The notes under the pieces: model-generated
The model's database searches: none
What the model saw: only the letters and a program-made list of their open reading frames with translations
Told to the model about the DNA's origin: nothing
Source of the DNA: a virus
DNA length: 64,000 nt
Virus record (IMG/VR): IMGVR_UViG_3300045988_113168
Reading direction: 5' to 3' (one strand)
Part shown: positions 1 to 64,000 of the stretch, piece after piece
Layout of the letters: each line of letters begins with the position of its first letter
Numbering within the stretch: the first letter of the stretch is position 1
Position numbers and translations under genes: made by a program

Positions 1-1
1 G

Positions 2-796
2 GTTGTTGACTCCGCTTCCATCCTCAAGATGACTGCTACCCAGGGCCTCACCGCCTTCTCGCAGAAGCGTGCCAAGGTTAAGGCTGCATCTCAGGGTCTG
101 ACCGGTGATGAAAAGGCAGTTAAGATTGAGGGTGCTGGCATGGAGCTCAAGGATTTCAATACTCTGAACTTCAAGGGTCAGTCTCTGATTTTGGATCTGA
201 ATGCATCTGGTGTGAACTACATCGTTGTTTGCCGAGAGAAGGACGAGAAGCATACTAAGGTTGTGAATGGTTCTATCGTAAGTGAGCCTACTGGTCGTAA
301 GATTCCTGATGGGTTTGCTGGTCAGGAGTACAACGTTGATACTGAGTTCCGCCTGTATTTTCAGGATGGTCAGCAGCTCGCTTTCTTCGATAAGGATCGT
401 ACCGGTATGCATAAGGGCGGTGAGGTCGTTGAGGATCTGACCCTGCTTGAGTATCAGGATATTATTTCTAGTAGCGCAAAGAATCGGGAGAACGTCATCA
501 AAAACGGCTTAAACGATGCTGTTAAGACTGAGGTTAAGCTGAGTATGCGTGACCTTGGTATCGAAAACGATGAGCCGGATGATGTTCCGGCAGATAAGAG
601 TTCCGATAGTAAAGAGCCTTCTATGGATGACATCAAGGCAAAGCTGAATGACCTGATTGCTTCCGCTTCTCCTATGAAGAAGAGTGCCGCACAGAAGGCT
701 GTTAAGGCGGCTGGCCTGTCTACCGCATTCCGTTCTATGACTGATATTGAGGAACTGAAGAAGGTTGCCGCAGTCATGGAGAAGGAACTGGCTTAA
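2..796 (+). CDS. AAA_24/Sak4-like recombination ATPase, 5' end cut by window edge
   Basis: The frame is open from nt 2 (VVDSASILK, a Walker-B-like hhhDS block). NYIVVCREKDE and VDTEFRLYF resemble AAA_24 family blocks. Lys/Asp-rich C-terminal tail. Confidence 0.5.
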   Translation, partial: VVDSASILKMTATQGLTAFSQKRAKVKAASQGLTGDEKAVKIEGAGMELKDFNTLNFKGQSLILDLNASGVNYIVVCREKDEKHTKVVNGSIVSEPTGRKIPDGFAGQEYNVDTEFRLYFQDGQQLAFFDKDRTGMHKGGEVVEDLTLLEYQDIISSSAKNRENVIKNGLNDAVKTEVKLSMRDLGIENDEPDDVPADKSSDSKEPSMDDIKAKLNDLIASASPMKKSAAQKAVKAAGLSTAFRSMTDIEELKKVAAVMEKELA

Positions 797-1488
797 TGGA
801 ACTAACCCGTAAATGCAAGATTTGCGGGAAGAATATTTTCATCGAGCGAGACCGTAGCACGTTTTTCTACGACAAGACGGGCTTTTGCCATAAAGATTGT
901 TTTGTAGAAAAAAAGAAAAATCAAAAACGCCCTTGGACAGATGACCTGCTAAGGGCATTTTTTGACAAAGCAAAACCCGCTACGGATAAAAAGGTCGATG
1001 ATCTTCTTTCCAAAAAGAGAGAACAAGACCACAATCGTGAGCTTGCACATATCAAACAGGAAGAAAAAAAGATTCTTTTCGACCATATTCGAGATACATA
1101 CGCCCCGGCGGTTGTTCCGGGTAGCTTCTACTCGAAACTTACGCAGTTGATTTCCGGGAATTATTACAAATATAGAGGTTCGATTCCTCCGCTAGAACTT
1201 TACGATATGTGGGTTCTAGCGAAACCCCGACTAGATAAAATAATTACCGAGAAAGAAGCAAAAGGTTTTGATATGAGTCAACGATGGAATTATGACTTGG
1301 CTGTTTTGCTGGCACAATATCCGAGTTATCTCGAACAAAAAGAGAGACAAGCTTCGATTCGTAGTGAATGCGAAAGTAAAACGAAGGAAAACCTGACGGA
1401 AACGGTACTGAAACGGATGAAAACAGTACCAAAACAGAGCAAAAACGAGAATGAAATTGATATAAATGCAATTCTCGATGAGATATAA
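796..1488 (+). CDS. hypothetical Zn-finger protein in the replication module
   Basis: ATG overlaps the upstream TAA (TAATG). N-terminal CKICG...CHKDC cysteine cluster. Packed between the ATPase and the helicase. Confidence 0.6.
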   Translation: MELTRKCKICGKNIFIERDRSTFFYDKTGFCHKDCFVEKKKNQKRPWTDDLLRAFFDKAKPATDKKVDDLLSKKREQDHNRELAHIKQEEKKILFDHIRDTYAPAVVPGSFYSKLTQLISGNYYKYRGSIPPLELYDMWVLAKPRLDKIITEKEAKGFDMSQRWNYDLAVLLAQYPSYLEQKERQASIRSECESKTKENLTETVLKRMKTVPKQSKNENEIDINAILDEI

Positions 1489-1509
1489 AAGCACGAGGGA
1501 GGTGGATGA

Positions 1510-3033
1510 GTGGAACTCATTTCAAATATCCCGAACGAAATTCTATTTGTCGGCGCAATTTACAAGCATCCTGACTATTTGGTCGAGTATGGGCATTATG
1601 TCAAGAGCAAGTACGATTTTGCCGATGAAGCAACAAAATTTTTCTACGATGCAGCGTTAATTATTTACGAAACTCGGACTCAAGAATTCAATAAAACATC
1701 TGTTTTAACGTTTATGGCTGAAGACGAGTCCAGATTGTCCCAATACAAGCGGCTGAAGGGCTGGTCAACCATTGAATACTACATGAGCCTTGCGAATGAC
1801 GATGACATCAAGGGATACTTCAATATCCTGAAGAAATATTCGCTACTTCGTGAGTATCAGAGAAACGGTTTTAACATTGAAGGAATCTTGAAGCATCGAC
1901 AGTTTGAAATGTTTGGCGCTCAGGACATTTACAAATTGATTCGTGGCAAGGCCGACAAGATCAATACGGTTATCATCACAAACGATGATGCTGAGATTTT
2001 GAATAATGGTCTGCTGCCAATGGTCAATGAACGTCTGAGCGTTCCTGATATGGGCTTGCCGTTCCAGTATCCTATCATGAATGATTTGTTTCGAGGATTG
2101 AAGCTGGGCACTGTGATGTTCAATGGTATGCCATCTAACGCTGGTAAGACTAGATACATGATGGCGATTGTTGCATACGTCACATTGGTTCAAAAGCAGA
2201 AAGCTCTTCTGCTTTTGAATGAGATGGATCTTGAGTCAGTCAGGTATTGCTTACTGGTCACCGCTATCAATAATCCCGAATTCCAAGAGTTGCATGGTCA
2301 TCGTTTCCATAAGGATGAGCGAGAGATCACTCTTGGAATGTACCGGGATGCAAATGGAAACTTCATCTTCCGAAAGCAAAACGAAGACGGGGAATACATA
2401 GAAAGCATTGATGAGTTCACCGCTCGTGTCTATGAGGAAAGCGAAGAGTATCGTAACGTACTTGATGTTTGCCGGTGGATTGAGAATGAATCACAGGGTT
2501 TGATTATCGCAAAGGATGTTTCTGCTGATTATAGTGATAAGTCCCTGCGATTTGAAATCCAGAAGGAAGCTCTCACTCAGGGGGTTAAGTATGTGTTCTA
2601 TGATACTCTAAAGAACGATATTGCATCTATTGGTGAATGGGCGGCATTCAAGGTCACGGCCACCGAGCTTGAAGAGATTGCGAAAAATCTAAAGATTTTT
2701 ATCTACGGTAGTATCCAGTTGGCTGAAAATGCCCATGAATATCTTCCTGATGAGCTGAATTCAAACAATATTGCTGAGTCAAAAATGATTAAGCATGTTG
2801 CTTGGACGATGGTTCTGTTCAAGGAGATTCCAAAAGACAAGTTCGTGAAATATCAATACATTTCTCATGACCCTGAGTGGGGTGGTGACTGTGCCCATCG
2901 GCTGAACCCAGATAAGCGGTATTACGTTGGAAACATCGACAAGAACCGTTTTGGTGAGAAAAAGAAAATCATGTTTGAAGTGAATTTGAACCAGAATGTC
3001 TGGAAAGAGGTCGGTGTCTGCACCAGAAAGTAA
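1510..3033 (+). CDS. DnaB-like replicative DNA helicase
   Basis: GTG start 7 nt after GGGAGGTGGA. N-terminal DnaB-type domain (EILFVGAIYKHPDY). Walker A GMPSNAGKT. RecA-like C-terminal domain. Confidence 0.85.
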   Translation: MELISNIPNEILFVGAIYKHPDYLVEYGHYVKSKYDFADEATKFFYDAALIIYETRTQEFNKTSVLTFMAEDESRLSQYKRLKGWSTIEYYMSLANDDDIKGYFNILKKYSLLREYQRNGFNIEGILKHRQFEMFGAQDIYKLIRGKADKINTVIITNDDAEILNNGLLPMVNERLSVPDMGLPFQYPIMNDLFRGLKLGTVMFNGMPSNAGKTRYMMAIVAYVTLVQKQKALLLLNEMDLESVRYCLLVTAINNPEFQELHGHRFHKDEREITLGMYRDANGNFIFRKQNEDGEYIESIDEFTARVYEESEEYRNVLDVCRWIENESQGLIIAKDVSADYSDKSLRFEIQKEALTQGVKYVFYDTLKNDIASIGEWAAFKVTATELEEIAKNLKIFIYGSIQLAENAHEYLPDELNSNNIAESKMIKHVAWTMVLFKEIPKDKFVKYQYISHDPEWGGDCAHRLNPDKRYYVGNIDKNRFGEKKKIMFEVNLNQNVWKEVGVCTRK

Positions 3034-3042
3034 GGAACTACA

Positions 3043-4065
3043 ATGGTAAATATCGCAGATTTGAAAAATTACATTCTTGAAGAACAGCAGATTGAACCGA
3101 TTCTGGAGGAACTTGGTTGTCATCATATCAGTCACAAGACTGGTTATTACCAGTGTGCAAATCCAGATGGTGACAATAGAACGGCACTCTGCGTTTACGA
3201 GAATGAAAATCTTACTGCGGTAGATTACACACGAGATATTGCCAATGGAAAGACCAGTTATGATTTGATTTCTGTCGTCCAGTTTTTTCTGGAACTGTCT
3301 TTCCCAAAAGCCATCAAGCAAATCTGCGAATGGGTTGGGCTTGATTACTATCACAACTTCGAGGAAGACCTTCCTAAAAGTATGTTGATTCTAAAAGAGC
3401 TCATTGCCATGCAAAATGAAGGTGAAGAACACGAGGATGACCGTCCGATAGTCCCAATTTCCGAAGCCATCCTCGGTTATTACAAACCTTATGTGAACCA
3501 GATTTTTGCTGACGATGGGATATCTTATGAGACGCAGCAGGAGTTTGAGATTGGCTTTGATGAACTGACAAATAGAATCACGATTCCAATCAGAGATGAA
3601 ATTGGTACTCTGGTTGGTGTAAAGGGAAGATATTTCGGTAAGCCGCCCGAAGGTGAATTGAAGTATCTGTATCTTGAGCCGTGTGCCAGAAACCGTATTC
3701 TGTATGGCCTGTACAAAACAGAGCCTTATATCAAGAATAAAGGTCTGGTATATGTTGGTGAGGCTGAAAAGTCTGTTATGCAGATGTGGAATATGGATGT
3801 CTTCAACTGTGTGGCGACTGGCGGCAAGAAGGTTTCACAAAATCAAATTGAAATTTTAACACGTATTTGCGTTGATATTTGTTTTGTCTTTGATAAAGAC
3901 GTTCGGATTAGTGAGCTTATGGTTCTCGCCAATCGATTTGTCGATGGCGTAAGTGTGTATGCTGTAGTAGACGATAAGGGGATTCTGGATGAAAAGGAAG
4001 CCCCGACTGACAATCCTGAAAAATTTAAGGCATTGATTGAGAATTGTGTTAGGAGAATTAAATGA
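3043..4065 (+). CDS. DNA primase (Toprim domain, DnaG-like)
   Basis: N-terminal Cys/His cluster. Toprim acidic motifs VGEAEKS and FVFDKD. Sits directly after the helicase. Confidence 0.7.
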   Translation: MVNIADLKNYILEEQQIEPILEELGCHHISHKTGYYQCANPDGDNRTALCVYENENLTAVDYTRDIANGKTSYDLISVVQFFLELSFPKAIKQICEWVGLDYYHNFEEDLPKSMLILKELIAMQNEGEEHEDDRPIVPISEAILGYYKPYVNQIFADDGISYETQQEFEIGFDELTNRITIPIRDEIGTLVGVKGRYFGKPPEGELKYLYLEPCARNRILYGLYKTEPYIKNKGLVYVGEAEKSVMQMWNMDVFNCVATGGKKVSQNQIEILTRICVDICFVFDKDVRISELMVLANRFVDGVSVYAVVDDKGILDEKEAPTDNPEKFKALIENCVRRIK

Positions 4066-5786
4066 ATGTAAAACTCTGGAAGGGGAGTAGGAACGACCTA
4101 TCAGATCCAATTGGAACGATTATGGAGAATAGAGGAGTCAAGGATTATAAGACCTACATGGATCTGGATGATTCTTGCTTGAGTTCTCCGTGGGAACTGG
4201 ACAACATGGAAGATGCTGTCAGGCTGTTGAACAAACATATCTGGAATAAGTCTATTATCTCTATCCTTGTAGACTGTGATGTGGATGGATTCACAAGTGC
4301 TGCAATGATGTTTCAGTATTTGAAGACGATTGGTTATTTTGGAAAAATCAATGTTCTGTATCATAGTGGCAAGGAACATGGACTCTCTAAAGAAATTGAG
4401 GTTCCACCTGAAACTACCTTGCTGATTATTCCTGATGCTGGCAGCAACGACGTTGAGCAGTGTAAGGAACTCCGTGAAAAGGGCATTGATATTTTAATTC
4501 TTGACCATCATATCTGTGATAGAGAAAACCCTTACGCAGTAATTGTCAACAACCAGAACGGTACATATCCTAATAAGGAATTATCTGGCGCTGGCGTGGT
4601 GTATAAGTTTCTTCAGGCTGTTGATGAATATAATTGGACTGATGTTGCAGACCGATATCTTGATCTGGTTGCTGTCGGAAACATTGGTGATGTCATGGAT
4701 ATGCACTCACACGAGACAAAACGTCTTTGCACGAAAGGTCTTGCACGAATTGTAAATCCGATGATTTGCGCTCTGATTGAGGCAAATAGTTTCAATATCA
4801 AGGGCGACCCGACTATCAATGATGTTCAGTTCTACATTGTTCCAATGATGAACGCATTGATTCGTGTTGGCGCATCTGAGCAAAAAAAGCGGATGTTCCG
4901 TGCGATGGTCGGTGAAGAACAGACATTCCAGTATACTCCGACTCGTGGTAAGAATGCTGGTGTCACGATTGATGAAACTCTGGCGCAGCATGTGGCTCGT
5001 GAGTGTTCCTCTTGCAAGTATCAGCAGAATAAAATCAAGGACAAGGCTGTTGGAGAGCTTCAGAAGTTAATTGAAAAGCACGGTGCAGACCAGAATAAGA
5101 TTCTTTTCTGTAACTCTACAGGTATTCTTGATAACACTCTGACCGGTGTTGTAGCAATCAAGCTGGCTGAAATGTACGCAAAACCGTGTGTGTTGCTTCG
5201 TACTTTTACTGATGAACCGGACTATTATGGTGGTTCAATGAGAAATCCTGACGGTTCTCCGATTGAAAGCCTAAAGGAATTCTTGATGAGCACCGGAGAT
5301 TTTGAATCGGTTCTTGGTCACGACAATGCTGCTGGTGTGAAAATCAAGAAAGAAAACGTGCCAAAGGCTATTGCAGACTGTGATGAACTGCTTAAAGATG
5401 TCACTATGAGTAAGGCAATCGTGGTTGACTTTGATTTTGATTACAATAAATTGAACGTTGCATTGCCGAAAACGATGTATGAGATGCACAAAATCTGGGC
5501 ACAAGGAATTTCCGAGCCGTATTTCTACATTAAAAATATTCCGCTGATTCATAGTGGATGTGCTCCGATGGGCAAGAACGGCAATATGTGGAAGTATTCT
5601 GACGAAGAAAAAGGCATTGATTTTGTGTGTTTTAATGACAATGGCCGGATGATTGGCTGGATTAACAATGACTTCTATGGTGGTCAAGAAGAAAAATACA
5701 TCAATGCTGTATGCCGGTTGTCTTTGAATCAGTATGGAAACAAGGTGACTCCGCAGGCACAGATTGTTGATTTTGAGGTGATTTGA
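4062..5786 (+). CDS. DHH-family phosphoesterase, RecJ-like ssDNA exonuclease
   Basis: DHH motifs DCDVDG, IIPDAGSND and LILDHH. GGH-like region in the C-terminal half (GHDNAAG). Confidence 0.8.
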   Translation: MNVKLWKGSRNDLSDPIGTIMENRGVKDYKTYMDLDDSCLSSPWELDNMEDAVRLLNKHIWNKSIISILVDCDVDGFTSAAMMFQYLKTIGYFGKINVLYHSGKEHGLSKEIEVPPETTLLIIPDAGSNDVEQCKELREKGIDILILDHHICDRENPYAVIVNNQNGTYPNKELSGAGVVYKFLQAVDEYNWTDVADRYLDLVAVGNIGDVMDMHSHETKRLCTKGLARIVNPMICALIEANSFNIKGDPTINDVQFYIVPMMNALIRVGASEQKKRMFRAMVGEEQTFQYTPTRGKNAGVTIDETLAQHVARECSSCKYQQNKIKDKAVGELQKLIEKHGADQNKILFCNSTGILDNTLTGVVAIKLAEMYAKPCVLLRTFTDEPDYYGGSMRNPDGSPIESLKEFLMSTGDFESVLGHDNAAGVKIKKENVPKAIADCDELLKDVTMSKAIVVDFDFDYNKLNVALPKTMYEMHKIWAQGISEPYFYIKNIPLIHSGCAPMGKNGNMWKYSDEEKGIDFVCFNDNGRMIGWINNDFYGGQEEKYINAVCRLSLNQYGNKVTPQAQIVDFEVI

Positions 5787-5787
5787 T

Positions 5788-6129
5788 ATGGGAAATCTGA
5801 AGCGTGCTATTGCCATCGACTTTGATGGCACTCTCTGTGAGAATAATTATCCCGATATTGGTGAGCCAAACTGGAATGTCATTTATCAAGCAATTCAGGA
5901 ACAGAAGCACGGTGCTGGTCTGATTCTCTGGACTTGCCGTGAAGGAAAGCTTTTGTATGATGCAATGGAGGCTTGCTTTGATTGGGGTATTCAGTTTGAT
6001 GCAATCAATGAGAGTCTTCCTGAGTGGAAAGAGCATTTTGGCACTGCTCCTAGAAAGGTTGGAGCTGATGAATATTGGGACGATAAAGCTAAAGTTGTAA
6101 AGAATGGAGAGTTGATTGATAATGAATAA
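5788..6129 (+). CDS. small HAD-superfamily hydrolase-like protein
   Basis: N-terminal IAIDFDGTL (DxDGT motif I of the HAD fold). Confidence 0.55.
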   Translation: MGNLKRAIAIDFDGTLCENNYPDIGEPNWNVIYQAIQEQKHGAGLILWTCREGKLLYDAMEACFDWGIQFDAINESLPEWKEHFGTAPRKVGADEYWDDKAKVVKNGELIDNE

Positions 6130-6427
6130 AGTGGATAATTACGATTTGTCATTAAATTTGCTTGACAAAGCACATCAATCACTTGCACATACTATTGCAG
6201 ATTTAGAACTACTTCGGGAAGGCACAGCATTTAATCAGATTTTAAATGATGGTGCTCATATTATTGAACCGGATGAATTGACTCATATTCTTGATAAATT
6301 TGCAGAGCAGCATCCAGATTGGGAGATTTGTATCGAAACTGACCACGGATCGGTTAGTGAGAAATTTAAGATGGATCATGTTTTCTATGAAGGTATGGGA
6401 GATATGATTGTTCTTGATTTTGAATGA
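6122..6427 (+). CDS. hypothetical protein
   Basis: ATG about 10 nt after GGAGAG; operon packing. Confidence 0.5.
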   Translation: MNKVDNYDLSLNLLDKAHQSLAHTIADLELLREGTAFNQILNDGAHIIEPDELTHILDKFAEQHPDWEICIETDHGSVSEKFKMDHVFYEGMGDMIVLDFE

Positions 6428-6430
6428 AAA

Positions 6431-6679
6431 ATGGAAAAACGACGATATAGATATTACAAAATTGATTACCGTACATATAATTATACGCTCAAGAAATATC
6501 ACAACTTACACAGAGAAATCTACGCTGAAAATGCAAGAGATGCAGTTAAAATGCTAAAAAGCAAAGAGTGTAATCGTGAGTTTGAGATTGTTAAAGTCTA
6601 CTTTGTTGATATTTTCGGTGATAGAAACGATAGGTTTTATCCACGAACTTATGTGATTGATAAAGAAGATTTTGAGTGA
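6431..6679 (+). CDS. hypothetical protein
   Basis: 82-aa ORF packed directly after the previous stop. Confidence 0.5.
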   Translation: MEKRRYRYYKIDYRTYNYTLKKYHNLHREIYAENARDAVKMLKSKECNREFEIVKVYFVDIFGDRNDRFYPRTYVIDKEDFE

Positions 6680-6688
6680 GGTGAGTAT

Positions 6689-7450
6689 ATGGTTTACATT
6701 ACAGGCGATATTCATGGTGACTTTAATCGGTTTTTAGAATTGGAAAAGTTTTGCCATGAACACAATCTTGGAAAGAATGACTGGATTGTCTGCCTTGGCG
6801 ATGTCGGTTTGAACTATTACGGCAAGGACGACCCTCGCGAATGGAGTATAAAAACTATCGCCGCAGATATTCCTGCAAATCTGTTTTGTATTCATGGCAA
6901 CCACGAGCGCCGCCCGTCTCGTAAGGATGGTTATAGGACAAAGGAAATCAGTGGAGATATTTGTGGTAATGTGTGGTATGACCCACATTATCCAAATCAG
7001 TATTTTGCTATTGATGGCGAAGTCTATCAAATTCTTGCTGATAGGGAAGTATTAAACTGTCTTGTTTGCGGCGGAGCCTATTCTGTAGATAAATATTATC
7101 GGTTGGAACGTGGATATAATTGGTTTCCTGATGAACAGCCGAGTGAGAAGACTAAGAAAAAGATCTGGAATATTACACACGATCCTCAAATCGATGATAT
7201 TGATGTTATGCTCACGCATACCTGTCCATTCCGGTTCATTCCAACTGGATTGTTTATTGGTGGTATTGACCAAAGCACAGTAGACCAGTCAACTGAAATA
7301 TTCTTTGATAATATATACGAATGCTATCCTAACGATTGTAAACCGTTCTGGTATTTTGGTCACTTCCATGGCAATAAATACACTGACGATTATGTAATGC
7401 TTTTTGATGATATTATTAAGTTTGGAGATAAAGTGAAGAGTGATGAGTGA
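6689..7450 (+). CDS. calcineurin-like metallophosphoesterase
   Basis: Motifs GDIHGD, GDVGLN and GNHE in canonical order. Confidence 0.85.
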   Translation: MVYITGDIHGDFNRFLELEKFCHEHNLGKNDWIVCLGDVGLNYYGKDDPREWSIKTIAADIPANLFCIHGNHERRPSRKDGYRTKEISGDICGNVWYDPHYPNQYFAIDGEVYQILADREVLNCLVCGGAYSVDKYYRLERGYNWFPDEQPSEKTKKKIWNITHDPQIDDIDVMLTHTCPFRFIPTGLFIGGIDQSTVDQSTEIFFDNIYECYPNDCKPFWYFGHFHGNKYTDDYVMLFDDIIKFGDKVKSDE

Positions 7451-7685
7451 ATATCATGTGAGCTGTGGAATGTTTGGTATTTACGCAGGAACTGTTAAGA
7501 AGAATGGCACGGAATGGAAAGACAAAACTCGTGTTACAGACGAAGCTATTGAAGCAGTTCGTGATTGGCTTCTTTCTGAGGCCCAGTTCAACAATAGAAC
7601 TTTTGGTGGATACACATGGACAACAAAGGACGGTAAGACTGTAACTTTGAGAGTGTCCATCGAAGATAAGGAGCAGGCAGAATGA
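7443..7685 (+). CDS. hypothetical protein
   Basis: ATG overlaps the end of the upstream gene; 80 aa. Confidence 0.5.
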   Translation: MSEYHVSCGMFGIYAGTVKKNGTEWKDKTRVTDEAIEAVRDWLLSEAQFNNRTFGGYTWTTKDGKTVTLRVSIEDKEQAE

Positions 7686-8005
7686 TCAAAGATAAAAATT
7701 TACGAGTGCTTGATTATATTGATGGCAAAGAAATCCTCATTCAGATGGGTGAGGAAGGTTCTGAACTGTCAAAAGCTGCGATAAAGTTTTATCGTGCAAT
7801 TGACATGAAGAACCCGACACCTGTAAGTATCAATGAAGCTTACGAAAATCTCGTAGAAGAATTCGGTGATGTGCTGAATTGTATCTACGCATACTATGAT
7901 GATGACGAGGATTGCATCTTGGCGTTTACATCGAAAGCGAATGAGATTGCTAACGAGAAGCGCAAGCGCTGGATTAAGCGCTTGAAGGAACGTAATCAGT
8001 TTTAA
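7682..8005 (+). CDS. MazG-like nucleotide pyrophosphohydrolase domain protein
   Basis: EEGSEL ... EEFGDVLN resembles the MazG EExxE/ExxD helices. ATGA overlap with the upstream gene. Confidence 0.5.
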   Translation: MIKDKNLRVLDYIDGKEILIQMGEEGSELSKAAIKFYRAIDMKNPTPVSINEAYENLVEEFGDVLNCIYAYYDDDEDCILAFTSKANEIANEKRKRWIKRLKERNQF

Positions 8006-8022
8006 TGGTAAAAGGAGAATAG

Positions 8023-11000
8023 ATGTCAGATAATTTTGTAAATCTTCATGTACATACAGCGCAGGGTTCGTTACTTGACTCTATTCTTACCGTCAAGGAA
8101 CTTGTAGACTTTGCCAAAGAGAATGGTCAGAAGGCTATTGCTGTTACGGATCATGGCAAGATGCACTCTTTCGTTGACCAAGTTAAGGCTTGTAAAGCAG
8201 AAGGTATTAAGCCTATCATCGGCTGTGAAGTCTATGAAGTAGATAATCAGGCAGAGAAAGCCGATACAAAAGACTATAAACAACCTCGTTACCATCTTGT
8301 TTTACTAGCAAAGAACGAGACCGGTTTAAAAAATCTATTTAAGATTGTTTCAAATGCTTGCGTTGATGGTATGTATAAAAAGCCTCGAACTTCTTTGAAT
8401 ATTATTGAACAGAACGAGTGGGGTAAAGGTATCATCTGTCTTACAGCCTGCCAAGTTGGTCGAATGAGTAGATTGCTTGTTGATGGCAACGAGACTGAAG
8501 CATGGCAGTTATGGAACAAACTGAAATGGATCTTTGATGACGTGTTTATGGAAGTTCAGTCTCATGATACGCCAGATCAGGCTGAAGCTAATGCCAAAAT
8601 TGCAGCTTTTATCAAAAAGTACAATATTCCGTATACCATTACAACTGATGCTCATATGCTTTCCAAGGAAGATGTTGATGCACATTCAGTTTTTGTAGAA
8701 ATTGGAGAAGGACGAGAAGTTGGAGAAAGTTATGTTGACTGCTATCTTCAGACCGAAGACGATGTGCTGAGAACACTTTCAAAGCAGTTTGATGAAGACT
8801 TCATCCGAGAAGGCTGCTCAATGTCTGTGAAGATTGCAGATATGATTGATAATATTGACATTGGCCTCGGTCAGCCGAATCAGATGCCCGAAGTGAAAAT
8901 TGAAGGTGAATTTGATTCGCATCTGGATTACCTGCGTTACCTCGTTTATTCTACTTTTGATGAAAAATTCGGATGGATGAGTAAAGAAGAACAGCAAACC
9001 CGGCGGGATAGAATTGAGATGGAGCTTGACGTTCTTGAATACGTTGACTACATCGATTACTTCATTATGCTATATATGCTTTGCAAGGTGGCTGATGAAC
9101 GAGGTATCCCTCGCGGCTATTCTCGTGGTTCTGGTGCAAACTGTCTATGTCTATTTATGTTAAACGTTACGCAGATTGATTCTGTTCGTTGGGATCTTGA
9201 CTTCTCTCGTTTTGCAAATAAAGGTCGTAAGAGTCTCGCAGACTTCGACTTTGATATTAGCCGTCGTCGTCGCAAAGAACTTGTTTCTATTGCAGAAGAG
9301 CTTTTTGGAAAAGAGAGTGTAGCACCAATCGCAACTTTTAATTCTCTGTCTACAAAGGTTGCCATTAAGGATATTGGCAAGGTACTGAACGAAGATCCAG
9401 AAAGCCCATATTATATGCAGATTCCGTATGAATTGCGAAATGAAGTTGCTAAGTTGATTCCGACCGTGAAAACATTGGATGATCTCGGAGAAGAAGTTGA
9501 GAAGGAAGTTCTATTGAAGGACATTCTTGGAAAAAGCGAGCAGCTTTCTAATGTGTATGATAAGTTTCCTCTGTGGTTTAAGTACGTTATGCGACTTGAA
9601 GGTTTACCGAAGAGTATGGGTCGCCATGCTGCAGGAACTTTGATTACGCCTAAGCCTGTTATTGAATATTGTCCTCTCTGTATGGATAGAGAAGGTAATC
9701 AGATGTGTCAGCTTGAAATGCACAATGCAATGGACGACTTATCGTTGGTCAAGATGGATTTTCTTGGTCTTGAAAATTTGGACACGATTGATGACACATT
9801 AAAGATGGCCGGTCTAACTTGGAAGGATGTTGACATCAACCATCTCGACCTAAACGATAAGGCAGTCTACGACGCAGTTTATAAGTCTGGACACACAATT
9901 GGTATTTTTCAGATGGAGTCTGCTGAAGCTCGAAAGATGTGTGTTGAAGCAAAATGTGACAACGCCGAGGATATCATTGTTGTGAATGCAGCAAACCGCC
10001 CTGGTACTAAGGACAGCTTCCCGACGTATTGTTCCAATAAGCTTTACCCAGAAACTATCAAACTACTTCATCCTGATATCAAACAGCTTTTTGCCAAGAC
10101 TCAGTACATTCTTCTTTATCAGGAACAGGCTCTGGCAGTATTTCGTTATGCAGGATTCCCTGAAACTGAGGTTGACAATGCTCGTCGTGCAATTGGTAAG
10201 AAAAAGAAAGATGTTATGGCATCCTTGGAGGTCCAGTTTAGAGATGGTCTTCACAAAAAAGGATGGAACGATTATCAGATCTCTGAGATGTGGGCATTGA
10301 TCTTGAAACAGGCTTCTTATTCCTTCAACCGGGGCCACGCAGTTGCTTATGGACTTCTTTCTTACCTGACAGCATACCTGAAGACTCATTATACTGAGTA
10401 TTTCATGGCTGCGTGTATGATTACTAAAGAAGATGATTCTGGCAAAATGGGTGTGTTCATCAATGAATGTGACCGTCTACATATTCGGGTCCTTCCTCCA
10501 AGTGTTAACAAGTCTGATATGGAATTTAAGGCCGATGCAGAAAAGCACACAATTCTGTTTGGCTTGAAAGCCATTAAAGGAATGGGTGAGAGTGTCGCAT
10601 CAGGGGTGATTGCAGACCGTCCATATTCTGGATTGGCAGACTTTGTTCAGAGAGCAAACGGTGGCAAGATTGGCACTTCAAACGTTGTCAAGTTGATTAA
10701 GGCGGGAGCTATTCCAACAAAAGACAAGAGAAAAATCTTAATCACTTTTGCAAATATGGTTTTTGAGAACGAGTATAAAGAGAAAGGTTTCCACGAAATG
10801 GCATCTCTCCCCAAGATCTCTATTCTCAAAGATGAATACGGAATTGACACAGATTCTATTAAAGACAAACCTACCAGACTCGCCTTATATAATAAGGTAA
10901 GAAGGGAGCGCTGGGAAGCGGACTCATGGAATCGGAAGAAAGAAAAAGACAAAAAGCGGAATGCCTTTATGCAGGCGTTTGCTGAAAAGTATATGCAAGA

Positions 11001-11367
11001 CGAGCACATGTGGGAATTTGAAACCCTTTCAATGTTCTTGACTAGCAATCCCATTAAGGATGCTTGCACCTATATTGATGCTGGTCTTGATACTGTAGAG
11101 GATGGCGGTAAGGCAACTGTTATTTGTGTCATCGTAGATATCCAAAAAAAGAAGGATAAACGTGGCAACCAGTTTGCATACTTACATGTTTACACGACAG
11201 GTGGTATTGTCGAAATGATTTGTTGGGCATCTCAGTATGCACGATATTCAAGTCTGATTTCAAAGGGTAGCGATCTTGCAATCCTTTGCAAGAGAAAAGA
11301 AAATTCGTACATTGTTGAGAAGATGAAGCCATACAAGCAGTGGCTGCGAGATAGAGAGATAGCGTAA
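8023..11367 (+). CDS. dnaE: DNA polymerase III alpha subunit (DnaE-type)
   Basis: 1114 aa. N-terminal PHP domain (FVNLHVHTAQGSLLDS). Pol III alpha palm/fingers blocks (GLPKSMGRHAAG, FQMES, YQEQ). C-terminal OB-like region. Confidence 0.95.
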   Translation: MSDNFVNLHVHTAQGSLLDSILTVKELVDFAKENGQKAIAVTDHGKMHSFVDQVKACKAEGIKPIIGCEVYEVDNQAEKADTKDYKQPRYHLVLLAKNETGLKNLFKIVSNACVDGMYKKPRTSLNIIEQNEWGKGIICLTACQVGRMSRLLVDGNETEAWQLWNKLKWIFDDVFMEVQSHDTPDQAEANAKIAAFIKKYNIPYTITTDAHMLSKEDVDAHSVFVEIGEGREVGESYVDCYLQTEDDVLRTLSKQFDEDFIREGCSMSVKIADMIDNIDIGLGQPNQMPEVKIEGEFDSHLDYLRYLVYSTFDEKFGWMSKEEQQTRRDRIEMELDVLEYVDYIDYFIMLYMLCKVADERGIPRGYSRGSGANCLCLFMLNVTQIDSVRWDLDFSRFANKGRKSLADFDFDISRRRRKELVSIAEELFGKESVAPIATFNSLSTKVAIKDIGKVLNEDPESPYYMQIPYELRNEVAKLIPTVKTLDDLGEEVEKEVLLKDILGKSEQLSNVYDKFPLWFKYVMRLEGLPKSMGRHAAGTLITPKPVIEYCPLCMDREGNQMCQLEMHNAMDDLSLVKMDFLGLENLDTIDDTLKMAGLTWKDVDINHLDLNDKAVYDAVYKSGHTIGIFQMESAEARKMCVEAKCDNAEDIIVVNAANRPGTKDSFPTYCSNKLYPETIKLLHPDIKQLFAKTQYILLYQEQALAVFRYAGFPETEVDNARRAIGKKKKDVMASLEVQFRDGLHKKGWNDYQISEMWALILKQASYSFNRGHAVAYGLLSYLTAYLKTHYTEYFMAACMITKEDDSGKMGVFINECDRLHIRVLPPSVNKSDMEFKADAEKHTILFGLKAIKGMGESVASGVIADRPYSGLADFVQRANGGKIGTSNVVKLIKAGAIPTKDKRKILITFANMVFENEYKEKGFHEMASLPKISILKDEYGIDTDSIKDKPTRLALYNKVRRERWEADSWNRKKEKDKKRNAFMQAFAEKYMQDEHMWEFETLSMFLTSNPIKDACTYIDAGLDTVEDGGKATVICVIVDIQKKKDKRGNQFAYLHVYTTGGIVEMICWASQYARYSSLISKGSDLAILCKRKENSYIVEKMKPYKQWLRDREIA

Positions 11368-11379
11368 GAGGGTTGTAAA

Positions 11380-14300
11380 GTGGCAGATAAGAAATTTAAT
11401 GAAAATATGATCCGTTGTTACATCAGGATAAAACGAGTCTTTTATCCGAAAGATGGGAAGGAGGTGGAGCCCGGCGGCTTCGCCACTTTCTCTGCCGAGG
11501 TGGTAAAAGTCAAGCAGGGGAACCCCATTATGAGCCGATACAGTGACCTCCGACTGAAAGGCAACGTCCCTAGCCTTGATATGGATAAGACTTATTCGTT
11601 CTGTGGTGAGTATGTTCACCATGAAAAGTTTGGGGACCAGTATAAAATCGTCTATATGAACGAGTTCCAAGAGATTACTGACCCAGAAGAACAGAAAAGC
11701 TTTCTTCATTTTATCTTGACAGAACATCAGTTTGAGATGCTTTACGAAGCATTTGATAATCCGTATGAAATCATCAAGAACGGTGATATCAAGTCTCTTT
11801 GCACTGTTAGTGGTATCACAGAAGGTCGAGCACAGAAAATTATCGATGCCTTTGAAAATAACATTGATAACAGCGAAGCATACACGAAGCTGATTGAGTA
11901 TGGTTTGACTCCAAGTGCAATCGGAAAACTTGTTCATCAATATCACGGTGCAGACACTCTTGTGAAGAAAATTGAAGAGAATCCTTATGTTCTGATTGAC
12001 GATGTATATGGGATTGGATGGAAGAAAGCTGACGCTCTTGCTTTGAATATGGGATTGAAGCCAAACTCTCAGTTCCGAATTGAAGCTTACGTCATGCATT
12101 TTCTTGCTGATCGTGCCGAAGAAGGCAATTCTATCATCCCGGCAAACCAGACAATCAATAGTTGCATTAAGGAACTTGGCTTGGATGAGGGTGACCAAGA
12201 GGTTATCAAGAGAGCACTTTTCCATCTGCACGATGTCCGTGAAACGCTTTGGTGGAGTGATGATCGTCAGGAATTTGCTTTGACCAGAGTGTGGAATCTG
12301 GAAAATGAGATTGCAAAGGAAATCAAGCGTCTGGCAGATGCACCTGTCGAGCCGATTGGTCGAAATATGGATGCTGCAATCGACGAGGCGGAACGTGCTC
12401 TCGGCATCGAGTACACTGAGGAGCAGAGAGATGCTATTAAAAAGGTATGCTCTAGTAATGTCTGTATCTTGACAGGCTACGGCGGATGCCTCGATGCAGA
12501 GATGGAGTTCTTTAATGGTGTCCAATGGAAAAAAATAAAAGATTATGTTAAGGGCGACAAAGTTCTTCAATATAATGAAAATGGGACTACAACGCTTGTT
12601 GAGCCTGAGAAATATGTAAAATTCAAATGTGAATATCTATATCACATGAAAAACAAGTCGGGTAGTATCAATCAACTATTGAGTGCAGAGCATAATGTTG
12701 TTTACTTGACCAGTAAAAACAATTTAGCTAAAATCCCAATGTGGGAGTTGTATCAAAGAAATGTTAAACGAAAGTCTGGGTTTAACGGACATTTTATAAC
12801 AACGTTCAATTATGATGGCCCAGGAATCGATTTGAGCGATGCTGATATTAGACTAATGTGTGCTGTTATTTGCGATGGATCGTTTTTGAAGGATCATAAA
12901 TCAGCTTGGTGTAGAGTAAACGTAAAAAAAGAGCGAAAGAAACTTCGCATGAGAAGACTTCTTTCGGAAAGTGGTAGATACTTTGATGAGCATCAGTGGA
13001 ATCCAAAAGACTTGGAATATTCGAACTTTGTCTTTTACGCTCCAAGAAAAGAAAAAAGATTTACTTCGTATTGGTATAACTGTAATCATCATCAGCTAGA
13101 GGTGATTTGCGATGAGATTCTAAATTGGGACGGCCATGTGAAAGAGGGGAGACGGAAAGATTTTAGTACACTGATTAAAGAAACGGCAGATTTTATTCAG
13201 TTCGCATTTTCTTCTTGTGGTTATCGTTCTGTTGTATATGAATCAAATATTGAACGGCACGGTAAAATGGTCAAAGAGTATAATGTTCATATTGTGCAAC
13301 ACTCGAATGGAAAAGTTTCTCTTATGACAAAAGGCAGTAAAAGCGATATTGATATTGTTCGTTCAAGCGATGGATATAAGTATTGTTTTACTGTTCCGTC
13401 TCATATGTTTCTGACAAGATATAATGGAAGAATTTGTGTCACAGGCAACACTGGTAAAAGTACCGTTGTCGCTGGTGTCCTAAAGGTTCTTCGTGGTAAG
13501 TCTTTTGCACAGACTGCACTCTCTGGCCGTGCTGCCGCTCGTATGCAGGAGATTACTGGTCAGGATGGAAAGACGATTCATCGACTCCTTGGATATGACA
13601 TCGAGAACGGTGGGTTTGTTCACGATAAAGACAATCCTCTGGATGAAGATATCATCATTCTGGATGAGACCTCCATGGTTGGAGCTCAGTTGTTCTATGA
13701 CTTGATTCAGGCTATCGAGACCGGAAAGCGATTCATCATGATTGGCGATGACGGACAGCTTGAGAGTATCGGTATGTGCAACATCTTCAAGGATATGCTT
13801 GCATCCAAGGTTGTTCCGGTTGCTCGCTTGACTAAGATTCACCGTCAGGCTGCTAAGTCAGCGATTATCACTGAGAGTATCAAGGTTCGTAATGCCACGC
13901 AGTTGGTTCCTTACGGTTGGGCTGGTAATGAGATTCGTGGCGAGCTGCGTGATTTGGAGCTTGATATCTATAAGGATGCAGGCGAGTCATTTAGCCATAT
14001 CATCAATCAGTATCGTACCTTATATAATAAGGTAGGGAACGATAGTGCAAAGATTCAAATCGTACTTCCACAGAAGCTCCGTGGCAGCATCTGCACCTAC
14101 GAGGTCAATAATGCCATTCAAGAAATTGTAAATCCGAGTCGTGGTCAGACCGAAGCGAAGATCTCCATCTATGGTGATGGCAAGGACAGAGTATACACTC
14201 TGCGTGAGGGCGATCAGGTCATTATCAATAAGAATAACTATGAACTTCATACATACAATCTCAAGACAAAGAAAAAGGAAGATAAGTGTCCGGTGTTTAA

Positions 14301-14673
14301 CGGCAACCGTGGCATCATTCGAAAGATTGAAGGCAGTTTTATTCTGGTTGATTTTGACCAGTGGGGCACGATCTTCATTCCTCATTATTTTGGTGGGAAC
14401 AACATCTGGGCAACACTTGAACTCGCTTATGCTTTGAGTTGTCATAAACTGCAAGGTAGCGAAGCTCCGTATGTGATTGTCGGCATGGATAACTCTGCAT
14501 ACTTGATGTTGACGAGGGAATGGCTTTATACGGCCATCACTCGTGCTAAGAAGTATTGTGTGATTTGTGCTGAAACTCATGCTCTTGATCGGGCGGTAAA
14601 GACTTCGAGAGTTCCATACAAGCGGACGTTCTTGAAGGAATTTTTACGGAAAGAATTTTCAGAAAAGCATTGA
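11380..14673 (+). CDS. RecD/RecD2-like SF1 helicase, interrupted by an intein in the Walker A loop
   Basis: GTG start after a GAGGG RBS. HhH-type N-terminal region. Split P-loop: ILTGYGG / TGKSTVV. Motifs ILDETSMV, GDDGQL, SCHKLQGSE and AITRAKK. Confidence 0.85.
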   Translation: MADKKFNENMIRCYIRIKRVFYPKDGKEVEPGGFATFSAEVVKVKQGNPIMSRYSDLRLKGNVPSLDMDKTYSFCGEYVHHEKFGDQYKIVYMNEFQEITDPEEQKSFLHFILTEHQFEMLYEAFDNPYEIIKNGDIKSLCTVSGITEGRAQKIIDAFENNIDNSEAYTKLIEYGLTPSAIGKLVHQYHGADTLVKKIEENPYVLIDDVYGIGWKKADALALNMGLKPNSQFRIEAYVMHFLADRAEEGNSIIPANQTINSCIKELGLDEGDQEVIKRALFHLHDVRETLWWSDDRQEFALTRVWNLENEIAKEIKRLADAPVEPIGRNMDAAIDEAERALGIEYTEEQRDAIKKVCSSNVCILTGYGGCLDAEMEFFNGVQWKKIKDYVKGDKVLQYNENGTTTLVEPEKYVKFKCEYLYHMKNKSGSINQLLSAEHNVVYLTSKNNLAKIPMWELYQRNVKRKSGFNGHFITTFNYDGPGIDLSDADIRLMCAVICDGSFLKDHKSAWCRVNVKKERKKLRMRRLLSESGRYFDEHQWNPKDLEYSNFVFYAPRKEKRFTSYWYNCNHHQLEVICDEILNWDGHVKEGRRKDFSTLIKETADFIQFAFSSCGYRSVVYESNIERHGKMVKEYNVHIVQHSNGKVSLMTKGSKSDIDIVRSSDGYKYCFTVPSHMFLTRYNGRICVTGNTGKSTVVAGVLKVLRGKSFAQTALSGRAAARMQEITGQDGKTIHRLLGYDIENGGFVHDKDNPLDEDIIILDETSMVGAQLFYDLIQAIETGKRFIMIGDDGQLESIGMCNIFKDMLASKVVPVARLTKIHRQAAKSAIITESIKVRNATQLVPYGWAGNEIRGELRDLELDIYKDAGESFSHIINQYRTLYNKVGNDSAKIQIVLPQKLRGSICTYEVNNAIQEIVNPSRGQTEAKISIYGDGKDRVYTLREGDQVIINKNNYELHTYNLKTKKKEDKCPVFNGNRGIIRKIEGSFILVDFDQWGTIFIPHYFGGNNIWATLELAYALSCHKLQGSEAPYVIVGMDNSAYLMLTREWLYTAITRAKKYCVICAETHALDRAVKTSRVPYKRTFLKEFLRKEFSEKH
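12487..13449 (+). mobile_element. intein (321 aa) with a LAGLIDADG-type homing-endonuclease core
   Basis: Begins with Cys (CLDAEMEF, block A). Block B is SAEHNVV. LAGLIDADG-like MCAVICDGSF and ILNWDGHV. Ends ...RICVTGN, followed by a +1 Thr. Removing it restores GYGGTGKST. Confidence 0.8.
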
Positions 14674-14698
14674 CAATTATATGAGTATCCTGTATAAT
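14670..14698 (+). promoter_or_regulatory. consensus sigma-A type promoter
   Basis: TTGACA (14670-14675), a 17-nt spacer ending in TG, then TATAAT (14693-14698). Confidence 0.7.
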
Positions 14699-14834
14699 AT
14701 AGCTATAAAAAGTCTCCACCTCGGAGGCTTAAAATTCTCTCTTTAGCTATATAATACAGGATACGAGGAAGAAATGGCTTGCTCGTAATGGCAAGCCTTT
14801 CTTTATTCATTATAACTATATAACACAGGATACG
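14685..14834. repeat. three copies of a 21-bp operator-like motif GTATCCTGTAT(A/T)ATATAGCTA
   Basis: 14685-14705 and 14744-14764 are inverted copies with 1 mismatch. 14814-14834 is a direct copy of the second with 2-3 mismatches. The first copy overlaps the -10 element. Confidence 0.75.
14776..14807 (+). terminator. rho-independent terminator or attenuator hairpin
   Basis: GGCTTGC - 8-nt loop - GCAAGCC, followed by TTTCTTTATT. Confidence 0.6.
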
Positions 14835-14846
14835 CAAGGAGGCTTT

Positions 14847-16178
14847 ATGACAGATAAGGAACTCATAGGTAAACTCGATGCGATGGTAAAGGCATTGCAG
14901 AGCACGAAGAAGAAGACAGACAAGACCCGCATTTTGCTGGATGCACGAAAGGATTTTGGTGCTGAAGCTGACGAGCTGATGGCATTCTTCCGATTCTTGC
15001 TTGATCCGACAATCGTAACTGGCCTGTCGGATACGAAAATCAATAAGCAGGTGAGTACCAAGCCTGAGATTGATATCCAGTATCTCAGCTGTGGATACCT
15101 TTATATTATGGGTGCTGGTCACAATACAGGATCTGACGCATCCATAGCAACAATCCAGAACTATTTACATAAAAATCCTGAGCACAAAGAGTTTCTAAAG
15201 CGGCTGTTTACCAAGAATCTGCCGATTGGTGTGGAAGCTGCTACTATCAATAAGGTATACGGCGAGGAAATTATTCCTGTCTGGGAAGTTCAGCAGGGAT
15301 ACCCAATTGATAAGGTGAAGTTGAAACCCGGCATCTGGTTCAGTCTGAGCCAGAAGATGAACGGCAATAGGGGCACAATGTATCGTGGAGATTTAATTTC
15401 TCGTCAAGCGCAGAAGTTTGAAGGACTCGACCATATTAAGAATGATCTGCTCGCTCTATATGATGGAGGTGTGGAGAGGCGAGATTCTTTGGTGTTTGAT
15501 GGCGAACTCATTTATAAGAACCCTGAAGGAATGTCGGACGGAGAGGCGTTTCGTTTCGGCACTGGCCTACTTAATTCTGACAGCAAGAACAAGACTGGAA
15601 TTAAATTTGTGATTTTTGATGTAATTCCTGTTGTAGAGTTTGACTGTGGAAAGTGTGCTGTCCAGTATCAAACCCGCCGGAAATGGCTAAATTGTCTTCG
15701 TGCGGAGATTGCTCGTAAGAATCTTGAAAACATCGAAATTGTTCCAATGGTATACGAAGGTACTGACCAGAGTGTGATTCCGAAGTGGCTTGATTATGCT
15801 GTGGCACATGATTGGGAGGGTTTGATGTTGAACACCAATGTTCCTTATCAGCGTAAGCGTCATACTGGTTGTCTTAAAATCAAGCGTTTCTACACGGTTG
15901 ACCTCCGCATTACTGCAATCGAGGAAGGACAGAATCGGCTGGCTGGTACGATGGGTGCCCTAGTTGTGGACTACAAGGGCAACGAACTTCGAGTGGGCTC
16001 TGGATTTGATGACGCAACGAGAGCTGCCGTGTGGGCAAATCCTGATGATTATATCGGAAAAATTGTGGAGTGTAAGTATAAAGAGGTCACGATGGACAAA
16101 AAGACCGGCCTTGAGTCCCTGCAATTCCCGACCTTTGTAAGATTTAGAGATGACAAGAATGAGGTGTCTTATGGCTGA
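14847..16178 (+). CDS. ATP-dependent DNA ligase
   Basis: AAGGAGG RBS. Nucleotidyltransferase motif I variant KMNGNRG. C-terminal OB domain ending LQFPTFVRFRDDK. Confidence 0.8.
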   Translation: MTDKELIGKLDAMVKALQSTKKKTDKTRILLDARKDFGAEADELMAFFRFLLDPTIVTGLSDTKINKQVSTKPEIDIQYLSCGYLYIMGAGHNTGSDASIATIQNYLHKNPEHKEFLKRLFTKNLPIGVEAATINKVYGEEIIPVWEVQQGYPIDKVKLKPGIWFSLSQKMNGNRGTMYRGDLISRQAQKFEGLDHIKNDLLALYDGGVERRDSLVFDGELIYKNPEGMSDGEAFRFGTGLLNSDSKNKTGIKFVIFDVIPVVEFDCGKCAVQYQTRRKWLNCLRAEIARKNLENIEIVPMVYEGTDQSVIPKWLDYAVAHDWEGLMLNTNVPYQRKRHTGCLKIKRFYTVDLRITAIEEGQNRLAGTMGALVVDYKGNELRVGSGFDDATRAAVWANPDDYIGKIVECKYKEVTMDKKTGLESLQFPTFVRFRDDKNEVSYG

Positions 16179-16518
16179 TGTTAGATTGATTGACTCAAAT
16201 AAGGCTGAAAAGGAATTTGAATCTTGCTTAAATCTTCTTTGTAAAAATCCTATAACAAGTAACACGTATGAAATGAGTTTTAGTAGGCAGATTTGTAACG
16301 CAGCTTTACGAACTTTGCGGAACACTCCAACTATCGACCCGGAAGCGTTGCGGCCGGTGGCACACTGGGAGGAAATTCCAGGCTCCTATGTGAGCTGTGC
16401 CGGGAAAAACTCATGGTGTGAACCAGCAACTCGTTGCTCGAACCCAGAATGTAGAGAGGTGAATCCGTGTGGCCTCAAAACGCCATTTTGCCCGATGTGT
16501 GGAGCAAAGATGGAGTGA
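16171..16518 (+). CDS. hypothetical protein with C-terminal Zn-ribbon
   Basis: ATG after a GAGGTG RBS. CSNPECREVNPCGLKTPFCPMCG. Confidence 0.55.
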   Translation: MADVRLIDSNKAEKEFESCLNLLCKNPITSNTYEMSFSRQICNAALRTLRNTPTIDPEALRPVAHWEEIPGSYVSCAGKNSWCEPATRCSNPECREVNPCGLKTPFCPMCGAKME

Positions 16519-16521
16519 ATC

Positions 16522-16821
16522 ATGCCTAAAAATAAGTTAAAAGATTCCTTTCATTGGATGGGCAAAAATGGGCAAGAATGCAATGTAGATTTGTCATCCA
16601 AGCTTATAAGCCGTTATATCAATGAAGTTAAGAACAATCTCAAGAAGACTCCAAAAGGAGAAGGGAATTTTTGCTATGTTGCTGGCAAAGAGGTACTTGT
16701 CATTGGAGTGGTTAACGAAGAGGGCGAACGGTTCATCTTCGTGGCAAGAGATTACTGGGAAGCGGATTACATTCCGGGATGTGGATGGATGAAAGTGGAG
16801 GATGAAGATGAATCTTTCTAA
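16522..16821 (+). CDS. hypothetical protein
   Basis: 99-aa ORF, operon packing. Confidence 0.5.
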   Translation: MPKNKLKDSFHWMGKNGQECNVDLSSKLISRYINEVKNNLKKTPKGEGNFCYVAGKEVLVIGVVNEEGERFIFVARDYWEADYIPGCGWMKVEDEDESF

Positions 16822-17080
16822 AAAGACAATCAAGCACATTCTTCGGATTCTGGATAACAAATGTATCGAGGTGCCTACAAAGGCATTCGCTTATAGCAGT
16901 GACGGACGCAGAATTTTGACTCGTGATTTTGAGCCAAAGGAGTCACACGGAATGAATGACTGGCAACGAATCGTCTATGTACCGTCTGATGGATATTTCT
17001 ACGGAATTTACAACGGAAAATCGGAAGAAGAATGGGACATTCCAGATATCTTGTCTCCTGCCCAGCTTGCTAATTTGTGA
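16802..17080 (+). CDS. hypothetical protein (paralog of 17581..17919)
   Basis: Shares N-terminal MSKKT.K and C-terminal SPAQL.N with the ORF at 17581. Confidence 0.55.
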   Translation: MKMNLSKKTIKHILRILDNKCIEVPTKAFAYSSDGRRILTRDFEPKESHGMNDWQRIVYVPSDGYFYGIYNGKSEEEWDIPDILSPAQLANL

Positions 17081-17089
17081 GGTTTTGTA

Positions 17090-17314
17090 ATGTTTATCTT
17101 GACGCAGTATCAAACCGGAGTTGTTGATACCAGTAAATGTTTTGGAATCCATATTGTAGATGAATCAACAGTAATCAGAGCGTATACCTTTGGTGAAAAT
17201 GTGTGGATGAAACTGGGTAAATATAAAACAGTAGAACGAGCAAAAGAAGTAATTCAAAAGATTAACATCGCTCTTTGCGAGAGTCGTGTTGGTTTTGTAA
17301 TGCCGGAGGAATAA
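17090..17314 (+). CDS. hypothetical protein (tandem paralog A)
   Basis: M.ILTQ ... Y..P pattern shared with the next ORF. Confidence 0.5.
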   Translation: MFILTQYQTGVVDTSKCFGIHIVDESTVIRAYTFGENVWMKLGKYKTVERAKEVIQKINIALCESRVGFVMPEE

Positions 17315-17315
17315 A

Positions 17316-17528
17316 ATGCTACTTTTAACGCAAGGCGGAGAAATTATAAATCTTGATCGCATGGCAATCATTGATACCGCAAGCCTTAATGTTTATGCAA
17401 GGCAGGGCATGGGTGAGCGTGGAATTGTTCTTGGCAGCTATAACTCTGAGAGTAAATGCTACGATATTATCGCACGTATTTTTGATTGCTATCGAAAAAA
17501 TGAGAAAGCATACATAATGCCAAAATGA
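17316..17528 (+). CDS. hypothetical protein (tandem paralog B)
   Basis: MLLLTQGGEIINL ... AYIMPK, similar in layout to 17090..17314. Confidence 0.5.
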   Translation: MLLLTQGGEIINLDRMAIIDTASLNVYARQGMGERGIVLGSYNSESKCYDIIARIFDCYRKNEKAYIMPK

Positions 17529-17580
17529 ACGACTTCAGAGAGCTAACCGTCTCGAAGAAAGCAAAACAAGAAGGAATCAT

Positions 17581-17919
17581 ATGAGAAACATGTCAAAGAA
17601 AACTCGTAAAAAGGTTATGCAGATCATTAAGGCAAACTGCCATTTTGATAGTAAAGGGTATTGGTGGGGACCATATAAAAGTAGCCGTTTGTGGAAACCA
17701 TATAAAAGTAGCCGAATGTCCGCAATTTGGGAGTACATTATAACGGAAGATCGCTTTGGTTTTAGCGAGTTTGCGGCAGTATATGAGGATTTGGAGGAGA
17801 AATTTTCTCCATATTTCTATATTAACATTGTGTCTCCTGCACAGCTAACAAATCCACGTCTTCCAATCAATGTAAACAAACAGATTGTAAAGAAATTGGA
17901 AGAAGGCGGTTTTATTTGA
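17581..17919 (+). CDS. hypothetical protein (paralog of 16802..17080) with an internal 27-nt tandem duplication
   Basis: CCATATAAAAGTAGCCG is repeated at 17671 and 17698 (PYKSSR x2). Confidence 0.55.
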   Translation: MRNMSKKTRKKVMQIIKANCHFDSKGYWWGPYKSSRLWKPYKSSRMSAIWEYIITEDRFGFSEFAAVYEDLEEKFSPYFYINIVSPAQLTNPRLPINVNKQIVKKLEEGGFI

Positions 17920-18155
17920 ATGACTTCCGAAAACTAGCCATCCCAAAGAAAGAACGACTTGAAGTTCAACTTACGGATGGCACAGAAGAACACAATATAC
18001 TCTACATAATTACATCTCTAGCCACTATTAAAGGTGCTGAGATTTTTAAAAATTTTCGTTTGTATTCTGTAGGCTCCGCCGGGGAGCTCAACTTATTAGA
18101 GAAGCAAGACGGCGATCCCTACTTTGATAAGCTGAAAGGAACAGAATATGAGTAA
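17916..18155 (+). CDS. hypothetical protein (apparent TTG start)
   Basis: No in-frame ATG near the start. The N-terminus (L)NDFRKLAIPKK resembles the 19-codon mini-ORF MNDFRELTVSKK at 17525. Confidence 0.45.
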   Translation: MNDFRKLAIPKKERLEVQLTDGTEEHNILYIITSLATIKGAEIFKNFRLYSVGSAGELNLLEKQDGDPYFDKLKGTEYE

Positions 18156-18495
18156 TTCAATGAACCGAGAAGACCGGCGCAGAGAGCAGCGTAAAGCACG
18201 AATCCTTGCCCGGCGAATCAAGAAGGCTGGTGGACCCGACTTTCTGGCTGGAATGCCGGTTGAAGAGTGGGAACCCAAGATTGGTGATGTGGTCACTATT
18301 AAGGTAAAGAGGATTCAGGGTAAGAAAGATTTCTTCAAGATGAGTCCGCAATATCAGGACTTTATCAATAGCCTTGAGGACGGAAAGCCTTACAAGATTA
18401 CCAGTACCGGCATGAAGGGTCAGGTCTACGGCATTGATGCACATCCTTATTTCCAGATTTGGAAGGGTGATATGGAACCCTACAAGGAGCCCTAA
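18148..18495 (+). CDS. hypothetical basic protein
   Basis: 115 aa with an Arg/Lys-rich N-terminus. Confidence 0.5.
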   Translation: MSNSMNREDRRREQRKARILARRIKKAGGPDFLAGMPVEEWEPKIGDVVTIKVKRIQGKKDFFKMSPQYQDFINSLEDGKPYKITSTGMKGQVYGIDAHPYFQIWKGDMEPYKEP

Positions 18496-18755
18496 TGAAG
18501 CAGATGTACTTCAGGACGAACTATCATGCTTGTTATTGTGTGGAGTGCATGAATCAATTCATTTTAATGCAAAAAGGGTATTTTTATGATGTTATATGGG
18601 AGACGGATACTTATTATCTTGTATGTACAGATAAAGGTGATCCATTTCCACAATTATTTAGCATCGTAAAAATTCTCAAAGAAGATCTCGAAGATGATGT
18701 GTATGTCGTGACTGGTAAAAGCGAAAAACTTGAGGAAGGAGGTGGGGCGATATGA
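18495..18755 (+). CDS. hypothetical protein
   Basis: TAATG overlap with the upstream gene. Confidence 0.5.
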   Translation: MKQMYFRTNYHACYCVECMNQFILMQKGYFYDVIWETDTYYLVCTDKGDPFPQLFSIVKILKEDLEDDVYVVTGKSEKLEEGGGAI

Positions 18756-18955
18756 TTGGTATTGACCATCGTGAGCAGGGTCGTAAGGAACGAGCCCTTG
18801 CAGAATATTATAGAACTTTGGCTCGATATCCTGTCGAGTGTGGAGAGCCGATTACATATCAGTTGTCAGAAGAGCAACTTAAACAGGTTCTCTGTGGAGA
18901 GGTTACTGTTGATGAGTTGATTGAAAGAGGTGAAGTAAATGAGAGACAGGATTAA
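18752..18955 (+). CDS. hypothetical protein
   Basis: ATGA overlap with the upstream gene. Confidence 0.5.
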   Translation: MIGIDHREQGRKERALAEYYRTLARYPVECGEPITYQLSEEQLKQVLCGEVTVDELIERGEVNERQD

Positions 18956-18956
18956 G

Positions 18957-19103
18957 ATGTGGATCGCTTTCATTAAGATTTTTAAGGATTATCTTATTGC
19001 GGTCGGAATCATGATTGTGCTGTGGTTGCTGTTTTGCCTTATCAAATATGGGATTTCAGTATCCAATTTTCCAGATTGGTTTAAATTTGCACTTCTAAAG
19101 TGA
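18957..19103 (+). CDS. small membrane protein (48 aa)
   Basis: One hydrophobic helix (IAVGIMIVLWLLFCLI). Fills an otherwise empty gap. Confidence 0.45.
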   Translation: MWIAFIKIFKDYLIAVGIMIVLWLLFCLIKYGISVSNFPDWFKFALLK

Positions 19104-19114
19104 AGGAGGATTAA

Positions 19115-19339
19115 ATGGTAACCGATATTCTTAATAGAGAGATTCATGTTGGCGATACGGTGCTTAGAGCTAGAACTCGAAAAGGTCGCGGAGTTCTTTG
19201 GAGCATTCATGAAGTTGTCTCCGTTATGAACGTAATGATTAAAGTTCAAGACGGAAAGTACACAACGAATGTTGCACCCAGGAATTGTATCGTAATTGAC
19301 GAGAGTGACATTCCTGAAAACTGGCAGGACGAATATTAA
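19115..19339 (+). CDS. hypothetical protein
   Basis: AAGGAGG RBS 6 nt upstream. Confidence 0.55.
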   Translation: MVTDILNREIHVGDTVLRARTRKGRGVLWSIHEVVSVMNVMIKVQDGKYTTNVAPRNCIVIDESDIPENWQDEY

Positions 19340-19349
19340 GGAGAGTTGA

Positions 19350-20066
19350 ATGACTGTTGATTTGATCGCGTACACACAGCGAGTTGTTCCTACAAGTGAT
19401 AAGAATCCTTTAGATATTGTGGAGGAAGCTGCGAGTATTTGTTACGATTCTTCAATGACTGACGATTATAAGATTGCCAAGGGATGTAAGGCAAGCGGTC
19501 ACTATTCTGTGCTTGAGCACATCAATTTTACGTTTTACGTCAAAGATGTAAGCCGAGCACTTCTGGCGCAGATTAGTCGTCATCGACATATTAGCATGAG
19601 CTGCCGCAGCCAGCGTTATTGCAACGAGGATGGATTCAAATATGTGAACCCGTTTACCGGTGAAGATGCGGATGTTTTCGATAATATGATGTCGGACATT
19701 GATACCGATTATCAGATTCTCAAGAAGTATCACAACGCCAAAAACGAAGATGCCCGTGCAGTTCTGCCAAATGCTTGCTGTACAGAGTTTTACATTACGA
19801 TGAATGCTCGTGCTTTGATTGAGATGAGTCATCTTCGACTTTGTTCCAGGGCTCAAAAAGAAATCCGCGAGATGTTTACAGAAATGAAGAAGGAAGTTGC
19901 ACAGGTTTGTCCTGAAGTAGCAAACTGGATGGTTCCTTCCTGCGAGGCTAATCCGAAGTATCCGTTCTGCCCAGAAGGTCGTGGTTGCTGTGGTCGTCAC
20001 CCGAAGCTGGCAGATGTTTATAAGTCTATTGAAAAGAATAAGGAGGTTATTGATGGAAACACTTGA
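19350..20066 (+). CDS. thyX: FAD-dependent thymidylate synthase ThyX
   Basis: ThyX signature SRHRHISMSCRSQRY (RHRxxSxxxxSxRY). Confidence 0.9.
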   Translation: MTVDLIAYTQRVVPTSDKNPLDIVEEAASICYDSSMTDDYKIAKGCKASGHYSVLEHINFTFYVKDVSRALLAQISRHRHISMSCRSQRYCNEDGFKYVNPFTGEDADVFDNMMSDIDTDYQILKKYHNAKNEDARAVLPNACCTEFYITMNARALIEMSHLRLCSRAQKEIREMFTEMKKEVAQVCPEVANWMVPSCEANPKYPFCPEGRGCCGRHPKLADVYKSIEKNKEVIDGNT

Positions 20067-20538
20067 CGAAATTAAGAAGAATGTCGAGCACCCGTCCCAT
20101 TACGGCGGTGCAGACAATCCCTACGAGGCCATCAAAGTACTGCGAGAGTGGCAACTGGACAAGGATGCTTATCTTTGGAATGTTGGTAAGTATCTGAGCC
20201 GTGCAGGGCACAAGGATGGCAATTCACTGCTTCAAGATTTGACGAAGGCACGTTGGTATTTGGACTATAAAATCCGACTTTTAGAGGAACAACAGAAGAT
20301 TGCTGAAAATGTCGTAGATACGCTCAAGAAAGTTCCTAGTGAGGTCACTGATAAGCTGACTACGATGCCGAAAAAAGACAGCCAAGGAAATTTTTACGAT
20401 CCTAGACTTAATTGTTTGGTAAACGATTGCGTTTACCGTCCTGATGATTCATTCAAAGAAAAGCTGGCAAAAGCAAAGCCGATGTGCAACATCGAGACTG
20501 CCGTGGTTCCTGATTGTGCTGATGAGGTCAAGTTCTAA
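20053..20538 (+). CDS. DUF3310-like (SaV-like) protein
   Basis: AGGAGG RBS. HPSHYGG...YEAI motif typical of that family. Confidence 0.55.
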   Translation: METLDEIKKNVEHPSHYGGADNPYEAIKVLREWQLDKDAYLWNVGKYLSRAGHKDGNSLLQDLTKARWYLDYKIRLLEEQQKIAENVVDTLKKVPSEVTDKLTTMPKKDSQGNFYDPRLNCLVNDCVYRPDDSFKEKLAKAKPMCNIETAVVPDCADEVKF

Positions 20539-20551
20539 GAGGTTTACATAA

Positions 20552-20644
20552 ATGAGATACAACTGGGAATATCCGCTGGTAGCGTTGATGCTCCTAGCTA
20601 TGATAATGACATTTTGGTTTTCTAAGGTCGTCCTTGGAATTTAA
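20552..20644 (+). CDS. 30-aa membrane peptide
   Basis: MRYNWEYPLVALMLLAMIMTFWFSKVVLGI. Short, so uncertain. Confidence 0.35.
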   Translation: MRYNWEYPLVALMLLAMIMTFWFSKVVLGI

Positions 20645-20656
20645 AGGAGTGATTGC

Positions 20657-22867
20657 ATGGAATATGTGATTAAACGCGATGGAACGAAAGTTCCTTTTGA
20701 TAAAAGTAAGATTGTAAATGCGATTGAGAAGGCGATGAATGATTCTTCAGATCCTGTTGACCACAAGCTGAGTGATAGTATTGCATCGGAAATCGCAGCC
20801 ATTGACTCTACTATGGATGTAGAAGCGATTCAGAATGCAGTTGAGAATCGTCTTATGCAGAGTGGCTATTACGAGACGACTCGTTCTTATATGAATTACC
20901 GATATCTGCATGGTATTGCTCGCAGCAATTATAAAGAGCTGATGGATGCAGTCGAAGAGAAACTTCTCGGCAAAAAGATTGATAACCAGAATGCCAATGT
21001 TGATGAAGCATCTTTTGGCGGTCGTATTGGCGAGATGAGCCGGGTGGTTTCAAAGCGATATGCCCTTGACTACTGCATGTCTAAGATGGCTCGTGAAAAT
21101 CACGAGAACAACGAGATTTATATCCACGATCTCGATAGCTACGCAGTTGGTATGCACAATTGCTTGAGTATTCCGTTTGATGATCTGCTTGCGAATGGTT
21201 TTAACACTCGACAGACTGATGTTCGCCCTGCACAATCCATCAGTACGGCATTCCAGCTTGTCGCAGTCATCTTCCAGATTCAAAGTCTTCAGCAGTTCGG
21301 CGGCGTGAGCGCAACACACCTAGACTGGACTATGGTTCCTTATGTACGGAAGAGCTTTTCGAAGCATTTTAAAGATGGGATTAAATACCTTCAGCCTGAA
21401 GATGACCCCAATAGAGTACCCAAAGAATTATCTTTTAATGACTTAGAGGCTAATGATCCAAGGAATGCAAAAGTGTATCAGTATGCAATGGACATGACAA
21501 AGCGAGAATTGAATCAAGCCGTTGAAGGCATGTACCATAATCTGAATACACTCCAATCACGTAGCGGAAATCAGCTTCCGTTCACGTCTATCAACTATGG
21601 CACATGTACGTTGCCTGAAGGCCGAATGGTTATCGAAGCATTGCTAAATGCTTCCATTAAGGGTATCGGCAAATTACATAGAACTAGCATTTTCCCTTGT
21701 GGTATTTTCCAGATGGCTAAGGGAATCAATCGTGCTCCCGGGGACCCTAATTACGATATGTATCAGCTGGCACTGCGTTCCACCGCACAGCGTCTTTATC
21801 CTAATTATGCCAATGTCGATTGGAGCGGCAATGAAGGATACGATAAAAATAACGTAAAAACGTATTTTTCTACGATGGGCTGTAGGACTGCAAATGGTTG
21901 GGATGTCAACGGCTTTGAGCAGTTGAAGGATGGCCGAGGGAATATCTGTCCTGTTACGATTATTCTTCCTACTCTTGCAATGGAAGCGAAGGAGTGCATC
22001 ATTAAAAACGCCACTGGAGAAGACCTTGAAGGACAGACTGTAGCCAAGTTTATGTCCATGCTTGACCAGAAGTTGCATGAAGCAAAAGATATGCTGATTG
22101 AACGCTTCGAGTGGATTTGTTCTCAGTCTCCTGAGTCTGCAAAATTCATGTGGGAGAATGGAACCATGGCCGGATATGACGGAAGAGATATTCGTTCTGC
22201 TCTGAAACATGGCACGTTGGCTGTTGGTCTGCTCGGCATGGCTGAAACTCTTCAGATTTTGATTGGAGAAGATCAAACTTGTGATAATGGCCTTGAGCTT
22301 GCAAAGAAAATTTGTCAGCTCTACAAAGATCGCTGCGACGAATTCAAGCACAAGTATTCTTTGAATTTTGGCGTGTACTTTACGCCCGCAGAAAACCTTT
22401 GTTTTACTGCCATGCAGAGATTTAAGGCTAAATATGGTGATATCAAAAATGTTTCAGACAAAGAGTTCTTCACTAACAGTGTCCATGTTCCGGTATGGCG
22501 AGAAGTGACACCGTTTGAAAAGATCGATATTGAGTCTCAGCTTGACGGATATTCAAGCGCAGGCTGCATCGCGTATGTAGAGCTCGACTCGACTGTAAAG
22601 AATAATCTCGGTGCGCTGGAAACAATTGTGAACTATGCAATGGATCATGACATTCCGTATTTTGCAGTGAATGTTCCAAATGATACCTGTATGGAGTGCG
22701 GCTATTGCGATGAGATTGGTGATACTTGCCCTGAGTGTGGTAGCCACAACATTCGACGTCTTCGTCGTGTGACGGGATATCTCACGGGCGATTATACAAC
22801 GGCTTTCAATCTTGGTAAGCAGCAGGAAGTTGAGCTTCGTGTTAAGCACAATCGAGTGATTCATTAA
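20657..22867 (+). CDS. nrdD: anaerobic ribonucleoside-triphosphate reductase NrdD
   Basis: ATP-cone N-terminus (VIKRDGTKVPFDKSKI). C-terminal Zn site (CMECGY...CPECG). Glycyl-radical motif RRVTGYL. Confidence 0.95.
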   Translation: MEYVIKRDGTKVPFDKSKIVNAIEKAMNDSSDPVDHKLSDSIASEIAAIDSTMDVEAIQNAVENRLMQSGYYETTRSYMNYRYLHGIARSNYKELMDAVEEKLLGKKIDNQNANVDEASFGGRIGEMSRVVSKRYALDYCMSKMARENHENNEIYIHDLDSYAVGMHNCLSIPFDDLLANGFNTRQTDVRPAQSISTAFQLVAVIFQIQSLQQFGGVSATHLDWTMVPYVRKSFSKHFKDGIKYLQPEDDPNRVPKELSFNDLEANDPRNAKVYQYAMDMTKRELNQAVEGMYHNLNTLQSRSGNQLPFTSINYGTCTLPEGRMVIEALLNASIKGIGKLHRTSIFPCGIFQMAKGINRAPGDPNYDMYQLALRSTAQRLYPNYANVDWSGNEGYDKNNVKTYFSTMGCRTANGWDVNGFEQLKDGRGNICPVTIILPTLAMEAKECIIKNATGEDLEGQTVAKFMSMLDQKLHEAKDMLIERFEWICSQSPESAKFMWENGTMAGYDGRDIRSALKHGTLAVGLLGMAETLQILIGEDQTCDNGLELAKKICQLYKDRCDEFKHKYSLNFGVYFTPAENLCFTAMQRFKAKYGDIKNVSDKEFFTNSVHVPVWREVTPFEKIDIESQLDGYSSAGCIAYVELDSTVKNNLGALETIVNYAMDHDIPYFAVNVPNDTCMECGYCDEIGDTCPECGSHNIRRLRRVTGYLTGDYTTAFNLGKQQEVELRVKHNRVIH

Positions 22868-22897
22868 CGTGTAAGTGGTGGGTTGGTGGGATTACAT

Positions 22898-22975
22898 ATG
22901 AAAGAAATTATTGTTTTCTTTGTGATTGTATGGGTTATCGCCTATTACATTTTAAAAGATAACTACAAAGGTTAA
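22898..22975 (+). CDS. 25-aa membrane peptide
   Basis: MKEIIVFFVIVWVIAYYILKDNYKG. Short, so uncertain. Confidence 0.3.
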   Translation: MKEIIVFFVIVWVIAYYILKDNYKG

Positions 22976-22985
22976 GGAGATACTT

Positions 22986-23837
22986 ATGAAGAAATTTATG
23001 GCAATTTTTGTTGCATTTCTCGTTGCAGTTGGCGTAGTGCTTTGTACCGAGCGGGTACATACCGGTTATGTAGGTGTTGTGTATTCTGCCAAGGGTGTTG
23101 AGCAGCAGACTATTTCTCAGGGCTGGCACTTTATGAGTCCCCTGAAGCATGTGTCTGAGTTCCCGATTACTCAGCAGCGAGTGGTATTTTCTAATGCTCC
23201 GTCCGACTATGGCGCAAAGGAACACGCAGATTGGCACATTGACGCTCCTGCTAATGGCGGTACGATTGCAATCAATCTGACTGTAAACTATAACTTCCTG
23301 CCGGAGCATGTTGTTGAACTGTACACCAAGTTTGGTGGCATGGATGGTGAGAGCCTGATGGAGAGCAAAATCCAGAATGACATTATTGCTTATGTTAAGG
23401 AAGTCACTCCTCAGTTCAGTGTTATGCAGATTTATTCTGATGACCGTGCAGGTGTTAATACTGCAATCACCAACTATCTGAATGAGAAGTTGACCGCAGA
23501 ATATGGTATCAATGTTTCTTCCGCACTGATTGTTGACGCACAGCCTGATGATACCCTGATGCAGAAGATTCGTGCTAAGGAGCAGGCAAAGCAGGACGCA
23601 GAGATTGCTGAGCTGAATAAGCAGACCGCTCTGGCTCAGGCAGAGACTGATAAAGTTAAGGCACAGACGGAAGCTGACGTTAAGATGATTGAAGCACAGG
23701 CCGAGGCTGATGCAAATAAGGTGCTTTCCGAATCTATCACTCCTGAACTGATTCAGATGAAGGAAGCAGAAGCTCGCCTGAAGCATGGTTGGGTTACCGT
23801 ACAGGGTGCCGATACAGTCGTTACCAAGGGTGAGTAA
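22986..23837 (+). CDS. SPFH/band-7 (prohibitin/flotillin-like) membrane protein
   Basis: N-terminal TM helix followed by the SPFH core (GYVGVVYS...GWHFMSPL...). Ala/Glu/Gln-rich coiled-coil C-terminus. Confidence 0.8.
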   Translation: MKKFMAIFVAFLVAVGVVLCTERVHTGYVGVVYSAKGVEQQTISQGWHFMSPLKHVSEFPITQQRVVFSNAPSDYGAKEHADWHIDAPANGGTIAINLTVNYNFLPEHVVELYTKFGGMDGESLMESKIQNDIIAYVKEVTPQFSVMQIYSDDRAGVNTAITNYLNEKLTAEYGINVSSALIVDAQPDDTLMQKIRAKEQAKQDAEIAELNKQTALAQAETDKVKAQTEADVKMIEAQAEADANKVLSESITPELIQMKEAEARLKHGWVTVQGADTVVTKGE

Positions 23838-23852
23838 ACGAGGCTTTATAAA

Positions 23853-24080
23853 ATGAAAATTCTTAAAAATTCTGGTGACACATTCTTCAAACGCATTGGA
23901 ATTGGCGAAGCGTTTTATTGGGGTGGAGACCTGTTTATTAAATTGCAACCATGTGAAGATTTAAATGGGATCACTGCTGTTTGCTTAAAAGATGGACACT
24001 CGTATCTAATGAGTGACCATGATATTGTGCAAGTAGCTCATGTTCATATTGAAGAGGATAAGCCGGAGGTGATGGTTTGA
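23853..24080 (+). CDS. hypothetical protein
   Basis: 75-aa ORF. Confidence 0.5.
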   Translation: MKILKNSGDTFFKRIGIGEAFYWGGDLFIKLQPCEDLNGITAVCLKDGHSYLMSDHDIVQVAHVHIEEDKPEVMV

Positions 24081-24271
24081 ACTCATTTAAGAATATTCTA
24101 GGAGCAATCCTTGTGTTTGCAGTAACCTACTTTGTGTCGTGGACAATCTCCACTGCACTCATCTGGGTTATTTATCAGCTATTCAGTTTGAATTTTAATA
24201 TCAAAGTTGCGACAGGCATTTGGCTGGTGCTTATTTTGATTGAAGGATTCTTGAAAGGAAGTCGAAAGTAA
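24077..24271 (+). CDS. small 2-TM membrane protein (TTG start)
   Basis: GGAGGTGA RBS 5-6 nt before the TTG. Two hydrophobic helices. Confidence 0.5.
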   Translation: MNSFKNILGAILVFAVTYFVSWTISTALIWVIYQLFSLNFNIKVATGIWLVLILIEGFLKGSRK

Positions 24272-24549
24272 TGGGGTGGTATCGTAAGAAACCTGTTGTC
24301 GTCGAAGCATTTCAGCTTGGAATTGATTATATTCCGGACTGGTTTATGAATAAGGTGACAGACAGAACGGTTACTTTGCATGGGTTGAGTAGCGGATTTA
24401 TTCACGTTCCAGACACTAACGCAGACATCGAAACGTTGGAAGGTGTGATGCACGCAAACTACGGAGACTATATTATCCGTGGCGTGAACGGAGAGATTTA
24501 CTCTTGCAAGCCCGATATCTTTGAAAAGACATACGAGGAAGTAAACTAA
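24271..24549 (+). CDS. hypothetical protein
   Basis: TAATG overlap. KKPVVVEAFQ...GDYIIRGVNGEIYSCKPDIFEKTYE is a recurring phage small-protein pattern. Confidence 0.55.
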   Translation: MGWYRKKPVVVEAFQLGIDYIPDWFMNKVTDRTVTLHGLSSGFIHVPDTNADIETLEGVMHANYGDYIIRGVNGEIYSCKPDIFEKTYEEVN

Positions 24550-24585
24550 CAAGCAGGGTGGGTGTGGTGGCATGAAGGGAGCTAT

Positions 24586-24762
24586 ATGAATTATTGGTCA
24601 GTAGAAGTCCTGTTTTATGAAGATGGAATTCAGGCAACTAATACATATTATGTCCGAGCATACGATCAGAATGAAGCTATGAATAAGGCACGGCATCGTT
24701 TTGAAAAATCTCATCCCGGTATGAGCTGCATGGTTCAGAATGTAGAAAAGGCAGGTGGCTGA
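24586..24762 (+). CDS. hypothetical protein
   Basis: ATG after a GAAGGGAG RBS. Confidence 0.5.
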   Translation: MNYWSVEVLFYEDGIQATNTYYVRAYDQNEAMNKARHRFEKSHPGMSCMVQNVEKAGG

Positions 24763-24763
24763 G

Positions 24764-25114
24764 ATGGACTTCAAATGTAAGTGTGGCAGTAAATCTCTCT
24801 TTATCCAGAACAAAGGTAGCCAGATTGGTCTGTATTGCTCTGTTTGTGGTAAGTGGCAGAAATGGCTCACCAAGGACGAAGTGAGACAGTTTGAGTACGA
24901 GACGAATACGTTGGACTCAAAAGGAAACAATCCTGATGATGATTTTTATGAAAAATTCGCCTTAACTCCATGGGGCTGCCTACACTGTGCTTTTAGAGAT
25001 TTTGGACTAGATCTTCCTGAAATACCTGGTAAGATGGCCGATACTCTTATGGAAGATTTCTTCGAGATTATGAAAAAGCACGGATTGTGGAGAAAGAGTA
25101 AGAATGATTGCTAA
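24764..25114 (+). CDS. hypothetical Zn-ribbon protein
   Basis: CKCG...CSVCG near the N-terminus. Confidence 0.5.
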   Translation: MDFKCKCGSKSLFIQNKGSQIGLYCSVCGKWQKWLTKDEVRQFEYETNTLDSKGNNPDDDFYEKFALTPWGCLHCAFRDFGLDLPEIPGKMADTLMEDFFEIMKKHGLWRKSKNDC

Positions 25115-25259
25115 AATCTTGAAACGTCTACTCCGTTGGTTTCTTCCAGAATGCAGCCGATGTGGTGGTGTGATGCTCTACGATGCAAAACATAGTTGGT
25201 ATGATAAATGGCACTTCGTCTGTGACACTTGCGGTAGAGAGAAATGGGGGACTTTATGA
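25104..25259 (+). CDS. 51-aa Zn-ribbon protein
   Basis: CSRCGG...CDTCG. Below the ORF-track size cutoff; found by hand translation. Confidence 0.4.
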   Translation: MIAKILKRLLRWFLPECSRCGGVMLYDAKHSWYDKWHFVCDTCGREKWGTL

Positions 25260-25322
25260 AACTATGGGGGCGTTTTTACAAACTTTTATGACGGCATCAC
25301 GATTGACGGTAGAGAAGTTCTT

Positions 25323-25625
25323 GTGTCTGAACATGATACGAAAGATGATGCATTAAAAGAGGCAATTAGATACGGACTTCAAATTCTGAATCATTTCAAA
25401 ACAGATGACTTTATGAATGAACGTCTGTATGGAAAACAAGAACCTGACGATAAGTATAAACTGACTGTTGCGTACGAACCTGCTTCCGTTACTCTTTACG
25501 AAAAACGAGAGACCGATATGGTTCCAGTTCGTAAATGGCCTTGTAAAGAAGTTTACGATATGGATTCGGAAGATTTATTTATGTTCTCTATCGAGGGGAA
25601 TGCGGGGTTGTTTACAACTTTATAA
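25323..25625 (+). CDS. hypothetical protein (GTG start)
   Basis: No in-frame ATG upstream. Weak GGTAGAGAAG RBS. Confidence 0.45.
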   Translation: MSEHDTKDDALKEAIRYGLQILNHFKTDDFMNERLYGKQEPDDKYKLTVAYEPASVTLYEKRETDMVPVRKWPCKEVYDMDSEDLFMFSIEGNAGLFTTL

Positions 25626-25650
25626 AAGTGCCGTTTTAGGAGGTGCCAAT

Positions 25651-26046
25651 ATGAAAAAGTGGACTAAAGACATTCTTGAAGCTAATGGATATGAGCTGAG
25701 AAACGCATACATTAAAAATGTATCTTTTGGAATAAAAGATTACGGATTTCTTTCTCTTGCACTCACTTTAGAAGGTGATGGATGGGGAGTAAATTACATA
25801 GGCCCTTCTATCGGTAGAAGATTCTACATCAATGGAGAGTTTATTAAAGATGGGAATGCCGCAAATTTTGAAGGTTATGAAGGCGGAGCTGAAGCTATCG
25901 TAAGAATTTTAGATGTTGTTGATTGTTCTGAACTTGAATCACTAAAAGGAAAATATATCCGTGCAGCTATCAAAAGAGGAGAGTCTGTGAAAATCATCGG
26001 TAACATCATCAAAGATCAGTGGTTTGATTTACGGTTCATTCTTTGA
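25651..26046 (+). CDS. hypothetical protein
   Basis: TAGGAGGTG RBS before the ATG at 25651. Confidence 0.6.
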   Translation: MKKWTKDILEANGYELRNAYIKNVSFGIKDYGFLSLALTLEGDGWGVNYIGPSIGRRFYINGEFIKDGNAANFEGYEGGAEAIVRILDVVDCSELESLKGKYIRAAIKRGESVKIIGNIIKDQWFDLRFIL

Positions 26047-26094
26047 TGATATGGTAAACGACGCTGACGATAATAAGGGTACTGAGGTAGAGTG

Positions 26095-26274
26095 ATGACA
26101 GATGAAGAAAAACTCAATTTATACCATAGACTTTTCAAAAGAATGAAAGCAAGAGCTTTATTGATGTCTACGGCAGAAAAGCATACCTATATGAGAGCCG
26201 TTGGCACGAACGAATTAAAATGGATTCTTAAAAAGGAACTTGAATTATCAGATGAGGATTTAAAACATGATTAA
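26095..26274 (+). CDS. hypothetical protein
   Basis: GAGGTAG RBS. Confidence 0.45.
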   Translation: MTDEEKLNLYHRLFKRMKARALLMSTAEKHTYMRAVGTNELKWILKKELELSDEDLKHD

Positions 26275-26428
26275 CAATCCTTTTGTAGAAGATGGTATCA
26301 TTTCCTGCCAGTGCTGTGGCAGTGGTGAATATCTCTTTAATGAAGATGGTAACCGTAATGGTTACTGTGGTAACTGCGGGGCTAGAATCGACTGGCCGGA
26401 GGACAACGATGAAGAAAGTAACACTTGA
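26267..26428 (+). CDS. 53-aa Zn-ribbon protein
   Basis: CQCCGSG...CGNCG; found by hand translation. Confidence 0.4.
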   Translation: MINNPFVEDGIISCQCCGSGEYLFNEDGNRNGYCGNCGARIDWPEDNDEESNT

Positions 26429-26756
26429 ACTTTTGGTTGATGAAAACGGAGACGAAGATATCAACCCAATTAAGAGTGAGATCGAGAGTGCTTTTCAACA
26501 TTGTTATCATAATATAAAGTTGGTTTCATACGAAGAAGAAAGCATCGATGCACGATGGTTTTGCGCGAAAGACGTAACTCCTCCAGTCCCAGAGTACGGA
26601 ATGTGTTCAGAGGATGTCATCATAAAATACAAGGACGGAACAGAAAGCGTTGCGTGCATCACATTTAATGGTGAGTGGTATGATACTGATTATTATGAGG
26701 TTGCCGATACGGTAGTGTATTGGCGATACATGACAGATGATGAGAAAAATTCCTGA
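26409..26756 (+). CDS. hypothetical protein
   Basis: GGAGGA RBS before the ATG at 26409. Confidence 0.5.
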   Translation: MKKVTLELLVDENGDEDINPIKSEIESAFQHCYHNIKLVSYEEESIDARWFCAKDVTPPVPEYGMCSEDVIIKYKDGTESVACITFNGEWYDTDYYEVADTVVYWRYMTDDEKNS

Positions 26757-26842
26757 TTTTTTGCTAAAATTATTTAACGCATTATCGCAATAAATTCTTG
26801 ACAAATTTTGATAGAATTCCGCTTTTATTAGAAAGGAAAAGT

Positions 26843-27151
26843 ATGTTTAAGACTTTCAAAAATACTGCCGTATGCGTACTTCTAGCAGCTATTATACTGA
26901 CTGGGTGCAGTGCAAGTGTGAAAGACTCAGTAGGAAATGTAGCTGTAGGGAATGGCTGGTTCTATCGTATCAGTGATACCCCTATGGTATACGACAAGGA
27001 TACACGCATTATGTATTACTTATTCTCTAAATGTATAGGCAATCAAGGCTACGGTTATATGTCTCCTTATTATAATGAGCACGGTCAGATGTGCTACTAC
27101 GTTGATGGTCAGGTTATTCCAATCGAGGAGGTGTTAATTGATGCTGACTGA
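26843..27151 (+). CDS. lipoprotein (signal peptide plus lipobox LTGC)
   Basis: MFKTFKNTAVCVLLAAIILTGCSAS. Preceded by an 86-nt non-coding gap. Confidence 0.7.
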   Translation: MFKTFKNTAVCVLLAAIILTGCSASVKDSVGNVAVGNGWFYRISDTPMVYDKDTRIMYYLFSKCIGNQGYGYMSPYYNEHGQMCYYVDGQVIPIEEVLIDAD

Positions 27152-27341
27152 GATTGTTTGGTTTATGATCAAAGCTTATATTGTTTTAATTTTCATCGCA
27201 GCAGCAATTCGCTCTGAACAGATTCTGTATGATACCTCTACATATATTTTTCGAGGTGACAAAAAGAATGGAATGTATGGCTGTGTCGTGCTGAATGTTT
27301 TTATTATCGTTTGTGTAAGTATGTGGACGGTGATGTTTTAA
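27141..27341 (+). CDS. small 2-TM membrane protein
   Basis: GAGGAGGTG RBS. Two hydrophobic helices. Confidence 0.55.
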   Translation: MLTEIVWFMIKAYIVLIFIAAAIRSEQILYDTSTYIFRGDKKNGMYGCVVLNVFIIVCVSMWTVMF

Positions 27342-27620
27342 ATGAACTACATGAAACTAGTTAATGCTGATAGATTAAAGGATTGTCTTTTGCTGGAAGG
27401 AAACCTTGGACATATCAAAACTCTAAAAGATGTTGAACGAGTTATTGATTTTCAAGTAGATTGCCAGCCAACAACTGTATTTGAGTTCGTAGATAATTGT
27501 GAGAACTCGGCATGGGTGTGTGATTATTGTGGTGGCGGAATTAAAGGGCAAGAGTCACCCGAAAGCCTTGGCTATAATCGCTGCCCGTTCTGTGGTCTTT
27601 TAATCGAGGTGGGAAAATGA
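27342..27620 (+). CDS. hypothetical Zn-ribbon protein
   Basis: CDYCGG...CPFCG. Confidence 0.5.
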   Translation: MNYMKLVNADRLKDCLLLEGNLGHIKTLKDVERVIDFQVDCQPTTVFEFVDNCENSAWVCDYCGGGIKGQESPESLGYNRCPFCGLLIEVGK

Positions 27621-28162
27621 ACTACATGAAAATTGTTCCCTGTGACATAGCGAATGGCGAAGGTGTGCGCGTAAGTCTTTTCGTTTCGGGGTGTAACCAT
27701 CATTGTCCTGGTTGCCATAACCAGCAAACGTGGGATGCAAACGCAGGCCAGCCATTTACAGAAGAAACGCTAGACGAACTAATTGAGTTGCTTCGACCAG
27801 ATTACATTCAGGGGCTAACTCTTACTGGTGGAGATCCAATGTATCCAGAAAATCGAGAAATAATCAGTGATATTATTTATAAAGTCTTAGTTGAGTTTGG
27901 AGATAAAAAAGATATCTGGATGTGGACTGGATATACCTATGAAGAATTACTAAGCCAGATAAATCCGCTCAATAAAAATGATGACATCGATATGATTTTA
28001 AATCTTATCGATGTCATCGTGGATGGCCCATATATTGAATCAAAACGTGACATCTCACTACCTTATATGGGAAGCTCCAATCAGAGAGTTATCGATTGCA
28101 TGAAAACTACTGGATACGACAATATAGTCCTTTGGTGGGCTCCAGAAGAGAAAGGAAAATAA
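27617..28162 (+). CDS. nrdG: anaerobic RNR activating radical-SAM protein NrdG
   Basis: CNHHCPGCHN (CxxxCxxC) near the N-terminus. Size and context with nrdD fit. Confidence 0.9.
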   Translation: MNYMKIVPCDIANGEGVRVSLFVSGCNHHCPGCHNQQTWDANAGQPFTEETLDELIELLRPDYIQGLTLTGGDPMYPENREIISDIIYKVLVEFGDKKDIWMWTGYTYEELLSQINPLNKNDDIDMILNLIDVIVDGPYIESKRDISLPYMGSSNQRVIDCMKTTGYDNIVLWWAPEEKGK

Positions 28163-28163
28163 T

Positions 28164-28697
28164 ATGGATTTAGGAAATTACGAAAAGTTCCCAGATAGCA
28201 ATGTTTTTACCACTATTTATCATCCGAATATTAAGATCAATAAACTACACGATGATGCTCGTCTGCCGACTTATGGTTCTAAAAATGCTGCTTGTGCAGA
28301 CCTGTACGCCTATATCGGTTTTGATGACGCAACGATTGTAAACAAGAATGGTGATCGCTGCATTATGATTCAGCCGCATGAGACCGTTAAGGTACATACT
28401 GGTTTGCGGATGGCTCCGCCGGAAGGTTGGTATGTCGCTATCTATGCTCGCAGTGGTATGGCAACGAAGCAGGGGCTTGCACCTGCGAATAAAACAGGGG
28501 TTTGTGATCAGGATTACCGTGGAGAATATATCGTAGCACTACATAATCATTCCAATATCCCTCAAATGATTACTCATGGCGACCGCATTGCTCAGATGGC
28601 AGTTGTTCCGTTCTGGCAGGCTGATTTTGAAGAGGTTTCCGAATTGGACGAAACGGAGCGTGGAGCGGGCGGTTTTGGTTCTACTGGAAAACAGTAA
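28164..28697 (+). CDS. dut: dUTP diphosphatase
   Basis: Trimeric dUTPase motifs ACADLYA, ARSG, GVCDQDYRGE, RIAQ and RGAGGFGSTG. Confidence 0.95.
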   Translation: MDLGNYEKFPDSNVFTTIYHPNIKINKLHDDARLPTYGSKNAACADLYAYIGFDDATIVNKNGDRCIMIQPHETVKVHTGLRMAPPEGWYVAIYARSGMATKQGLAPANKTGVCDQDYRGEYIVALHNHSNIPQMITHGDRIAQMAVVPFWQADFEEVSELDETERGAGGFGSTGKQ

Positions 28698-29170
28698 TGG
28701 AGAGAATTATGGGAAAAACAATTGATACATCCGAGCTTCTGTATCGGATGGGCAAGTACGCAGAAATCGATGTTGGAGAAGAAAAACATGATGCGTTTAT
28801 GCATTTCATGCTTCTTTTAACTCGCACAATTGAGAAGATGCCGAATGCTGCGCTAACGCATAAGAATCCAATTGATGATGAGATTATGGAGAATCAGTAC
28901 AAGCTAGTGAACGCAATCTCACTGGTAACCGGTCGCACTCGAAACGATGGCTGGTATCCCACTTGGATTGGCATGGCCATGAAGATTGTGCGTCTGAAGA
29001 GTGGAGAATCAGCTGGTTTCCTGTACATCAAAGATAATGAGGGACACGACTATCCGGGTGCAATGCATACATCTTGTGTTGTTGATTACTACATCTCAAG
29101 TGACAAGAAAAATGTTATTGTCCAGACCGAAAACACAATTTATAAGTTTGAAAAAATTGAGGAGAACTAA
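28697..29170 (+). CDS. hypothetical protein
   Basis: 157-aa ORF, TAATG overlap. Confidence 0.55.
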   Translation: MERIMGKTIDTSELLYRMGKYAEIDVGEEKHDAFMHFMLLLTRTIEKMPNAALTHKNPIDDEIMENQYKLVNAISLVTGRTRNDGWYPTWIGMAMKIVRLKSGESAGFLYIKDNEGHDYPGAMHTSCVVDYYISSDKKNVIVQTENTIYKFEKIEEN

Positions 29171-29173
29171 ATT

Positions 29174-29479
29174 ATGGCTAAGTATTTTTATGTTTATAAT
29201 ATCGCTGGTGTCGAGGATTCTATTGTAAAGATGTTCAACACTGATACTGGTGCAATGGGTGAGAAGAGTGTCAAAAAGGATCGCATGGATGGTTTTATTG
29301 ATGGTATTAAGACGAGCGGCTTTGTTTTGAATAAGGAGCTGGCAGATGCTGATGTTGCAGAGAGCGAAGCAAAGCGTGTTCTGGCAGAGAAGATGACTGC
29401 TTATCAGGCAGCTCGCGACGATTATCATAATAAGAGCGAGACTCTAAAGAAGGTCAAGGCTAAGTACGGCATTAAGTAA
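29174..29479 (+). CDS. hypothetical protein
   Basis: 101-aa ORF. Confidence 0.5.
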   Translation: MAKYFYVYNIAGVEDSIVKMFNTDTGAMGEKSVKKDRMDGFIDGIKTSGFVLNKELADADVAESEAKRVLAEKMTAYQAARDDYHNKSETLKKVKAKYGIK

Positions 29480-29491
29480 GGAGAATACATA

Positions 29492-29803
29492 ATGAAGTAT
29501 TACGCTATTGAATCTCATTACGAGAAAGAAGCTCCATTTGGAATTGCATGGCAAATAAAGCTGTTTGATGGGCATACGCTTTTGGAAGAGTACGACCACA
29601 TCTTTTATAACGAGATTGCTGGTTACTGCAAGTGTCTTGAAGATATAGGATTCGTGGATGAGCGATGGACTTTTAAAAGGCCACAGGACGAAGAAGTCCA
29701 TGACTTTGTTAAAATGTGCATAAAGAAAAAGGAGAATGCACTTCAGACGGAGTGGTATGAAATGACCGGTAACTGGCCAAATGGCGCAGTGACTCTCGAT
29801 TAA
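29492..29803 (+). CDS. hypothetical protein
   Basis: AAGGAG RBS. Confidence 0.55.
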   Translation: MKYYAIESHYEKEAPFGIAWQIKLFDGHTLLEEYDHIFYNEIAGYCKCLEDIGFVDERWTFKRPQDEEVHDFVKMCIKKKENALQTEWYEMTGNWPNGAVTLD

Positions 29804-29832
29804 AAGGTAAATTTTACTGAGGAAGTGATTCT

Positions 29833-30165
29833 ATGGCATACGCAGGCAAAAATGGATACGATAAAGACACGGATATTTTATCTCCGATAGCTAGTAATAT
29901 TATTGGATGGGTAGGTAAAGCAGATAGAGAAGAGATTCTTGATCTCAGTTTTGAACGAATTTCCCTTTATCAGGTAGGTAAGATTCTTGAAAAACTTGGC
30001 TATCAGAATATTGATATGAGCGAAAACGGATGGGAAATGGATTACTGGTGGGAGTACGAACTTGCCAATAACGCCAATGATATTCCAAATCTTCCTTGTC
30101 GAATTCAAATTAAAGGAAGTTGCGCAGAGGGCACAATGATGCTTAATGTTTTAGATAACGAATAA
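29833..30165 (+). CDS. hypothetical protein
   Basis: 110-aa ORF. Confidence 0.5.
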   Translation: MAYAGKNGYDKDTDILSPIASNIIGWVGKADREEILDLSFERISLYQVGKILEKLGYQNIDMSENGWEMDYWWEYELANNANDIPNLPCRIQIKGSCAEGTMMLNVLDNE

Positions 30166-30200
30166 CTTTAATAGTAGTGGTGGGTGGGAGGAATAAATAT

Positions 30201-30473
30201 ATGAATGTTATAAAGCATGGAACGCATCGAGCAAAAGATTCTGAAAATTTATATAAAGTGACTTGTAATTCTTGCGGGTGTGTATTTGAAGCTAAAAGAT
30301 CTGAATTTCATGTATGGCCTTTACCAGCACGACCTGTTAGCGAAACGGTAAAAAATTATGATAATACAGGGCGTCCGGCAGAAATACAATGTCCTGAGTG
30401 CAAATGCACTTGTGGAATTAGAATGAGATTGCTTGCAAGAGAATCTGTCTTTTTACACGCATATTGTAGGTGA
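30201..30473 (+). CDS. Zn-ribbon protein, tandem family member 1
   Basis: GGGAGG RBS. CNSCGC ... CPECKC. Confidence 0.5.
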   Translation: MNVIKHGTHRAKDSENLYKVTCNSCGCVFEAKRSEFHVWPLPARPVSETVKNYDNTGRPAEIQCPECKCTCGIRMRLLARESVFLHAYCR

Positions 30474-30477
30474 TAGT

Positions 30478-30696
30478 ATGAAAGCACATATTCGAGAAGA
30501 AAAGAAAACAACTCCATTAAAACTTGGTGAGGGAACATTACTTCAAGAGAAAGACGGCAAACTGTATAAGATTTGTGATACAGTAGAATATGATGATACG
30601 CATACCGACGATGAAGTTATCAAGGTTGCTTTATCTGAAGAAAATATGATTGTTGGATCGAACTTTTTAATGCATCGTTTGTGTTCACAGATTTAG
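30478..30696 (+). CDS. hypothetical protein; the only early gene ending in TAG
   Basis: The stop at 30694-30696 is TAG. It is followed by GTG, TAG, six sense codons and then TGA. Confidence 0.5.
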   Translation: MKAHIREEKKTTPLKLGEGTLLQEKDGKLYKICDTVEYDDTHTDDEVIKVALSEENMIVGSNFLMHRLCSQI

Positions 30697-30704
30697 GTGT
30701 AGAT

Positions 30705-30935
30705 ATGCATAAAACTGATAGTTTGAAAAATCCGGTAATCGTATTTCCATGTAAGAATTGCGGTTGCACAACTAAGATTCGAGTAGCCTCTTTTGAAAAT
30801 CCTGATTTGGATATTCCTGAGAGTAATGTGATTGCGTGCTATAGATGTAGAGCGGAAGTTGCTGGATCTGAGTTTATTTCTTGGAAAGAAGCAACTAAAA
30901 CTATTTTTACCGTGGAGGTGCCAGATGGCAATTAA
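30705..30935 (+). CDS. Zn-ribbon protein, tandem family member 2
   Basis: CKNCGC ... CYRC. Confidence 0.5.
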   Translation: MHKTDSLKNPVIVFPCKNCGCTTKIRVASFENPDLDIPESNVIACYRCRAEVAGSEFISWKEATKTIFTVEVPDGN

Positions 30936-31143
30936 AATTATTCAACATAAACAGACTCCAAAAGAACTTGCATATCATTTTAAATGCAACTGTGGTTGTG
31001 AATTTTGGTCTGATTCGGAAGGTGTTCTGAGTGCGAAGTCATTGGATGTGATTTTATTTTATCAAACACAATGTCCAGAATGCGGCAGTCGTGTAGAGAG
31101 CCACGATGAACCGGTTCTGCGAGAAGAAATTTTTGACGATTAA
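30925..31143 (+). CDS. Zn-ribbon protein, tandem family member 3
   Basis: GGAGGTG RBS. CNCGC ... CPECG. Confidence 0.5.
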   Translation: MAIKIIQHKQTPKELAYHFKCNCGCEFWSDSEGVLSAKSLDVILFYQTQCPECGSRVESHDEPVLREEIFDD

Positions 31144-31172
31144 AATGTATGATTTAAAGTGTGGTGAACGTA

Positions 31173-31571
31173 ATGGAAGTTTGGGAACTAAATCTTCTGC
31201 ATGATGGGGATATAGAACGAATATGTATGTGCTCTGATGAACAACCATTATTCGAAATGGCAGTCGATAGGGCATTTGATTTATTTGCAAAAATAAATGA
31301 GTGGCCTCTCAAACAAGAAAATTGTCATGCTTCCGTAAGTATAAACGACAAGCTTCATTCCATTTTAGTGAAGATTAGCACACAAGACGATAATACAGTT
31401 GAACTCTGGGAGTATAAATGGGAATGCATTTATAAAGAACCTCATGAAGACAAGTCTAGTAACACCTTACTTCAGGAAGTTGTTTCTCGTGTGCAAGACA
31501 TTCCAAAACTATTTTATGATTGGGCGGAGAATTTCTGTTGGAGAGCGAGAAAGAATGGCTATTTGCAGTAA
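31173..31571 (+). CDS. hypothetical protein
   Basis: ORF with ATG at 31173. Confidence 0.45.
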   Translation: MEVWELNLLHDGDIERICMCSDEQPLFEMAVDRAFDLFAKINEWPLKQENCHASVSINDKLHSILVKISTQDDNTVELWEYKWECIYKEPHEDKSSNTLLQEVVSRVQDIPKLFYDWAENFCWRARKNGYLQ

Positions 31572-31899
31572 ATGTTTGCATAAAGAAGTATGCGCTTTTA
31601 GGAAGCAAACAAGAGATAGTTGCGCTGAATCTTGCAAAGATTTCCTCGGTTGGGTCAAGGTCATGGGTGAGCGTCCGATTCCTTTAAAAGACAATCTTGT
31701 AATAAGCAGTTATGGTCTGTCGTTTATTGGATATTACGATTACAACAAAAGAGATCGAGAACACTTTTACGATGTAAACGCCCTCGAAAAAATTTATGAA
31801 TGTCCATCTTACTGGCTGAAAGGACTTGATTTGCATGAGCAAGAAAAAATCGCTAACAAAGAATACGAGTGTAGGAAATCCAATATGGGACAAGTATGA
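31555..31899 (+). CDS. hypothetical Cys-rich protein
   Basis: MAICSKCLHKEVCAF... Confidence 0.45.
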   Translation: MAICSKCLHKEVCAFRKQTRDSCAESCKDFLGWVKVMGERPIPLKDNLVISSYGLSFIGYYDYNKRDREHFYDVNALEKIYECPSYWLKGLDLHEQEKIANKEYECRKSNMGQV

Positions 31900-32194
31900 G
31901 ATTGTAGGAGTCTCTTTTGACACATCAAATAATCCAAACAAGAAGTTCTTCAAGCCGGTTTACATAATGCCGGATGGAGATGTCGTAGCTTGCGATGGAA
32001 CTCACGATTTCAATTATGATCCTAACAAAGAAATTCAAATTGTTCCAAAGGAATCTATCCCATTTTATGGCAAGCCAACAGAGCCTGCTGTTTATTGTGA
32101 TGATGATGGCAACTGTGTGGATGTTGACGGTAATCCTCTCGGTATGAAATGGGACGACTTTATGGAGAAGCAGTTCCGAACGGTAAATAAATAA
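31826..32194 (+). CDS. hypothetical protein (start uncertain, overlaps the upstream gene)
   Basis: The only in-frame ATGs are at 31826 and 31835. Confidence 0.4.
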   Translation: MICMSKKKSLTKNTSVGNPIWDKYEIVGVSFDTSNNPNKKFFKPVYIMPDGDVVACDGTHDFNYDPNKEIQIVPKESIPFYGKPTEPAVYCDDDGNCVDVDGNPLGMKWDDFMEKQFRTVNK

Positions 32195-32258
32195 CGTATC
32201 ATCGCTATAAAAATTAGAAAATAATACGGTAAAACTAGACTTTTATGAGGTAGATTGA

Positions 32259-32720
32259 ATGGACGATAGATTTTCAATCGAAAAGAATCACTGGGAAATA
32301 CAAAATCCAGAATGGGAAAGCTATTCTCATTTCATCTGCACTAAAGACCATTATTGGACTGGTGTATACGGTATCAGCAACTATTTTCTTCAATATAAGA
32401 ATTTTAGCAGAAATAAACCAGTCGAACGATTTTCTGTAGAATGGCCGAACTTCGTAGAGCACATGTGGTTTATCCATTGGCGTGACCCATGGGATTATAT
32501 TTTTGCTTCATATAAATTATCCGAGATCAAACGATTTTTAGAACTTGATATTGAAACCATTAAAAAGAACCATTGGCCGGATGGCCGTTGCACTTGCTAC
32601 AGTATTTATGACTACGTGACGAAAAAATGGTACTATTTTAAAATCGAAAATTTGGGAACATTTTATGGATGCATGTGGCCGTTGGGTGATGATACGTGGG
32701 AGGTGATTAGTTGTGACTAA
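32259..32720 (+). CDS. hypothetical Trp-rich protein
   Basis: 153-aa ORF. Confidence 0.5.
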   Translation: MDDRFSIEKNHWEIQNPEWESYSHFICTKDHYWTGVYGISNYFLQYKNFSRNKPVERFSVEWPNFVEHMWFIHWRDPWDYIFASYKLSEIKRFLELDIETIKKNHWPDGRCTCYSIYDYVTKKWYYFKIENLGTFYGCMWPLGDDTWEVISCD

Positions 32721-33201
32721 ACAAATAGGCTATTATAAATCCGACTGGTACATTATGGGCATTGATGGAAAATATAACAATGCCTGTATCTCGCATACAG
32801 AATCGCAGCTTCGATATACAGTTCCAAGGTCGCCAGAATGGACCATCAACGGATTGGGTTTTGCTTACCTTAGAGAACATGGATTTGAAGATTATCCTGA
32901 ACTCTATGGTATTGTATTATATGATATGGAGTGGTGGAGACGAAAACGCTATCCGGGTGACTTTTATGTAGAGATACCAATTTGCGATTCGTGTGCGGAT
33001 ACCTTTCATTTAAAATGGCGTTGTAAGGAATTTCGTGTACATCAGTGGTCTAACTTGAGAAAAGAAACAAAGTGGGTGAAAGGCAGAAGCAACTACACTA
33101 TTTGTGAGCTCGCCCATAAATTACCACATGAAGAGTTTATTGAGTATTTGAAAGACAACGGCATCTATATTGTAAACGAAAGTGGTGTTGAACTTGGATG
33201 A
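32713..33201 (+). CDS. hypothetical protein (GTG start)
   Basis: 162-aa ORF overlapping the upstream stop. Confidence 0.45.
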   Translation: MTKQIGYYKSDWYIMGIDGKYNNACISHTESQLRYTVPRSPEWTINGLGFAYLREHGFEDYPELYGIVLYDMEWWRRKRYPGDFYVEIPICDSCADTFHLKWRCKEFRVHQWSNLRKETKWVKGRSNYTICELAHKLPHEEFIEYLKDNGIYIVNESGVELG

Positions 33202-33640
33202 TAAAATTTGTTTTGTGAACTACCGACCATACCTTACAATAGTAGATTACGGAGATTGGACTCCAAGATGGAAAATCGCATATTGGATTGATATAGATGG
33301 ATTTAAGCCTGGATTTAGAATCTCAAGGAACTTCATTCATCCATATCTAAATAACGTCACGCGCCCATGTTTAAACGTAGTAGCCTATGTCGATATGTAT
33401 GATCCATTCGTTAAAACACTTTTGTTGAGTTGTATGACAACAAATAAGTCAAATCTAATTCCGGGTGATTTATATCTTGTGTGGAGATGCCCCGGTAATT
33501 TTTCATGGCCGGACTGCGAGCCACATTTTACATTAAGAAAGTTCAATCAGAAATATTTATTCAAAGATGGCGACGTGAAATGTTGGGTGAACATGAAAAA
33601 TATCGATTGGAGCAAACAATGGCTCCTTCATCGTATTTGA
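33182..33640 (+). CDS. hypothetical protein (start uncertain)
   Basis: 152-aa ORF. Confidence 0.4.
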   Translation: MVLNLDDKICFVNYRPYLTIVDYGDWTPRWKIAYWIDIDGFKPGFRISRNFIHPYLNNVTRPCLNVVAYVDMYDPFVKTLLLSCMTTNKSNLIPGDLYLVWRCPGNFSWPDCEPHFTLRKFNQKYLFKDGDVKCWVNMKNIDWSKQWLLHRI

Positions 33641-33722
33641 GGTAATAAATGAGTAAAAATAATAGCGATAATGCGTTAAATAAAAGCGACAAATTTACAG
33701 TAGAATTAGGGTTTTATAAAGG

Positions 33723-34145
33723 ATGGCATATATGAAATTACTTTTACAGTTTAACGGTGGCTTTACTGGTTTTTATAGTAAGTTTCTATTGATTGATACC
33801 GATTCACACAAGATGGTAAAAACGGATGGTATTATGAAGGATGACTTGACCAGTATAAAATATATTTGGGATTATCTTGAAAATGAAAAGATTCCAGATA
33901 TTGATGACTTCGATAAATTACTTTGTCAGGATTTTGATTATGATATATCCATACTTGAATGTTTTCTGCCAACTGCTCAAGTGATTACGAATACTTCTAT
34001 TGTGATTATGGACGACATCAATTATGATGTTTATCTATCATCTGAAAACGTTCCGTACAGAAAGTTCAGATTGAATTCTTCATCATATCTTGAAAATGAC
34101 GCTCTCAGCGCAAAGCTTAGAAAACTATTTCAGACATTCTTATAA
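33723..34145 (+). CDS. hypothetical protein (alternative start at 33732)
   Basis: 140-aa ORF. AAGGATGG lies upstream of the second ATG. Confidence 0.5.
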   Translation: MAYMKLLLQFNGGFTGFYSKFLLIDTDSHKMVKTDGIMKDDLTSIKYIWDYLENEKIPDIDDFDKLLCQDFDYDISILECFLPTAQVITNTSIVIMDDINYDVYLSSENVPYRKFRLNSSSYLENDALSAKLRKLFQTFL

Positions 34146-34157
34146 AGGAGGTTCGTA

Positions 34158-34985
34158 ATGATTATTGACTGCAAATCTATCGCACAATATATCAAAAATA
34201 AAATCAAGAATATTATCGCAGAAGATGACTACGCTCCTGTTTTATATATTTATCAAGTGGGGAATAACCCTGCGTCCAATGCTTATATTCGCGGCAAGCT
34301 GCGTGACTGTGAAGAGGTGGGAATCGAAGCAGAGCTTATTAAATTGCCAGAAAATATCAATGAAGACGAATTAAACAATAAAATACTGGAAGATTATAAT
34401 TGGGAAGATGTGGACGGTATCATTGTCCAGCTCCCGCTGCCAAAACATATCGATCCCAAAAATATTTGTATTCCAGATGAACTTGATGTTGATGGCTTTA
34501 ATTCCACATCCAAATTTCAGCCATGTACTCCACTTGGTGTTATGAAGATTTTCGACTCCATCGGTTACGATCTGGATGGCAAGAATGTGCTTGTATGCGG
34601 TCAATCTGATATTGTTGGTCGTCCGCTGGTTGATATGCTGATTAAGCGCCACTGTAATGTGATCTCTGTGAACAGCAGCGGAAGTTTTATGAAATGCACG
34701 GCTCTTGCAATGGATATGGTCGATGTGATCATCTCTGCAGTCGGAAAACGTAATTTCATCACACCGCTTGGTCTTGATCGAGTAGAGGTCTGCATCGATG
34801 TTGGCATCAACTATGACGAAAACGGAAAGCAGCACGGTGATTGCGCTGACGCTGTTTATGAGATGGAGAATATCAAAGTTACACCTCGTATCGGCGGTGT
34901 TGGGCTTATGACACGTGCCATGCTACTTTATAATGTATGTGTGGCAAAGTACGGAGCAGTGAAGATGGAAGAGGTGATTGGATGA
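34158..34985 (+). CDS. folD: bifunctional methylene-THF dehydrogenase/cyclohydrolase FolD
   Basis: AAGGAGG RBS. QVGNNPASNAYIRGKLRDCEEVGI, GIIVQLPLPKHID, GQSDIVGRPL and PRIGGVGLMT match FolD blocks. Confidence 0.85.
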   Translation: MIIDCKSIAQYIKNKIKNIIAEDDYAPVLYIYQVGNNPASNAYIRGKLRDCEEVGIEAELIKLPENINEDELNNKILEDYNWEDVDGIIVQLPLPKHIDPKNICIPDELDVDGFNSTSKFQPCTPLGVMKIFDSIGYDLDGKNVLVCGQSDIVGRPLVDMLIKRHCNVISVNSSGSFMKCTALAMDMVDVIISAVGKRNFITPLGLDRVEVCIDVGINYDENGKQHGDCADAVYEMENIKVTPRIGGVGLMTRAMLLYNVCVAKYGAVKMEEVIG

Positions 34986-35176
34986 AAGAAGTCCCAATTT
35001 GGGAAAAGACGACTCTGACGTTAGATGAAGCGGCTGCTTACACGGGGATTGGGGTCTGCCGACTAAGAGCGATTACTGATGATGAAAACTGTCCATTGGT
35101 ACTTTGGGTGGGGAATAAACGTCTTATCAAACGTAAGGCTCTCGAAAAATATATAGATCAAACGTATTCTGTTTGA
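34982..35176 (+). CDS. xis: excisionase (Tn916-Xis/HTH_17-like)
   Basis: ATGA overlap with folD. LTLDEAAAYTGIGVCRLRAI helix-turn-helix. Immediately upstream of int. Confidence 0.7.
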   Translation: MKEVPIWEKTTLTLDEAAAYTGIGVCRLRAITDDENCPLVLWVGNKRLIKRKALEKYIDQTYSV

Positions 35177-35201
35177 AATATAGGCTCTGATGTGGTATAC
35201 T
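35173..35201 (+). promoter_or_regulatory. promoter upstream of int
   Basis: TTGAAA - 17 nt (ending TGG) - TATACT. The -10 sits inside an 11-bp inverted repeat, GCTCTGATGTG / CACACCAGAGC (35184-35220). Confidence 0.55.
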
Positions 35202-35249
35202 CATGGTGTCACACCAGAGCTTCTTATATAACGTAAGGAGTTCCGCATC

Positions 35250-36416
35250 ATGATAAGACGTAAAGATAATAATGGCAAAGTTTTAAAAGACGGCGAGAGC
35301 CAGAGAAAGGATGGGAGATACCAATATAGATGGACAAACAAACTTGGAAAACGCTCAATAATATACGCCACTTCACTTAAAGAATTGAGAGAAAAAGAAG
35401 CTGAAATCCAAGAAAAACTTAATTTGGGTACAACGTCTACTTCAAAAATCACAGTGTACCAATTAGCAAAAAGACATCTCGAAGAAACAAAACTTACTAT
35501 TAGGCCAAGCAGCTATAAAACAAAATCGCAGAATTTGAAAATCTTTCAGAATCACCTAATTGGGGAAATGAATGCAACTGATATTTTAGTGCGCGATGTA
35601 AAACAATTTGCACGAGAATTGGATAACGAAGGATATTGTTATACAACAATCAGAGATGTCATGTCTTTAGCTAGACCGGCATTTCAAGAAATGTTTGATG
35701 AGAATATAATTCCTAGAAATCCATTCGTTTTTAAATTAAATACAGTTGTCAAATGTGACTCAAAAGAAAAAGAAATATTAACAGAAGAGCAGTATCAAAA
35801 TCTGATCAAGTTCATGAAATCTAGTCGAGTATATAAAAGGCATGTTGGGATGGTGATGCTTTTGCACGAGACAGGACTTCGAGCAGGAGAATTATGCGGG
35901 CTAACAAAAAAGTCATTTGATTTTGATAACAACACTGTTACTATATCTCATCAGATGGTGTACGATGGAAAGAGCGGCGGGCTGTATTTAGCACCTACAA
36001 AAACAGAAAGTGGGATAAGGACTATCCCATTATCTAAAGACGCCATCATTGCTTTTGAAGAAGCGGTAAAACAACGTCCGATTGTAAAAGCAGAGAGAAT
36101 AATAGATGGGCAAGCCGACTTCTTGTTTATAGCAAAAACTGGAAGGCCCTATACGAATAAAAACCTTGTTAGAATTTTTGAAGGACTAATCAAAGCATAT
36201 AATAGTTGCCATGATGAACCATTGCCTGAAGTCACTGCCCACAGTATGCGCCACGAATATTGTACACGGCTTGTCAAAGCCAAGATGGATGTTAAATCGG
36301 TTCAATACCTCATGGGGCATTCGTCGCCCGATATAACCTTGAAAGTGTATACTCATATCTTAAAAGAAGAGACCGAAGCAGAGGCAATCAAACAGTTTAA
36401 TAGGATTGTTTCCTAA
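35250..36416 (+). CDS. int: tyrosine recombinase/integrase, Tn916-Int-like
   Basis: N-terminal RKDGRYQYRWTNKLGKRSIIYATSLKELREKE arm-binding domain. Catalytic R...HSMRHEY...LMGHSSPDITLKVYTH. Confidence 0.95.
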   Translation: MIRRKDNNGKVLKDGESQRKDGRYQYRWTNKLGKRSIIYATSLKELREKEAEIQEKLNLGTTSTSKITVYQLAKRHLEETKLTIRPSSYKTKSQNLKIFQNHLIGEMNATDILVRDVKQFARELDNEGYCYTTIRDVMSLARPAFQEMFDENIIPRNPFVFKLNTVVKCDSKEKEILTEEQYQNLIKFMKSSRVYKRHVGMVMLLHETGLRAGELCGLTKKSFDFDNNTVTISHQMVYDGKSGGLYLAPTKTESGIRTIPLSKDAIIAFEEAVKQRPIVKAERIIDGQADFLFIAKTGRPYTNKNLVRIFEGLIKAYNSCHDEPLPEVTAHSMRHEYCTRLVKAKMDVKSVQYLMGHSSPDITLKVYTHILKEETEAEAIKQFNRIVS

Positions 36417-36720
36417 TTATTTGACACCAATTTTGACACCAAATCTTCAAAAGATATATAGACTTACAGAGATTTGCATAGAGTCCATTTTGGAATGGCA
36501 AAAAACGACTTCGAAATAATGTCGCAATATCGATAAATATAGACTTATAGAGATTTGTATAGACCATCTTGAAAAAAAGTAGAAAGTAAGGTATAATATA
36601 CCTAATTTTGCTCAATGGTTGAAAAACATCGATATTACGACTAAAATCATCTATTTCGGAATCGTTTTACACCACTTTGACACCAATTTGAATTTTACAC
36701 CACTAGCACCGTAGTCGAAT
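36417..36720. other. attP-like recombination region with arm-type repeats
   Basis: Five direct copies of TT(T/G)ACACCA(A/C), at 36421, 36433, 36666, 36677 and 36695. A 28-bp direct repeat ATATAGACTTA(C/T)AGAGATTTG(C/T)ATAGA near 36456 and 36537. Adjacent to the 3' end of int. Confidence 0.55.
36569..36597 (+). promoter_or_regulatory. near-consensus promoter inside the att region
   Basis: TTGAAA - 17 nt - TATAAT. Confidence 0.55.
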
Positions 36721-36845
36721 CCGATTTTGAGTCTTAATCGTAAGAGTTCTGATGTGACACAGCAGCCCCGGCGTCCTAGTGACGCCATTACATAAGCAGC
36801 GTTAAAATTGAAAATCGCATTTGAACAACGATATATTCATGATGG

Positions 36846-36871
36846 GCGTGGGAGTAATCCTGCGCCTTTTC
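36846..36871 (+). terminator. rho-independent terminator
   Basis: GCGTGGGA-GTAA-TCCTGCGC (8 bp, GNRA loop), followed by CTTTTCTT. Confidence 0.55.
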
Positions 36872-36900
36872 TTGAATTCTTGTTATCCGTATGATACAAT
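36872..36900 (+). promoter_or_regulatory. promoter of the 3-gene accessory cassette
   Basis: TTGAAT - 17 nt (ending TGA) - TACAAT. The RBS AAGGAG and the ATG at 36923 follow. Confidence 0.6.
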
Positions 36901-36922
36901 TTATACAAAGGAGTGGGGCAAT

Positions 36923-37372
36923 ATGGACATTTATGAAGAACTGCATTCGCGCTATATTCAACTTTATGCTAGCGCCATGGATTTGAATAAAGAATATCAT
37001 ATGAAATTTGATTTGGTCATGAAAAAATATCAAAAAATATGGGATGATGGATTTAGTGTTTTTCCGGCTACAAATATGATGAATTTTATGGTTCCTTCAA
37101 AAAGGAAACCGGAAGATGAGGAGAAAGAGCTCTCGCTTCTTATGGAGTGGACTGCAGATAAAGTGTTTGATATTGTCGTCGAAAATTGGTTAAGCAAACT
37201 TACAAGAGAGCAAGTCGTTTTTATGTTAAACGCGATATCTGAACTCGATTATAATGCTCAGCTTTCTTTTGAAAAATCCCACTCAATCACTCCGAAACAA
37301 ATATTGAACGTTTGGAATAAAACGCACCAAGAAGCTGAAAATATTTACATGATGCCGGAGTTCGAATCATGA
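36923..37372 (+). CDS. hypothetical protein (accessory cassette gene 1)
   Basis: AAGGAG RBS. 149 aa. No recognisable motif. Confidence 0.6.
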   Translation: MDIYEELHSRYIQLYASAMDLNKEYHMKFDLVMKKYQKIWDDGFSVFPATNMMNFMVPSKRKPEDEEKELSLLMEWTADKVFDIVVENWLSKLTREQVVFMLNAISELDYNAQLSFEKSHSITPKQILNVWNKTHQEAENIYMMPEFES

Positions 37373-38403
37373 AAAAAGAAACGTATCTTCCGCTTGATAT
37401 TTTGAAAAAAATTACGGCGCATTACCCTAAAGCATGGGAGCAGATGGAAATGTTTCATAATGCAAACGGGGAACCAAATCTGGGAACGTGGCCTGAATGG
37501 TGCTACGCCCCTATGAGCGCTGCGTTGGCGGTGGCATCTCAAGGATATGATTTAAACAAGCTCCCTATTGATATAAGAATGGAGATAACATCTATAGCTC
37601 AGGCGATATTTGCGTTGGCCCCGTGGCGACTAAGTAAAGAGGTCTATGTTATTGACGAAGATTTAAAAGACCTTTTGTTTGAGCAGGACGGAGAACTCGA
37701 TGTCCCTAACGAAATATTATTGCAGCTTCCGTATCCGTGCTTTTATGTGGAACTTCCAAACACATATTATAGGGCAGATAAAATACATGGGTTCTTTGTG
37801 ACATTAGAATATGATGTTATCAATGGAGATAAAGAATTAAAACCGGTTTTTCTTACTGACAACGGAGATATATTCAGCTATTCCATTCATATTGGAGCAA
37901 AAACAATAGAAGAAAGCGTGGATATGCTTGATAAGCAGGCGCTTGAAAATACAAACGGAGATAAAGAACTGAAACGTTTGGCATTAAGAGCGATGCAGGA
38001 TTCAGCAGAAACAAAAATATTTCTAAAACAAATCCTTCAAGTAATATTATATATTCTTGCACAGAACGCAGAAATCACGCCAAGTTCTGAACAGTCTTTT
38101 ATCACCAAAAGAGGAAAAACACTCAAGGATAAATATTCTGAAATTCGAAAGTGGGATGTTGGCATTCGTGTTGGAGCTGCGATAAGACAGCAAAAAATAC
38201 GCGAGCAGTCTGAGTGGTCGGAACGCAATCAAAGCGGACATAATTCGCCACGTCCTCATATACGTCGCGGTCATTGGCATCATTTTTGGACAGGCCCAAA
38301 AACACAGCCCGAAGAACGAAAACTTATCTTAAAGTGGTTGTCACCCATGACCGTTGCCGCAAATCCAGATGACACACCAATTGTACTTCATAAGGTAAAG
38401 TAA
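37369..38403 (+). CDS. hypothetical protein (accessory cassette gene 2) with C-terminal PRPHIRRGHWHHFWTGP motif
   Basis: ATGA overlap with gene 1. 344 aa with a basic His/Trp-rich C-terminal block. Confidence 0.65.
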   Translation: MKKETYLPLDILKKITAHYPKAWEQMEMFHNANGEPNLGTWPEWCYAPMSAALAVASQGYDLNKLPIDIRMEITSIAQAIFALAPWRLSKEVYVIDEDLKDLLFEQDGELDVPNEILLQLPYPCFYVELPNTYYRADKIHGFFVTLEYDVINGDKELKPVFLTDNGDIFSYSIHIGAKTIEESVDMLDKQALENTNGDKELKRLALRAMQDSAETKIFLKQILQVILYILAQNAEITPSSEQSFITKRGKTLKDKYSEIRKWDVGIRVGAAIRQQKIREQSEWSERNQSGHNSPRPHIRRGHWHHFWTGPKTQPEERKLILKWLSPMTVAANPDDTPIVLHKVK

Positions 38404-38404
38404 A

Positions 38405-38620
38405 ATGAACAATCCAATAATACTTGATATCGCACTCGAATTTATTTTTCACAAGCACAGTGAGGATGAATTCGGTCGCAAAAATAATAAAGCACAGGCT
38501 ATCCGCGAAATGAGCGACGAAGAACTTGCGGCAGCATTGAATGAAATTGTTGCACAACAAGATAACTGTCCCAGAACAATCGAAGGCTGGAAGCAGTGGC
38601 TTCAAGAAGATATAAAATAA
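38405..38620 (+). CDS. hypothetical small protein (accessory cassette gene 3)
   Basis: Starts 2 nt after the gene 2 stop. 71 aa. Confidence 0.55.
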   Translation: MNNPIILDIALEFIFHKHSEDEFGRKNNKAQAIREMSDEELAAALNEIVAQQDNCPRTIEGWKQWLQEDIK

Positions 38621-38629
38621 TCCAACGCT

Positions 38630-38677
38630 AAAAAATGGGGTACCAGTCCAATTAAGGATTGATACCCCATTCGTTTT
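38630..38677. terminator. bidirectional terminator between convergent modules
   Basis: ATGGGGTA (38635-38642) / TACCCCAT (38663-38670), flanked by an A-run and a T-run. Confidence 0.6.
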
Positions 38678-38912
38678 ATATCAGCTCGATATCGCTTGGC
38701 TCAACATAGCCTGACACATTTACTGAGATTGGATACTTACCAATACGACTTTCAAGATTTGTCACTCGATACCGCCCATTGACGAGTTTTCCATCGTAGA
38801 TATACCACTCACCCCGGCGCTTCATTCCGCAGTGAGTCTGGCTGTTTGAAAATAAAATTCCGTCTAATTTAATTTTATCTCCTGCACGCAATGTCTTCTG
38901 GTTGTCCGCCAT
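38676..38912 (-). CDS. small SH3-like cell-wall-binding domain protein, translationally coupled to the endolysin
   Basis: The start ATG shares one nt with the endolysin TGA (TGATG). GDKIKL...GEWYIYDG..VNGRYRVTN...VSGYV resembles lysin C-terminal SH3-type domains. Confidence 0.55.
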   Translation of the reverse strand: MADNQKTLRAGDKIKLDGILFSNSQTHCGMKRRGEWYIYDGKLVNGRYRVTNLESRIGKYPISVNVSGYVEPSDIELI

Positions 38913-39559
38913 CAAAACGAACCCCATGTAGCTGGCCCACAGATACCGTCAGCACTCAAGCCATGCGCCTTTTGCCATTCCATCAGTTTTGTCTTAGTGC
39001 CTACTCCAAAGATACCGTCCGCTTTTACGCCTAGATGTCTCTGCAGCACGGTAACTGTATACGAGATGCCGCCAGTGCAATCTTTCGCGCCCTGACGAAT
39101 CGTAGGCATGATTTTACTCACTGATACATAAGCAGTTCCAGCCTTACTGATCCAGCGAGACTTCCAGCTCCGCACATCAACATGAACAAAGCCTCCTGTT
39201 AGCTGTACTCGACTGTAATAGCCGATGCCGCCCCGCTTCTGGAAATAAGACATGGAGGCCAAATATAGCGCAATCCGAATTGGGTCAACACCTTTGATGG
39301 TAACATCCGCCGCCGTACCCAAACAATGCTGACTGCGAGGACTGCCGCCGATGGAAATATTGTAAGAAGGAGAGCGGTAGCCAGAGTTGATATGGACAGG
39401 CTTACCAAAATGAGCCCGCACCTGTTCAAGAATGTAGACAAGTTCTGTATCGATTAGAACAGTGTCACTGTGGTCAGAGCAGGCGAACTCATAGACGGAA
39501 AAATGAGCTGACACCTTTTTGTTCCAATCTTTCTTCATTGAGTATGTATTTACTGCCAT
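38912..39559 (-). CDS. endolysin: peptidase M15 plus PG_binding_1 domain
   Basis: SGYRSPSYN...SQHCLGTAADV...FVHVD (Zn peptidase M15). C-terminal LQRHLGVKADGIFG...GLSADGICGPATW. GAGGTG RBS. Confidence 0.85.
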   Translation of the reverse strand: MAVNTYSMKKDWNKKVSAHFSVYEFACSDHSDTVLIDTELVYILEQVRAHFGKPVHINSGYRSPSYNISIGGSPRSQHCLGTAADVTIKGVDPIRIALYLASMSYFQKRGGIGYYSRVQLTGGFVHVDVRSWKSRWISKAGTAYVSVSKIMPTIRQGAKDCTGGISYTVTVLQRHLGVKADGIFGVGTKTKLMEWQKAHGLSADGICGPATWGSF

Positions 39560-39569
39560 GCGGCGCACC

Positions 39570-39890
39570 TCAATTCTTCTTCAACTCATTCTCGATTTTC
39601 TCATTCTGAATGTCCAGCTCCTTGACGGCAGCCTCGATCATCATGTCGATAGTCGGAGTAATCTTGACGCCCATCTTTTCAAGAGCAGCGATAACATACT
39701 TCTTCTTGTCAGCTTTCTTGATAACACCAGTTGCGCCGACCTTCTCAGCAGCGCGAACGGTCATCCGGACAAGCTTATAGACGCCAATTTTTTTGAGATA
39801 GGGGATACCATAGACCATAAAAGCAGTACCAGCACCTGCGACGACTAGCTGGGCAATAGTAGCAACAACCTGATTGAAAAAGTCCATCAT
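39570..39890 (-). CDS. holin (LL-H-like)
   Basis: AGGAGG RBS. N-terminal TM helix. ...ITPTIDMMIEAAVKEL resembles the LL-H holin family. Directly upstream of the endolysin. Confidence 0.6.
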   Translation of the reverse strand: MMDFFNQVVATIAQLVVAGAGTAFMVYGIPYLKKIGVYKLVRMTVRAAEKVGATGVIKKADKKKYVIAALEKMGVKITPTIDMMIEAAVKELDIQNEKIENELKKN

Positions 39891-39955
39891 AATATACCTC
39901 CTGATAAAAATAAAAGACCCCGAACACATCGTTCGAGGTCATGAATCACGTGATC

Positions 39956-40459
39956 TTATTCTTTTGGTTTCAAAAAACCATTAGTGCGTAGCATTTCGTC
40001 ATATACGCGCCCCACGTTCTTGATGGCGAAGGGCATCTTGTTGTTCTTGTAGTTGGAATGAGTCTTACAATAATCTTCATACTTCCCAATGACATCAAGG
40101 ATATCATCAAAGTCCTCTTCGGTGTGGCCGAGCCCGCGAACAAGCTCATTATTGAAGCGCAGCACCTGACTACGATAACCGTCAGCTTTGGTTTCTTCAC
40201 CCTTTTCGATGTGGTTATCTAGCTTTTTACGAGTCTCTTCTTGCTCGGAGCGAATATCTTTGAGCTCGGATTTAGTTTCCTTGATCTCGTTCATCACACC
40301 GGCATTCAGGGCGTTTCCAATGTGAGTGGCTACCTAAGACCACGGATTGATCTCGATTTTAGAGACTTGTATCACTGACATAACAACGGCGATCAATCCG
40401 CCGCTCCCGGCCATCACTGAGCCGAGATGATTTAGGAAAAAATTCAATAATTCGTCCAT
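39956..40459 (-). CDS. lysis-cassette membrane protein containing an in-frame TAG (codon 42)
   Basis: ATG at 40459 after a GAGGTG RBS. A 41-codon TM segment, then TAG at 40334-40336, then the same frame continues into the 113-aa ORF 39956..40297. That ORF has no RBS of its own. Confidence 0.6.
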
Positions 40460-40490
40460 ACGATTTTAATCACCTCGATTCTTTTTTGTA

Positions 40491-40519
40491 TTGACAAATT
40501 TTGCACATCATGATATAGT
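40491..40519 (+). promoter_or_regulatory. near-consensus promoter, antisense to the late operon
   Basis: TTGACA - 17 nt (ending TGA) - TATAGT. Confidence 0.65.
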
Positions 40520-40525
40520 AGTGCT

Positions 40526-40630
40526 ACAGCATGATTTACTTTCGTCGAGCAAATTATGTGTTACCTACTCTAATATGTATGTGGGGAGGAGGTCCTTAGC
40601 CGAAAAGCTGAGGGCTTCTTCCTTTTTATT
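40526..40630 (+). ncRNA. candidate ~105-nt antisense small RNA
   Basis: Bounded by the promoter above and a 16-bp hairpin (40585-40622, with G-U pairs that work only on the + strand) followed by TTTTTATT. No SD-led ORF. Confidence 0.5.
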
Positions 40631-40775
40631 CGGACGGTGTGTCTGTTGTACTTTGATTTTGTTTCTGCAGTTCTTCTTTGATGGCGGTCAGTTGTTCATC
40701 GATGCCTTGCAATGCTATTACGATTTGCTGACCAGTCTCATCAAGAAGAAACGGTTTTAATATTTCTTGAGACAT
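40626..40775 (-). CDS. 49-aa coiled-coil protein
   Basis: AAGGAGG RBS. MSQEILKPFLLDETGQQIVIALQGIDEQLTAIKEELQKQ... Found by hand translation. Confidence 0.5.
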   Translation of the reverse strand: MSQEILKPFLLDETGQQIVIALQGIDEQLTAIKEELQKQNQSTTDTPSE

Positions 40776-40789
40776 GGTTCCTCCTTAGC

Positions 40790-41056
40790 TTAAAGATACT
40801 GATATCCTTCAAACCACAATAAGTACCCCTCATTGCGATTGCTTGTAGAAGATAGTTTTAAAGTATTATTTGAATTATAAGATACACTTGAAGAGCCGAT
40901 ATTTGTTGTACAGCCTTTGACAATTTTAATTTCATTGATTTTGAAAGAAGGACATTTAATAACTATGTAATTTACATAGGAAGGAATAGTAAGATTTATA
41001 GAAATACTATTATTAACATAACCATATCCAGTCCATACTAATTTATCTACAATCAT
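40790..41056 (-). CDS. 88-aa paralog of the C-terminal domain of the upstream fibre gene
   Basis: DKLVWTG / LTIPSYVNYIVIK / FEGYQYL align with GKLVGTG / LVVPSTSDYIKIV / IEAYQYY at the C-terminus of 41072..42580. Confidence 0.6.
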   Translation of the reverse strand: MIVDKLVWTGYGYVNNSISINLTIPSYVNYIVIKCPSFKINEIKIVKGCTTNIGSSSVSYNSNNTLKLSSTSNRNEGYLLWFEGYQYL

Positions 41057-41071
41057 TTCATCACCTCTTTA

Positions 41072-42580
41072 TCAATAATACTGATAAGCTTCAATATAAT
41101 AAGTGCAAGTATCACTTTTATCGGCGGCATCGTAACCAACACAAGTTATTTTGCCGTTTGTATCAAAAGTTATTCTTCCATAGTACCGACTATCATTAGT
41201 ATAAAGAATAGTTCCAATAACCATTTTTGTATTTATGGGAACCGAATAATAACTGTTCCCGGAAACGCCAACTATTTTAATGTAATCGCTTGTGGACGGA
41301 ACGACTAATGTGCCATCGCTATTATAATTATAAGTCACTCGACCGGTTCCTACTAGTTTCCCTTCACTGTACATCGCTTTCTTTAACAGCTGGTCAACTT
41401 GTGCTTTTGTGTATAGGTCTGGCCTCCCGCTCACATTATTCCAAGCAACAGAATTAGCTACGTCAGCAATTGGATGATAATTGTCCGTATAAATCCGTTG
41501 CCAGCTGAACCAATTATCCGTCGTATCTCGTAAAGCCCTTGTCCAAAGTCCACGGCCACCTGTCCATTCTCCACAGAGCTCTACTGTGCCACCTGCTCCA
41601 CAGCCAAATCCAATTGTCGAAGTGTAAGTGGTAGGCATCCCATTATGAGCAGAAGCATTTGAATTGTAAGAATAGACATTGCCGTATGCTTGAGTGCGAC
41701 CAGTTTGAGCATTTTTAGCACCAAGAGAATTTATAGAAGTGTGTGTATGCCCAGCTTGCGCAAACTGACTCTTATTTACCGCTCTCAGTTCATAACCGTT
41801 CCAAGCAGCCAGCCACGTATAATCAGTATAGTTCATACCAGATTTGGAATAAGCAAAAGTAGTAGCCTTGGAATTGTTGGAATCGGCAACCTTTTTTGCA
41901 GTATCGACCGTTTGTGCTCCAATCGTTGCCGAAGTGATAATTGTACCAGCTTGTGCTGGAAGGTAGACTTGAATTGCATTGTTCGTACCAGCTTTTTTAT
42001 CAGTATCTTTTGTATAGTCAAAAATCAGTCTTTCATCACCGTATGTGCCAATCGTCCACGCACCAGATGGTGTCTTTTGTCCTACAACAGGATGGTAACC
42101 AGAACCTGTACCACTACTTGGTCCATACACAATGGCACTATCTCTATCGTTAATCCAAGAACAGCCGGCATTTCGTTTGATTTGGCCGCTCATTGTGCCA
42201 CCACTTAATGGTAAATAGGCATGTGTATGATTCGCAGCAGCATAACTACCTTTTGGTTGATATACACTGTCTGCTTTTCTTTTAATATAGCTCCAAAGTG
42301 CGCTCATTGGGCGTCTATGGTAAGAGGTAGTCGTGGTGCCGCCACCTACATACTGAGATATATAAAAATCAGCGTCAACAGGAACGGATCCACCAGTTGT
42401 AAGCGTGTTTATCATTGCACTTAAATCGTGTGTATGCCCTGTATTGCTTTTCCCAGCCAGCTTTCCATCCATTTCGGATTCCGTATAATACCGTTCATCG
42501 TGGGTGTGTGACTTCGCGGCAAAAATACTTTTTAATCCACTGAAGAAATATTGAAATCCTTCAAAATCTAAAATCGCCAT
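41072..42580 (-). CDS. tail fibre protein
   Basis: Repeated (S/G)HTH...YYTESEMDGKLAGKS motifs typical of fibre shafts. AGGAGG RBS. Confidence 0.7.
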   Translation of the reverse strand: MAILDFEGFQYFFSGLKSIFAAKSHTHDERYYTESEMDGKLAGKSNTGHTHDLSAMINTLTTGGSVPVDADFYISQYVGGGTTTTSYHRRPMSALWSYIKRKADSVYQPKGSYAAANHTHAYLPLSGGTMSGQIKRNAGCSWINDRDSAIVYGPSSGTGSGYHPVVGQKTPSGAWTIGTYGDERLIFDYTKDTDKKAGTNNAIQVYLPAQAGTIITSATIGAQTVDTAKKVADSNNSKATTFAYSKSGMNYTDYTWLAAWNGYELRAVNKSQFAQAGHTHTSINSLGAKNAQTGRTQAYGNVYSYNSNASAHNGMPTTYTSTIGFGCGAGGTVELCGEWTGGRGLWTRALRDTTDNWFSWQRIYTDNYHPIADVANSVAWNNVSGRPDLYTKAQVDQLLKKAMYSEGKLVGTGRVTYNYNSDGTLVVPSTSDYIKIVGVSGNSYYSVPINTKMVIGTILYTNDSRYYGRITFDTNGKITCVGYDAADKSDTCTYYIEAYQYY

Positions 42581-42596
42581 TCAATAACCTCCTTTC

Positions 42597-43508
42597 TCAA
42601 CTAGCCAGAATTTTATCTATCTCTTCTTCGGTGATGCGGTCTACAGTAAATCGCTGCCCAAGAGCATCCCATTTAGTGCCATCCCATGCATAATTCATAC
42701 CATCAGCCACATCGTAAACATCACCAACGATTTGACCCTCAGTAGGAAGGTCCTCAATAGAAGGCACGCTGCCTTTATAACGATAAACAGCAACAATGTC
42801 AGCCTTGAGCGCATAAGAACTAGAATCTGCAAAAGCATCTAATTTCTTTTTATCATCCGCAGTCATAAGTCCAGCATCTCGCTGAGTGACTTCTTCATAT
42901 TGAGTGTCTTTTTCTGGAATGCCGAGTGCAGTAATATCTGATTTAATGACCTCATTTATCTCTGATACGTGGCCATTCAAATCGACAGTGATTTTATAAA
43001 ACCCATTGACGTGAGAGGTATACATCGGGTGTTCATAATGATTTGCGTTGTCGTCAATGCCGTCAAGTTTCTCTTTGTCCGTAGCGCTCATCAAACCCGC
43101 AATAGTAGAGGTGGCTTCGTTATACTCATCCCGGGGAGGGACACTCCATGAGCCATCACTTCGAAGGAATCTGTTTGGAGCGCCTTTTTCGGGGGCGGGG
43201 ACAAGGCCACTGTGACCGTCAGAAACACCAGTAGCACCAGTCATGACCGGACACGAGCTGTTCAGTAAAACAAGGTTGCCACCACTGCTCATATAGAGCT
43301 TATCTGGCTTTAAAAAGTAGATTTTATTGGCGAGAGGAGCCAAGGGAAGTTCGCTCACAACCTCCAAATCGCTACCGATTTTTACATGAGCTGCAGTAGA
43401 ATCTCGATAGGCGTTTCCGGTGTCAAGACAGACGATAAGTTGTCCATCAATCACTGGAGTCGTGTCGAGCTGAGATTGGTTAATCTCTAAAAGTGATAAT
43501 TTTGACAT
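42597..43508 (-). CDS. tail fibre-like protein
   Basis: AAGGAG RBS before MSKLSLL. GLMSATDKEKLDGI and GLMTADDKKKLDAF repeats. Confidence 0.65.
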   Translation of the reverse strand: MSKLSLLEINQSQLDTTPVIDGQLIVCLDTGNAYRDSTAAHVKIGSDLEVVSELPLAPLANKIYFLKPDKLYMSSGGNLVLLNSSCPVMTGATGVSDGHSGLVPAPEKGAPNRFLRSDGSWSVPPRDEYNEATSTIAGLMSATDKEKLDGIDDNANHYEHPMYTSHVNGFYKITVDLNGHVSEINEVIKSDITALGIPEKDTQYEEVTQRDAGLMTADDKKKLDAFADSSSYALKADIVAVYRYKGSVPSIEDLPTEGQIVGDVYDVADGMNYAWDGTKWDALGQRFTVDRITEEEIDKILAS

Positions 43509-43585
43509 CGTAAGCTCCTTTTCGATAAAAATAACCCTGCCAGCCGTACAGAGCCGTAGCACCATAAGCCAGCAGGGGATATAGA

Positions 43586-44674
43586 TTATTCAGCCAAATT
43601 CTTCCAAGTGAGCGCGCCTTCGACATTTTTCACACGAGTATCCATTGCAGAATTCAGACCATCAGAGTACACCTTAGAATCTGCCAATGCTTGATTTGCC
43701 TTTACCGTGGCGTCCTTTGCAGCCTTCTCTACAGCATCATCATGAGAAGCAGTCAGTTCCGCATGAGTGACTTTTTCATTCCAAGCAGTACGTTCCGCAG
43801 CGGTAATATGTACCGTAGTATCGCTGGTATGATTAGTCAAAGCATCCTGTACAGCTTTAACTTTTGAATCAACCTCAGCCTTGGTATAAGCATCGGGCAC
43901 AGCCACATACAAACCATCCTCTTCAATCACGATAGAATTGTCTGCCTTAGTAGAGACCTTGACGTTGACAGAGATTCGATTATCATCCGAAACAGTAACC
44001 TCAGCCGTAGAAGTAGCAACACCGACATAAATATCAATCAGAGAACCAACGGGAATCTTGATAACCTCACCAGTCGTAATAGTCAGCTCGATATTCTGGG
44101 TTGCGTTATTATACACGCCACGCTTGACAACCAGATCCTTACCTAGAGCAATAGTTAGCTCGTCACCGCCAAACACGGGCATCTTGATAGTGCGGGTGTC
44201 CGGGTCATAAGTGGGCGCGTGGACAACACCAGTCAGAGTGGTCTTGACAGGCTCATCGTTCTTGGAGACACTGATAACACCATCGCTATAAGTAACGTCA
44301 CTGACATACAAGCCCTTCTTGCCCTCGACCTGCTCGATCTTAGCCTGTACATAGTCTGCAACAGCCTTGGTAGTAGGCATATCATCATTGGTAGCACCAT
44401 CTGCCGGAATCTGAGTAACGGTTTTCTTATTCAGCTGCAGAAATTCAGTGCCGTTCCAGATATGCATGGTGTAATCGGTCATGCGGAAATAAATAACACC
44501 CTGTACCTGATTGGCCTCGGGCAGGACGCTTACAATCTTGGCACTTTTACCATATTCCTGATTGCCTTTATAAAACTGAAGAGTATCAGTCAGAAAATAT
44601 AGAGTGTCGTTGTCACGAACATCCAGTGCATCAAACCGGGCTTTCGTGCCATACGCAAATTTTACTTCTGCCAT
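43586..44674 (-). CDS. tail fibre-like protein
   Basis: N-terminus YGTKARFDALDVRDNDTLYFLTDT..YKG. Beta-rich shaft. Confidence 0.6.
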   Translation of the reverse strand: MAEVKFAYGTKARFDALDVRDNDTLYFLTDTLQFYKGNQEYGKSAKIVSVLPEANQVQGVIYFRMTDYTMHIWNGTEFLQLNKKTVTQIPADGATNDDMPTTKAVADYVQAKIEQVEGKKGLYVSDVTYSDGVISVSKNDEPVKTTLTGVVHAPTYDPDTRTIKMPVFGGDELTIALGKDLVVKRGVYNNATQNIELTITTGEVIKIPVGSLIDIYVGVATSTAEVTVSDDNRISVNVKVSTKADNSIVIEEDGLYVAVPDAYTKAEVDSKVKAVQDALTNHTSDTTVHITAAERTAWNEKVTHAELTASHDDAVEKAAKDATVKANQALADSKVYSDGLNSAMDTRVKNVEGALTWKNLAE

Positions 44675-44689
44675 TGTCTTCCTCCTTTT

Positions 44690-45055
44690 TTAAAATTCAG
44701 TCCATTGAAAATTCGTAGGTGCGATGTAAAAAGGCTCAACTAAAAAGCGCCCCGTGGCCGCACTTTTCTGTACAACCCACGGAGCGTATTTGCCCTTCTC
44801 ATCTTTTATCATAACTGTTTGCCCGGCATAAGTGGCCTCGTCATCATTTAAAGCATCGTTTGCCGCAGAGACCGTTTCAAAAATACGAGTGCGCGGAGTA
44901 ATCGTCTGTACCGACAAATCGTCTCGCACGTACATGAATTCCGAAGTGTCCTTTGTAATGACGAGGTCTTTACCGTCCAACAAGCCGAGGGCGATAGCGG
45001 CCTCGACATCTTCGGCATTACCATAGCCGAGTTTTGAATATTTTGCTTGTGCCAT
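44690..45055 (-). CDS. tail fibre-associated small protein
   Basis: 121 aa. The N-terminus resembles the fibre N-terminal motif. Confidence 0.5.
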   Translation of the reverse strand: MAQAKYSKLGYGNAEDVEAAIALGLLDGKDLVITKDTSEFMYVRDDLSVQTITPRTRIFETVSAANDALNDDEATYAGQTVMIKDEKGKYAPWVVQKSAATGRFLVEPFYIAPTNFQWTEF

Positions 45056-45082
45056 CGTTGCCTCCTTATAGAAGCGGATGGC

Positions 45083-45718
45083 TTAGAACGGAACCACCCG
45101 CAGAGAACCGTCATCCGTCTCGACAGTTTCGGTTGTAATCTTGATAGCATTACCGATCGGCTTGCCATTAGAGGTAAGCTGGATGCGGTGCTCATCATCA
45201 TAGGTGATATTGTCGGCCTTGTTATCCAGACTAGTATTCAGACGGTCAACCATGGCCTTATTCAGAGCCTCAAGAGCGATAATACGCTGGTCAAGCGGGC
45301 TCAGTGCTTCATCTGGAATCAAATCAGACCACTTACTGATGGGAATAATATGTACAACGCCGGGGCCAGCCTTGCGCACGCGCTGAATCGTCTGTCCTTC
45401 AGAGTTCATTTCGACATGAAGGAAGGTCAGTTGGAACTCAATGTCACCAGCCTCACTGGTCAGGCCCGTATCAAAGGGAAGAAGATACTCCAGTCGGTTC
45501 TTATACAGATCTTTTGATTTTTGTAGAATTTCAGTTTTATAGCGTTTGCTCACAGGCAAAACATACTCCAGCATAACGATATAATCGCTAATATCTACAC
45601 CCTTGTAAGTCTGGTCGGCAAGAAAGTGCAGATTATCCACCAGCTTGCTCCGCTGCATGATACGCTCAGTCAGACTTGCGGTGATAGTGTTATCCTCGTT
45701 AATCAAAAAAGTATACAT
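45083..45718 (-). CDS. baseplate/fibre-associated protein (possibly BppU-N-like)
   Basis: 211 aa. Position and GDIEFQLTF-type strand only. Confidence 0.4.
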   Translation of the reverse strand: MYTFLINEDNTITASLTERIMQRSKLVDNLHFLADQTYKGVDISDYIVMLEYVLPVSKRYKTEILQKSKDLYKNRLEYLLPFDTGLTSEAGDIEFQLTFLHVEMNSEGQTIQRVRKAGPGVVHIIPISKWSDLIPDEALSPLDQRIIALEALNKAMVDRLNTSLDNKADNITYDDEHRIQLTSNGKPIGNAIKITTETVETDDGSLRVVPF

Positions 45719-45719
45719 A

Positions 45720-45869
45720 TCACACCTCCTTTCCGTTCACGATGTACAGGTAATCATCCAAAGAGATCTTCTTGTCTTCAAGCAGGCCCTCCACAAACTT
45801 ATCCTGTACCATTCCACTCTTATAAAGTCGATGCATACTCTCGACGAACTTAGTGAAAATCTTCTCCAT
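45720..45869 (-). CDS. XkdX-like small tail protein (49 aa)
   Basis: MEKIFTKFVESMHRLYKSGMV...ISLDDYLYIVNGKEV. TAATG and TGATATG coupling to the neighbouring genes. Confidence 0.5.
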   Translation of the reverse strand: MEKIFTKFVESMHRLYKSGMVQDKFVEGLLEDKKISLDDYLYIVNGKEV

Positions 45870-46204
45870 TACAGCAGACCTCCTTGAATTAACGTCAGTG
45901 TATAGGCATCAATAATGGCCTCAGGAGTTGTCCCTCCCAAGACCTTGATTTGGTCATATTCGTATTTATCAATCGGCTCAAGCGTCACGGTGTCATATTC
46001 TGGGGAAGGAATCAGGTAATAGCCGTCAACGTGCCAGATATACTTACCGTTGCTGCTGATAACGCCCTGTGCTTCATCTTCGGTACAGTTCACCATAATA
46101 TCGTGCTTGGGCTGATATTTTACAAAGTGCAGACGGTCAAGAGCATCGATTACTCGACCATTTTTAAGTACCTTATAGTACACTCTCGTCACCTCCTCAT
46201 ACAC
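45869..46204 (-). CDS. hypothetical tail-module protein (XkdW-position)
   Basis: 111 aa, overlaps the stop of the giant tail gene. Confidence 0.5.
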   Translation of the reverse strand: MYEEVTRVYYKVLKNGRVIDALDRLHFVKYQPKHDIMVNCTEDEAQGVISSNGKYIWHVDGYYLIPSPEYDTVTLEPIDKYEYDQIKVLGGTTPEAIIDAYTLTLIQGGLL

Positions 46205-49200
46205 AGAACATCGTAGTTACATTCAAAGCCTCGGACGGATAATGGAATCCATAAACCTCGCCACTTGCTTCGACATCATAGAAATATCCTTCATAAGCGA
46301 CATTCGGGCTTCGAGTATAATAAGCAACAGCTTCACCATCGGCGTTATGCTTGATACGGGAAGCGTTGTTAGTCATAAAGCTAATGGTCTGTCCTTCGTA
46401 TACATACGGCTCATCAGACATAGAGGAATCCAATTCAATAGCCGAGGGGATAAAGAAGTAACAATCAGATGTAGTGATTTCTTTACTGCGGCCACCGGCA
46501 GAACTAGATACCTTGACTTGCTTGATAAGCTGACGCCAACCAATGGGAAGCGCCTCTACAAGACGAGAATCAAGATAAGTGCGGAGAGAAGTCTTAGCCC
46601 AGCCACCGATATTGTTCATTGAGGTACTCAGAGCCATGGAACGACCAAGAGTCTCTTTCTGAATAAATGTCATACCACAACGGCGATTGGAATTATCACT
46701 CAGATAGTAATCTTTGAAGTTTGCCACCTGATAGACAATATTCTCATGAGTCCATGCAGCCAACTGTCTACAAGCACCATCGCCAAGGTCTGCGTACCAC
46801 AGCTTTGCCCAGTAAACAGTGCCTTTGGCATAACGCTCGTAAGCCCCATCGTCTGCCTTTGCACAGCCAAACACTAGAGTCGCCTTTGTAGAGGTGGTTC
46901 GAGTGCGGGCGACCTTGCTGTACGTAAAGGAAGAGCCATAAATATTAGAGAAATAAACATAAAGCCCATTGTCACCCTTGACATGACGGATGACCATCAT
47001 ATCGCGAGAATCAGTGGCAGCTCCGTTGACAGAATCCGTACCCCATGTTGCCTTGACTCCATTCGAATTCCACAGACGGAAGCCGTTCATACCATTTGTT
47101 TCGAAACACTGAGCTAAGACAGTATTGTTAGAGTTTCCAGAGTCCATCTTATAATCGATAGCTAAAACAAAATCCCTGTCTTCATCAAACAGGGAAGTGC
47201 CAGTATCAACATATGTTTTCCCATCAAATACAGTGGGCTCACTAATAAATACTTTCTCAACAATATCATCATAATGGAAGTCATGCCCCATCTGAATAGT
47301 GACCTCATCCATCGGAGTTACGACATTCTGTTCTACGCCAACTTTTTCCATTGCATAGATCTCAACAGGGCGTAAATCCCCGATCTCTTTACCATCGAAA
47401 TAGCCAGACACATACTCGCAGATGTCATAGACCGCGTTGATGTCTTTGTCTCCGGTAACATAACCACCCTTGTCCCAACCACTGAACAGGTAATACTTGA
47501 AAGCAGTCTCCTCAGTGGTGTAGCTAGGAGTATCACCGGTATAGAGGACCATCGTACCATATGGAGCAGTAGTAGTCTGAAGAACAGCACCGCGATTCAG
47601 GTAACGAACGGTGTACTGTCGCACAGATTCGGTGTATTGAGCGGTAACAGTCATATTGTCGAATACAGCTGTCAACTCGGTATCCCAGCCACTAAATGTA
47701 AAGACCGTGCTGATAGTGCTCGGGAAGGTAGGAATTGCGATGGGATTGTCAGAGCGAGTCACAGGATCAACAAACTTCGCACCCTTATCGACATACTGGA
47801 TATCCAGAACTGTCCCGTCCTTATTGACGAACGTGACAGCAAACTGAACAATCATCGTGTTGTAAGTTAGAGATAGATCAGGCCACTGGGCCTCAAACAG
47901 CTCCAGCTCCTTCTGACGAATAATCGGCACATGAACCTTGCCATCGACGACAGAATGGTCAGTATTATAGCCGTTCTCATCAAGGCCGGTCATCTCATAC
48001 AGACGGTTCAGAAGGGTAGTATCTTCCAGAGTCCAATTGACACCAGTCAGGCGCACACGATTCAGAGCCGTACACTTCTCAACCATTGCCTTAGCATCAA
48101 TCGTGGTACAATTCTCAATAGTCAGCGTAGTGATATTTGCGTAATCATCAATGGAGAGTTCAGTCAGATAATTCAGATTCTTAGCGCTCAGGCTTGCGAT
48201 TGCAGGCAGCTCGGCTTTCTTGACCTTGCCACCCTTAGCGAATGCAACACCAGTAATACCAGAACCACCAGCAAGGAATTCTTCCAGATTGGTGCATCCA
48301 GTCAGGCTGATAGATTTCTTCAGGTTAGGGACATTCTGCAGATTTAAGTGCTCAAGCAGAGTGTTATTACCGACTGCAAAGTCAGTCATGTTCGTGTTGG
48401 CATATCCCTCAACGGCAGAACCAATCTTTAGGTCAGTCAGTTTTACGCCATGGCTGAAATCAACGTAGCCAGGGTAGAAACCAGAAATGTCACCAATACT
48501 CTGGATGATAGAAGCGTTGTAGACATACACCTCAGTATCGTTCATGGCAGCGATTGGGCATTTAACCTCGTAAGTCTGGCCGCGCTTACCACGCACCTTT
48601 ACAGGGTTAGAGCCATAACGCACAGACACATAGGTGTCAGCATACGGAGTAATATGGAATGTACCATCCGGTTTCACACCAGCCCAGTTGGTCGGAGTAT
48701 AGCCACGAATGGTCATGTCGTCCGAAGTACAAGTAGTGCCAGTGTATTTAGAAGACATGTATTTCTCCTGATAACGCTGGAACTGACGACGCTGGTGCCG
48801 CTTATTGCCGTGCATCATAGGCAGATAGCTGGTTGTGCCATTATCTTCGTAGGTGCGGAAATACTTTCGGCGCATATCCATAATCCAGAGCTTTTCAGGC
48901 TTCACGTCCTGATAATCCTCGAACTTCTTCAGGATACGGTTAGCACTCCAAGCCAGAGCATTCTCACGGTTTACAAACATCTGCTGGAGGTCATCTGCAA
49001 ACAGGTCGCGAATTTTACACCACAGCTTAGAGTCTGCCGCATTAAACACACTCTTAGTGCCGATGGTGTCTGTGTCCTCATAACCATAAGTCAGAGTCAG
49101 GCCGCCCTCGTTATCATTGCCCTGTGCGGTATCATTATCGTAATCGAAACAGAAGTCCCAGTGAATCAGGTCAGTGGTGTGTGGGAAGACGTTCTTTGCG

Positions 49201-52200
49201 CGGTTATCGACCATCGTGTGCCGCTCAGTAAACAGGTAATGGAACAGAGCAGAGCTCTTGATGAAATGGTCTTCGAAGTGTGCCTTAAATTCCTCATCGT
49301 CTGCATTCACGACCCAATTCTGTACAGTAATCCAAGCATTCTTAGCTGCCTGAATCTCTTCCTCGGTGCAGCTCGGGTTAATATAACGGAACTCAAAGCT
49401 GTGGTCGCCATCCCAGGTCTCCTGTGAGAAATCACCGCTCAGAAAGCGAGTCTGTTCATCAGTGTTGTTATCGATTTCTACGATAACTTCCTTGTGATTC
49501 TCTGGATCCATGCCCATAGTGTCACTGTTCTTCTTAGAGTTGCCAATATCACCACAAGCATAAAAATGCCACTGACCATCATGGAAGACGGTAGAGTTTG
49601 CAATATCAGTCTCCTGAATGAAAACAACACAAGGGTAGAAAGCCATCGTATCGCGTACTTTCGGATTGTCCTGCCGGGCCTTGCGCAGATACGGGTTGAA
49701 GCTATTAAACTCATCGGCCAGCAGGGCGTTGTTTGCATTCTCAGACGAAGCAACGTTGACTTTGATATTGAAATACTTCTCAGGGACGCTATTTTCAGTC
49801 AATGCATAAGTGGATCCAGTGTTGTCATCACCAAATGTAAAACCACCCTTGCAGTTGATATCAATGTTACGGGCAGATTCGCCATAGTGGTCAGAGCTAG
49901 TACCTTGGCCCTTATGAGAACCAATAGCAGTCCAGTTATCCTCAATTGCACGACCGTTCTTATAGATCTGCTGAATAGTAGTATCAGAAACCTCATTCTT
50001 CTTGCCAGTAGTAAAGGTAGGAGCAGAGATCTTGATAACACGCAGATTCGGACATTTTTCGGCCAGTAAGTCGGGCTGCAGCTCACCACTCACATTGGTA
50101 ATGTCGTTTCGAGTGTAGCGCTCAATCATCTCTTCGGCGTTCTTGGCATCTGCAATAAAGTTGTCCAGAATCTCATCGTCGGTCAAGTTCATCATGTAGG
50201 ATTTCATACGGTATACAATGACATCGCAATCGGGAGAACCAATCGTAATACCAGTGGGATTCGGCTGCGTGAAGTTATCAGAGCCATCGTAAAGTTCAAC
50301 ACGGCAGGGAATGCCATCGAGCCACAAAACCATTTCCCTGTACTGACTATCAGGCAGAATATTAAACTCAAACTCCATGAAGTCATCTTCACAAGTGGGC
50401 AGCTCAATACTGTTCTGGGCGCTGGTCAGCGTGACTTTCTGTGCTTGAATATTTACGCCGATACCATTGTTCAGACAGGTAACAGCCTTAGCATCGTAGT
50501 TCTTGACATTAGTGGTCTTAAACACGAGCTTAAAGTTTTTACCCAGCTTCTTAGCATCATCTGCAAACAGCTTGTAGCTGATCGTAGCAGTCGTGCCAGC
50601 CTTAACACAGAAATAGGTATCACCATCTTCATCGATCTGATAGCCACCGTTAGACCAGTCAAAGTTATCCGAAACAGTCATCTTGGTGTTGCCATCACTC
50701 CAAAGGCGATTAGAGTCAGCGTTGGTTCGGCCAGAGGGATTGAAATCAAAAGCCAGATTGGTCTTAACAGGTTCAATCGTAATGCCAAGGTCTTCGATAA
50801 CGACAGTAATGGTCTTGGTAGTAGCACCACAAGTAATTTCCAGAGTATGAGAACCGATATCAGCCGATTTAAAACTCCAAGTCTGCGCAGTGCGGCCAAC
50901 GGTCAATGTACTGACAACAGAGCCATCAACACTCAGCTTTACGGTAGTGGTAGAACTTGCCGGGTCATACACGGTGTAAACAATACCAATCGTACTGTAC
51001 TGCTTAGTCGTATATTTCTGAACGGCGCAGCTGATAATTGGAGTGCTCGTACCCTCAGAGACCCACATAATGTCTTTGTAGATGGTATTGCTTGTGACCT
51101 GTTTACCGTTGATTTCGGCGGTCATAGAGACTTCCAACAGGTGAGCACCATGAGATTGTGCGGGCAGGGTGTATGTCATCTGACGGCCAGTAACGGCAGT
51201 AGAAGTAGTACCGATACGACGGCCATCCAGTGTGAAAATAATAGTCTTGGAAATGTTACCATACGGGGTAAAACGGAATGTCACATCGCCGCTGTAAGTC
51301 AGCGTGTCATCAAAAATGCTCTCAAGGTAGAACTCGACGATATTGATAGACCAGTTCTTTGTACCCATGGAACCAACCGAGTCGGTCACCTGAAGCTTGA
51401 CGGTATTATCGCCACTATGTAGATACTGGGTAATATCGAAACTGTTCTTGCCCTGAACGATCGTCTGTGTAGCAACCTTTGTATTACCGACGTACCAGAC
51501 ACCAGTAGCATTACCAGTATCATCGCCAGAGTTATCTACAGAGGTAAAATTGAAGTTAATGACTGCAGCATCGCCAGAAATAACAGTCAGAGAGGAACCG
51601 TCCAGACGCTCGATGGTAATGGTAGACGTACCACCAGTACCACCGCTGCCGCCTTGAATGATAACAGTGGTTTTAACGCCACCATTCTCCAACAGACTCA
51701 GCTTGGAATCTTCGTAAGTGATATCGTACTCACGGCCAGAATTCTCATCGGGTTTGAAGCTTTTCAGAGTCTCCTGAATCTCTGCGATGTCAGCGTTGGC
51801 CGTATCAACGGTAGACTGGACGGTCTCGATGTTCTTTTTGACAGTGCCCAGCTCATTCGTAAAGCCCTCAATGCTGGTTTTGTCTGCCTTTTTGTCGAGC
51901 AGAGCGTCAGTTGCTTCCTTATTATAATAGTCAGTCTGAAGTGTAGTCGGCAGGTCACCAATCTCAGTCTTCAGGTCAGTTATAGTCTGCTTTGTCTCAT
52001 CCAGCTCAGCCTGGATAGGGGAGAGCGCATCACTGATTCGTGCATCGACAGTCTTATTGTAGGAAGTAACCCAGGCAGCACTCGGGTCAGTTGTCAGAGT
52101 AATCCGCTTGATCTCAGTCTGGCCGTTCATGAACTGGATGACCTGAGTTTCGGGAGTGTACTTAACATCAAAGTTTGCCAGACCACTTACATCATCAAGC

Positions 52201-52970
52201 TGATCTTTCAGCAGATTAACAAAGCCATCGACTTCAGACTTGTTGTAATAATTCTTTGCAATACTTGCTACTGCATCCTGTGCATTCTGAGCGCTCTGTT
52301 TTGCGGAATCAGCAGCGGCCTGAGCTTCGCCAACTTTCTGAGTCATGGTAGCCAGGAAAGAGGTGTACCAGTCATCACCAGTCGGGTCGGTCATCTTCTT
52401 GCCAGCCAGAGACTTAATAACAGTCAGTTTGCCATTGGGCTGAGAACGCCACAAGTAGCTCTTAGTCGTGCCAGAATTCGGAATCGTAACCGCACCACTT
52501 GCCATCAACTCAAAGCTCAGAGTGCCATCTTTTGCGGTGGCATTATCGCTCAGCAGCCAACCAAAGTGGATTTTAGAGTCACTGTAGCTCACATTGATAG
52601 GAGCTGCATAATTCTCTTCGTTGTCTGCATTGAGATAATGAACTTGAATCGTCATCTGCATCAGGTCAATACCATCATAATAGCGAGGCATCTCAAACGG
52701 GACAATCTGACCGTTATTTTCCTGAGTGACGTTGGCTTGCGTGCCGCTCACTGTGATATTACGGTTACTATCGATCGTGGAGTAATCTGTATCTTCATAG
52801 TTGTCGATCCAGACGTACTTATCACTTCGAGTAAAACCAGCATCCACAAAAGCGAGTGTGTCAATGCCGTCCACAGCTACCGCCATAGGGGCAATAGGAG
52901 TTTCCAGCGTTTTAATATCGTTTGTCGGTACAGCAGTTTTCTGTATCGATTTTTTAAATGATAATGCCAT
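46197..52970 (-). CDS. giant (2257 aa) distal tail / receptor-binding protein
   Basis: AGGAG RBS. Coiled-coil N-terminus. CotH-like block (...DNRAKNVF...WDFCFDYDNDTAQGNDN). Leucine-rich repeats (LNLQNVPNLKKSISLTGCTNLEEF...). Two Flg_new/Listeria-Bacteroides repeats (FTFSGWD, YLFSGWD). LamG-like and DUF6273-like C-terminus (YYTRSP). Confidence 0.75.
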   Translation of the reverse strand: MALSFKKSIQKTAVPTNDIKTLETPIAPMAVAVDGIDTLAFVDAGFTRSDKYVWIDNYEDTDYSTIDSNRNITVSGTQANVTQENNGQIVPFEMPRYYDGIDLMQMTIQVHYLNADNEENYAAPINVSYSDSKIHFGWLLSDNATAKDGTLSFELMASGAVTIPNSGTTKSYLWRSQPNGKLTVIKSLAGKKMTDPTGDDWYTSFLATMTQKVGEAQAAADSAKQSAQNAQDAVASIAKNYYNKSEVDGFVNLLKDQLDDVSGLANFDVKYTPETQVIQFMNGQTEIKRITLTTDPSAAWVTSYNKTVDARISDALSPIQAELDETKQTITDLKTEIGDLPTTLQTDYYNKEATDALLDKKADKTSIEGFTNELGTVKKNIETVQSTVDTANADIAEIQETLKSFKPDENSGREYDITYEDSKLSLLENGGVKTTVIIQGGSGGTGGTSTITIERLDGSSLTVISGDAAVINFNFTSVDNSGDDTGNATGVWYVGNTKVATQTIVQGKNSFDITQYLHSGDNTVKLQVTDSVGSMGTKNWSINIVEFYLESIFDDTLTYSGDVTFRFTPYGNISKTIIFTLDGRRIGTTSTAVTGRQMTYTLPAQSHGAHLLEVSMTAEINGKQVTSNTIYKDIMWVSEGTSTPIISCAVQKYTTKQYSTIGIVYTVYDPASSTTTVKLSVDGSVVSTLTVGRTAQTWSFKSADIGSHTLEITCGATTKTITVVIEDLGITIEPVKTNLAFDFNPSGRTNADSNRLWSDGNTKMTVSDNFDWSNGGYQIDEDGDTYFCVKAGTTATISYKLFADDAKKLGKNFKLVFKTTNVKNYDAKAVTCLNNGIGVNIQAQKVTLTSAQNSIELPTCEDDFMEFEFNILPDSQYREMVLWLDGIPCRVELYDGSDNFTQPNPTGITIGSPDCDVIVYRMKSYMMNLTDDEILDNFIADAKNAEEMIERYTRNDITNVSGELQPDLLAEKCPNLRVIKISAPTFTTGKKNEVSDTTIQQIYKNGRAIEDNWTAIGSHKGQGTSSDHYGESARNIDINCKGGFTFGDDNTGSTYALTENSVPEKYFNIKVNVASSENANNALLADEFNSFNPYLRKARQDNPKVRDTMAFYPCVVFIQETDIANSTVFHDGQWHFYACGDIGNSKKNSDTMGMDPENHKEVIVEIDNNTDEQTRFLSGDFSQETWDGDHSFEFRYINPSCTEEEIQAAKNAWITVQNWVVNADDEEFKAHFEDHFIKSSALFHYLFTERHTMVDNRAKNVFPHTTDLIHWDFCFDYDNDTAQGNDNEGGLTLTYGYEDTDTIGTKSVFNAADSKLWCKIRDLFADDLQQMFVNRENALAWSANRILKKFEDYQDVKPEKLWIMDMRRKYFRTYEDNGTTSYLPMMHGNKRHQRRQFQRYQEKYMSSKYTGTTCTSDDMTIRGYTPTNWAGVKPDGTFHITPYADTYVSVRYGSNPVKVRGKRGQTYEVKCPIAAMNDTEVYVYNASIIQSIGDISGFYPGYVDFSHGVKLTDLKIGSAVEGYANTNMTDFAVGNNTLLEHLNLQNVPNLKKSISLTGCTNLEEFLAGGSGITGVAFAKGGKVKKAELPAIASLSAKNLNYLTELSIDDYANITTLTIENCTTIDAKAMVEKCTALNRVRLTGVNWTLEDTTLLNRLYEMTGLDENGYNTDHSVVDGKVHVPIIRQKELELFEAQWPDLSLTYNTMIVQFAVTFVNKDGTVLDIQYVDKGAKFVDPVTRSDNPIAIPTFPSTISTVFTFSGWDTELTAVFDNMTVTAQYTESVRQYTVRYLNRGAVLQTTTAPYGTMVLYTGDTPSYTTEETAFKYYLFSGWDKGGYVTGDKDINAVYDICEYVSGYFDGKEIGDLRPVEIYAMEKVGVEQNVVTPMDEVTIQMGHDFHYDDIVEKVFISEPTVFDGKTYVDTGTSLFDEDRDFVLAIDYKMDSGNSNNTVLAQCFETNGMNGFRLWNSNGVKATWGTDSVNGAATDSRDMMVIRHVKGDNGLYVYFSNIYGSSFTYSKVARTRTTSTKATLVFGCAKADDGAYERYAKGTVYWAKLWYADLGDGACRQLAAWTHENIVYQVANFKDYYLSDNSNRRCGMTFIQKETLGRSMALSTSMNNIGGWAKTSLRTYLDSRLVEALPIGWRQLIKQVKVSSSAGGRSKEITTSDCYFFIPSAIELDSSMSDEPYVYEGQTISFMTNNASRIKHNADGEAVAYYTRSPNVAYEGYFYDVEASGEVYGFHYPSEALNVTTMFCV

Positions 52971-52994
52971 TTACTCACTCCTTTTCTTATATAA

Positions 52995-55508
52995 TCAAGT
53001 GGTCGATGGGTTATTGTTCTTATTCACGTCAGAGCGTAAATCAGGGAAGTATTGGTCAAGCATCCAGTCTTGATAGAGGTTATATTTACTTTCCTCTCCA
53101 TTGTGGCCTACAATATAGGGGTAATAGGGGAAATAGCGGCTCATTGTCAGAGACATTGTGCCCTCTCCAAGATTGATACTAAAGTTCTTAATGATCCAAT
53201 CGACCGGAGTTTTACTGTTCAAATATTTTGCTGCATATTGAATTTTTTCGTTTACATCGAGCCACGGAACTAACAAAATAGGCACCACCAACCCATCGGT
53301 TAATCGTGCCTTCTTCCATAATTCATATTTAGCAACTTCCATTGCCTTTTCATCCGTGGTATAGTTGTCATAGTCTCCGCCCGAAAGTATTTCATTGCGA
53401 CGACCAATTTTTTCAATTGAGAATTTTGCGTTATACAAATCATCGATATTGTCTGGATCAGTCATGCAGACATATTCAAGATTATCGCAGTTTTCTTCTT
53501 TTTTTTCTGCGGCAAGTTTATCGCCGGTCGGTACAGTATCTACCAATTTGACCATAGCATGAGATTGCTGCTGCCCAATAAAATAGAAGTGCTTTGTATC
53601 AGGGAACCACTGAATGACATAATACTTTCCCGCTTCCATGATAGAAGGTTCCTGCTCAACGTCGTTACCATCAGCGTTAGGAACAGATTTATAAAGCAGG
53701 GAAGTTTTTGTTGTAGTCTTCTGTTCAGTCCCGCCACCTCCATCGGCCTTAACTTCTGTTGTCACAAAATTAACAATTATATTCAAGGTTTTGCTTGTGA
53801 TTTTTGCAGGCATGATAAACGATATATTCGCTTCATCATCAACAGCAAGTTCTTTTACGGTCAGTGTAAGAGAATTCTTTTCGGAAGAATAAGTTGCAGT
53901 CGAAGAATATGCGTCAGAATCGATTGTAGCACCAAACACTTCAACACAGTTTCGAACCGTAGAATAATCCACTGTGGCCGACTCACCATCTGCCGTCACC
54001 AAACTTGCAAATAAATCTGGGTCGAGTACAGGCGGGTCATCAAATCCACTCGGAATTTCGTGACATACGAACACGTCATCATCGAAATACATCTCAAATG
54101 GATAGTAGAGGTCGCGCAACTCAGTCAAAATCTGCCACAAAGTTGTACCAGTCTCATATTCCAAATCGTAGGGAACATTACGCGTCCAATAATCAATCAC
54201 GCATTTGCTAAACTCGCTCATCGGCTGTTCAGTTAAGACTGTTTTAATAACAGGAGCGATACGTGTTCCTTTGTTGATTTTTGTTTTTAGACCAGTCAAC
54301 TGTCCAGCCAAATCGCCATTCAGTCGCGCCACAAGATCTACGCAAGAGCATTGCACTGTATTCGTAGTTGCGTTATATGTAAATCCATTTGACGAGATAG
54401 AAAAGCAACCTTGATTAAACCAGTGAACGTCTTGATTTTTAGAAAATACATTTATACGTTGCACAGATACTTTTTCGAATTCTTTATTGAACGACTCATT
54501 AAGCTTCTTCTTCGCTTGAATAACCTCGTCTTGAACATCGTGCATAGAATAACCAACATAAATGCTAGTAGTACCGTATTCTTCTTGAAGCTCTTTTTCA
54601 CTCCAACCAGCAATAGCACTGACATCAGCAGCAGATAACATACTACCGTTTACTGTTTGTCCCTGTATTGCGGCAATCATATTATGAACCTTAACAGATT
54701 TTCCCCAAAGTGTCATAGAAATACCTGTTTTATCTTTGAGTAGAATCGTAGCCGGATCGGTAGATGTACCAATAACTCTAGAAAGGTACTTGGATATTTC
54801 TGAATTACATAGAGGGATTAAATCACCATCATCAGGTTGAAAAAGAGGAGTGTATGCAATTTGTAGACCATTAAATTTATCGTCGCAACCAAGAACAGTA
54901 GAATAATCTCCTTTATTGATTATGGCTTCCGGGTCTGGTTCAAATGCTTTTTTGAATTCTGAAAAAACTAAAGAACTAAGCCATTTCCCTATGGTATTTA
55001 CAAAAGTCGTCTCACCATTCATCTCCTTTACAAATTTAGAATAGTAAGACATATTGTCATCGTTCCATTCAATCACGCCACGATTGATGTTGTCGATATT
55101 CCCGTATTTTGCATGACCTTCTTGAGTGATTTTTGAAACTAAAGCATTATATTCTGCTTTGGCTTTTTTATATCCAGCAGATTCTTTTGTCTTTTTTTCA
55201 AGTTCTGGGTACGAGAGGGAAGTAGTTTTGGCTCTTCCTTTTAGTCCGATAAAAACACGAACATTTTTGCTTATCCAGTCCTCCTCATCAAAAGCGGAGA
55301 CAACACTCTTTTTGCCGAGATACAACGTAGTATTAAAGGTGCGACGAATGTCTGACTCCGAATCAACACTTACAGTTCCATCAATCGCAATGCCTTCCAA
55401 AGAATCTACAGTTGCGAAATCTTTGTCCAATAAATCAATGCGACAATATATATGAGGAGAATGGCTTTTTAAAAGAGCGAGGTCTTCATCTGTAGGTAAG
55501 TACTTCAT
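52995..55508 (-). CDS. tail-associated/baseplate hub (Tal-like) protein
   Basis: 837 aa directly after the Dit-like gene. The N-terminal IDGTVSVDSESDIRRTFNTTL pattern is typical of sipho tail-tip proteins. Confidence 0.6.
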   Translation of the reverse strand: MKYLPTDEDLALLKSHSPHIYCRIDLLDKDFATVDSLEGIAIDGTVSVDSESDIRRTFNTTLYLGKKSVVSAFDEEDWISKNVRVFIGLKGRAKTTSLSYPELEKKTKESAGYKKAKAEYNALVSKITQEGHAKYGNIDNINRGVIEWNDDNMSYYSKFVKEMNGETTFVNTIGKWLSSLVFSEFKKAFEPDPEAIINKGDYSTVLGCDDKFNGLQIAYTPLFQPDDGDLIPLCNSEISKYLSRVIGTSTDPATILLKDKTGISMTLWGKSVKVHNMIAAIQGQTVNGSMLSAADVSAIAGWSEKELQEEYGTTSIYVGYSMHDVQDEVIQAKKKLNESFNKEFEKVSVQRINVFSKNQDVHWFNQGCFSISSNGFTYNATTNTVQCSCVDLVARLNGDLAGQLTGLKTKINKGTRIAPVIKTVLTEQPMSEFSKCVIDYWTRNVPYDLEYETGTTLWQILTELRDLYYPFEMYFDDDVFVCHEIPSGFDDPPVLDPDLFASLVTADGESATVDYSTVRNCVEVFGATIDSDAYSSTATYSSEKNSLTLTVKELAVDDEANISFIMPAKITSKTLNIIVNFVTTEVKADGGGGTEQKTTTKTSLLYKSVPNADGNDVEQEPSIMEAGKYYVIQWFPDTKHFYFIGQQQSHAMVKLVDTVPTGDKLAAEKKEENCDNLEYVCMTDPDNIDDLYNAKFSIEKIGRRNEILSGGDYDNYTTDEKAMEVAKYELWKKARLTDGLVVPILLVPWLDVNEKIQYAAKYLNSKTPVDWIIKNFSINLGEGTMSLTMSRYFPYYPYIVGHNGEESKYNLYQDWMLDQYFPDLRSDVNKNNNPSTT

Positions 55509-56167
55509 GTTGTACCTCCTACCGGCAAATATTCGCTCAGTCCATTACTGTACATATCATCTTCACTCTCAATAGATCCGATTTCGACAAAGTTGAAACT
55601 CAACGTACCTTTGTCATAATGCTCAGAACAACTTGTAGTAACACTGCCATTTACTCCAATTAGCCACTCACGCCCATCAAACATTTTGAGAACTTTTGCG
55701 TCTCCGTTAGTAAGCCATGCTGAGATTTCTTTACGGTAATCATTTCCACCGTCAACATCAAATTCATCTTGAGCCATATCGAATTCAATACCAACACCCG
55801 AAAAATCACCAGAATAATAGTTCGCTTCATTGCCAAAATACAGATAGGGGTATTTGCTACTCATGGTTTCGACGATAGAAGCAGTGCGTTTTAGCTCAAC
55901 ACTGTCTACCTTTGGCTCAAGAAGAATGTGATAAGATGTTTCTCCATCTGTAATAATTGCGCCATCAAATTCACTGACTACTATCTTTTTAACATAGCCC
56001 TTTTCAATAGTATTAACAACAGGAGACACAGCATATTCATAAGGCTGTTTGCGCCCAGCCGCATACCAGTCAGTGTGTTCCATTATGACATATCCGGTAT
56101 TTTCTGAATGCAATTTTATTCCATGAATAGTATCAGAGAATGGTTTAGTGACGTTCTTTTCGGGCAT
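55505..56167 (-). CDS. distal tail protein (Dit-like); possibly the C-terminal part of a TAG-readthrough fusion
   Basis: YRKEISAWLTNGDAKVLKMFDGREWLIGVNG is Dit-like. Same frame as 56276..57361, with only two TAGs between them. Confidence 0.6.
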   Translation of the reverse strand: MPEKNVTKPFSDTIHGIKLHSENTGYVIMEHTDWYAAGRKQPYEYAVSPVVNTIEKGYVKKIVVSEFDGAIITDGETSYHILLEPKVDSVELKRTASIVETMSSKYPYLYFGNEANYYSGDFSGVGIEFDMAQDEFDVDGGNDYRKEISAWLTNGDAKVLKMFDGREWLIGVNGSVTTSCSEHYDKGTLSFNFVEIGSIESEDDMYSNGLSEYLPVGGTT

Positions 56168-56275
56168 GACGCTAATCCTAAAATACGCGATAATATTCTT
56201 ATAATTTACATTCCAAGATGATTTATTCTAAGTTCCAACATTTCGTGTCTTGTTAAGCATTGCAGAAATCGATTT

Positions 56276-57361
56276 CTATAGGTTTTTCATAAAAGAACTA
56301 AGAGAGGAAAAACGATCCAATGCTTCATTATAGGTATATTCTTTTCCGTCGGAATAATATTTAATGCTTGTTTCCGTATAGCCTAAGAATTTTTGGTTTT
56401 TGTCATATGCTATAATTCTAGCAATATATCCATCAGCCGATATTTCGACTGACTTTAAATCACTTGCCGGGATTAGATTAGTGCTCATTGAGATGTTATC
56501 TGTAGTAAATACTCCACTTTGACTAACATAGCCATTTGACCAGTTGGGCAATAAGAGCAAATCGTTTGATAAATCAACTTGTTTTTCATAAATAGTCATC
56601 CATGTGGTATCTAAAGGCTTTTTGCGCTTAAACCGAAGATGAGTAATGTCACTCTTCACATTGGCTGGATATTTTGCAAAAAGGTTAATACAACCACGCC
56701 ATTTATCGTTTCCTGCATCAAAAATTACTCCATCAATTTGTTCACTATATTTCGTCTTAAACTGTTTGAACCCAGTATCAAGCTGGTAACCTCCAATTGA
56801 TTCTGCTTTAGCACGAACATAATAAACGCTATTATTGTCAAGGCCATCAACATAAAAACTCTTCATAGAGTCACGGTGATAAAAACATTGTGACTTTTTG
56901 ATTTCGTTTTTATTAGAGTCATAAAGATAATATTCATATCTATTGATAACTTCACCCTCAGCCGTTTTGTAGGTATAATCACAATCAAAAGAGTATGAAG
57001 GTGTAAAGATAATTTTAGAAGAGGAAATGTCGGAGAATGCCCTGAATTTAATGGAAGGTTTCTCGTGACAATAAAACAGAATCTTGTCACTATATTCGCT
57101 GAAAGTGTTCGTACCAGTTAATCTGCAACGAATCATGATATAATAAGGGTCATGCTGATTTACAAGGACCCCACCTTTAATTACAAATTGTCGAGCTAGG
57201 CCAGTTCCAGTGGGAGCTACTGTGCCAAATTTATAAACAGTGCTATCTTTTGACTTGAAGACGATATAGGCAACTAAGTCAATATCGGCATATGCTCCGA
57301 ACTGGAATGAAGCGTCTTCGTTAGCACTAAATACATTGATTTTTGATAGAATTGGTTTCAC
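56276..57361 (-). CDS. tail protein with beta-sandwich repeats; ends in TAG
   Basis: GTG start after a GGAGGTG RBS. The terminator codon at 56276-56278 is TAG. Confidence 0.6.
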   Translation of the reverse strand: MKPILSKINVFSANEDASFQFGAYADIDLVAYIVFKSKDSTVYKFGTVAPTGTGLARQFVIKGGVLVNQHDPYYIMIRCRLTGTNTFSEYSDKILFYCHEKPSIKFRAFSDISSSKIIFTPSYSFDCDYTYKTAEGEVINRYEYYLYDSNKNEIKKSQCFYHRDSMKSFYVDGLDNNSVYYVRAKAESIGGYQLDTGFKQFKTKYSEQIDGVIFDAGNDKWRGCINLFAKYPANVKSDITHLRFKRKKPLDTTWMTIYEKQVDLSNDLLLLPNWSNGYVSQSGVFTTDNISMSTNLIPASDLKSVEISADGYIARIIAYDKNQKFLGYTETSIKYYSDGKEYTYNEALDRFSSLSSFMKNL

Positions 57362-57376
57362 TGTATCACCTCCAAG

Positions 57377-58675
57377 TTAATCAGATGTTGTAACATAACA
57401 AAGCGCACCCTCAGAGTTTACTTTCAATCCAAGAGTGCTTAAAACGCTGTCAGCAGTGATTGCTTCGACTTTTTTGGTCAACTCATTATAGTGAGCTTTT
57501 TCTGTCCTACTTAGACCGCCAAAATTGGCTGCCAAAGCGCTAATGTCATTTTTGTTTGTGGTGACCTGTGTTTTTGTTGTCGCATATTCATCGTTTTTGA
57601 ATGTACTTAAATCAGAAGAAACATCATCAATCCTTTTATTTAAAGAAGCATAATCGTCAGATTCTTTTGTTTGCAAATTATGTATGTCCGCCTCATTGGT
57701 AGACACACGGTCTTGCAATGCGACAAAATCGTTCTTTTTAAAATAGTCAAGATCTATATCTGTAGAACCAACTGATTTTTTTAATTCCGCATAATCTTCC
57801 GCTTCTTTTGTTTCAAGACTTGCCACACGGTCGTTTACGGTATTTGCAGTTGTATCGTCTGTGTATTTTGTGGCTTTCTTCCAATCACTATGAGAATAAG
57901 AGCCAGTCGCTCCCTGTGCAGAAGTACAGATATATAAATCGCCATTACTGCCCAAAAACCATAAGTCACCAACATTATATGGAGGAGCAGGAACGGAACT
58001 GAAAACTTGACACTTGCTGTCGGCAGTATTTTGTGCAAGAGCGGCAGAAGCGAGCGCATTGATAATACTTGCGTCAATTATCTCATACCACATATATTCT
58101 CTTTTTGACTCAGTACTATTGGCCGCTTCTATCCACCGATAGCATTTTCCAGTATCAATATCATAATAAATCTCGTTTACATGATGCCCTTCCGTATGTC
58201 GTTTTACCCATTCTACAGCAGGCGCATTCTCTTTCGTCGGGACCCCATGTCCGTAGTTTGTCTTAATGGTGCCGCTGATTTGAGCTTGAGTGTTTTTGTT
58301 AGTCGATTCTGTCTGATTGATTAAATTGGAGAGATTTGTATCAATTTTATCGACGTTATTTGATAAATCACTCAAGTCCGAAGAAATCGTTCGCACCTTG
58401 GCAGCTTCCAGACTTTGATTTCCTTCAGTCAAAATAATATTTCGAAAATTCTTTTGCATTGCGGTGACAACGAGTTTTTGGCCGACTTCATAATCACGAT
58501 TTGTAATCACGACATATTCGCCACCAAATGCGGCAATTTTATAGGTGTATCCATTTTTAGATGTAATAACACCGTAAGAAGAAACATCAAATTGCGCGTT
58601 CGCCACTGCACTCTTAGCGGCAGAAGAAATGGCCTCAACTAATACATCTGTTGCACTTTTACTTGTGTTTGACAC
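57377..58675 (-). CDS. minor tail/structural protein
   Basis: GTG start after a GGAGGTG RBS. Coiled-coil. PTKENAPAVEW...YRW...PPYNVGDLW motif common in Firmicutes phage tail proteins. Confidence 0.6.
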   Translation of the reverse strand: MSNTSKSATDVLVEAISSAAKSAVANAQFDVSSYGVITSKNGYTYKIAAFGGEYVVITNRDYEVGQKLVVTAMQKNFRNIILTEGNQSLEAAKVRTISSDLSDLSNNVDKIDTNLSNLINQTESTNKNTQAQISGTIKTNYGHGVPTKENAPAVEWVKRHTEGHHVNEIYYDIDTGKCYRWIEAANSTESKREYMWYEIIDASIINALASAALAQNTADSKCQVFSSVPAPPYNVGDLWFLGSNGDLYICTSAQGATGSYSHSDWKKATKYTDDTTANTVNDRVASLETKEAEDYAELKKSVGSTDIDLDYFKKNDFVALQDRVSTNEADIHNLQTKESDDYASLNKRIDDVSSDLSTFKNDEYATTKTQVTTNKNDISALAANFGGLSRTEKAHYNELTKKVEAITADSVLSTLGLKVNSEGALCYVTTSD

Positions 58676-58692
58676 TTTCTTTCACCTCCAAG

Positions 58693-58737
58693 AAAAATAT
58701 AAAAGCCGACCCGCTGGGGAAACTCAGTGGTATCGGC
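58693..58737 (-). terminator. hairpin plus U-tract after the tape-measure gene
   Basis: On the - strand: GCCGAUACC...GGGUCGGC followed by UUUUAUAUUUUU. Confidence 0.4.
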
Positions 58738-58759
58738 ATTGTGTTTTTATATCCTCTAT

Positions 58760-61700
58760 TTAATTTCGCTTACTCATTTTTTGAGAAAGTTTGTTGGGAA
58801 GATTGCGGACAATTTCGTTTGCCAAATCTTCTGCTCCACCAACAGGGTTCTGAATAACAATATCTCCAATGGAAATATCAATATTAGAACCGCCGTTAGA
58901 AGATAGTGAAGCCGTTCCGTACTTAGACATCTGATCCTGGAACCAAGCATCTGGATTGCCACCCATCTCGAAGAGACGAGAAGTAATATCTGCAGGAACG
59001 ACTCCATCGCCGGTTTCAAGATAAGTATAACGTCCAGCTTGCGGTTGACGAACCAGAAGCTCAGAACCTTGCTCGTCAACATTATACTTGCCGGATTTTT
59101 GAATGCTTCGAGAACCAGAAGCTTTTTTACCAGTGATTTTTTCTTTAATTTTGTCAACAAAACTCTTTTTCTCAGAAGAACTACTGGAACTATTAGAAGA
59201 TTTGCTAGACGAAGTAGAAGAACTCTTGTCTTTATCCCGAGAACTACTAGAAGAACTACTCTTACCCGTAACTGCATTATAAGCACTCTGAACGCCGTTC
59301 TTAATACTACTAACAATATTAGAACCAGTCTTCCATGCAGAAGAATTAGTGATTTTATCTTTGGTGGAACTTATAGCATTGTTTACCTTACTTCCTACCG
59401 TAGAGTTGTCCCATTTCTCTTTGACATTAGAAGCAATTTCTTTAGTCGTAGTTACTAATCCACTGACAGCGTTGTTTACTTTGCCGCCGAGCCAAGAATT
59501 GTTCCATGCGTTTTTTGCACTACTAACTGCGTTGCTTCCAACTTCATAGATGTCTTTACCAAGCTCTAACAAGCTCTTACCGCCAGAAACAGTCGTGGGA
59601 GTACCACTGCCGCCACCAGAAGACAAACTACTCGAAGATGTGGAACTATTGCTGGTAGTATTTTTGGTAGTAGGAGTTGTCTGACCTTTATCGTACAGAT
59701 CGTTTCCAATCGTACCAAAACTATCACGAATAGAAGAAATAGTGTTATCGCAACTCTTAGTGATGCTATCATAAGCTTTCCCCATGACCCACGTAATATT
59801 TTCACTAAGATCGATAGCACCGGGCTCAACATTCTTCCAGGCATTTGCCATTTGGTCAGGGAGAACTTTATTCAAAGTCTCTTCACTCTTGGATTCGATT
59901 GTACTATATGCGCCATTGATTGTGCTTTGAGTATTATCGGCCAAGTCACGGACACCGCTTTCGGCCATGCCCCAGCTGCTATCGAAACAAGCTCGCATAT
60001 CATAGAGCATCTTTTCGGTATCACCGGTGGTATCAGCCCAAGCTTTAGAAATAGTAGACTCCGTTTTAGCACTCAGGTTGCGGATACCACCACCACACTG
60101 ATTCCAACTATTCTTCATCTTACTAGAGATGGAATCCATTGCATTAGAACAGCTATCTTTCATAGAATTGAAAGAGTTCGCCATTTTATTAGCGTTAGAC
60201 TCACTCATCTCGTCAGTCATAGATGCCATTTTGTTAAAACCAGCAGTATATGTGTTTTGCATTGACTGGAACAGTTTTTTCGTGATACCCTCGACCTGTT
60301 CTGCGTTCAGTGCGGTATTGTCTCCGATAGCGGCATAGGTATCTTTAACCAGCTTCTGCATATTGCTATACATTTCTTTACTGGTTGCATCAATCTGATC
60401 GTCGCTCAAACCAACCTCTTTTGCCATATCCTTCCATGTCTTCTCAAACTGAGATTTCATAGAATCAAGCTGGGCAAGTGTGTTGGATTTGGAAGAAGAA
60501 ATGAGATTGTCAAGAGGATTACCTGTACTACTATTACCAAAGCCAAAGAATTTACTAATTGAATCCTTTATTAAGCTTCCGCTATTTATTAAGCCTCCGC
60601 CGTTTATTACGCTTCCGATATTCTTTATCTTATCAAACCATTTCGAAATCGAAGAGTTTTGACCAGAAGAGTTTATAGTGGACTTGGTTTTATCTGCGAA
60701 TGTAGTAAACTTTAAATTCAACCCGCCTAGAGTCTTAACGCTCTTTGAAAGCAGCGTAGGAATAAGGCCGGTCTTATTATCATCACGAATATCGTCAACG
60801 GCCTCAACTACTTCATCAACTTTAGAGTCAATGGCAGTGTTTTTGCGAGCTTGAGGCGCAGAAGTAATAGTCGTATATCCGCTGGAAGCAGCAGAGTTGC
60901 GAGAGCTAGGTATTTTAGAGGCTACGTTCTTGACCCAGCCGATAGGATTCTTGGCGATTCCCATTAAAGTCGCGGTTTGTTTTGCGGGGATAACTCCGTC
61001 ACCTTTTTCGAGTTGAGTCAGGCGTCCCTTCTCGGGGGAGCGAACGATTATCTCTTCGCCTTCCTCATCGACATTATAAGTACCAGCCTTTTCGACTTTC
61101 TTAGTACCTTTAGCAAATCCAAACAGTTTACCAACCCAGCGAATTGGAGCAGTCACAATGTGTCCGATTGTACCAAGTAAGCCGCGTTTCTTTGTACCAT
61201 CGCTAGATGTGCCACCAAACAAGAATTTTCCAATGCCACTAACGGCTTTAGTGATCGTTTTGCCAATACTCTTAACTATTTTACCAAGAGTTTTGCCAAT
61301 ACCAGTTACAGCTTTCCCGATAGTGGAACCGATTTTTGCGAGACCGTTTGTAAATGAGCCGCCACCGATTGCACTGACAGCAAGCGTGCCGCCAAGGAGA
61401 ATCGTACCGATGACAGGAATATGACTGACTGCAGCCGCAATAGTTCCAGCGACACCAGTACCACCTGCAGTACCTACAGCGGCAGTTACCGTTCGACCAA
61501 TTCCTTTGAAAATACCAGCAATACCAGAAAACAGCTTGGTTCCACCCAATGTAGTACCGATGCCACCGAAAATTGAGCCAAGCCCACCAACCGCTTTTTG
61601 GGCAATAGATGCGACTCCACTGAATCCCTTCTGGAAGATTGACATTAGACCGCCACTGCCAGAGAAAATTCCCTGTGCTGCAGAGACTACAGTCGTTTTT

Positions 61701-64000
61701 ACATTGCCAAGAGATTTTACAATAGCCTGTCCTAGTTTAGAAATCTAACTAGTGCTCTCTCCAAGGAACCCTTTTGCTGCAGCGTACTTATTAGAGCCTC
61801 CAACGCCAAGGAAGCTCTTTCCTGCGTCCAAGAGGCGTCCCCAGAATCCTTTACCAGAACTCTTATCAGAGAACGTACCAACCGCACGCTGCAGACGATT
61901 CTACAGACCCGTAATTCCACCGTTCTGAGTAGAACCATTCAGATTGCCAAGCACGTCTCCGAGCTTAGTCAGTGTATCAATCAGTGTCTCAAGCTTGGTG
62001 ATAACATTAGAAACATTAGTTGCTCGCTGGACCGCCTTCATATTGGAGACAACAGAGGCCATAAATCCATCGTAGTGACCTTCCATCTCTGCAAAAGTCA
62101 TAGCCTCGAACTGAGACGTATATTTCAGTTTCTTCTGATAGTCGTCCCAGCTTGTGCCAATAAGGTTAGTGGCTTCCTGAACCTTATCTTTGAGCTTGTT
62201 CAGCCGGTCGATTTCTTCCTGTTTCTTATACTCACGGCGTTTGCTGTTGAGGTCACTCTGAGCGTCACGAACTGTACTTGCATCAGCCTCCCACTCGTAA
62301 CCATTCTCGCCATAGACGCGAGTGGTCTTATTGGCCTGTGCTTTCGCGAGAGCATCCTCGGCTTTTTGCAGTTCAATCGCACGCTCTTGAGCATCATTCT
62401 GCTCATTCAGCGCGTCGATACGTTTGTCGATAACATCAATCCATGCATCACCCTGAATCTTCAGGTCGTTGGACTTTTTATCATTGAGCTTATTGAAAAT
62501 ATCAAGCAGTGAAGAGAAAAGGTCTTTAAGGTTAGAGATGACAGACTGTAACTTTTGAGCCTCAGTACCCATCCCCTTCATATGGTCGGTAACATCCCAA
62601 GTACCATTTGCTACCTTTTCAAGAATTTCGGCGTAACGATCTCCGAGGTCAGTACCCTTATATGTTTCTGCAAGGACTTTTAGCTGCTCAATGTAAAGGT
62701 CTCTAAAGGCTTCCTTGTTAAAGACGAGTTTCCCGCCTTCTTCTTTAAGGCAAGCCGCATACTTTGGATTAAGAGACATATACTTCTGGATGGTATCTTG
62801 ACTTAATTCTCCATAAGCGTTATACTCATCTACAATATCAAACAAATCGTTGAATGCACTCTGGTAGTCATCCATTGAATTATTGATTTTGCTAAGAGTA
62901 CTTCCGATTCCGTTAATATAATCCTCAATGCTGAGTGCATTGCTTGCAATCTTATTCTTTGCATCTTCAAAGCCCTTGGCAAGATATGTTCCAGCGGCTC
63001 CGCCAGTCTCCTTACAAGCTGCAATCATCTTGTCGAGACTATCAAGGAACATATCCTTAAAAGCGTCGCTGTTGTAATCAATATCTCCAGTCTCGGGATT
63101 CAATGCCCCAGCGTACTTGTCATTCGTAAACAAGTCTGTGTTATCATATAGGTCACGAATTGCCTGATACTTTTTCTCAACATCGTCAGAATCTAGCAGT
63201 CCAAACGGATTGTCAATCTTGTTTTTGCTAACATCGGACAGCCCAGAGAATGCGGATTTTATAGCGTCTGTCTTTTCTTTGGCATCTGCCATCGCGGTGC
63301 CGTAGCCCTTGATGGCATCAGTTAACTGCTCAAAAGAAATGGTTTCGGAATCGACACTAGAGTTCAACCAGTCAAGAATCTTCTTCATCTCGCCAGCAGA
63401 CTTGCCACCATCATTAGCTGCATTCGCTTCCTCAAGCTGCGCTCTGACAAAAGTGCGGAATTTTGCGGTATTAAGTTCAAGTTTTCCATTTTGCTCAGTT
63501 AAGCAAGCAGTAAACTTATCATCAACACCGATTAACGACTTCATGGTGTCTGCACTAATATAGCCATATTGGTTATATTCTTTCATCGCTTTTGTTAAGG
63601 TATCAAATGCGGATGCAATATCAGATACAGACTTCGCGGTAGATTTATTGTTCTTGTTGGTCTTATTTGTCGGGAACCCATTAAGCTGATTTGTTAGTTT
63701 TTGTCCACCCCTTAGAGCAGCGTTCATATTGGTGTACAACAGAGAAAGCTGAGTATTTGTGCGATTCGTGATTTCCTCTAGCTTTGCAGGATCTACACCG
63801 CGTTCACCTGCTTTTTCGACTTCGTTCGCAAACTCTTGAGCCGCGCTATATGTAGCGGTTGCCGCAGTAGCATTTTTCAAAGCGGGGAGAAGATTCTCAA
63901 GAGCAGTCTTTTCGGCCTTGGTTTTCTCTTTTAGGTTATCAGTGCTTTCAGCTGTGTCATCGGCAGTAAGGTTTGCAACCTCATGTTGTGCATTAGAAAG
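58760..64000 (-). CDS. tail tape-measure protein, 5' end off-window, containing two in-frame TAG codons
   Basis: A single frame is open from 64000 to 58760 apart from TAG at 61901-61903 and 61745-61747. Helical N-terminal half, Gly/Lys IGK repeats, a Ser-rich tract, and the duplicated motif YNVDE.G.E..VR.P..GR.T.LE.GDGV.PA. Confidence 0.85.

Follow-up and report, generated by a model that had tools for sequence, protein, structure and literature searches.

In-frame TAG codons and a tRNA-Trp variant with anticodon CUA point to a probable natural UAG-to-tryptophan code in an SPbeta-like family of human-gut phages

The window and its interrupted late genes

The window, i.e. the whole stretch of 64,000 nucleotides analysed here, is 100.000% identical to scaffold_68 of ZHAN15-1 (137,766 bp) over 15,241 and 11,488 nt, and the coordinates of the genome from which it derives close into a circle of ~137.7 kb. 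This genome is a member of a large family of relatives in IMG/VR and is that of an SPbeta-like phage of gut Clostridia, with a host probably among the Lachnospiraceae. Once spurious small or antisense ORFs had been dropped and ORFs split by TAG had been fused, the window was found to carry 74 genes, of which 58 are early genes on the + strand and 16 are late genes on the - strand. Three of the late genes are interrupted by in-frame TAGs, five in total and all of them on this strand. These genes, their TAG codons and the neighbouring lysis genes are as follows:

58760..64000, - strand: tape measure protein gene, one frame that leaves the window at its right end, with two in-frame TAGs
61901..61903, - strand: in-frame TAG 1, tape measure codon 700, counted from the window edge
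61745..61747, - strand: in-frame TAG 2, tape measure codon 752
55505..57361, - strand: gene of a tail protein of 618 aa, with two in-frame TAGs
56276..56278, - strand: in-frame TAG 3, tail protein codon 362, the "possible readthrough site" of the preliminary description
56228..56230, - strand: in-frame TAG 4, tail protein codon 378
39956..40459, - strand: gene of a 167-aa protein with a hydrophobic N-terminal segment, matching PHROG 37604, directly upstream of the holin gene
40334..40336, - strand: in-frame TAG 5, codon 42 of the 167-aa protein, in the motif NPWS followed by the TAG
39570-39929, - strand: holin gene (PHROG match), TAG-free
38912-39568, - strand: endolysin gene (PHROG match; Pfam Peptidase_M15 and PG_binding_1), TAG-free

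The holin and endolysin genes (38912..39929) close the late block.

If the TAGs were real stops, the three genes would be split or pseudogenised, or the codons would be assembly errors, and no recoding would be involved. Gene callers using code 11 do split these genes, giving 1232 aa + 961 aa for the tape measure protein and 361 aa + 220 or 251 aa for the tail protein. Furthermore, the change of TGG into TAG is a well-known type of nonsense transition, and a few TAGs that occur at a single locus, in columns of Gln, Glu or Lys, resemble ordinary nonsense mutations or errors; two of these loci are devoid of the tRNA described below. However, in-frame coding runs on for hundreds of codons beyond the TAGs, these fall in essential genes (terminase, tape measure, tail) and the same TAGs, with the same surroundings, are seen again in assemblies made independently from different samples. 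The tape measure frame contains neither TAA nor TGA, its PHROG tape measure match (residues 627-1327 of a 1706-aa ORF) spans both TAG sites and the ORF is unbroken in three relatives (L016, L014 and L021). The tail protein has single-chain homologues of 452-706 aa that span both halves, its ORF is unbroken in L014-L016 and PHROG 27355 matches its C-terminal half. The fused ORF of the 167-aa protein matches PHROG 37604 in two stretches, the reported one corresponding to positions 72-168 of 168, and most of its 104 homologues have 160-167 aa. Globally, all three genes are single ORFs in relatives or in distant homologues. As TAG has also been purged as a terminator and the in-frame TAGs co-occur with a conserved tRNA(CUA) displaying compensatory changes (see below), real stops appear very unlikely. 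An intron or intein at the five TAGs was rejected, because the frame is unbroken and, in relatives, sense codons can stand in place of the TAG.

The preliminary description considered this as an unusually sparse form of recoding confined to late genes, and the counts agree with both points. Indeed, there are 5 in-frame TAGs in ~8,200 late codons, i.e. ~4.5% of the Trp-type codons; the late genes carry 5 TAG for 107 TGG (5 of 112) and the early genes 0 TAG for 191 TGG (Fisher p = 0.0065).

Depletion of TAG terminators

A greedy ORF call of the window gives 45 TAA, 38 TGA and 6 TAG terminators. After curation, the 74 genes end with 39 TAA, 34 TGA and 1 TAG (30, 27 and 1 in early genes; 9, 7 and 0 in late genes), which confirms the near absence of TAG terminators noticed earlier. 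By comparison, TAG represents 19% of the stop trinucleotides in all frames of the window and 14.4% of the terminators in distantly related SPbeta-like prophage loci from Lachnospiraceae and Paenibacillus genomes. The probability of finding at most one TAG among 74 terminators is 1.4e-4 with the 14.4% baseline and 2e-6 with the 19% baseline; the depletion is beyond chance. In the phage family, TAG accounts for 1.2-2.7% of the terminators and is equally rare in relatives that lack the suppressor tRNA. Therefore, the presence of this tRNA does not by itself account for the depletion.

The sole TAG terminator of the window is the following:

30694-30696, + strand: TAG ending the early gene 30433-30696

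Its surroundings are those given in the preliminary description: it is followed by GTG, a second TAG (30700-30702), six sense codons and a TGA (30724-30726). It sits within the AGGTG that serves as ribosome-binding site for the next gene (ATG at 30705), and its readthrough would add 10 residues. The second terminator put forward as an exception, 56276-56278, is instead one of the five in-frame TAGs.

A tRNA with anticodon CUA in the relatives

As previously stated for the window, it encodes no tRNA (ARAGORN; covariance model), and no release factor or aminoacyl-tRNA synthetase was found among the Pfam hits of its called genes. A suppressor tRNA is also absent from L002-L005 and L006-L016, and no tRNA in the 10 kb upstream of the YonO gene was detected in 80 loci. 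A first tRNA cluster is located outside the window:

5-6.5 kb left of the window: tRNA cluster 1, with Leu, Leu, Pro, Gln, Leu, an odd "His", Gly and Met tRNAs

This cluster includes tRNAs near-cognate to UAG, namely Gln(UUG), Leu(CAA) and Leu(UAA), and neither relaxed ARAGORN settings nor Rfam revealed a CUA anticodon in it.

In most of the relatives, a tRNA whose anticodon is CUA is encoded some 7.5 kb upstream of the capsid gene. It belongs to a second tRNA cluster, located between the yonJ-like and yonG-like genes, in a slot that heads the late block (terminase, head, tail) and that would lie ~26 kb past the right end of the window. ARAGORN identified it in 31 loci, and addition of pattern and covariance-model searches brought this number to 81. 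It has the following signature:

tRNA(CUA): GCGCC...CUCUAAA...GGGCGUGCCA

Over nine variants, the cloverleaf is 97.9% paired and compensatory changes are found in 13 of the 21 pairs. The acceptor stem, which is conserved across six diverged variants, G73 and the CUCUAAA loop are near-constant.

At six MCP-centred loci and at 11 of 80 YonO-centred loci, the same slot is occupied by a tRNA-Trp(CCA) that displays the same acceptor stem (GCGCCC...GGACGU), the same G73 and the loop CUCCAAA. All CUA variants are closest to this phage tRNA-Trp(CCA), with 65-77% identity versus 49-63% with other phage tRNAs; their identity to Gln tRNAs is 48-58%. Judged from these sequences, the suppressor is a tRNA-Trp whose anticodon has changed from CCA to CUA (C35U).

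Pyrrolysine, to which the ARAGORN label "tRNA-Pyl" would point, is scarcely credible as the meaning of TAG, as this label derives solely from the CUA anticodon. The anticodon stem of the tRNA has the normal 5 bp, its D loop contains GG and its acceptor stem is of the Trp type, with G73; there is no PylS or PylBCD-type Pfam hit among the called genes of the loci listed, and TAG aligns with Trp.

Association between the tRNA and the in-frame TAGs

In-frame TAGs were found in 69 of the 81 loci that carry tRNA(CUA) but in only 3 of the 32 that do not (0/6 with the CCA allele and 3/26 without tRNA), an association whose Fisher p of 3e-14 is computed on loci that are not independent. The remaining 12 loci with tRNA(CUA) have no TAG in the stretch read. 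In the tape measure gene, TAGs are present in 8 of 22 linked contigs with the CUA allele versus 0 of 6 linked contigs without it. Likewise, tRNA(CUA) occurs in all six IMG/VR contigs that have both a tail module of the window's type, with its fixed TAGs, and a readable slot. These data support the earlier proposal that TAG is a sense codon in late genes of the window and that a suppressor tRNA from outside it plays a part.

The relatives carry 1-5 TAGs per genome region read. Their head and tail genes include 17 TAG columns, versus one early-side gene with credible sites. Indeed, ~600,000 aligned residues of early genes contain singleton TAGs only, with the exception of one gene of 164 aa whose TAGs are located at Trp positions.

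The window's own genome could be devoid of a suppressor, its five TAGs being read by a suppressor from the host, near-cognate tRNAs or the tRNA of a co-infecting relative. No CUA tRNA was found in the ~103 kb of this genome read or represented by proxies (the window plus L002, L017 and L461), two related contigs, L363 and L219, lack tRNA(CUA), and cluster 1 supplies the near-cognate tRNAs. However, the known tRNA slot falls in the remaining ~35 kb, outside the part read, and in every relative that can be checked for both, the TAGs of the tail module accompany tRNA(CUA); the rarity of TAGs in loci without this tRNA also argues against a suppressor-less genome. As cluster 1 is also present in TAG-free relatives, it does not predict the TAGs. 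Furthermore, the closest available proxy for the head block of this genome (L464, 99.9% identical to L002 over a 929-nt overlap) carries tRNA(CUA), which L219, the second closest (99.5% over 846 nt), lacks. The contig L363 (137,758 bp), which carries neither the CUA tRNA nor any TAG in its head genes, is probably not the same strain. A suppressor-less genome is unlikely, and the window's genome probably carries tRNA(CUA).

Identity of the amino acid inserted at TAG

TAG columns were taken from alignments to reference proteins. Greedy calls with TAG as a sense codon were discarded, as they yield antisense and tRNA-region ORFs that mimic recoded genes. In head and tail genes, 12 of the 17 TAG columns are otherwise TGG and none of these twelve includes CAG or CAA; eleven of them are made up of TGG and TAG only and the twelfth, in a variable protein of 811 aa, is mainly TGG, with ~100 loci for each column. 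For example, residue W63 of the terminase corresponds to TGG in 80 loci and to TAG in 34; the TAG sites also include W69 and W89 of a 341-aa protein. Among all credible sites, ~19 of 33 are Trp positions, versus the 8% expected from one-step neighbour codons (p = 1e-14). The ratio of Trp to Gln columns is 19:3, and transitions alone would predict 40% (p = 1e-5).

The five TAGs of the window are less uniform. Two are found at Trp positions. At codon 378 of the tail protein (TAG 4), seven relatives have TAG and nine, some of them 37% identical, have TGG, and the homologue P0346 has Phe. At codon 42 of the 167-aa protein (TAG 5), the family column comprises W 51, A 10, Q 8, R 8 and F 5. The three others lie off conserved Trp. 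The column of TAG 1 (61903) is mostly Phe (TAG 19, TTC 17, AAG 3, TGG 1, ATG 1, GCA 1) and, from this composition, the position is an aromatic or hydrophobic one. TAG 2 (61747), in a variable Gly-rich segment, corresponds to Glu or Ile (TAG 5, GAG 9-10, ATA/ATT 21). TAG 3 (56278) is uninformative, being TAG in 13 of 13 close relatives and lying in what is a variable linker in distant homologues.

The preliminary description related the pattern to code 15, in which TAG is Gln, and a phage tRNA(CUA) charged with glutamine, as in crAss, Lak and phAss phages, would be the standard form of this explanation. No other reassignment of TAG has been reported for phages. Recognition by GlnRS is helped by U35, and in E. 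coli a tRNA-Trp with anticodon CUA is charged largely with Gln. In addition, Q (CAG) is found at the TAG 5 column in P0001, the nearest homologue (99% identical) of the 167-aa protein, and one tape measure column is mostly Gln (Q 49, TAG 2). However, code 15 would imply repeated Trp-to-Gln swaps at invariant Trp positions without any TAG-to-CAG drift, in columns that contain neither CAG nor CAA, and would require a tRNA that is not Gln-like to carry Gln. Moreover, of the two clear single-locus TAGs at Gln columns of the head-tail block, one is found in a locus without the tRNA (L179) and the other in a locus with it (L240). Code 15 was therefore not retained: TAG aligns overwhelmingly with invariant TGG, the suppressor originates from tRNA-Trp rather than from tRNA-Gln, and a glutamine reading is improbable.

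As the suppressor of the relatives is derived from tRNA-Trp and TAG swaps with TGG, Trp is the most likely meaning of TAG, whose sparse use as a sense codon is nearly confined to late genes and which would be decoded by a tRNA(CUA) charged with Trp.

Proposed decoding mechanism

In this SPbeta-like lineage, an amber suppressor tRNA encoded by the phage would insert tryptophan at UAG, a reading to which we assign a probability of roughly 0.7. Once made, tRNA(CUA) would presumably be charged by the host TrpRS and would compete with RF1 at UAG. The few UAGs of the late genes would be read as Trp, leading to full-length tape measure, tail, terminase and other proteins. As TAG is nearly eliminated as a terminator genome-wide, suppression would give few C-terminal extensions. 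TGG and TAG would thus be near-synonymous in late genes and would toggle between strains, in-frame TAGs being absent from lineages that harbour the CCA allele or have lost the tRNA; the observed TGG/TAG polymorphism looks like such near-neutral toggling. A possible role of TAG in delaying late-gene translation would be compatible with the restriction to late genes. The suppressor gene itself stands at the head of the late gene block.

The broader proposal, slightly less secure although still probable, is that of a natural UAG-to-Trp code, widespread in an SPbeta-like family of human-gut phages, that would be based on a CCA to CUA variant of tRNA-Trp and would be polymorphic. The CUA strains would use TAG in place of otherwise invariant Trp codons, in the genes for terminase, head, tail and lysis proteins, and the other strains would not.

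Comparison with known recoding and suppression systems

Recoded gut phages with suppressor tRNAs include crAss-like, Lak, Jade, Agate, Garnet and Topaz phages, and the only changes that Borges et al. state to have observed where the phage code differs from that of the host are TAG to Gln (code 15) and TGA to Trp (code 4) (bioRxiv 10.1101/2021.08.26.457843). The family described here shares several features with them: in-frame stops concentrated in late structural and lysis genes, a phage-encoded suppressor tRNA (here read in relatives), depletion of the recoded stop as a terminator, early genes that fit the standard code and coexistence of closely related standard-code and recoded strains. It differs by the alignment of TAG with Trp and by the Trp-derived origin of its tRNA(CUA), whereas TAG is Gln or TGA is Trp in the other phages. 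It also differs by its SPbeta-like affiliation and by the fact that no RF2 or synthetase gene was seen. The phAss genomes contain 37-41 interrupted ORFs (phAss-1, PMC10607447), a density far above that of the 1-5 TAGs per region read here.

Searches of the literature yielded no report of TAG or UAG read as Trp in phages, the only match being a mention of "UAG to Trp" in a paper on the organelles of holoparasitic plants; we could not find an earlier phage report of this reassignment. NCBI translation table 32, the Balanophoraceae plastid code, reads TAG as Trp; codon and new meaning are the same as those proposed here. However, table 32 concerns a plant plastid, whose reduced genome is extremely rich in AT and has undergone the reassignment in full. 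The phage case is sparse, polymorphic and restricted to late genes, with a dedicated tRNA(CUA) allele that alternates with CCA among strains.

The E. coli suppressor su7 is a Trp-derived amber suppressor. As in su7 and in engineered tRNA-Trp(CUA) amber suppressor pairs (PMC2965240), a single C35U change would make tRNA-Trp a UAG reader. In contrast to the E. coli suppressors, which are largely charged with Gln, the comparative pattern observed here points to Trp being inserted or tolerated. Unlike laboratory suppressors, the tRNA is natural and phage-borne, with an acceptor stem conserved across six diverged variants.

Implications

Stop-codon recoding described so far in phages consists of TAG to Gln, TGA to Trp and, in phages that share the code of their host, TGA to Gly. 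If true, TAG to Trp would be a code new to viruses and to prokaryote-associated systems and would mean that, in vivo, a C35U tRNA is an acceptable substrate for a host TrpRS. It would also represent a codon reassignment caught at a sparse and reversible stage, with TAG terminators already purged, and a possible mechanism for modular incompatibility between phages that otherwise recombine. For annotation, code 11 splits the terminase, tape measure and tail genes of these abundant gut phages and, if TAG is Trp, code 15 gives the wrong residue at every TAG site.

A family in which on/off tRNA alleles are associated with matching TAGs provides a rare natural series on the start of a reassignment. 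It offers a testable order of events, i.e. purge of the terminators first, then gain of the tRNA and, last, near-neutral TGG/TAG drift. It also makes it possible to ask if the scattered amber codons control late translation or serve as a barrier to recombination or compatibility. Finally, a compact natural amber-suppressing Trp tRNA from phages of Firmicutes could serve genetic code expansion.

Relationships of the phage family

The SPbeta-like affiliation relies on Pfam matches from the late regions of relatives, the late region of the window's own genome having been read as far as L002. These late genes match the YonJ, YonG, YonD, YonB, YomW, YomU and YonK families, and the late regions also include a match to a YonO-type polymerase of the RdRP family. 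Like Bacillus phage SPbeta, these phages have genomes of ~125-150 kb, Yon/Yom structural families and a YonO-type polymerase before the late genes; unlike those of SPbeta, their hosts are probably gut Lachnospiraceae. To our knowledge, no stop-codon recoding has been described in SPbeta-like phages.

No close relative was found among GenBank phages, the only megablast match being one of 317 bp; protein matches reach 41% identity with MT835573 and ~27% with Enterocloster phages. A host search by capsid protein identified, as the nearest prophages, those of Robinsoniella, Lachnospiraceae A4, Acetatifactor, Kineothrix and Paenibacillus (42-57% identity), and the CUA tRNA is absent from all these distant prophages. 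As in SPbeta and its relatives, a tyrosine recombinase and many mobile introns are present, and the YonO-type polymerase gene precedes the late genes. In other members of the family, introns with homing endonucleases split the terminase and capsid genes.

Genome, gene layout and stop codons

Over the two stretches compared, the window matches ENA contig ZHAN15-1 scaffold_68 (137,766 bp) with 100.000% identity, and the genome coordinates close as a circle of ~137.7 kb. Related contigs of 125–150 kb number well over a hundred in IMG/VR. These relatives encode Pfam families named after SPbeta proteins (YonB, YonD, YonG, YonJ, YonK, YomU and YomW) and a YonO-type polymerase, which identifies the family, on gene content, as SPbeta-like. 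No close relative was found among GenBank phages; the nearest prophage capsid proteins (42–57% identity) belong to Lachnospiraceae and Paenibacillus genomes, which suggests a clostridial host.

Gene blocks of the window
1 to ~38,620, + strand: early genes for replication and nucleotide metabolism (Pfam), encoding a DnaE-type polymerase, RecD2-like helicase, ligase, ThyX, NrdD, NrdG, dUTPase, FolD, and Tn916-type Xis and integrase
64,000 down to 38,676, − strand: late genes for the tape measure protein, tail proteins, a 2257-aa fibre-like protein, holin and endolysin

Where the early genes finish (34158–38403), next to the convergent lysis genes, lie the FolD-like gene, the Tn916-type Xis and integrase (35250–36416) and the gene of an AcrVA2-like protein (37369–38403). 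Together these may constitute an integration module or a mobile element that inserted here.

A mechanical ORF call gave 45 TAA, 38 TGA and 6 TAG stops, and curation to 74 genes left 39, 34 and 1, respectively, so that the near-absence of TAG as a terminator noticed in the preliminary description holds. It also holds against other genomes: taking as expected the 14.4% of TAG terminators in distant SPbeta-like prophage loci, the probability of at most one in 74 is 1.4e-4. The sole TAG terminator, 30694–30696, is followed exactly as had been described by GTG, a second TAG, six sense codons and TGA. It overlaps the AGGTG ribosome-binding site of the following gene (ATG 30705; region 30694–30707), which may be why it is still unreplaced. 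TAG terminators are equally rare in relatives devoid of the suppressor tRNA discussed below, so that their loss seems to characterize the family as a whole and to have come before the tRNA or persisted beyond it.

Late genes interrupted by TAG

When TAG is read as sense, three same-frame ORF pairs or triplets fuse, all of them in the late block.

ORFs fused across in-frame TAG codons
61903 and 61747, − strand: tape measure protein
56278 and 56230, − strand: 618-aa tail protein
40336, − strand: 167-aa protein encoded upstream of the holin

The five internal TAGs previously assigned to late genes all lie within these three ORFs, and the late-gene bias is significant (late versus early, p = 0.0065). 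Judged from sequence comparison, each interrupted set is a single gene. The fused 167-aa ORF has about the length of the PHROG 37604 profile (168 positions), and its 104 homologues are mostly 160–167 aa long. Single-chain homologues of the tail protein (452–706 aa) span both halves, and its ORF is unbroken in three related contigs (L014–L016). The PHROG match of the tape measure protein extends over both TAGs, and relatives have tape measure ORFs without interruption. Furthermore, the same TAGs with identical flanks are found again in independent assemblies from other samples.

Distinct from these interruptions, homing-endonuclease, mobile-intron-like insertions split essential genes in many relatives (L322 3027–6170; L323 10001–12582; L469 3011–6019; L018 11841–15190), namely those of the terminase (LAGLIDADG or GIY-YIG), the major capsid protein (MCP; DUF723) and the DnaE-type polymerase.

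tRNA clusters and a candidate suppressor tRNA

A search of the window found no tRNA gene, as had been noted by eye. Cluster 1 lies in the same genome, 5–6.5 kb left of the window and beside a Pnkp/RNA-ligase gene; it comprises Leu-CAA, Leu-UAA, Pro-UGG, Gln-UUG, Leu-UAG, an odd 'His-AUG', Gly-UCC and Met-CAU, and no CUA anticodon was found in it. The gene directly upstream of these eight tRNAs (gene and cluster together L017 1237–4849, 5–8 kb left of window position 1) carries AAA_33, Metallophos and T4-RNA-ligase-1 domains and is, by this domain content, of the Pnkp/Rnl tRNA-repair type. Its position next to the cluster suggests a counter-measure against host anticodon nucleases.

Cluster 2 is located in relatives ~7.5–8.5 kb upstream of the capsid gene, between yonJ-like and yonG-like genes. 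Of 80 loci, 31 have a CUA-anticodon tRNA at this place according to ARAGORN, which misses several variants with a slightly non-canonical T loop; when a pattern search and a covariance model are added, the count rises to 81 loci. Across nine variants, the cloverleaf is 97.9% paired; 13 of the 21 base pairs, among them every one of the ten in the anticodon and T stems, show compensatory changes, and there is hardly any variation in the acceptor stem, at G73 or in the CUCUAAA loop. The same slot is occupied by a tRNA-Trp(CCA) in six MCP-centred loci and in 11/80 YonO-centred loci. This tRNA has the same acceptor stem and G73 and a CUCCAAA loop, and every CUA variant is 65–77% identical to it, versus 49–63% to other phage tRNAs. 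Shared slot, acceptor stem and G73, near-identical loop and highest identity together identify the putative suppressor as a C35U derivative of tRNA-Trp. To judge from the cluster 2 slots of relatives, the window's own genome probably carries it: the CUA tRNA is present in its nearest proxy, L464 (99.9% over 929 adjoining nt), and absent from the next-closest, L219 (99.5%).

Non-canonical tRNA-like genes also occur (L017 4194–4267 and 4677–4745; L363 6134–6213 and 6438–6545). In one, the acceptor stem is 8 bp long and the loop reads UGAUGAA; another scores weakly as a tRNA (32 bits with Rfam) and has an anticodon stem of 4 bp; and another, called 'Ser(ACU)', has an 11-nt anticodon loop (AAACUGAUCAA). 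A 107-nt element in the Lys/CUA slot shows a perfect acceptor stem and T arm and is recognized by neither ARAGORN nor Rfam. Just downstream of cluster 2, tandem sub-threshold matches to Rfam abiF RNA (L363 6871–6907 and 6917–6953; 30.5 and 23.9 bits, gathering score 37) could represent an antitoxin-RNA mimic; in locus L193, a deletion fuses the 5' half of tRNA(CUA) to the abiF-like element.

Association of TAG codons with the tRNA

In-frame TAGs follow the CUA tRNA. Reference late proteins were aligned to every locus covering cluster 2 and the head-tail block, and at least one in-frame TAG was found in 69/81 loci with the CUA tRNA, 0/6 with the CCA allele and 3/26 with neither (Fisher p = 3e-14, which overstates the evidence as the loci are related). 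The TAG-bearing exceptions are L179 (Gln column), L324 (Glu column) and L193, whose tRNA(CUA) is cut off just past the anticodon and whose one remaining TAG lies at a Trp column. Tape measure TAGs are found in 8/22 contigs linked to the CUA tRNA versus 0/6 linked to none. The window-type tail module, in which tape measure codon 700 and tail protein codon 362 are invariably TAG, is present in eight IMG/VR contigs; of these, the six with a readable tRNA slot all carry the CUA tRNA.

Amino acid probably inserted at TAG

In the head-tail block, 12 of 17 TAG-holding columns otherwise contain only TGG (one of them mainly TGG), and neither CAG nor CAA occurs at these 12.

Codon counts at four Trp columns
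Terminase W63: TGG 80, TAG 34
341-aa protein W69: TGG 85, TAG 19
341-aa protein W89: TGG 81, TAG 23
245-aa protein W66: TGG 75, TAG 29

Among further TAG columns of the tape measure and tail genes, five are Trp and two aromatic, and the TAGs of an early-side 164-aa gene are likewise at Trp. Globally, Trp is found at ~19 of 33 credible columns, versus 8% expected from one-step neighbour codons (p = 1e-14), and the Trp:Gln ratio is 19:3, versus 40% expected from transitions alone (p = 1e-5). The reassignment of TAG to Gln (code 15) initially proposed is not borne out by these columns. Indeed, it would imply free interchange of TAG and CAG, and invariant Trp would not be a preferred site; synonymy of TAG and TGG would produce the pattern observed. 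These comparative data indicate that the CUA tRNA probably carries Trp. In Escherichia coli, an analogous tRNA-Trp-derived CUA tRNA is largely charged with Gln.

The five window sites in relatives
56230, tail protein codon 378: conserved Trp, TGG in nine relatives, including 37%-identical ones
40336, 167-aa protein codon 42: ancestral Trp of an NPWSW motif, Gln in the nearest homologue
61903, tape measure codon 700: mainly Phe
61747, tape measure codon 752: variable, Glu or Ile
56278, tail protein codon 362: linker, uninformative

Gln at 40336 in the nearest homologue is the footprint that a TGG–TAG–CAG path should leave. In many close relatives (P0001–P0104, homologues of window 39956–40459), the motif reads NPQSW, NPWSQ or NPWSR; because the change from Trp to Gln takes two nucleotide changes via TAG, these variants look like fossil traces of former TAGs later fixed to CAG.

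Two further products of the tail gene block, encoded upstream of the window's tape measure gene (L002 1–778; L322 18394–20829), are a 329-aa tyrosine recombinase and another PhageMin_Tail protein, which is tape-measure-like and 811 aa long (in some relatives 1051 aa). The 811-aa gene is a TAG hot spot (columns 190 and 361).

Comparison with known recoding

Gut phages are known to recode stop codons by means of suppressor tRNAs of their own, with a bias to late genes and with depletion of the recoded stop as a terminator. The reassignments described in them are of TAG to Gln and of TGA to Trp; Borges et al. (bioRxiv 10.1101/2021.08.26.457843) state that they observed no others in phages whose code differs from that of the host. 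Code 15 was used for phAss-1 (PMC10607447), as in annotation surveys. Full-text literature searches found no report of TAG/UAG as Trp in phages. To our knowledge, the only natural UAG-to-Trp code is that of Balanophoraceae plastids (table 32). The mechanism class, a putative phage suppressor tRNA, is thus that of recoded gut phages, but the probable TAG-to-Trp pairing, the tRNA-Trp origin and the SPbeta-like lineage differ, and TAG is used at very few positions and in a polymorphic manner. Near-neutral drift under suppression could account for the patchy distribution of TGG and TAG. In relatives, the suppressor gene lies at the head of the late block and not in an early operon.

Follow-up and report, generated by a model that had tools for sequence, protein, structure and literature searches.

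Borges et al. (preprint 10.1101/2021.08.26.457843) observed only two forms of stop-codon recoding in gut phages, TAG-to-Gln and TGA-to-Trp, and proposed that recoding restricts the synthesis of late and lysis proteins. The first of these, code 15, is reported to have been confirmed in gut phages by proteomics (Peters et al., PMC9523058). A further example is phAss-1 of the Phassvirus group, a phage of ~136 kb from the human gut virome that carries 36 tRNAs, contains TAG in 28% of its ORFs, the holin gene among them, and has its TAGs aligned to Gln (PMC10607447).

Here we analyse a gene in the lysis cassette of a gut phage, at 39956..40459 of a 64,000-nucleotide stretch of viral DNA (the window), whose codon 42 is an in-frame TAG. 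Comparison of this and other late genes across related genomes suggests, with a probability that we put at roughly 0.75, that TAG specifies tryptophan in the late genes of this phage family. TAG-to-Trp reassignment is the plastid code of Balanophoraceae (NCBI translation table 32) and, to our knowledge, is known solely from there. The reassignment would be the same in both cases, one being that of a plant plastid and not of a virus, and we know of no evolutionary link between the two. A full-text literature search for TAG or UAG as tryptophan returned papers on organelles and protists only, and none on phages; TAG-to-Trp recoding of late genes is quite probably a variant undescribed for phages, and we found no account of this assignment in any bacterium.

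The family shares with the recoded gut phages of code 15 and code 4 the occurrence of in-frame stops in structural and lysis genes, a phage suppressor tRNA, and early genes, the integrase gene included, that are free of the recoded codon. Unlike in those phages, recoding here is sparse, a crude motif search of the sampled loci found no phage-encoded TrpRS, other class I synthetase-like ORF or release factor, and genomes within the family carry a CUA allele of one tRNA, a CCA allele or neither. The family differs from code 15 phages in particular in that both residue alignment and tRNA ancestry point to Trp and not to Gln. Likeness to phAss-1 extends to genome size, habitat, TAG in the tape measure and other late genes, a tRNA(CUA), and the lack of a dedicated synthetase (PMC10607447), whereas the family has ~12-15 tRNAs and sparse, Trp-aligned TAGs. 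Membership of the phAss-1 group was ruled out: megablast of positions 1-25000 and 38600-64000 of the window against a phage collection returned GenBank MT835573.1 as its sole phage-record match, with none to phAss-1, and the tRNA count and TAG alignment differ.

Genomic context and TAG usage in late genes

Replication, integrase and late-module genes span the window, which is therefore phage throughout. It belongs to a temperate, siphovirus-like gut phage with relatives of ~130 kb, which are represented in IMG/VR by contigs of 110-140 kb. Early genes occupy the plus strand (1-38620), and the late module lies on the minus strand, starting past 64000 and ending at 38676. Products encoded within 1-35000 include DNA polymerase III alpha, a RecD2-like helicase, a ligase, RecJ, NrdD/NrdG, ThyX, dUTPase and FolD, and an integrase gene and an AcrVA2-like gene lie beyond them (Table 1). 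One relative is integrated next to a tmRNA gene and smpB.

Table 1. Positions of the features discussed, numbered along the window
Feature	Position	Strand	Remarks
Integrase gene	35250-36416		
AcrVA2-like gene	37369-38403		Homology to annotated genes
Endolysin gene	38912..39559	minus	Peptidase_M15_3 + PG_binding_1; no in-frame TAG
Holin gene	39570..39890	minus	Phage_holin_6_1 / phrog_6918; no in-frame TAG
Terminator-like hairpin and T-run	39916..39940	minus	Between the 167-codon gene and the holin gene; consensus scan only
Gene for predicted N-terminally membrane-anchored, C-terminally helical protein	39956..40459	minus	PHROG 37604; 167 codons counting the TAG
12 codons from the TAG to the first possible restart codon	40298..40333	minus	VATHIGNALNAG; conserved as protein
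In-frame TAG, codon 42	40336-40334	minus	Sense codon, most probably Trp
N-terminal 41 codons	40337..40459	minus	Hydrophobic helix at ~residues 12-31, then conserved INPW motif
Shine-Dalgarno GAGGTG	40471..40476	minus	11 nt 5' of ATG 40459
Tail protein gene	55505..57361	minus	TAGs at 56278-56276 and 56230-56228
Tape measure protein gene	58760..64000	minus	Runs past the window end; TAGs at 61903-61901 and 61747-61745

Direct reading of the minus strand confirmed the outline in an earlier note on this DNA, which had described an ATG at 40459 with a GAGGTG ribosome-binding site, 41 codons, a TAG at 40334-40336 and, beyond it, a 113-residue ORF whose GTG/ATG start had no ribosome-binding site. The start codon (ATG 40459-40457) opens a segment of 41 sense codons, MDELLNFFLNHLGSVMAGSGGLIAVVMSVIQVSKIEINPWS. 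Past the TAG this frame stays open for 125 codons up to TAA 39958-39956, encoding VATHIGNALNAG followed by V (GTG 40297), M and NEIK..., and the peptide across codon 42 reads ...IEINPWS-X-VATHIGNALNAGVMNEIK. The GTG/ATG pair lies 36 nt 3' of the TAG, and inspection of gene starts in the window found no GGAGG-like ribosome-binding site ahead of GTG 40297 or ATG 40294.

The 61 genes of the window end in TAA (35) or TGA (26) and never in TAG. All three apparent TAG stops run in frame into ORFs that have no ribosome-binding site: the nominal ATG 61645 of the tape measure gene is preceded by none, and the nominal downstream ATG 56167 of the tail gene by no good one. The window thus holds five in-frame TAGs, all in late genes, one in the lysis-cassette gene and two each in the tape measure and tail genes, and each of these genes is conserved, with uninterrupted homologues. 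The suggestion that the TAG is a device peculiar to the lysis cassette was not borne out, as four of the five lie in other late genes. TAG is enriched in late genes, where TAG/TGG counts are 5/107 as against 0/176 in early genes (Fisher p=0.008); in relatives, two singleton TAGs do occur in early genes, both at invariant Trp positions. Within the window, two of the five TAGs align clearly with Trp, one with Phe or Trp, another falls where the alignment is variable, and for the last no relative has a sense codon at that site. The column of the first tape measure TAG contains F 42, W 24 and TAG 6 in an alignment of 81 tape measure proteins, and the second tail-gene TAG is matched by Trp in both relatives (2/2) that have a sense codon there.

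A candidate suppressor tRNA outside the window

No tRNA genes or Rfam family matches were found within the 64-kb window, and the tRNA genes of the family, which form two clusters, were located by walking outward through relatives with ARAGORN and Rfam, followed by a rescan. Cluster 1 lies ~5 kb before the window start in relatives and encodes Leu (three copies), Pro, Gln(UUG), Gly and Met tRNAs, with no suppressor. Cluster 2 is found in relatives ahead of the head genes, at a point ~20 kb past the window end, and its slot between tRNA-Ser(UGA) and tRNA-Met is filled by either a tRNA(CUA) or a tRNA-Trp(CCA), never by both in one locus. The CUA version was found in 50 of 80 cluster loci and the CCA version in 6; a second set gave 44 CUA and 11 CCA. 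One CUA variant has an odd T-loop and was missed by ARAGORN, while Rfam scores it as a tRNA at 45.3 bits with the anticodon loop CU-CUA-AA. In many TAG-bearing genomes ARAGORN reported a tRNA-Lys(UUU) and no CUA tRNA, and decoding of TAG by this tRNA-Lys was considered and ruled out, since a CUA tRNA recognized by Rfam lies 5 nt downstream. An example of the tRNA(CUA) sequence is GCGCCTATAATTCAAAGGTAGAAGTCAGGTCTCTAAAACCTGTATGTGCTGTCTCGAAAGCAGCTGGGCGTGCCA.

The CUA and CCA tRNAs have an invariant acceptor stem in common (G1-U72, C2-G71, G3-C70...), along with the discriminator G73 and an encoded CCA end, and compensatory changes are seen in 13 of the 21 pairs of their cloverleaf. All six CUA variants are nearest to the phage tRNA-Trp(CCA), at 65-78% identity outside the acceptor stem and anticodon arm, with a modest margin over other tRNAs. 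Because it occupies the same slot as tRNA-Trp(CCA), has the same acceptor stem and is most similar to it, the suppressor looks like a phage tRNA-Trp in which C35 has changed to U.

Presence of the tRNA goes with use of the codon. At least one supported in-frame TAG was found in 46 of 50 loci with tRNA(CUA) as compared to 12 of 30 without it (p=8e-7), and of those 12, some have no complete tRNA cluster detected. Loci were linked by 4-kb probes and contig names, as 60-nt probes proved non-specific. Contig names allowed a TAG42 copy of the lysis-cassette gene to be matched to cluster 2 in 14 contigs, and every one of these carries the tRNA(CUA). From these relatives we infer that the genome to which the window belongs also carries tRNA(CUA).

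Which amino acid TAG specifies

Residue assignments were made from ORFs bounded by TAA or TGA only, with TAG-containing ORFs compared to all others; a TAG site was counted only if both 25-residue flanks aligned, and only on the late-gene coding strand. This gave 62 informative groups of late-gene TAG sites, in which the majority residue is Trp in 38, Gln in 10, and Phe or Tyr in 4. Trp makes up at least 90% of the aligned residues in 30 of the 38 Trp-type groups (e.g. 213/213, 188/188 and 140/140). With codon frequencies of 1.07% for TGG and 2.31% for CAG, Trp would be expected under neutrality at 32% of the sites that are Trp or Gln, as compared to the 38/48 seen (p=2e-11, binomial). Trp-type TAGs are common to up to 41 loci and Gln-type TAGs to at most 2, while some other widely shared sites align with Glu (26 loci) or with Ser/Ala (23 loci). 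The share of late-gene Trp positions that are occupied by TAG is ~4-6%.

A first tally over all strands had Gln (CAG) about equal to Trp. It was set aside, as its Gln-type groups lie largely in antisense ORFs; this antisense signal is attributed to synonymous CTA/CTG changes in Leu codons that read as TAG/CAG on the opposite strand. Mutational proximity alone (TGG to TAG, CAG to TAG) was also ruled out as the source of the pattern, by the codon counts, the breadth of sharing and the invariant Trp columns. The coding strand is G-rich, which would suggest C-to-T rather than G-to-A pressure, so that mutation bias would not be expected to favour TGG-to-TAG changes.

The same machinery could operate with a tRNA(CUA) that is charged with Gln, which would make this an ordinary code 15 as in crAss-like and Lak phages. 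Such a reading is unlikely, while retaining a real share of the probability: it agrees with all documented phage TAG recoding, including the one TAG form seen in the Borges preprint, with the Gln predicted for the tRNA(CUA) of the phAss-1 group, with the Gln that the collection's gene caller placed at codon 42, and with the 10 of 62 sites that align with Gln. Against it, if TAG meant Gln, silent CAG-to-TAG changes should prevail, and changes from TGG to TAG at invariant Trp residues should be purged, whereas Trp-type groups outnumber Gln-type groups despite there being twice as many CAG as TGG codons, the Gln-type TAGs are singletons or doubletons, and invariant Trp residues are replaced by TAG in many genomes. 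In slot and acceptor stem, the suppressor also resembles tRNA-Trp(CCA) and not the phage tRNA-Gln(UUG). A further point in favour of Gln is that U35 is an identity element for GlnRS, and that the E. coli amber suppressor su7 (supU), a laboratory mutant of tRNA-Trp that gained the anticodon CUA by the same C35-to-U change, is largely mischarged with Gln and inserts mainly this residue. Unlike su7, the tRNA(CUA) described here is a natural allele in many related phage genomes, and the comparative data indicate Trp.

We therefore favour the reading of TAG as tryptophan, in which the tRNA(CUA) would be charged with Trp. By extension, this ~130-kb temperate phage family of gut Firmicutes probably uses a UAG = Trp code that arose from one anticodon change, CCA to CUA, and whose reassignment is in progress. 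The coexistence of CCA alleles, CUA alleles and genomes with neither, together with TGG/TAG polymorphism at invariant Trp sites, is what would make the family a snapshot of such a process.

A single gene across codon 42

The conceptual fusion across the TAG matches PHROG 37604 (E=2.3e-37) in two stretches, one on either side of the TAG, along a profile of 168 positions. Uninterrupted homologues are present in the Faecalibacterium phages Roos (orf34, XAI97464) and Pioen (orf31, XAI97540), which belong to the same protein family at 43-45% identity over at least 90% of the length, carry Arg at the TAG position (...IKINPWS-R-LAKIIGHALNA...) and likewise adjoin a gene of endolysin size (218 residues). 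A protein search gave 104 relatives of the 167-codon gene product, and a scan of reference genomes, whose pattern required NPW and which returned homologues of at most 47% identity, gave 157. Of the latter, 80 were read and all 80 are contiguous polypeptides, from prophages of Oscillospiraceae, Faecalibacterium, Lawsonibacter, Agathobaculum, Dysosmobacter, Acutalibacter and Lachnospiraceae.

The junction consensus in the homologues, ...INPW[ST]-[W/A/R]-[IL]A..IG.A.N..., is in keeping with the contiguous NPWS-x-(I/V)A..IG.A.N segment that the earlier note had given for related proteins. The family alignment shows conservation of N38, P39 and W40 ahead of the TAG, with W40 nearly invariant, and full invariance of G48 and N52, both encoded after the TAG but before any possible restart codon. 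The 12 codons between TAG and restart are therefore conserved as protein and must be translated. Homologues of 60-75% identity have TGG (Trp) at codon 42, while more distant genomic homologues have A (51), W (21) or K (4). On this comparative evidence 39956..40459 is a single 167-codon gene interrupted by an in-frame TAG, as had been proposed, and the accompanying proposal that synthesis of the full protein depends on amber decoding is supported by the same evidence.

The TAG itself recurs in 34 independent assemblies. The identical TAG is found in GenBank MT835573.1, a Mexican virome contig whose similarity to the window is confined to the lysis module; the two copies of the gene are separated by 9 synonymous changes and no non-synonymous ones. 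TAG is likewise present at codon 42 in all 10 of the metagenome contigs that were read from 133 collection blocks; these ten were found by an exact-protein look-up, of which their zero non-synonymous differences are a consequence, and the MT835573.1 comparison is the only one free of this bias. Among 27 IMG/VR loci with the gene, 25 have TAG at codon 42, 23 of them with TGG at codon 40 and 2 with TAG at both codons. The 2 copies with the double TAG (NP*S*VATHIG, asterisks marking TAG), in which Trp40 is replaced, are nearly identical to the gene of the window; in a sister clade the arrangement is reversed, with TGG at codon 42 and TAG in place of the nearly invariant Trp40 (NP*SWIATQ). Sequencing error or a recent nonsense mutation is ruled out by the recurrence of the TAG in assemblies that differ at synonymous sites, and the TAG at codon 42 is real and old.

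The treatment of the gene in public collections varies. The database protein P0001 is the fusion with Gln at position 42, and every contig that encodes it has TAG there, from which it appears that the collection's gene caller used code 15 on these contigs. Other public annotations give a fragment of 112-118 residues (P0051, P0053, P0075; UniProt A0A8S5VRG8). Such calls would suit a true stop, with a 41-residue membrane peptide and a separately initiated protein of ~112 residues, or a decaying pseudogene, and the GTG/ATG pair shortly past the TAG could serve as a start for the second product. This is very improbable: neither possible start has a ribosome-binding site, the intervening 12 codons are conserved with two invariant residues, and every homologue with a sense codon at this position is a single polypeptide. 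A true stop would also cut the tape measure and tail genes into three pieces each, no other window gene is terminated by TAG, and the tRNA(CUA) accompanies the TAG42 allele in every paired contig. That TAG encodes pyrrolysine or another non-standard residue is highly improbable, as the 'Pyl' label that ARAGORN gives the tRNA is its automatic default for a CTA anticodon, and although some CUA variants lack the canonical D-loop GG and T-loop TTC, slot and acceptor stem are consistent with descent from tRNA-Trp(CCA), the aligned residues are Trp or aromatic and not Lys, and a crude motif scan of the sampled loci found no class I synthetase-like ORF.

Lysis neighbourhood and protein function

The 167-codon gene lies directly upstream of the holin and endolysin genes, a position that the earlier note had given and that profile matches of both neighbours confirm. 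In an AlphaFold2 model, a C-terminal helical bundle (~residues 75-165) is predicted with pLDDT >90, and the N-terminal hydrophobic part is poorly modelled. A Foldseek search of the PDB with this model gave no fold match (best E=2.6), and structure matches in BFVD are to uncharacterised phage proteins only. The gene's place in the cassette and the hydrophobic helix at the N-terminus would fit a holin or antiholin; the product has no match in Pfam and none to a lysis-annotated PHROG. We can say only that the predicted product is a membrane-anchored, lysis-cassette-associated protein, and any role as partner or regulator of the holin would be a guess. Codons 40 and 42 are immediately C-terminal of the predicted membrane helix, and Trp is typical of the membrane interface.

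Proposed mechanism

In the mechanism we propose, TAG, a rare sense codon of mainly late genes, would be decoded by a phage tRNA(CUA) from the cluster outside the window. This tRNA would be the phage tRNA-Trp(CCA) with its middle anticodon base changed from C to U, and would most probably insert Trp. With the tRNA(CUA) present, synthesis would extend to all 167 residues, placing a Trp-Ser-Trp motif just past the predicted membrane helix, and without it only the 41-residue peptide would be produced. A need for the tRNA may hold back the tape measure, tail and lysis-cassette proteins until cluster 2 is expressed, or in the prophage, in line with what the Borges preprint put forward for recoded phages. 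Timing control of lysis through TAG is plausible, in view of the late-gene bias, and any control through 39956..40459 would be indirect, because the holin and endolysin genes themselves are free of TAG.

Implications

If TAG is tryptophan in these phages, several consequences would follow. An annotation error would be exposed, in that pipelines using code 15 put Gln in place of Trp, while others truncate the gene to 112-118 residues. The natural tRNA-Trp(CUA) would be a candidate for amber suppression in Firmicutes, and the phage would be a temperate model for testing if late and lysis proteins stay silent until the tRNA is made. The family would also represent a new natural genetic code outside organelles, reached by the simplest route of reassignment, a change of one anticodon base whose old and new alleles both still circulate within a single phage family.

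In-frame TAG codons in early genes of relatives

Among the early genes of the relatives, we found two singleton in-frame TAGs, one in a RecJ-like gene (locus L064) and one in the gene for Pol III alpha (L042), both at a Trp position that is invariant in the other sequences (76/76 and 35/35, respectively). TAG is thus biased towards late genes rather than strictly confined to them.

Surroundings of the lysis cassette and a probable prophage or assembly boundary

In the window, a gene for an AcrVA2-like protein, whose counterparts carry the annotation of this anti-CRISPR family, has the integrase on one side and the lysis cassette on the other. A reverse transcriptase is encoded just upstream of the cassette in some relatives and in the Faecalibacterium phages Roos and Pioen, and we suspect a diversity-generating retroelement targeting a tail fibre gene. 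Within the 170-nt gap upstream of the TAG-interrupted gene of the cassette lies a near-consensus sigma-70-like promoter, on the opposite strand and directed away from the gene. This match may be due to chance, since a promoter scan turned up more such sites in shuffled sequence than in the region itself.

The window integrase has phage genes on either side, and the gene order of the window is thus the unintegrated form. One relative is integrated directly beside smpB and a tmRNA gene whose tag peptide is DNNNYQLLAA. In IMG/VR, many contigs of the phage family (L592-L613) stop 2-2.7 kb past the TAG-interrupted gene, which probably marks a prophage or assembly boundary just beyond the lysis cassette.

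Coordinates of features in the window and in related or homologous loci
Feature	Location	Strand	Remarks
tRNA cluster 1 and adjoining 737-residue ORF	L023 4745-5886; L048 1927-4140		relatives
tRNAs with unusual anticodons	L027 4515-4588, L031 4608-4683, L359 2068-2146 and similar		ARAGORN
tRNA(CUA) variant	L434 12564-12638
AcrVA2-like gene, 344 residues	window 37369-38403	+	counterparts annotated PF26125 in all related loci
Reverse transcriptase (RVT_1)	L015 8197-9357, L018 8197-9357; L002 2055-3116, L003 1943-3121
Sigma-70-like promoter	window 40491-40519	+	TTGACA, 17 nt, TG-TATAGT; 11/12 matches
tmRNA gene and smpB	L015 14965-15313		beside integrated relative
Apparent tape measure gene	MT835573.1 23547-30005		in-frame TAG (915 + 1236 codons)

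Phage tRNAs and module exchange

In the relatives, cluster 1 lies ∼5 kb upstream of where the window begins and contains 7-8 tRNAs (Leu-CAA, Leu-UAA, Pro, Gln-UUG, Leu-UAG, Gly, and Met). It is adjoined by a 737-residue ORF that, by the appearance of its sequence, looks like a polynucleotide kinase-phosphatase/RNA ligase, and this candidate enzyme would suggest tRNA repair. ARAGORN calls among the phage tRNAs also include the A34 anticodons His-AUG, Tyr-AUA, and Ser-ACU, as well as an Ile tRNA with anticodon UAU, which in some genomes takes the slot of a Met/Ile-CAU tRNA. One variant of the suppressor tRNA(CUA), with a T-loop devoid of the GTTC motif (GCUGU-CUCGAAA-GCAGC), was missed by ARAGORN and scored 45.3 bits as a tRNA in Rfam; suppressor-tRNA surveys by ARAGORN alone would count too few.

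MT835573.1, a 30-kb virome contig, is unrelated to the window except for the lysis module, and its own apparent tape measure gene is also interrupted by TAG. TAG-bearing modules thus pass between different recoded phages.

Follow-up and report, generated by a model that had tools for sequence, protein, structure and literature searches.

An intercistronic gap just upstream of the lysis genes of a large gut phage very probably holds a functional gene for an independently transcribed, structured RNA of 90-105 nt. The unit occupies positions 40491-40630 of the window (the whole 64-kb stretch of phage DNA analysed here) on the + strand, opposite to all genes that neighbour it. Comparative evidence supports the predicted RNA as a new family outside the curated Rfam families. 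The window gave no match to Rfam 15 at gathering thresholds, and a search of 40300-40800 with E-values up to 10 gave none within the predicted RNA on its own strand; the weak matches in this region were two miRNA-type ones on the + strand in the flanks and chance matches on the - strand. The loci of types B, C and D (see below) were likewise without a match at E-values up to 1.

The window is part of a large phage; related contigs from IMG/VR and the human gut measure 125-150 kb, and the hosts are probably Clostridia. Genes on the + strand span 1-38620 and encode, among others, a DnaE-type polymerase, a RecD2-like helicase, a ligase, RecJ, NrdD and a Tn916-type integrase. Genes on the - strand span 38676-63880 and comprise tail, tape-measure and fibre-like genes, with the lysis cassette last. 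The first gene of the cassette (39956-40459, -) encodes a TM segment and a coiled coil and matches phrog_37604 over its full length, with an in-frame TAG at 40334-40336. The cassette also contains an LL-H-type holin (39570-39929, -; PF09682), an M15 endolysin (38912-39568, -; Peptidase_M15_3 and PG_binding_1) and, as its fourth member, an 83-aa ORF. The phage is temperate, as indicated by the integrase in the window and by a type-B relative that lies within a 225-kb contig, where it adjoins a GDPD-family gene that is probably bacterial. Further relatives carry an integrase, a serine recombinase or a CI-like HTH protein beside the lysis cassette. A neighbouring operon on the same strand as the RNA unit encodes a protein whose homologues have a precomputed AcrVA2-like Pfam hit. 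ARAGORN detected no tRNA or tmRNA anywhere in the window, amber suppressors included, and GenBank phage records, searched as a route to more of the phage genome, contained only two matching contigs, both partial and unannotated.

The late genes of this phage have a further peculiarity in their stop codons. Gene stops in the window are TAA in 32 cases, TGA in 28 and TAG in 2, and both apparent TAG stops are in-frame junctions. The tape-measure-like ORFs 61901-63880 and 58760-61645 share one frame and are joined by a TAG, 51 codons and another TAG; ORFs 56276-57361 and 55505-56167 are joined in the same way, with 15 codons between the two TAGs. The first lysis gene has a single in-frame TAG where relatives have TGG; in locus L220, a TAG occupies the position of the adjacent Trp codon. 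At loci L010 and L020 the gene is replaced by an unrelated one that encodes a TM segment, then a TAG, then a coiled coil. This suggests TAG suppression or recoding in the late genes. A link between these codons and the RNA unit was considered and rejected, as the two occur independently.

The RNA unit begins with a promoter of the sigma-70/sigma-A type (40491-40519, +), located where the sequence-only reading of this DNA had placed it. The -35 box TTGACA (40491-40496) is followed by a 17-nt spacer, which includes the TG of an extended -10 element (40511-40512), and by the -10 box TATAGT (40514-40519). With the start taken from the -10 box and the end from the T-run, the predicted non-coding transcript covers 40526-40630 (+), or ~105 nt. 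Near its start, GCAUGAUUU (40529-40537) pairs with AAAUUAUGU (40551-40559) to form a 5' hairpin (40529-40559, +) with a 13-nt loop (40538-40550). The conserved loop motif UUUCGUCGAGCAA (40540-40552, +) contains the core UCGAGCA (40545-40551) as well as UUCG (40541-40544), which fits the YUNR consensus. The unit ends in an intrinsic terminator (40583-40630, +), in which an 18-bp stem (40583-40600 with 40607-40624) and a 6-nt loop are followed by TTTTTATT. The earlier reading had recognised this stem as a 16-bp hairpin at 40585-40622 with four G·U pairs. Our scan extends it to 18 bp (40583-40624), with four G·U pairs inside the inner 16 bp and six in the full stem. The terminator folds at -28.9 kcal/mol on the + strand versus -11.8 kcal/mol on the - strand, and a U-tail is present only on the + strand.

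The gap that holds the unit measures exactly 166 nt (40460-40625), as had been claimed, and separates the - strand ORFs 40626-40775 and 40334-40459. The upstream late ORF (40626-40775, -; 49 aa) had been called the last ORF of the fibre module. It lies at the position described, and the label is one of position only, as the ORF has no family match. Its stop codon (40626-40628) abuts the terminator and is overlapped by the T-run. At the other end, the RBS GAGGUG of the first lysis-cassette gene (40471-40476, -) lies on the opposite strand, 14 nt from the -35 box, and marks the left boundary of the conserved unit. The predicted 5' end of the RNA (~40526) is ~50 nt from this RBS and the RNA points away from it, so direct masking of the RBS is impossible.

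Several controls address whether the unit could have arisen by chance. Promoter-like sites between 35 and 46 kb are no more frequent than in shuffled sequence (25 found versus 26.4 expected), which means that the promoter match by itself is no evidence. In a scan where the top score requires 5-6/6 matches in each hexamer, with one added point for the TG, the promoter of the unit is one of only two top-scoring sites in the window. In the terminator scan, its hairpin is by far the longest terminator-like site of the region. The 105-nt RNA folds at -38.7 kcal/mol (z = -5.3), a stability reached by 0/200 shuffles. The unit is no chance match, and the decisive support comes from its conservation in relatives.

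We found the unit as 43 distinct sequence variants, collected from IMG/VR core matches, neighbour-protein loci, metagenome matches and contigs reached via protein homologues. They fall into four diverged types, A-D, in related gut phages of ~125-150 kb. The window represents type A, loci L055, L213, L164 and L192 represent types B1-B3, L053 and L054 type C, and L223 type D. An exact 23-nt core of the RNA occurs in 28 IMG/VR contigs, and all loci retrieved by the neighbouring protein alone carry a unit (28/28). This protein is 71-78% identical between types, yet the RNAs are barely alignable. Nevertheless, every type has the same layout of promoter, 5' hairpin, spacer and G·U-rich terminator, and without exception the unit takes up precisely the space from the stop of one late gene to the RBS of the next, upstream of the holin and endolysin genes. 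The promoters consist of an invariant TTGACA, a spacer of 16-17 nt and (TGn)TATAxT. The element TGnTATAxT (TGnTATCAT in type D) is kept in nearly all 43 variants; the type-A variant L123 is without the TG. In all types, the promoter faces the late operon ~15-20 nt from the RBS of the next late gene. The terminators of the four types have 3-6 G·U pairs each and fold at -21 to -29 kcal/mol on the + strand versus -9 to -17 kcal/mol on the - strand, a difference of 7-17 kcal/mol. The strand specificity proposed for the terminator of the window is true of all four types. Promoter and hairpin are both retained in relatives that share the flanking genes, one of the points on which the sequence-only reading had made its proposal hinge.

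We agree that the unit holds no genuine coding ORF. The 22-codon ATG ORF within it (40531-40599, +) has no Shine-Dalgarno sequence; its ATG is changed to ATA in L013-type variants, and types B-D have no counterpart. A small protein gene was rejected on this basis. A relaxed pattern search of IMG/VR returned no new type, and a hairpin match at L230 proved to be the leader of a tRNA operon. In GTDB genomes, a promoter-plus-motif pattern gave only chance matches in unrelated 5' UTRs and coding regions, and an sRNA-like unit in a Clostridia MAG (L109) was judged unrelated, with a different fold and a chromosomal context. The window contains no second copy of the unit, and its own hairpin variant is unique, the exact hairpin sequence being without a match in IMG/VR.

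The most informative feature, absent from the earlier reading, is an invariant loop motif inside the covarying 5' hairpin. The 5' stems are unrelated in sequence between types: AUUGUC / GACAAU in type B, GCACU / AGUGU in type C and CGAAUCC / GGGUUUG in type D, besides the type A stem given above. They are nonetheless always paired (86/86 cells), and 7/9 pairs are altered on both sides. The covariation score of the stem is 0.77 versus 0.24 in shuffles, with 0/500 shuffles reaching 0.77, for an alignment that was padded by hand and fitted to the structure and in which the four types amount to only four independent lineages. When the partner strand is slid by 1-3 columns, pairing falls to 34-47%. 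Pairing is also kept through the changes seen within type A, where G·U is replaced by A-U or G-C at 40529/40559 and 40533/40555, and U-A by U·G at 40535/40553. A check for covariation had been suggested for the terminator hairpin, and here A-U alternates with G-C among type-A variants in a compensatory manner.

On these changing stems, the loop core UUC(R)UCGAGCA is present in every type. The motif is spelled UUUCGUCGAGCA in types A and C, UUCAUCGAGCA in type B and UUUUCGAGCA in type D, where two nucleotides are missing. In an unguided MAFFT alignment of 13 representative RNAs from the four types, T..TCGAGCA is the sole invariant block, and the stems of the four types are left out of register. 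The loop region of the hairpin contains a YUNR element in every type (UUCG in A, C and D, UUCA in B). In many antisense RNAs, YUNR is reported to form the U-turn of a loop (Franch et al. 1999), and plasmid counter-transcripts share conserved loop sequences such as UUGGCG. The first U of the motif is base-paired in the minimum-free-energy fold of types A and C. The complementary hairpin on the late strand is weak in type C (-0.7 kcal/mol) and type D (-3.7 kcal/mol), so a loop-loop kiss is not assured there. The motif was also considered as part of a promoter on the late strand. This was rejected, as its distance to any -10-like box varies (16-23 nt); the promoter scan showed no - strand promoter at the motif.

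The unit is mobile relative to its neighbours. The right flank of type A exists in two unrelated versions that diverge right after the T-run, and in many type-A loci the 49-aa ORF is replaced by another gene. L010 and L020 have a different left flank from the RBS outward, and conservation across these loci begins at CACCTCGATTC. Both ends of the unit coincide exactly with recombination breakpoints. In type C, it is found upstream of the 49-aa ORF rather than downstream. In types B and D this ORF is absent from the junction, and a gene for a CmpB-like membrane protein is the upstream neighbour. Throughout, the unit keeps to the intercistronic space that directly precedes the lysis genes, which is where late transcription of this temperate phage passes into them. 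Several phages that have the same cassette but are more distantly related (L215, L217, L219, L220/L221 and L222) do not carry the unit. L215 has a 42-nt gap in its place, L220/L221 have a DGR-like reverse transcriptase upstream, and L222 has a late-strand terminator at this junction instead. Its absence from these phages makes the unit an accessory layer and not a core element in the control of lysis. As a self-contained insert that some relatives have and others lack, it is a moron-like accessory module found in a clade of large, temperate phages of the gut.

What could such an RNA do? The unit has the hallmarks of a cis-encoded antisense RNA, with its own promoter and terminator opposite the late operon and a YUNR loop. 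The sequence-only reading inferred a lysis-timing or prophage-silencing role for it. At less than even confidence, we favour a counter-transcript of the lysis-cassette leader, which would damp the lysis genes through pairing at the YUNR loop. Here, the host sigma-A RNA polymerase would fire the near-consensus extended -10 promoter and need no phage factors, so that the RNA would be present in lysogens and from the start of infection. The G·U-rich terminator would end the antisense transcript and, being weak on the opposite strand, would let late transcription pass through. By geometry, the RNA is fully complementary to the leader, as had been claimed. This intercistronic leader, by way of which the late polycistronic mRNA continues into the phrog_37604-like gene, the holin and the endolysin, is thus the predicted target. 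Pairing would begin at the exposed loop of the 5' hairpin (the YUNR element UUCR) and spread to a duplex of ~100 bp, a substrate for RNase III that may be cut by this double-strand-specific RNase. The strong promoter may reinforce this through head-on transcription. As a result, leaky or early read-through would express the lysis cistrons at a lower level, until massive late transcription overcame the block. Such damping could operate in lysogens, in early infection or against superinfecting relatives of the same type.

The drawback of the cis-antisense model is that the 11-nt loop is invariant while stems, spacer and terminator diverge, which is not required for pairing in cis. Since cis pairing holds whatever the sequence, the invariant loop leaves room for a target in trans or a protein partner. 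The missing overlap with the RBS or start codon, the shifted position in type C and the relatives without the unit are further points against a counter-transcript.

The main rival is therefore a trans-acting small RNA, which we consider possible though rather doubtful. In this scenario, the loop UUC(R)UCGAGCA would be the seed for a host mRNA or a distal phage mRNA, and the late operon would be no more than a handy place for the insertion of a moron that lysogens express. The motif does look like a seed, as the only invariant block of the RNA on a stem that is free to change, and a unit that is mobile and dispensable, in a temperate phage, would suit such a role. However, the flanks of all types contain no conserved complementary site TGCTCGA, and in both strands of the window the 13-nt motif has no match with fewer than two mismatches beyond the locus itself, where it occurs once. 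Among duplexes with the 93 translation-start regions of the window, none stands out: the best reaches -27.3 kcal/mol, no better than shuffled RNAs (minima of -24.4 to -35.7 kcal/mol). These searches covered the window and the flanks, about half of the phage genome, and are weak evidence against a seed. A seed would also have to tolerate the loss of two nucleotides in type D.

More generally, the loop could be dedicated to recognising a conserved partner other than the local sense RNA, whether a host RNA, a distal phage RNA or a protein, which we regard as unlikely. If true, the RNA would be a 'lysis lock' or an immunity RNA expressed in lysogeny, and it would form a second, independent safety catch on lysis beside the in-frame TAG codons of the late genes, in temperate gut phages whose clade is apparently TAG-recoded. 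With a target in trans, the host would be reprogrammed by an RNA of the phage.

Hairpins recognised by proteins likewise combine an invariant loop with a variable stem. The RNA might thus bind or act as a decoy for an RNase, an RNA chaperone or a defence protein, or serve as an anti-defence factor itself. The nearby protein with AcrVA2-like hits among its homologues places anti-defence cargo close to the unit. Nevertheless, we consider a protein-binding or decoy RNA improbable, as the RNA strand resembles no Rfam family and contains no repeats, and no partner gene accompanies the unit across the swaps of its flanks. The CRISPR-DR models of Rfam gave no match on the RNA strand; the one match (E = 4.6) lies over the promoter on the opposite strand. 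An RNA anti-CRISPR in the form of a solitary repeat unit was rejected, as the RNA does not resemble the repeats in these models.

Equally improbable, in our view, is that transcription itself is the function, with a head-on promoter and its own stop acting as a roadblock or collision device and the RNA as a by-product. In all types, a near-consensus promoter does face the late operon and the terminator limits counter-transcription to ~100 nt, and the late-strand terminator of L222 suggests that this junction is a control point. Yet a by-product would not be expected to retain a covarying hairpin with an invariant loop.

The possibility that the locus is a DNA-level element (an operator, a cruciform or recombination site, or an origin-associated promoter), or has no function at all, is more remote still. 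The recombination breakpoints at both ends of the unit would fit a DNA site. So would an inverted repeat across the -10 box, which arises in types A, B1, B2 and C from a 6-nt copy of the 3' stem arm in the promoter spacer, with which the 5' arm forms the repeat; in type D, the -35/spacer region is instead complementary to sequence after the hairpin. The repeat may be an operator, an alternative structure of the late mRNA or a product of chance. An operator is not supported, as the spacing is 17, 13, 13 and 10 nt in types A, B1, B2 and C, respectively, unlike that of a conserved operator. Moreover, all types have a promoter and a terminator with a defined orientation and strand specificity, and the G·U pairs are meaningful only in RNA.

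The least probable reading is a type I antitoxin. It draws on a small, hydrophobic 41-aa membrane peptide (40334-40459) that would be the toxin if the in-frame TAG were read as a stop, and on a layout as in tisB/istR-type pairs, where the small RNA is transcribed divergently just upstream; but no small hydrophobic ORF constantly accompanies the RNA, since types B1, C and D keep the RNA with TGG in place of TAG, no peptide and proteins of 160-174 aa, L220 has the TAG and no RNA unit, the gene matches a 168-aa phage family over its full length, and the RNA overlaps neither the ORF nor its RBS.

The counter-transcript that we favour would have its closest parallels among phage antisense RNAs. STnc6030 of the Salmonella prophage BTP1 is an antisense RNA within the late genes that mediates superinfection exclusion; it is highly expressed in lysogens, acts by complementarity on the late mRNA and excludes phage of the same type (PMC7067206). 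Like the unit described here, STnc6030 has its own promoter on the opposite strand of a late structural and lysis operon. In contrast, it is ~786 nt long, overlaps the coding sequence of injection and tailspike genes, and has no reported compact design of hairpin, loop and terminator and no reported conserved loop motif. Its host is Gram-negative, and the two RNAs are unrelated in sequence.

Lambda OOP, P22 sar and lambda aQ form one class of phage antisense RNAs (PMC12197685). OOP is similarly short (77 nt), has its own constitutive promoter and an intrinsic terminator, and is directed against a major phage operon. Unlike the unit RNA, which covers only an intercistronic leader, OOP overlaps the 3' end of cII and acts in the lysis-lysogeny decision, and the two have no homology. 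The duplex of OOP with its sense mRNA is cut by RNase III.

PAK_P4as15 of Pseudomonas phage PAK_P4 is described as an antisense RNA associated with the endolysin gene, proposed to delay lysis and missing from a close relative (cited in PMC12197685). It shares with our unit the antisense position at lysis genes and the absence from some relatives. It differs in that its phage is virulent and that it overlaps the gene itself, and its function is likewise only proposed.

In architecture, the unit is reminiscent of two further systems. The plasmid counter-transcripts CopA, RNAI and Inc RNA are stem-loop RNAs of ~60-110 nt, transcribed from constitutive promoters, which recognise their targets through U-turn loops. 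As in our four types, their loops are conserved across replicons while the stems vary. They control replication, however, and loop-loop kissing has been shown for them, whereas we infer it for the unit. The other system is the phage moron in the sense of Hendrix, an extra unit with its own promoter and terminator between late-operon genes. The unit shares with morons its presence or absence among relatives and its likely expression in the prophage, but classical morons encode proteins and this one would encode an RNA.

Taken together, the principle is not new, as antisense RNAs in phage late operons are represented by OOP, sar, STnc6030 and PAK_P4as15. In gut Firmicutes phages, regulatory RNAs are, to our knowledge, almost unknown. 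If the RNA controls lysis or excludes relatives, it would add an RNA-based layer of lysis control or immunity to abundant phages of the human gut.

The first gene of the lysis cassette, which encodes a transmembrane segment followed by a coiled coil, carries an in-frame TAG codon on the - strand (window 40334-40336). Across diverged lineages, this codon alternates between TAG and TGG (Trp). It is TGG in L053, L054, L055 and L223, which carry types C, B1 and D of the small antisense RNA unit upstream of the cassette, while the matching codon is TAG in L164 and L192, both type B loci. In L220 and L221, distant relatives with the same lysis cassette, a TAG occupies the Trp codon adjoining this position. 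In L010 and L020, type A loci with a swapped left flank, the place of the first lysis gene is taken by an unrelated gene, in which a transmembrane segment and a coiled coil again occur together with an in-frame TAG. From the alternation of TAG and TGG, the adjacent TAG in L220 and the recurrence of a TAG in an unrelated gene, the stop after the transmembrane segment looks like a selected feature and not like the lesion of a pseudogene.

Two further - strand junctions in the late genes of the window have the same codon. Two tape-measure-like ORFs (61901-63880 and 58760-61645) lie in a common frame, and their junction (61646-61900) consists of a TAG, 51 codons and a second TAG. Two further tail ORFs (56276-57361 and 55505-56167) are linked in like manner by a TAG, 15 codons and a TAG (56168-56275). 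Among 62 genes of the window, 32 end in TAA, 28 in TGA and only two in TAG, and these two are the genes at the tape-measure-like and tail-ORF junctions. Together, the in-frame TAGs and the stop codon usage suggest that TAG is suppressed or recoded in the late genes. A tRNA search of the whole window found none.

The promoter of the small RNA unit (window 40491-40537) was compared with its counterparts in types B, C and D. In types A, B1, B2 and C, 6 nt of the RNA hairpin's 3' stem arm are duplicated in the promoter spacer, which makes the 5' arm one half of an inverted repeat that spans the -10 box; the spacing is 17, 13, 13 and 10 nt, respectively. Type D shows complementarity between the -35/spacer region and sequence 3' of the hairpin.

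A + strand operon (35250-36416 and 36821-38620) faces the lysis cassette. A bidirectional terminator-like hairpin, AAAAAATGGGGTA...TACCCCATTCGTTTT (38620-38676), sits at the meeting point of the converging + strand and - strand gene blocks. The operon encodes a 344-aa protein (phrog_6160) with 56% identity to a protein of L213, a type B locus, for which a precomputed Pfam match is AcrVA2-like; a local Pfam search gave no match. A Tn916-type integrase adjoins the operon. In L213, the phage DNA ends with the counterpart operon, and a GDPD-family gene, probably bacterial, follows. The converging operon is thus likely to be the prophage end and a moron region.

A second compact + strand unit (14670-14846) separates the RecD2-like helicase gene from the ligase gene. 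Its promoter (14670-14698) is a perfect TTGACA-17-TATAAT, and the unit also has a long inverted repeat with the arms GTATCCTGTATAATATAGCTA / TAGCTATATAATACAGGATAC and a + strand terminator near 14775-14810 (GGCTTGC...GCAAGCC, then a T-run). The second arm recurs as a direct repeat at the ribosome-binding site of the ligase gene. This unit could represent a further small RNA, or else a leader or attenuator.

An sRNA-like unit also occurs on the - strand of L109, a Clostridia MAG from goat rectum (about 7200-7370), where it is chromosomal and lies between bacterial genes. Its promoter is of the extended -10 type, its 5' hairpin reads UUUCAUC-GAGCA-GAUGGAA, and it further has two repeated hairpins (CCGAGGG..CCUCG) and a terminator. 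It shares the short loop motif with the phage RNA unit but not the architecture, and is therefore probably unrelated.

In some relatives (L220, L221 and L222), a reverse transcriptase gene (RVT_1) and small accessory ORFs lie directly upstream of the lysis cassette. These loci are devoid of the small RNA unit, and in L222 a late-strand terminator takes its place at the junction. The RVT_1 gene comes after a collagen-like fibre gene, and the arrangement looks like a diversity-generating retroelement.

Follow-up and report, generated by a model that had tools for sequence, protein, structure and literature searches.

Recurrent in-frame amber codons in tail genes of a gut siphovirus point to a probable reading of TAG as tryptophan

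The window analyzed here, a 64,000-nt stretch of DNA from a large gut siphovirus, carries two in-frame amber (TAG) codons within its tail tape-measure gene, and both were confirmed to be real (Table 1). Our best reading of the comparative data is a sparse recoding of TAG to tryptophan, which would be a variant of the stop-codon recoding already known from phages. Specifically, with a probability of roughly three in four, TAG would be a sense codon in this lineage, with UAG read, most probably as Trp, by a tRNA of anticodon CUA, or tRNA(CUA), derived from the phage tRNA-Trp(CCA), such that the tape-measure gene and a second tail protein gene would both be read through. The TAGs are recurrent, the ORFs that they interrupt are continuous in relatives, and TAG is strongly tied to alignment columns occupied by Trp. 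Moreover, relatives encode the tRNA(CUA), which is akin to the CCA allele and occurs alongside in-frame TAGs, while TAG is almost never a terminator. With somewhat less assurance, we consider it probable that this is a human-gut phage lineage with a natural TAG-to-Trp code, acquired via a C35U anticodon switch in its own tRNA-Trp, and that codon capture is in progress; close relatives still include carriers of the CCA allele, carriers of the CUA allele, and genomes in which the slot is empty.

Table 1. Features of the window that contain or constitute TAG codons
Feature	Position	Strand	Description
Tail tape-measure gene	58760..64000	-	One frame, 1747 codons, two in-frame TAGs; 5' end beyond the window
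In-frame TAG #1	61901..61903	-	Aromatic position of the tape measure
In-frame TAG #2	61745..61747	-	Gly/Ser/Lys-rich linker of the tape measure; recent GAG (Glu) to TAG change
Tail protein gene	55505..57376	-	623 codons, two in-frame TAGs
In-frame TAG, tail protein gene	56276..56278	-	Within a lineage-specific insertion
In-frame TAG, tail protein gene	56228..56230	-	Invariant Trp column
TAG GTG TAG	30694..30702	+	At the end of an early ORF (87 codons); TGA 7 codons beyond

The tape-measure gene

The source is a phage of ~110-150 kb with genes for Pol III alpha, RecD2, NrdD, and RecJ; a YonO-like RNA polymerase and an integrase are encoded by its relatives. Among GenBank/INPHARED phages the only relative was an unannotated 30-kb fragment (MT835573), and the sole hint of a host was one distant match (53% identity) to a 141.8-kb contig of a Eubacteriales MAG.

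Re-translation of the tape-measure frame agreed with the original prediction, returning internal stops only at codons 700 and 752, both of them TAG, with no TAA or TGA in the 1747 codons, and an identical bridging peptide between the two. The frame was open to nt 64000, and the gene start therefore lies outside of the window; in the closest relatives, the tape-measure ORFs comprise ~2280-2330 codons when TAG is read through. The protein has the characteristics of its family, being very long, helix- and Gly-rich, encoded upstream of distal tail genes, and homologous to other tape measures. In a PHROG search its C-terminal part matched phrog_167 (2.2e-11) and phrog_4070, and its N-terminal part matched phrog_4211 (7e-4). 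Downstream of it are tail proteins, a holin, and an endolysin.

Under genetic code 11, the tape measure is called as ORFs of 659+ aa and 961 aa. The first ATG/GTG/TTG past TAG #2 in the ORF listing is at 61645, and, in line with the earlier claim that no Shine-Dalgarno sequence precedes this Met, GGAGG is absent from the 15 nt ahead of it (GGCAGTGGCGGTCTA), whereas GGAGGTG is found 8 nt ahead of the GTG start of the next gene. Between the TAGs, the 51-codon middle segment lacks ATG and GTG and contains a single in-frame TTG (61829-61831); in relatives, both this segment and the 33 codons ahead of the ATG at 61645 show conservation at the protein level. Of 80 relatives (phages of 110-150 kb), about half have a single TAG-free tape-measure ORF of ~2000 aa. 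The positions of in-frame TAGs vary among relatives, with sense codons in others, so a conserved gene split is not the case. The original interpretation, in which a single tape-measure protein of at least 1747 codons depends on decoding of TAG at two points, is supported by the PHROG matches to both halves, the TAG-free ORFs in relatives, the variable TAG positions, the lack of a plausible restart site, and the presence of tRNA(CUA) in 7/7 of the nearest relatives that could be fetched.

The two TAGs differ in their columns. The column of TAG #1 is mainly Phe (TTC 37, TTT 16, TGG 9, TAG 9, ATC 6), with ...GGITGL*NRLQRAV aligned opposite ...GGITGLFNRLQRAI and ...KGLWNTIKGF, and the codon is TAG in at least eight IMG/VR relatives as well (L001-L005, L009, L018, L067). 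At TAG #2, the five closest relatives have GAG, with flanks that are identical (L009) or differ by one base. The exact context of TAG #2 had no match in IMG/VR, but four metagenome contigs matched it, all four of which have TAG at TAG #1. One of these, an independent contig (L402, OGHH01000435.1) with 98.3% identity to the window across 935 nt, likewise reads TAG at TAG #2, where the other three have GAG. Hence, when checked for sequencing or assembly error, both TAGs were found to recur in independent assemblies.

A second tail gene and stop codon usage

A tail protein gene is also interrupted, code-11 calling splitting it into ORFs 56276..57361 and 55505..56167. In more than 30 relatives this gene is one ORF of 595-612 aa, aligned across residues 1-620, and its C-terminal part matches phrog_27355. 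The TAG in the lineage-specific insertion is common to four relatives (L001, L003, L009, L067), and other homologs are gapped there, such that its residue cannot be inferred. At the other TAG, L003, L009, and L067 have TGG, while L011, L078, L060, L035, and L017 have W; the flanking codons are identical in L003 and L067, and TGG versus TAG is the sole difference between near-identical sequences at this site. Treating TAG as sense restores both the tape-measure gene and this gene to single ORFs that match their TAG-free homologs, and all four stops that interrupt genes in the window are TAG, none being TAA or TGA.

TAG is depleted as a terminator in both the window and its relatives. Stop codons called for the genes of the window were TAA (44), TGA (35), and TAG (4). 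One of the four TAG-ended calls was an alternative-frame ORF (61732..61938) and two were in-frame sites in the tape-measure and tail genes; thus, the four in-frame sites aside, TAG closes one of ~80 called genes, at 30694-30696, where it may be a true terminator or may give a 10-residue extension. In relatives, the proportion of late-region ORFs that end in TAG was 1.3% in the group with tRNA(CUA) and 0.2% in the group without. All four in-frame TAGs of the window are in late genes, but a restriction to late genes is not strict, given that some TAG/W sites in relatives are in early-region genes.

A comparison of coding density under codes 11 and 15, which had been proposed as a check, gave no information with only four TAGs in 64 kb. 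The code-11 greedy gene set already covered 95% of the window, and the marked gain expected for code 15 (~5-10% or more) was not seen. By a cruder measure, the coverage by ORFs of at least 150 aa rose from 78.6% to 83.2% with TAG as sense, a smaller gain than for read-through of TGA or TAA.

Residues in TAG columns

Across relatives, 436 validated in-frame TAG sites represented 68 independent columns, 62 of them informative. ORFs overlapping tRNA clusters and antisense ORFs were excluded from this set, as were matches of TAG to Gln on the noncoding strand, artefacts produced by Leu codons (CTA/CTG) of the coding strand. The majority residue among TAG-free homologs was W in 35 columns, Q in 10, E in five, and Y in two. 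W-majority columns thus comprised 35/62, versus 6.8% expected from the share of TGG among codons one step from TAG (p = 7.5e-25), and in 31 of the 35 at least 90% of homologs have W. Weighed against CAG alone, which is twice as frequent as TGG, W made up 78% of the W and Q columns, versus 33% expected (p = 1.3e-9). TAG occupies conserved Trp positions, including invariant ones (71/71, 70/70, 69/69, and 67/67 homologs), and individual W columns have TAG in up to 42 loci, while Q columns have it in only one or two.

Several columns run contrary to Trp. TAG #2 replaces Glu and TAG #1 lies in a mainly Phe column, and there are the 10 Gln-majority and five Glu-majority columns. One mainly Glu column among these is TAG in 28 loci, with Glu in 114/117 locally similar homologs (E/D/S/R mixed in another comparison). 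The distribution of the base after TAG equals that of the base after TGG, and no suppression context was detected in this comparison of following bases. On balance, these alignments make Trp the most likely residue for TAG, in place of the Gln that genetic code 15 would assign.

An amber tRNA in the tRNA-Trp slot

The check for a tRNA with a CUA anticodon found one in relatives only, just upstream of the terminase/portal late operon, a region outside of the window, and no tRNA gene of any kind was found in the window itself. The tRNA(CUA) was present in 50/80 loci of one fetched set and 44/80 of another, and tRNA-Trp(CCA) in 6 and 11 loci, respectively. Both occupy the same slot, ~155 nt after tRNA-Ser and ~182 nt before tRNA-Met, and share the acceptor stem (GCGCCYA/TGGGCGT) and discriminator G73. 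The identity of tRNA(CUA) to the CCA allele is 0.64-0.78, compared with 0.51-0.70 to every other phage tRNA, and the phage tRNA-Gln(UUG) is in a different cluster. The tRNA(CUA) of the nearest relative scored 45.3 bits (E = 3.7e-8) against the Rfam tRNA model, with anticodon loop CUCUAAA. Several variants have a degenerate T-arm and were not called by ARAGORN, which, used alone, under-called the suppressor at 33/80 loci; a pattern search combined with the Rfam model recovered them. Cluster A, located beyond position 1 of the window, contained Leu, Leu, Pro, Gln, Leu, Gly, and Met tRNAs and no CUA tRNA, and the ARAGORN calls His-AUG, Ile-UAU, and Tyr-AUA in this cluster are not suppressors.

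The tRNA(CUA) was present in all seven available relatives that share TAG #1. Moreover, all 30 contigs with tRNA(CUA) had validated in-frame TAGs (1-8 each), while the counts in contigs without it were 0, 0, 0, 0, 0, 1, and 1, a further truncated contig being uninformative. The genomes are mosaic, the first gene of the window being 100% identical to that of a contig that has neither tRNA(CUA) nor in-frame TAGs. When the contig of the window itself was sought, this gene was located only on one of 2.9 kb. Genes for TrpRS, GlnRS, or release factors were not found among the large proteins of the window or around the tRNA cluster of relatives, in a scan that covered these regions apart from ~13 kb (contig 112782, ~64,060-76,965) and many small ORFs.

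Taken together, these data suggest a mechanism in which tRNA(CUA) would descend from the phage's own tRNA-Trp(CCA) and decode UAG, most probably as tryptophan. Translation of the tape-measure gene would then continue across both TAGs and yield one protein of ~2290 aa, and the two TAGs of the tail protein gene would be passed in the same way. As no tRNA lies in the window, we infer from relatives that its own genome carries the suppressor. The host TrpRS would have to charge tRNA(CUA) with Trp, suppression would have to be efficient enough in competition with RF1, and the location of the tRNA ahead of the late operon may time its expression. In Escherichia coli, su+7 is a tRNA-Trp whose anticodon is CUA; it receives largely Gln, since U35 is read by GlnRS, and C35 serves as an identity element for TrpRS. 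Trp as the residue inserted at TAG is consequently a prediction.

Alternative explanations

Ordinary code 15, with the same phage tRNA(CUA) charged with Gln, or with a Trp/Gln mixture as for su+7, appears unlikely, although it retains some credit. U35 and G73 are shared identity features for GlnRS and count toward Gln charging, published phage amber reassignments are all to Gln, and the 10/62 Gln-majority columns (16%) are close to the ~13.7% expected from neighbor-codon usage, such that a depletion of Gln is seen only if transition bias is taken into account. However, there are 35 W-majority columns and only 10 with a Q majority despite CAG being twice as frequent as TGG, many TAGs are in invariant Trp columns, and the Q columns are singletons whereas W columns persist across many genomes. 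Furthermore, tRNA(CUA) is allelic to tRNA-Trp(CCA) and not to tRNA-Gln(UUG). TAG aligned with Gln and a Gln-type suppressor, the hallmarks of code 15, were thus not what we found. It is considerably less probable that TAG is read without a phage tRNA, be it by a host suppressor, a pyrrolysine system, or A-to-I editing that converts UAG to UIG (Trp), as happens at the amber/W site of hepatitis delta virus. The window does lack a tRNA, a few relatives without a recognized tRNA(CUA) show a single apparent TAG site, and editing would likewise yield Trp; yet the tight co-occurrence of in-frame TAGs with the phage tRNA(CUA) argues against this reading, and genes for an editing enzyme or a Pyl system were not found in the regions scanned.

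That TAG is a normal stop, with the tape measure truly divided into two or three polypeptides or translation reinitiating downstream, is very improbable. It would agree with the two long code-11 ORFs and the ATG at 61645, but that ATG has no Shine-Dalgarno sequence while neighboring genes have GGAGG, the 33 codons ahead of it and the 51-codon middle segment are conserved as protein, and TAG positions vary among relatives that have sense codons instead. We give slightly less credence still to inactivating nonsense mutations in a defective phage, or to assembly or sequencing errors. The absence of the TAG #2 context from IMG/VR, and GAG at this site in the closest IMG/VR relatives, would suit such an origin; against it are the recurrence of both TAGs in independent assemblies, the exclusive use of TAG at the four interruptions, the densely intact remainder of the 64 kb (95% ORF-covered), and the co-occurrence of in-frame TAGs with tRNA(CUA) across 30 contigs. 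Programmed read-through of the Q-beta A1 or MuLV gag-pol type, which involves one leaky stop in a conserved place, a stimulatory context, and two functional products, was rejected on the grounds that TAG positions vary, with sense codons in other relatives, and that the +4 base is as after TGG.

Implications

TAG to Trp has not been established for any phage, and the known phage TAG cases are Gln. The stop recodings known from phages are TAG to Gln, TGA to Trp, and TGA to Gly; if true, TAG to Trp would add a new natural reassignment. It would also imply that one anticodon change in a phage tRNA-Trp is enough to create a suppressor, and that TAG has been purged as a terminator from a whole gene pool in which each genome has a handful of TAGs. 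With the CCA allele, the CUA allele, and tRNA loss coexisting in one population, codon capture would be directly testable. For annotation, code 11 splits the tape-measure, terminase, portal-like, and tail genes, while translation table 15 would give the wrong residue at every TAG if the Trp reading is true. Since there are few TAGs per genome, density-based code callers would probably choose code 11 and miss the recoding. Finally, a Trp-type amber suppressor may be of interest to genetic-code-expansion work.

Comparison with known systems

A likeness in terms of tRNA structure is su+7, which also has a tRNA-Trp body with its anticodon changed from CCA to CUA by C35U. However, su+7 is a laboratory allele of a host gene that inserts mainly Gln through mischarging by GlnRS, whereas the present tRNA is natural and phage-borne, and the TAGs are at Trp positions. 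The same reassignment, TAG to Trp, is seen in NCBI translation table 32, the Balanophoraceae plastid code. That code belongs to a parasitic-plant plastid of extreme AT bias in which the whole genome is reassigned, unlike a phage that has its own tRNA and a host that presumably uses the standard code. Code 32 has been called 'rarely reported' (PMC10879173). In the same study, 19.4% of 180 theta-ribozyme-associated amber suppressor tRNAs scored as Trp isotype, a result of isotype prediction only, without Trp alignment evidence, from which code 15 was concluded (Kienbeck et al. 2024; PMC10879173). These Trp-isotype tRNA-Sup(CUA) near theta ribozymes of gut phages may be of the same kind as the tRNA described here, although tRNA(CUA) and its downstream motif had no match in the supplementary text of that paper.

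Several features are shared with TAG-recoded gut phages of code 15 (crAss-like, Lak, Garnet/Topaz, and phAss-1; Borges et al., bioRxiv 10.1101/2021.08.26.457843; Peters et al., PMC9523058; Babkin et al., PMC10607447), namely in-frame TAG in structural and packaging genes that include the tape measure, a phage-encoded tRNA(CUA) (here in relatives), avoidance of TAG as a terminator, and the human gut habitat. For those phages, Gln is the residue aligned with TAG and the suppressor is a Gln-type tRNA, while here the alignment is mainly with Trp and the tRNA is a tRNA-Trp allele. They are also TAG-rich (41/147 ORFs in phAss-1), such that code-11 density collapses, in contrast to the ~4 TAGs in 64 kb observed here. 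TAG to Gln and TGA to Trp were the only reassignments observed by Borges et al. (bioRxiv 10.1101/2021.08.26.457843), who proposed a role for stop recoding in late-gene regulation. Some Jade phages encode TrpRS and RF1, neither of which was found here in the parts scanned. As in the TGA-to-Trp phages (code 4; Jade, Agate), a stop codon would have been captured for Trp by a tRNA-Trp-related suppressor; in code-4 phages UGA needs a wobble-position change only (anticodon UCA), whereas here the codon captured would be UAG.

Amber codons in the tape-measure and tail genes

The tape-measure frame (58760..64000, minus strand) comprises 1747 codons and is open through the end of the window, with two TAGs as its sole internal stops upon translation (see table), just as the original prediction had stated; the peptide it proposed to bridge the nominal ORFs was also reproduced exactly. 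After the second TAG, the first ATG, GTG, or TTG in the ORF listing was an ATG at 61645 that, as had been claimed, lacks a Shine-Dalgarno sequence, and the next gene has GGAGGTG located 8 nt 5′ of its GTG start. The view that the frame encodes one tape-measure protein with TAG decoded was supported, in that both halves matched tape-measure PHROGs and TAG-free single frames exist in relatives.

Specifically, querying IMG/VR with the N-terminal portion recovered 80 related loci; their contigs measure 110-150 kb and come chiefly from a single large metagenome set. With only TAG taken as sense, the homologous frame in these relatives spans 1600-2400 codons; approximately half have a TAG-free frame, and the rest contain one to three TAGs at varied positions. 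The exact context of the second TAG was not found in IMG/VR, and its flanks in the five closest relatives were identical or nearly identical to the window. A metagenome scan exposed this context in four contigs, one of which, OGHH01000435.1, has TAG at both positions and shares 98.3% identity with the window across 935 nt, while the remaining three have GAG at the second position and TAG at the first. Because the first TAG recurs in eight relatives and both recur in this independent contig, sequencing or assembly error is unlikely. The same recurrence, alongside the frames and codons of the relatives, also renders a conserved gene split and a recent pseudogenisation of the tape measure unlikely, judging from these sequences.

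Positions of TAG codons in the window
Feature	Position	Strand	Observation
Tape-measure TAG, first	61901-61903	-	TAG in window and 8 relatives; others TTC (37), TTT (16), TGG (9), ATC (6)
Tape-measure TAG, second	61745-61747	-	No IMG/VR relative with TAG; five closest have GAG
Tail-gene TAG, first	56276-56278	-	With the second tail-gene TAG, separates two code-11 ORFs
Tail-gene TAG, second	56228-56230	-	Invariant Trp column; TGG in relatives L003, L009, L067
Fourth TAG end	30694-30702	+	TAG GTG TAG, then TGA seven codons on (30694-30726); early ORF

A second late gene, encoding a tail protein (55505-57376, minus strand), is likewise interrupted. The code-11 ORFs 56276..57361 and 55505..56167 share one frame, and the gene is a single ORF of 595-612 aa in >30 relatives. 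At the second tail-gene TAG, the flanking codons of L003 and L067 are identical to those of the window.

Stop codons in the window were TAA (44), TGA (35), and TAG (4). The four TAG-ended calls comprised two that belong to the in-frame TAGs of the tape-measure and tail genes, an early ORF that may end at its TAG or may gain a 10-residue tail, and one alternative-frame ORF. The latter (61732-61938, minus strand), a 68-codon ATG ORF spanning the stretch between the tape-measure TAGs and ending in TAG, is probably a chance overlap. Tail proteins, a 2257-aa fibre-like protein, holin, and endolysin lie 3′ of the tape measure on the same strand, and the plus-strand half of the window (G+C of 41.6% overall) has replication functions (DnaB-like helicase, RecJ, Pol III alpha, RecD2, and NrdD).

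Tryptophan in homologues at amber positions

In-frame TAGs were taken from the coding strand of 240 sequences (related loci and the window late region). Sites were discarded unless TAG-free homologues of other loci could be aligned over them, and those retained were grouped into independent alignment columns. The resulting 436 sites formed 68 columns, of which 62 were informative. The residue that homologues place at TAG, the comparison suggested in the original prediction, was predominantly Trp in 35 informative columns (31 with at least 90% Trp), followed by Gln (10), Glu (5), and Tyr (2); five columns had another single majority residue and five were mixed. Trp accounts for 1.0% of residues in these proteins and TGG for 6.8% of codons one substitution from TAG (Trp excess p = 7.5e-25, binomial test). 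With CAG as the sole comparison (it is the second transition neighbour of TAG and twice as frequent as TGG), 33% Trp would be expected for the 35:10 split (p = 1.3e-9).

Many of the TAG columns were invariant for Trp (71/71, 70/70, 69/69, and 67/67). Trp columns were common to up to 42 loci and Gln columns to one or two, as would follow were TAG a synonym of TGG and, in columns of other residues, an amino-acid substitution. The base following TAG was distributed as that following TGG. TAG-bearing genes included the large terminase, a portal-like protein, the tape measure, several tail proteins, and a ~341-aa protein, possibly the major capsid protein. In some relatives (among regions L161-L240, e.g., L202:14030-15751 and L180:17372-20602), TAG was also present at conserved Trp positions in early or replication-region genes, so that recoding is not strictly limited to the late genes.

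A tRNA slot with CUA and CCA alleles

The search for a CUA tRNA that the original prediction had proposed was successful in relatives, in which it belongs to one of two tRNA clusters identified outside the window by walking along related contigs; no tRNA gene was found in the window itself. Cluster A, beyond window position 1, comprises tRNAs for Leu, Leu, Pro, Gln, Leu, Gly, and Met but contains no suppressor. Cluster B has PhoH/phosphoesterase genes on one side and the terminase-portal operon on the other, and lies ~28 kb upstream of the tape measure. Here, the slot between tRNA-Ser(UGA) and tRNA-Met held the CUA tRNA in 50/80 and 44/80 loci of two fetched sets, tRNA-Trp(CCA) in 6 and 11, respectively, or, as a third state, nothing recognisable. 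The CUA and CCA tRNAs have the same spacing, acceptor stem (GCGCCYA/TGGGCGT), discriminator G73, and CCA end, and the CUA tRNA is 0.64-0.78 identical to the CCA allele versus 0.51-0.70 to other phage tRNAs. The copy from contig 112782, whose tape measure (87% identity) places it among the two closest relatives, scored 45.3 bits (E = 3.7e-8, Rfam tRNA model) and has the anticodon loop CUCUAAA.

All 30 contigs with the CUA tRNA had 1-8 validated in-frame TAGs in ~40 kb, and the tRNA was present in 7/7 relatives with the first tape-measure TAG whose cluster region was obtained. Contigs lacking it had 0, 0, 0, 0, 0, 1, and 1 in-frame TAGs, and one more ends before cluster B.

Several other elements were observed in these regions. 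A conserved hairpin directly 3′ of the CUA tRNA (L321:2660-2705; same place in L369, L322, and L342) has arms that vary yet stay complementary (GGTTTCCAA/TTGGAGAC versus GGCTATATG/CATATAGC), followed by invariant AAGTCCGAAGTC. It may act in processing, for instance as a theta/HDV-like ribozyme; it had no match in Rfam or in the supplement text of PMC10879173. In relatives without the CUA or CCA tRNA (L342 ~2620-2735; L328, L376), the slot contains a long tRNA-like element with acceptor GAGCTTG...CAAGCTC, a normal T-arm (GGTTCGAATCC), an oversized middle, and no ARAGORN call. Elsewhere, a 91-nt tRNA (L196:5372-5462; also L291, L306, L309) called Tyr(AUA) by ARAGORN has UCUAUAC in an ambiguous anticodon region; a non-standard loop there could contain CUA as the anticodon.

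TAG terminators and mosaicism

TAG ended 1.3% of late-region ORFs in the CUA group and 0.2% in the no-CUA group. Even relatives devoid of both the CUA tRNA and in-frame TAGs had it at a mere 1/519 ORF ends (late regions of L001-L080 and L321-L400). These near-zero values in both groups suggest that TAG stops were purged from the whole recombining gene pool. The first gene of the window (29-796, plus strand) is 100% identical to that of L163/L376, from contig 2843291059_000004 (isolate-genome project), which has no CUA tRNA and no in-frame TAGs, while the window late genes are closest to suppressor-bearing contigs, an indication that mosaicism among recoded and non-recoded relatives is strong. 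Additionally, a 927-aa protein of contig 112782 (L408:5413-8193) matches Pfam RdRP PF05183 (1e-13), the family of the YonO-like two-barrel RNA polymerases found in SPbeta-type phages. Considered with the genes for integrase, antirepressor, and Pol III alpha, this match suggests a temperate Firmicutes phage resembling SPbeta.

Proposed decoding and relation to known recoding systems

Most likely, UAG is read as Trp by a phage tRNA-Trp whose anticodon has undergone a C35U change, by which the tape measure and tail protein would be made full length. The genome of the window would itself carry this tRNA, with some doubt given its mosaicism and the identity of its first gene to that of a suppressor-free contig. 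Insertion of Gln, or mixed insertion, instead of Trp alone would accord with the ten Gln-majority columns and with E. coli su+7, an analogous tRNA-Trp-type amber suppressor that is largely glutaminylated, but is countered by the excess of Trp-majority columns despite the greater frequency of CAG, and by the CUA tRNA being nearest to the tRNA-Trp(CCA) allele. For Trp decoding, the CUA tRNA would presumably be charged by TrpRS; no TrpRS or release-factor genes were found among the large proteins of the window or in the surroundings of the relatives' tRNA clusters. The CUA tRNA, being placed ahead of the late operon, could time the expression of late genes, a role already suggested in other recoded phages (Borges et al., bioRxiv 10.1101/2021.08.26.457843).

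The present phage falls within the known class of stop-codon-recoded gut phages. It does not show the features that define code 15, namely Gln columns, a Gln-type tRNA, and a gain in coding density. TAG as Trp corresponds to NCBI table 32, known from the plastids of Balanophoraceae. In phages with a code unlike that of the host, Borges et al. reported no reassignments other than TAG to Gln and TGA to Trp, and amber recoding was handled as table 15 by Cook et al. and in the phAss-1 paper. A literature search with literal phrases for TAG/UAG read as tryptophan gave no match. The Trp isotype was assigned to 19.4% of theta-ribozyme-associated amber suppressor tRNAs, as the "rarely reported code 32", in a study that concluded code 15 (Kienbeck et al., PMC10879173). 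Our finding fits the TAG-to-Trp variant, so far hinted at solely by such tRNA isotype prediction, and is notable for its unusual Trp assignment, for the CCA and CUA alleles that coexist at one tRNA slot, and for recoding so sparse that standard detection would probably miss it.
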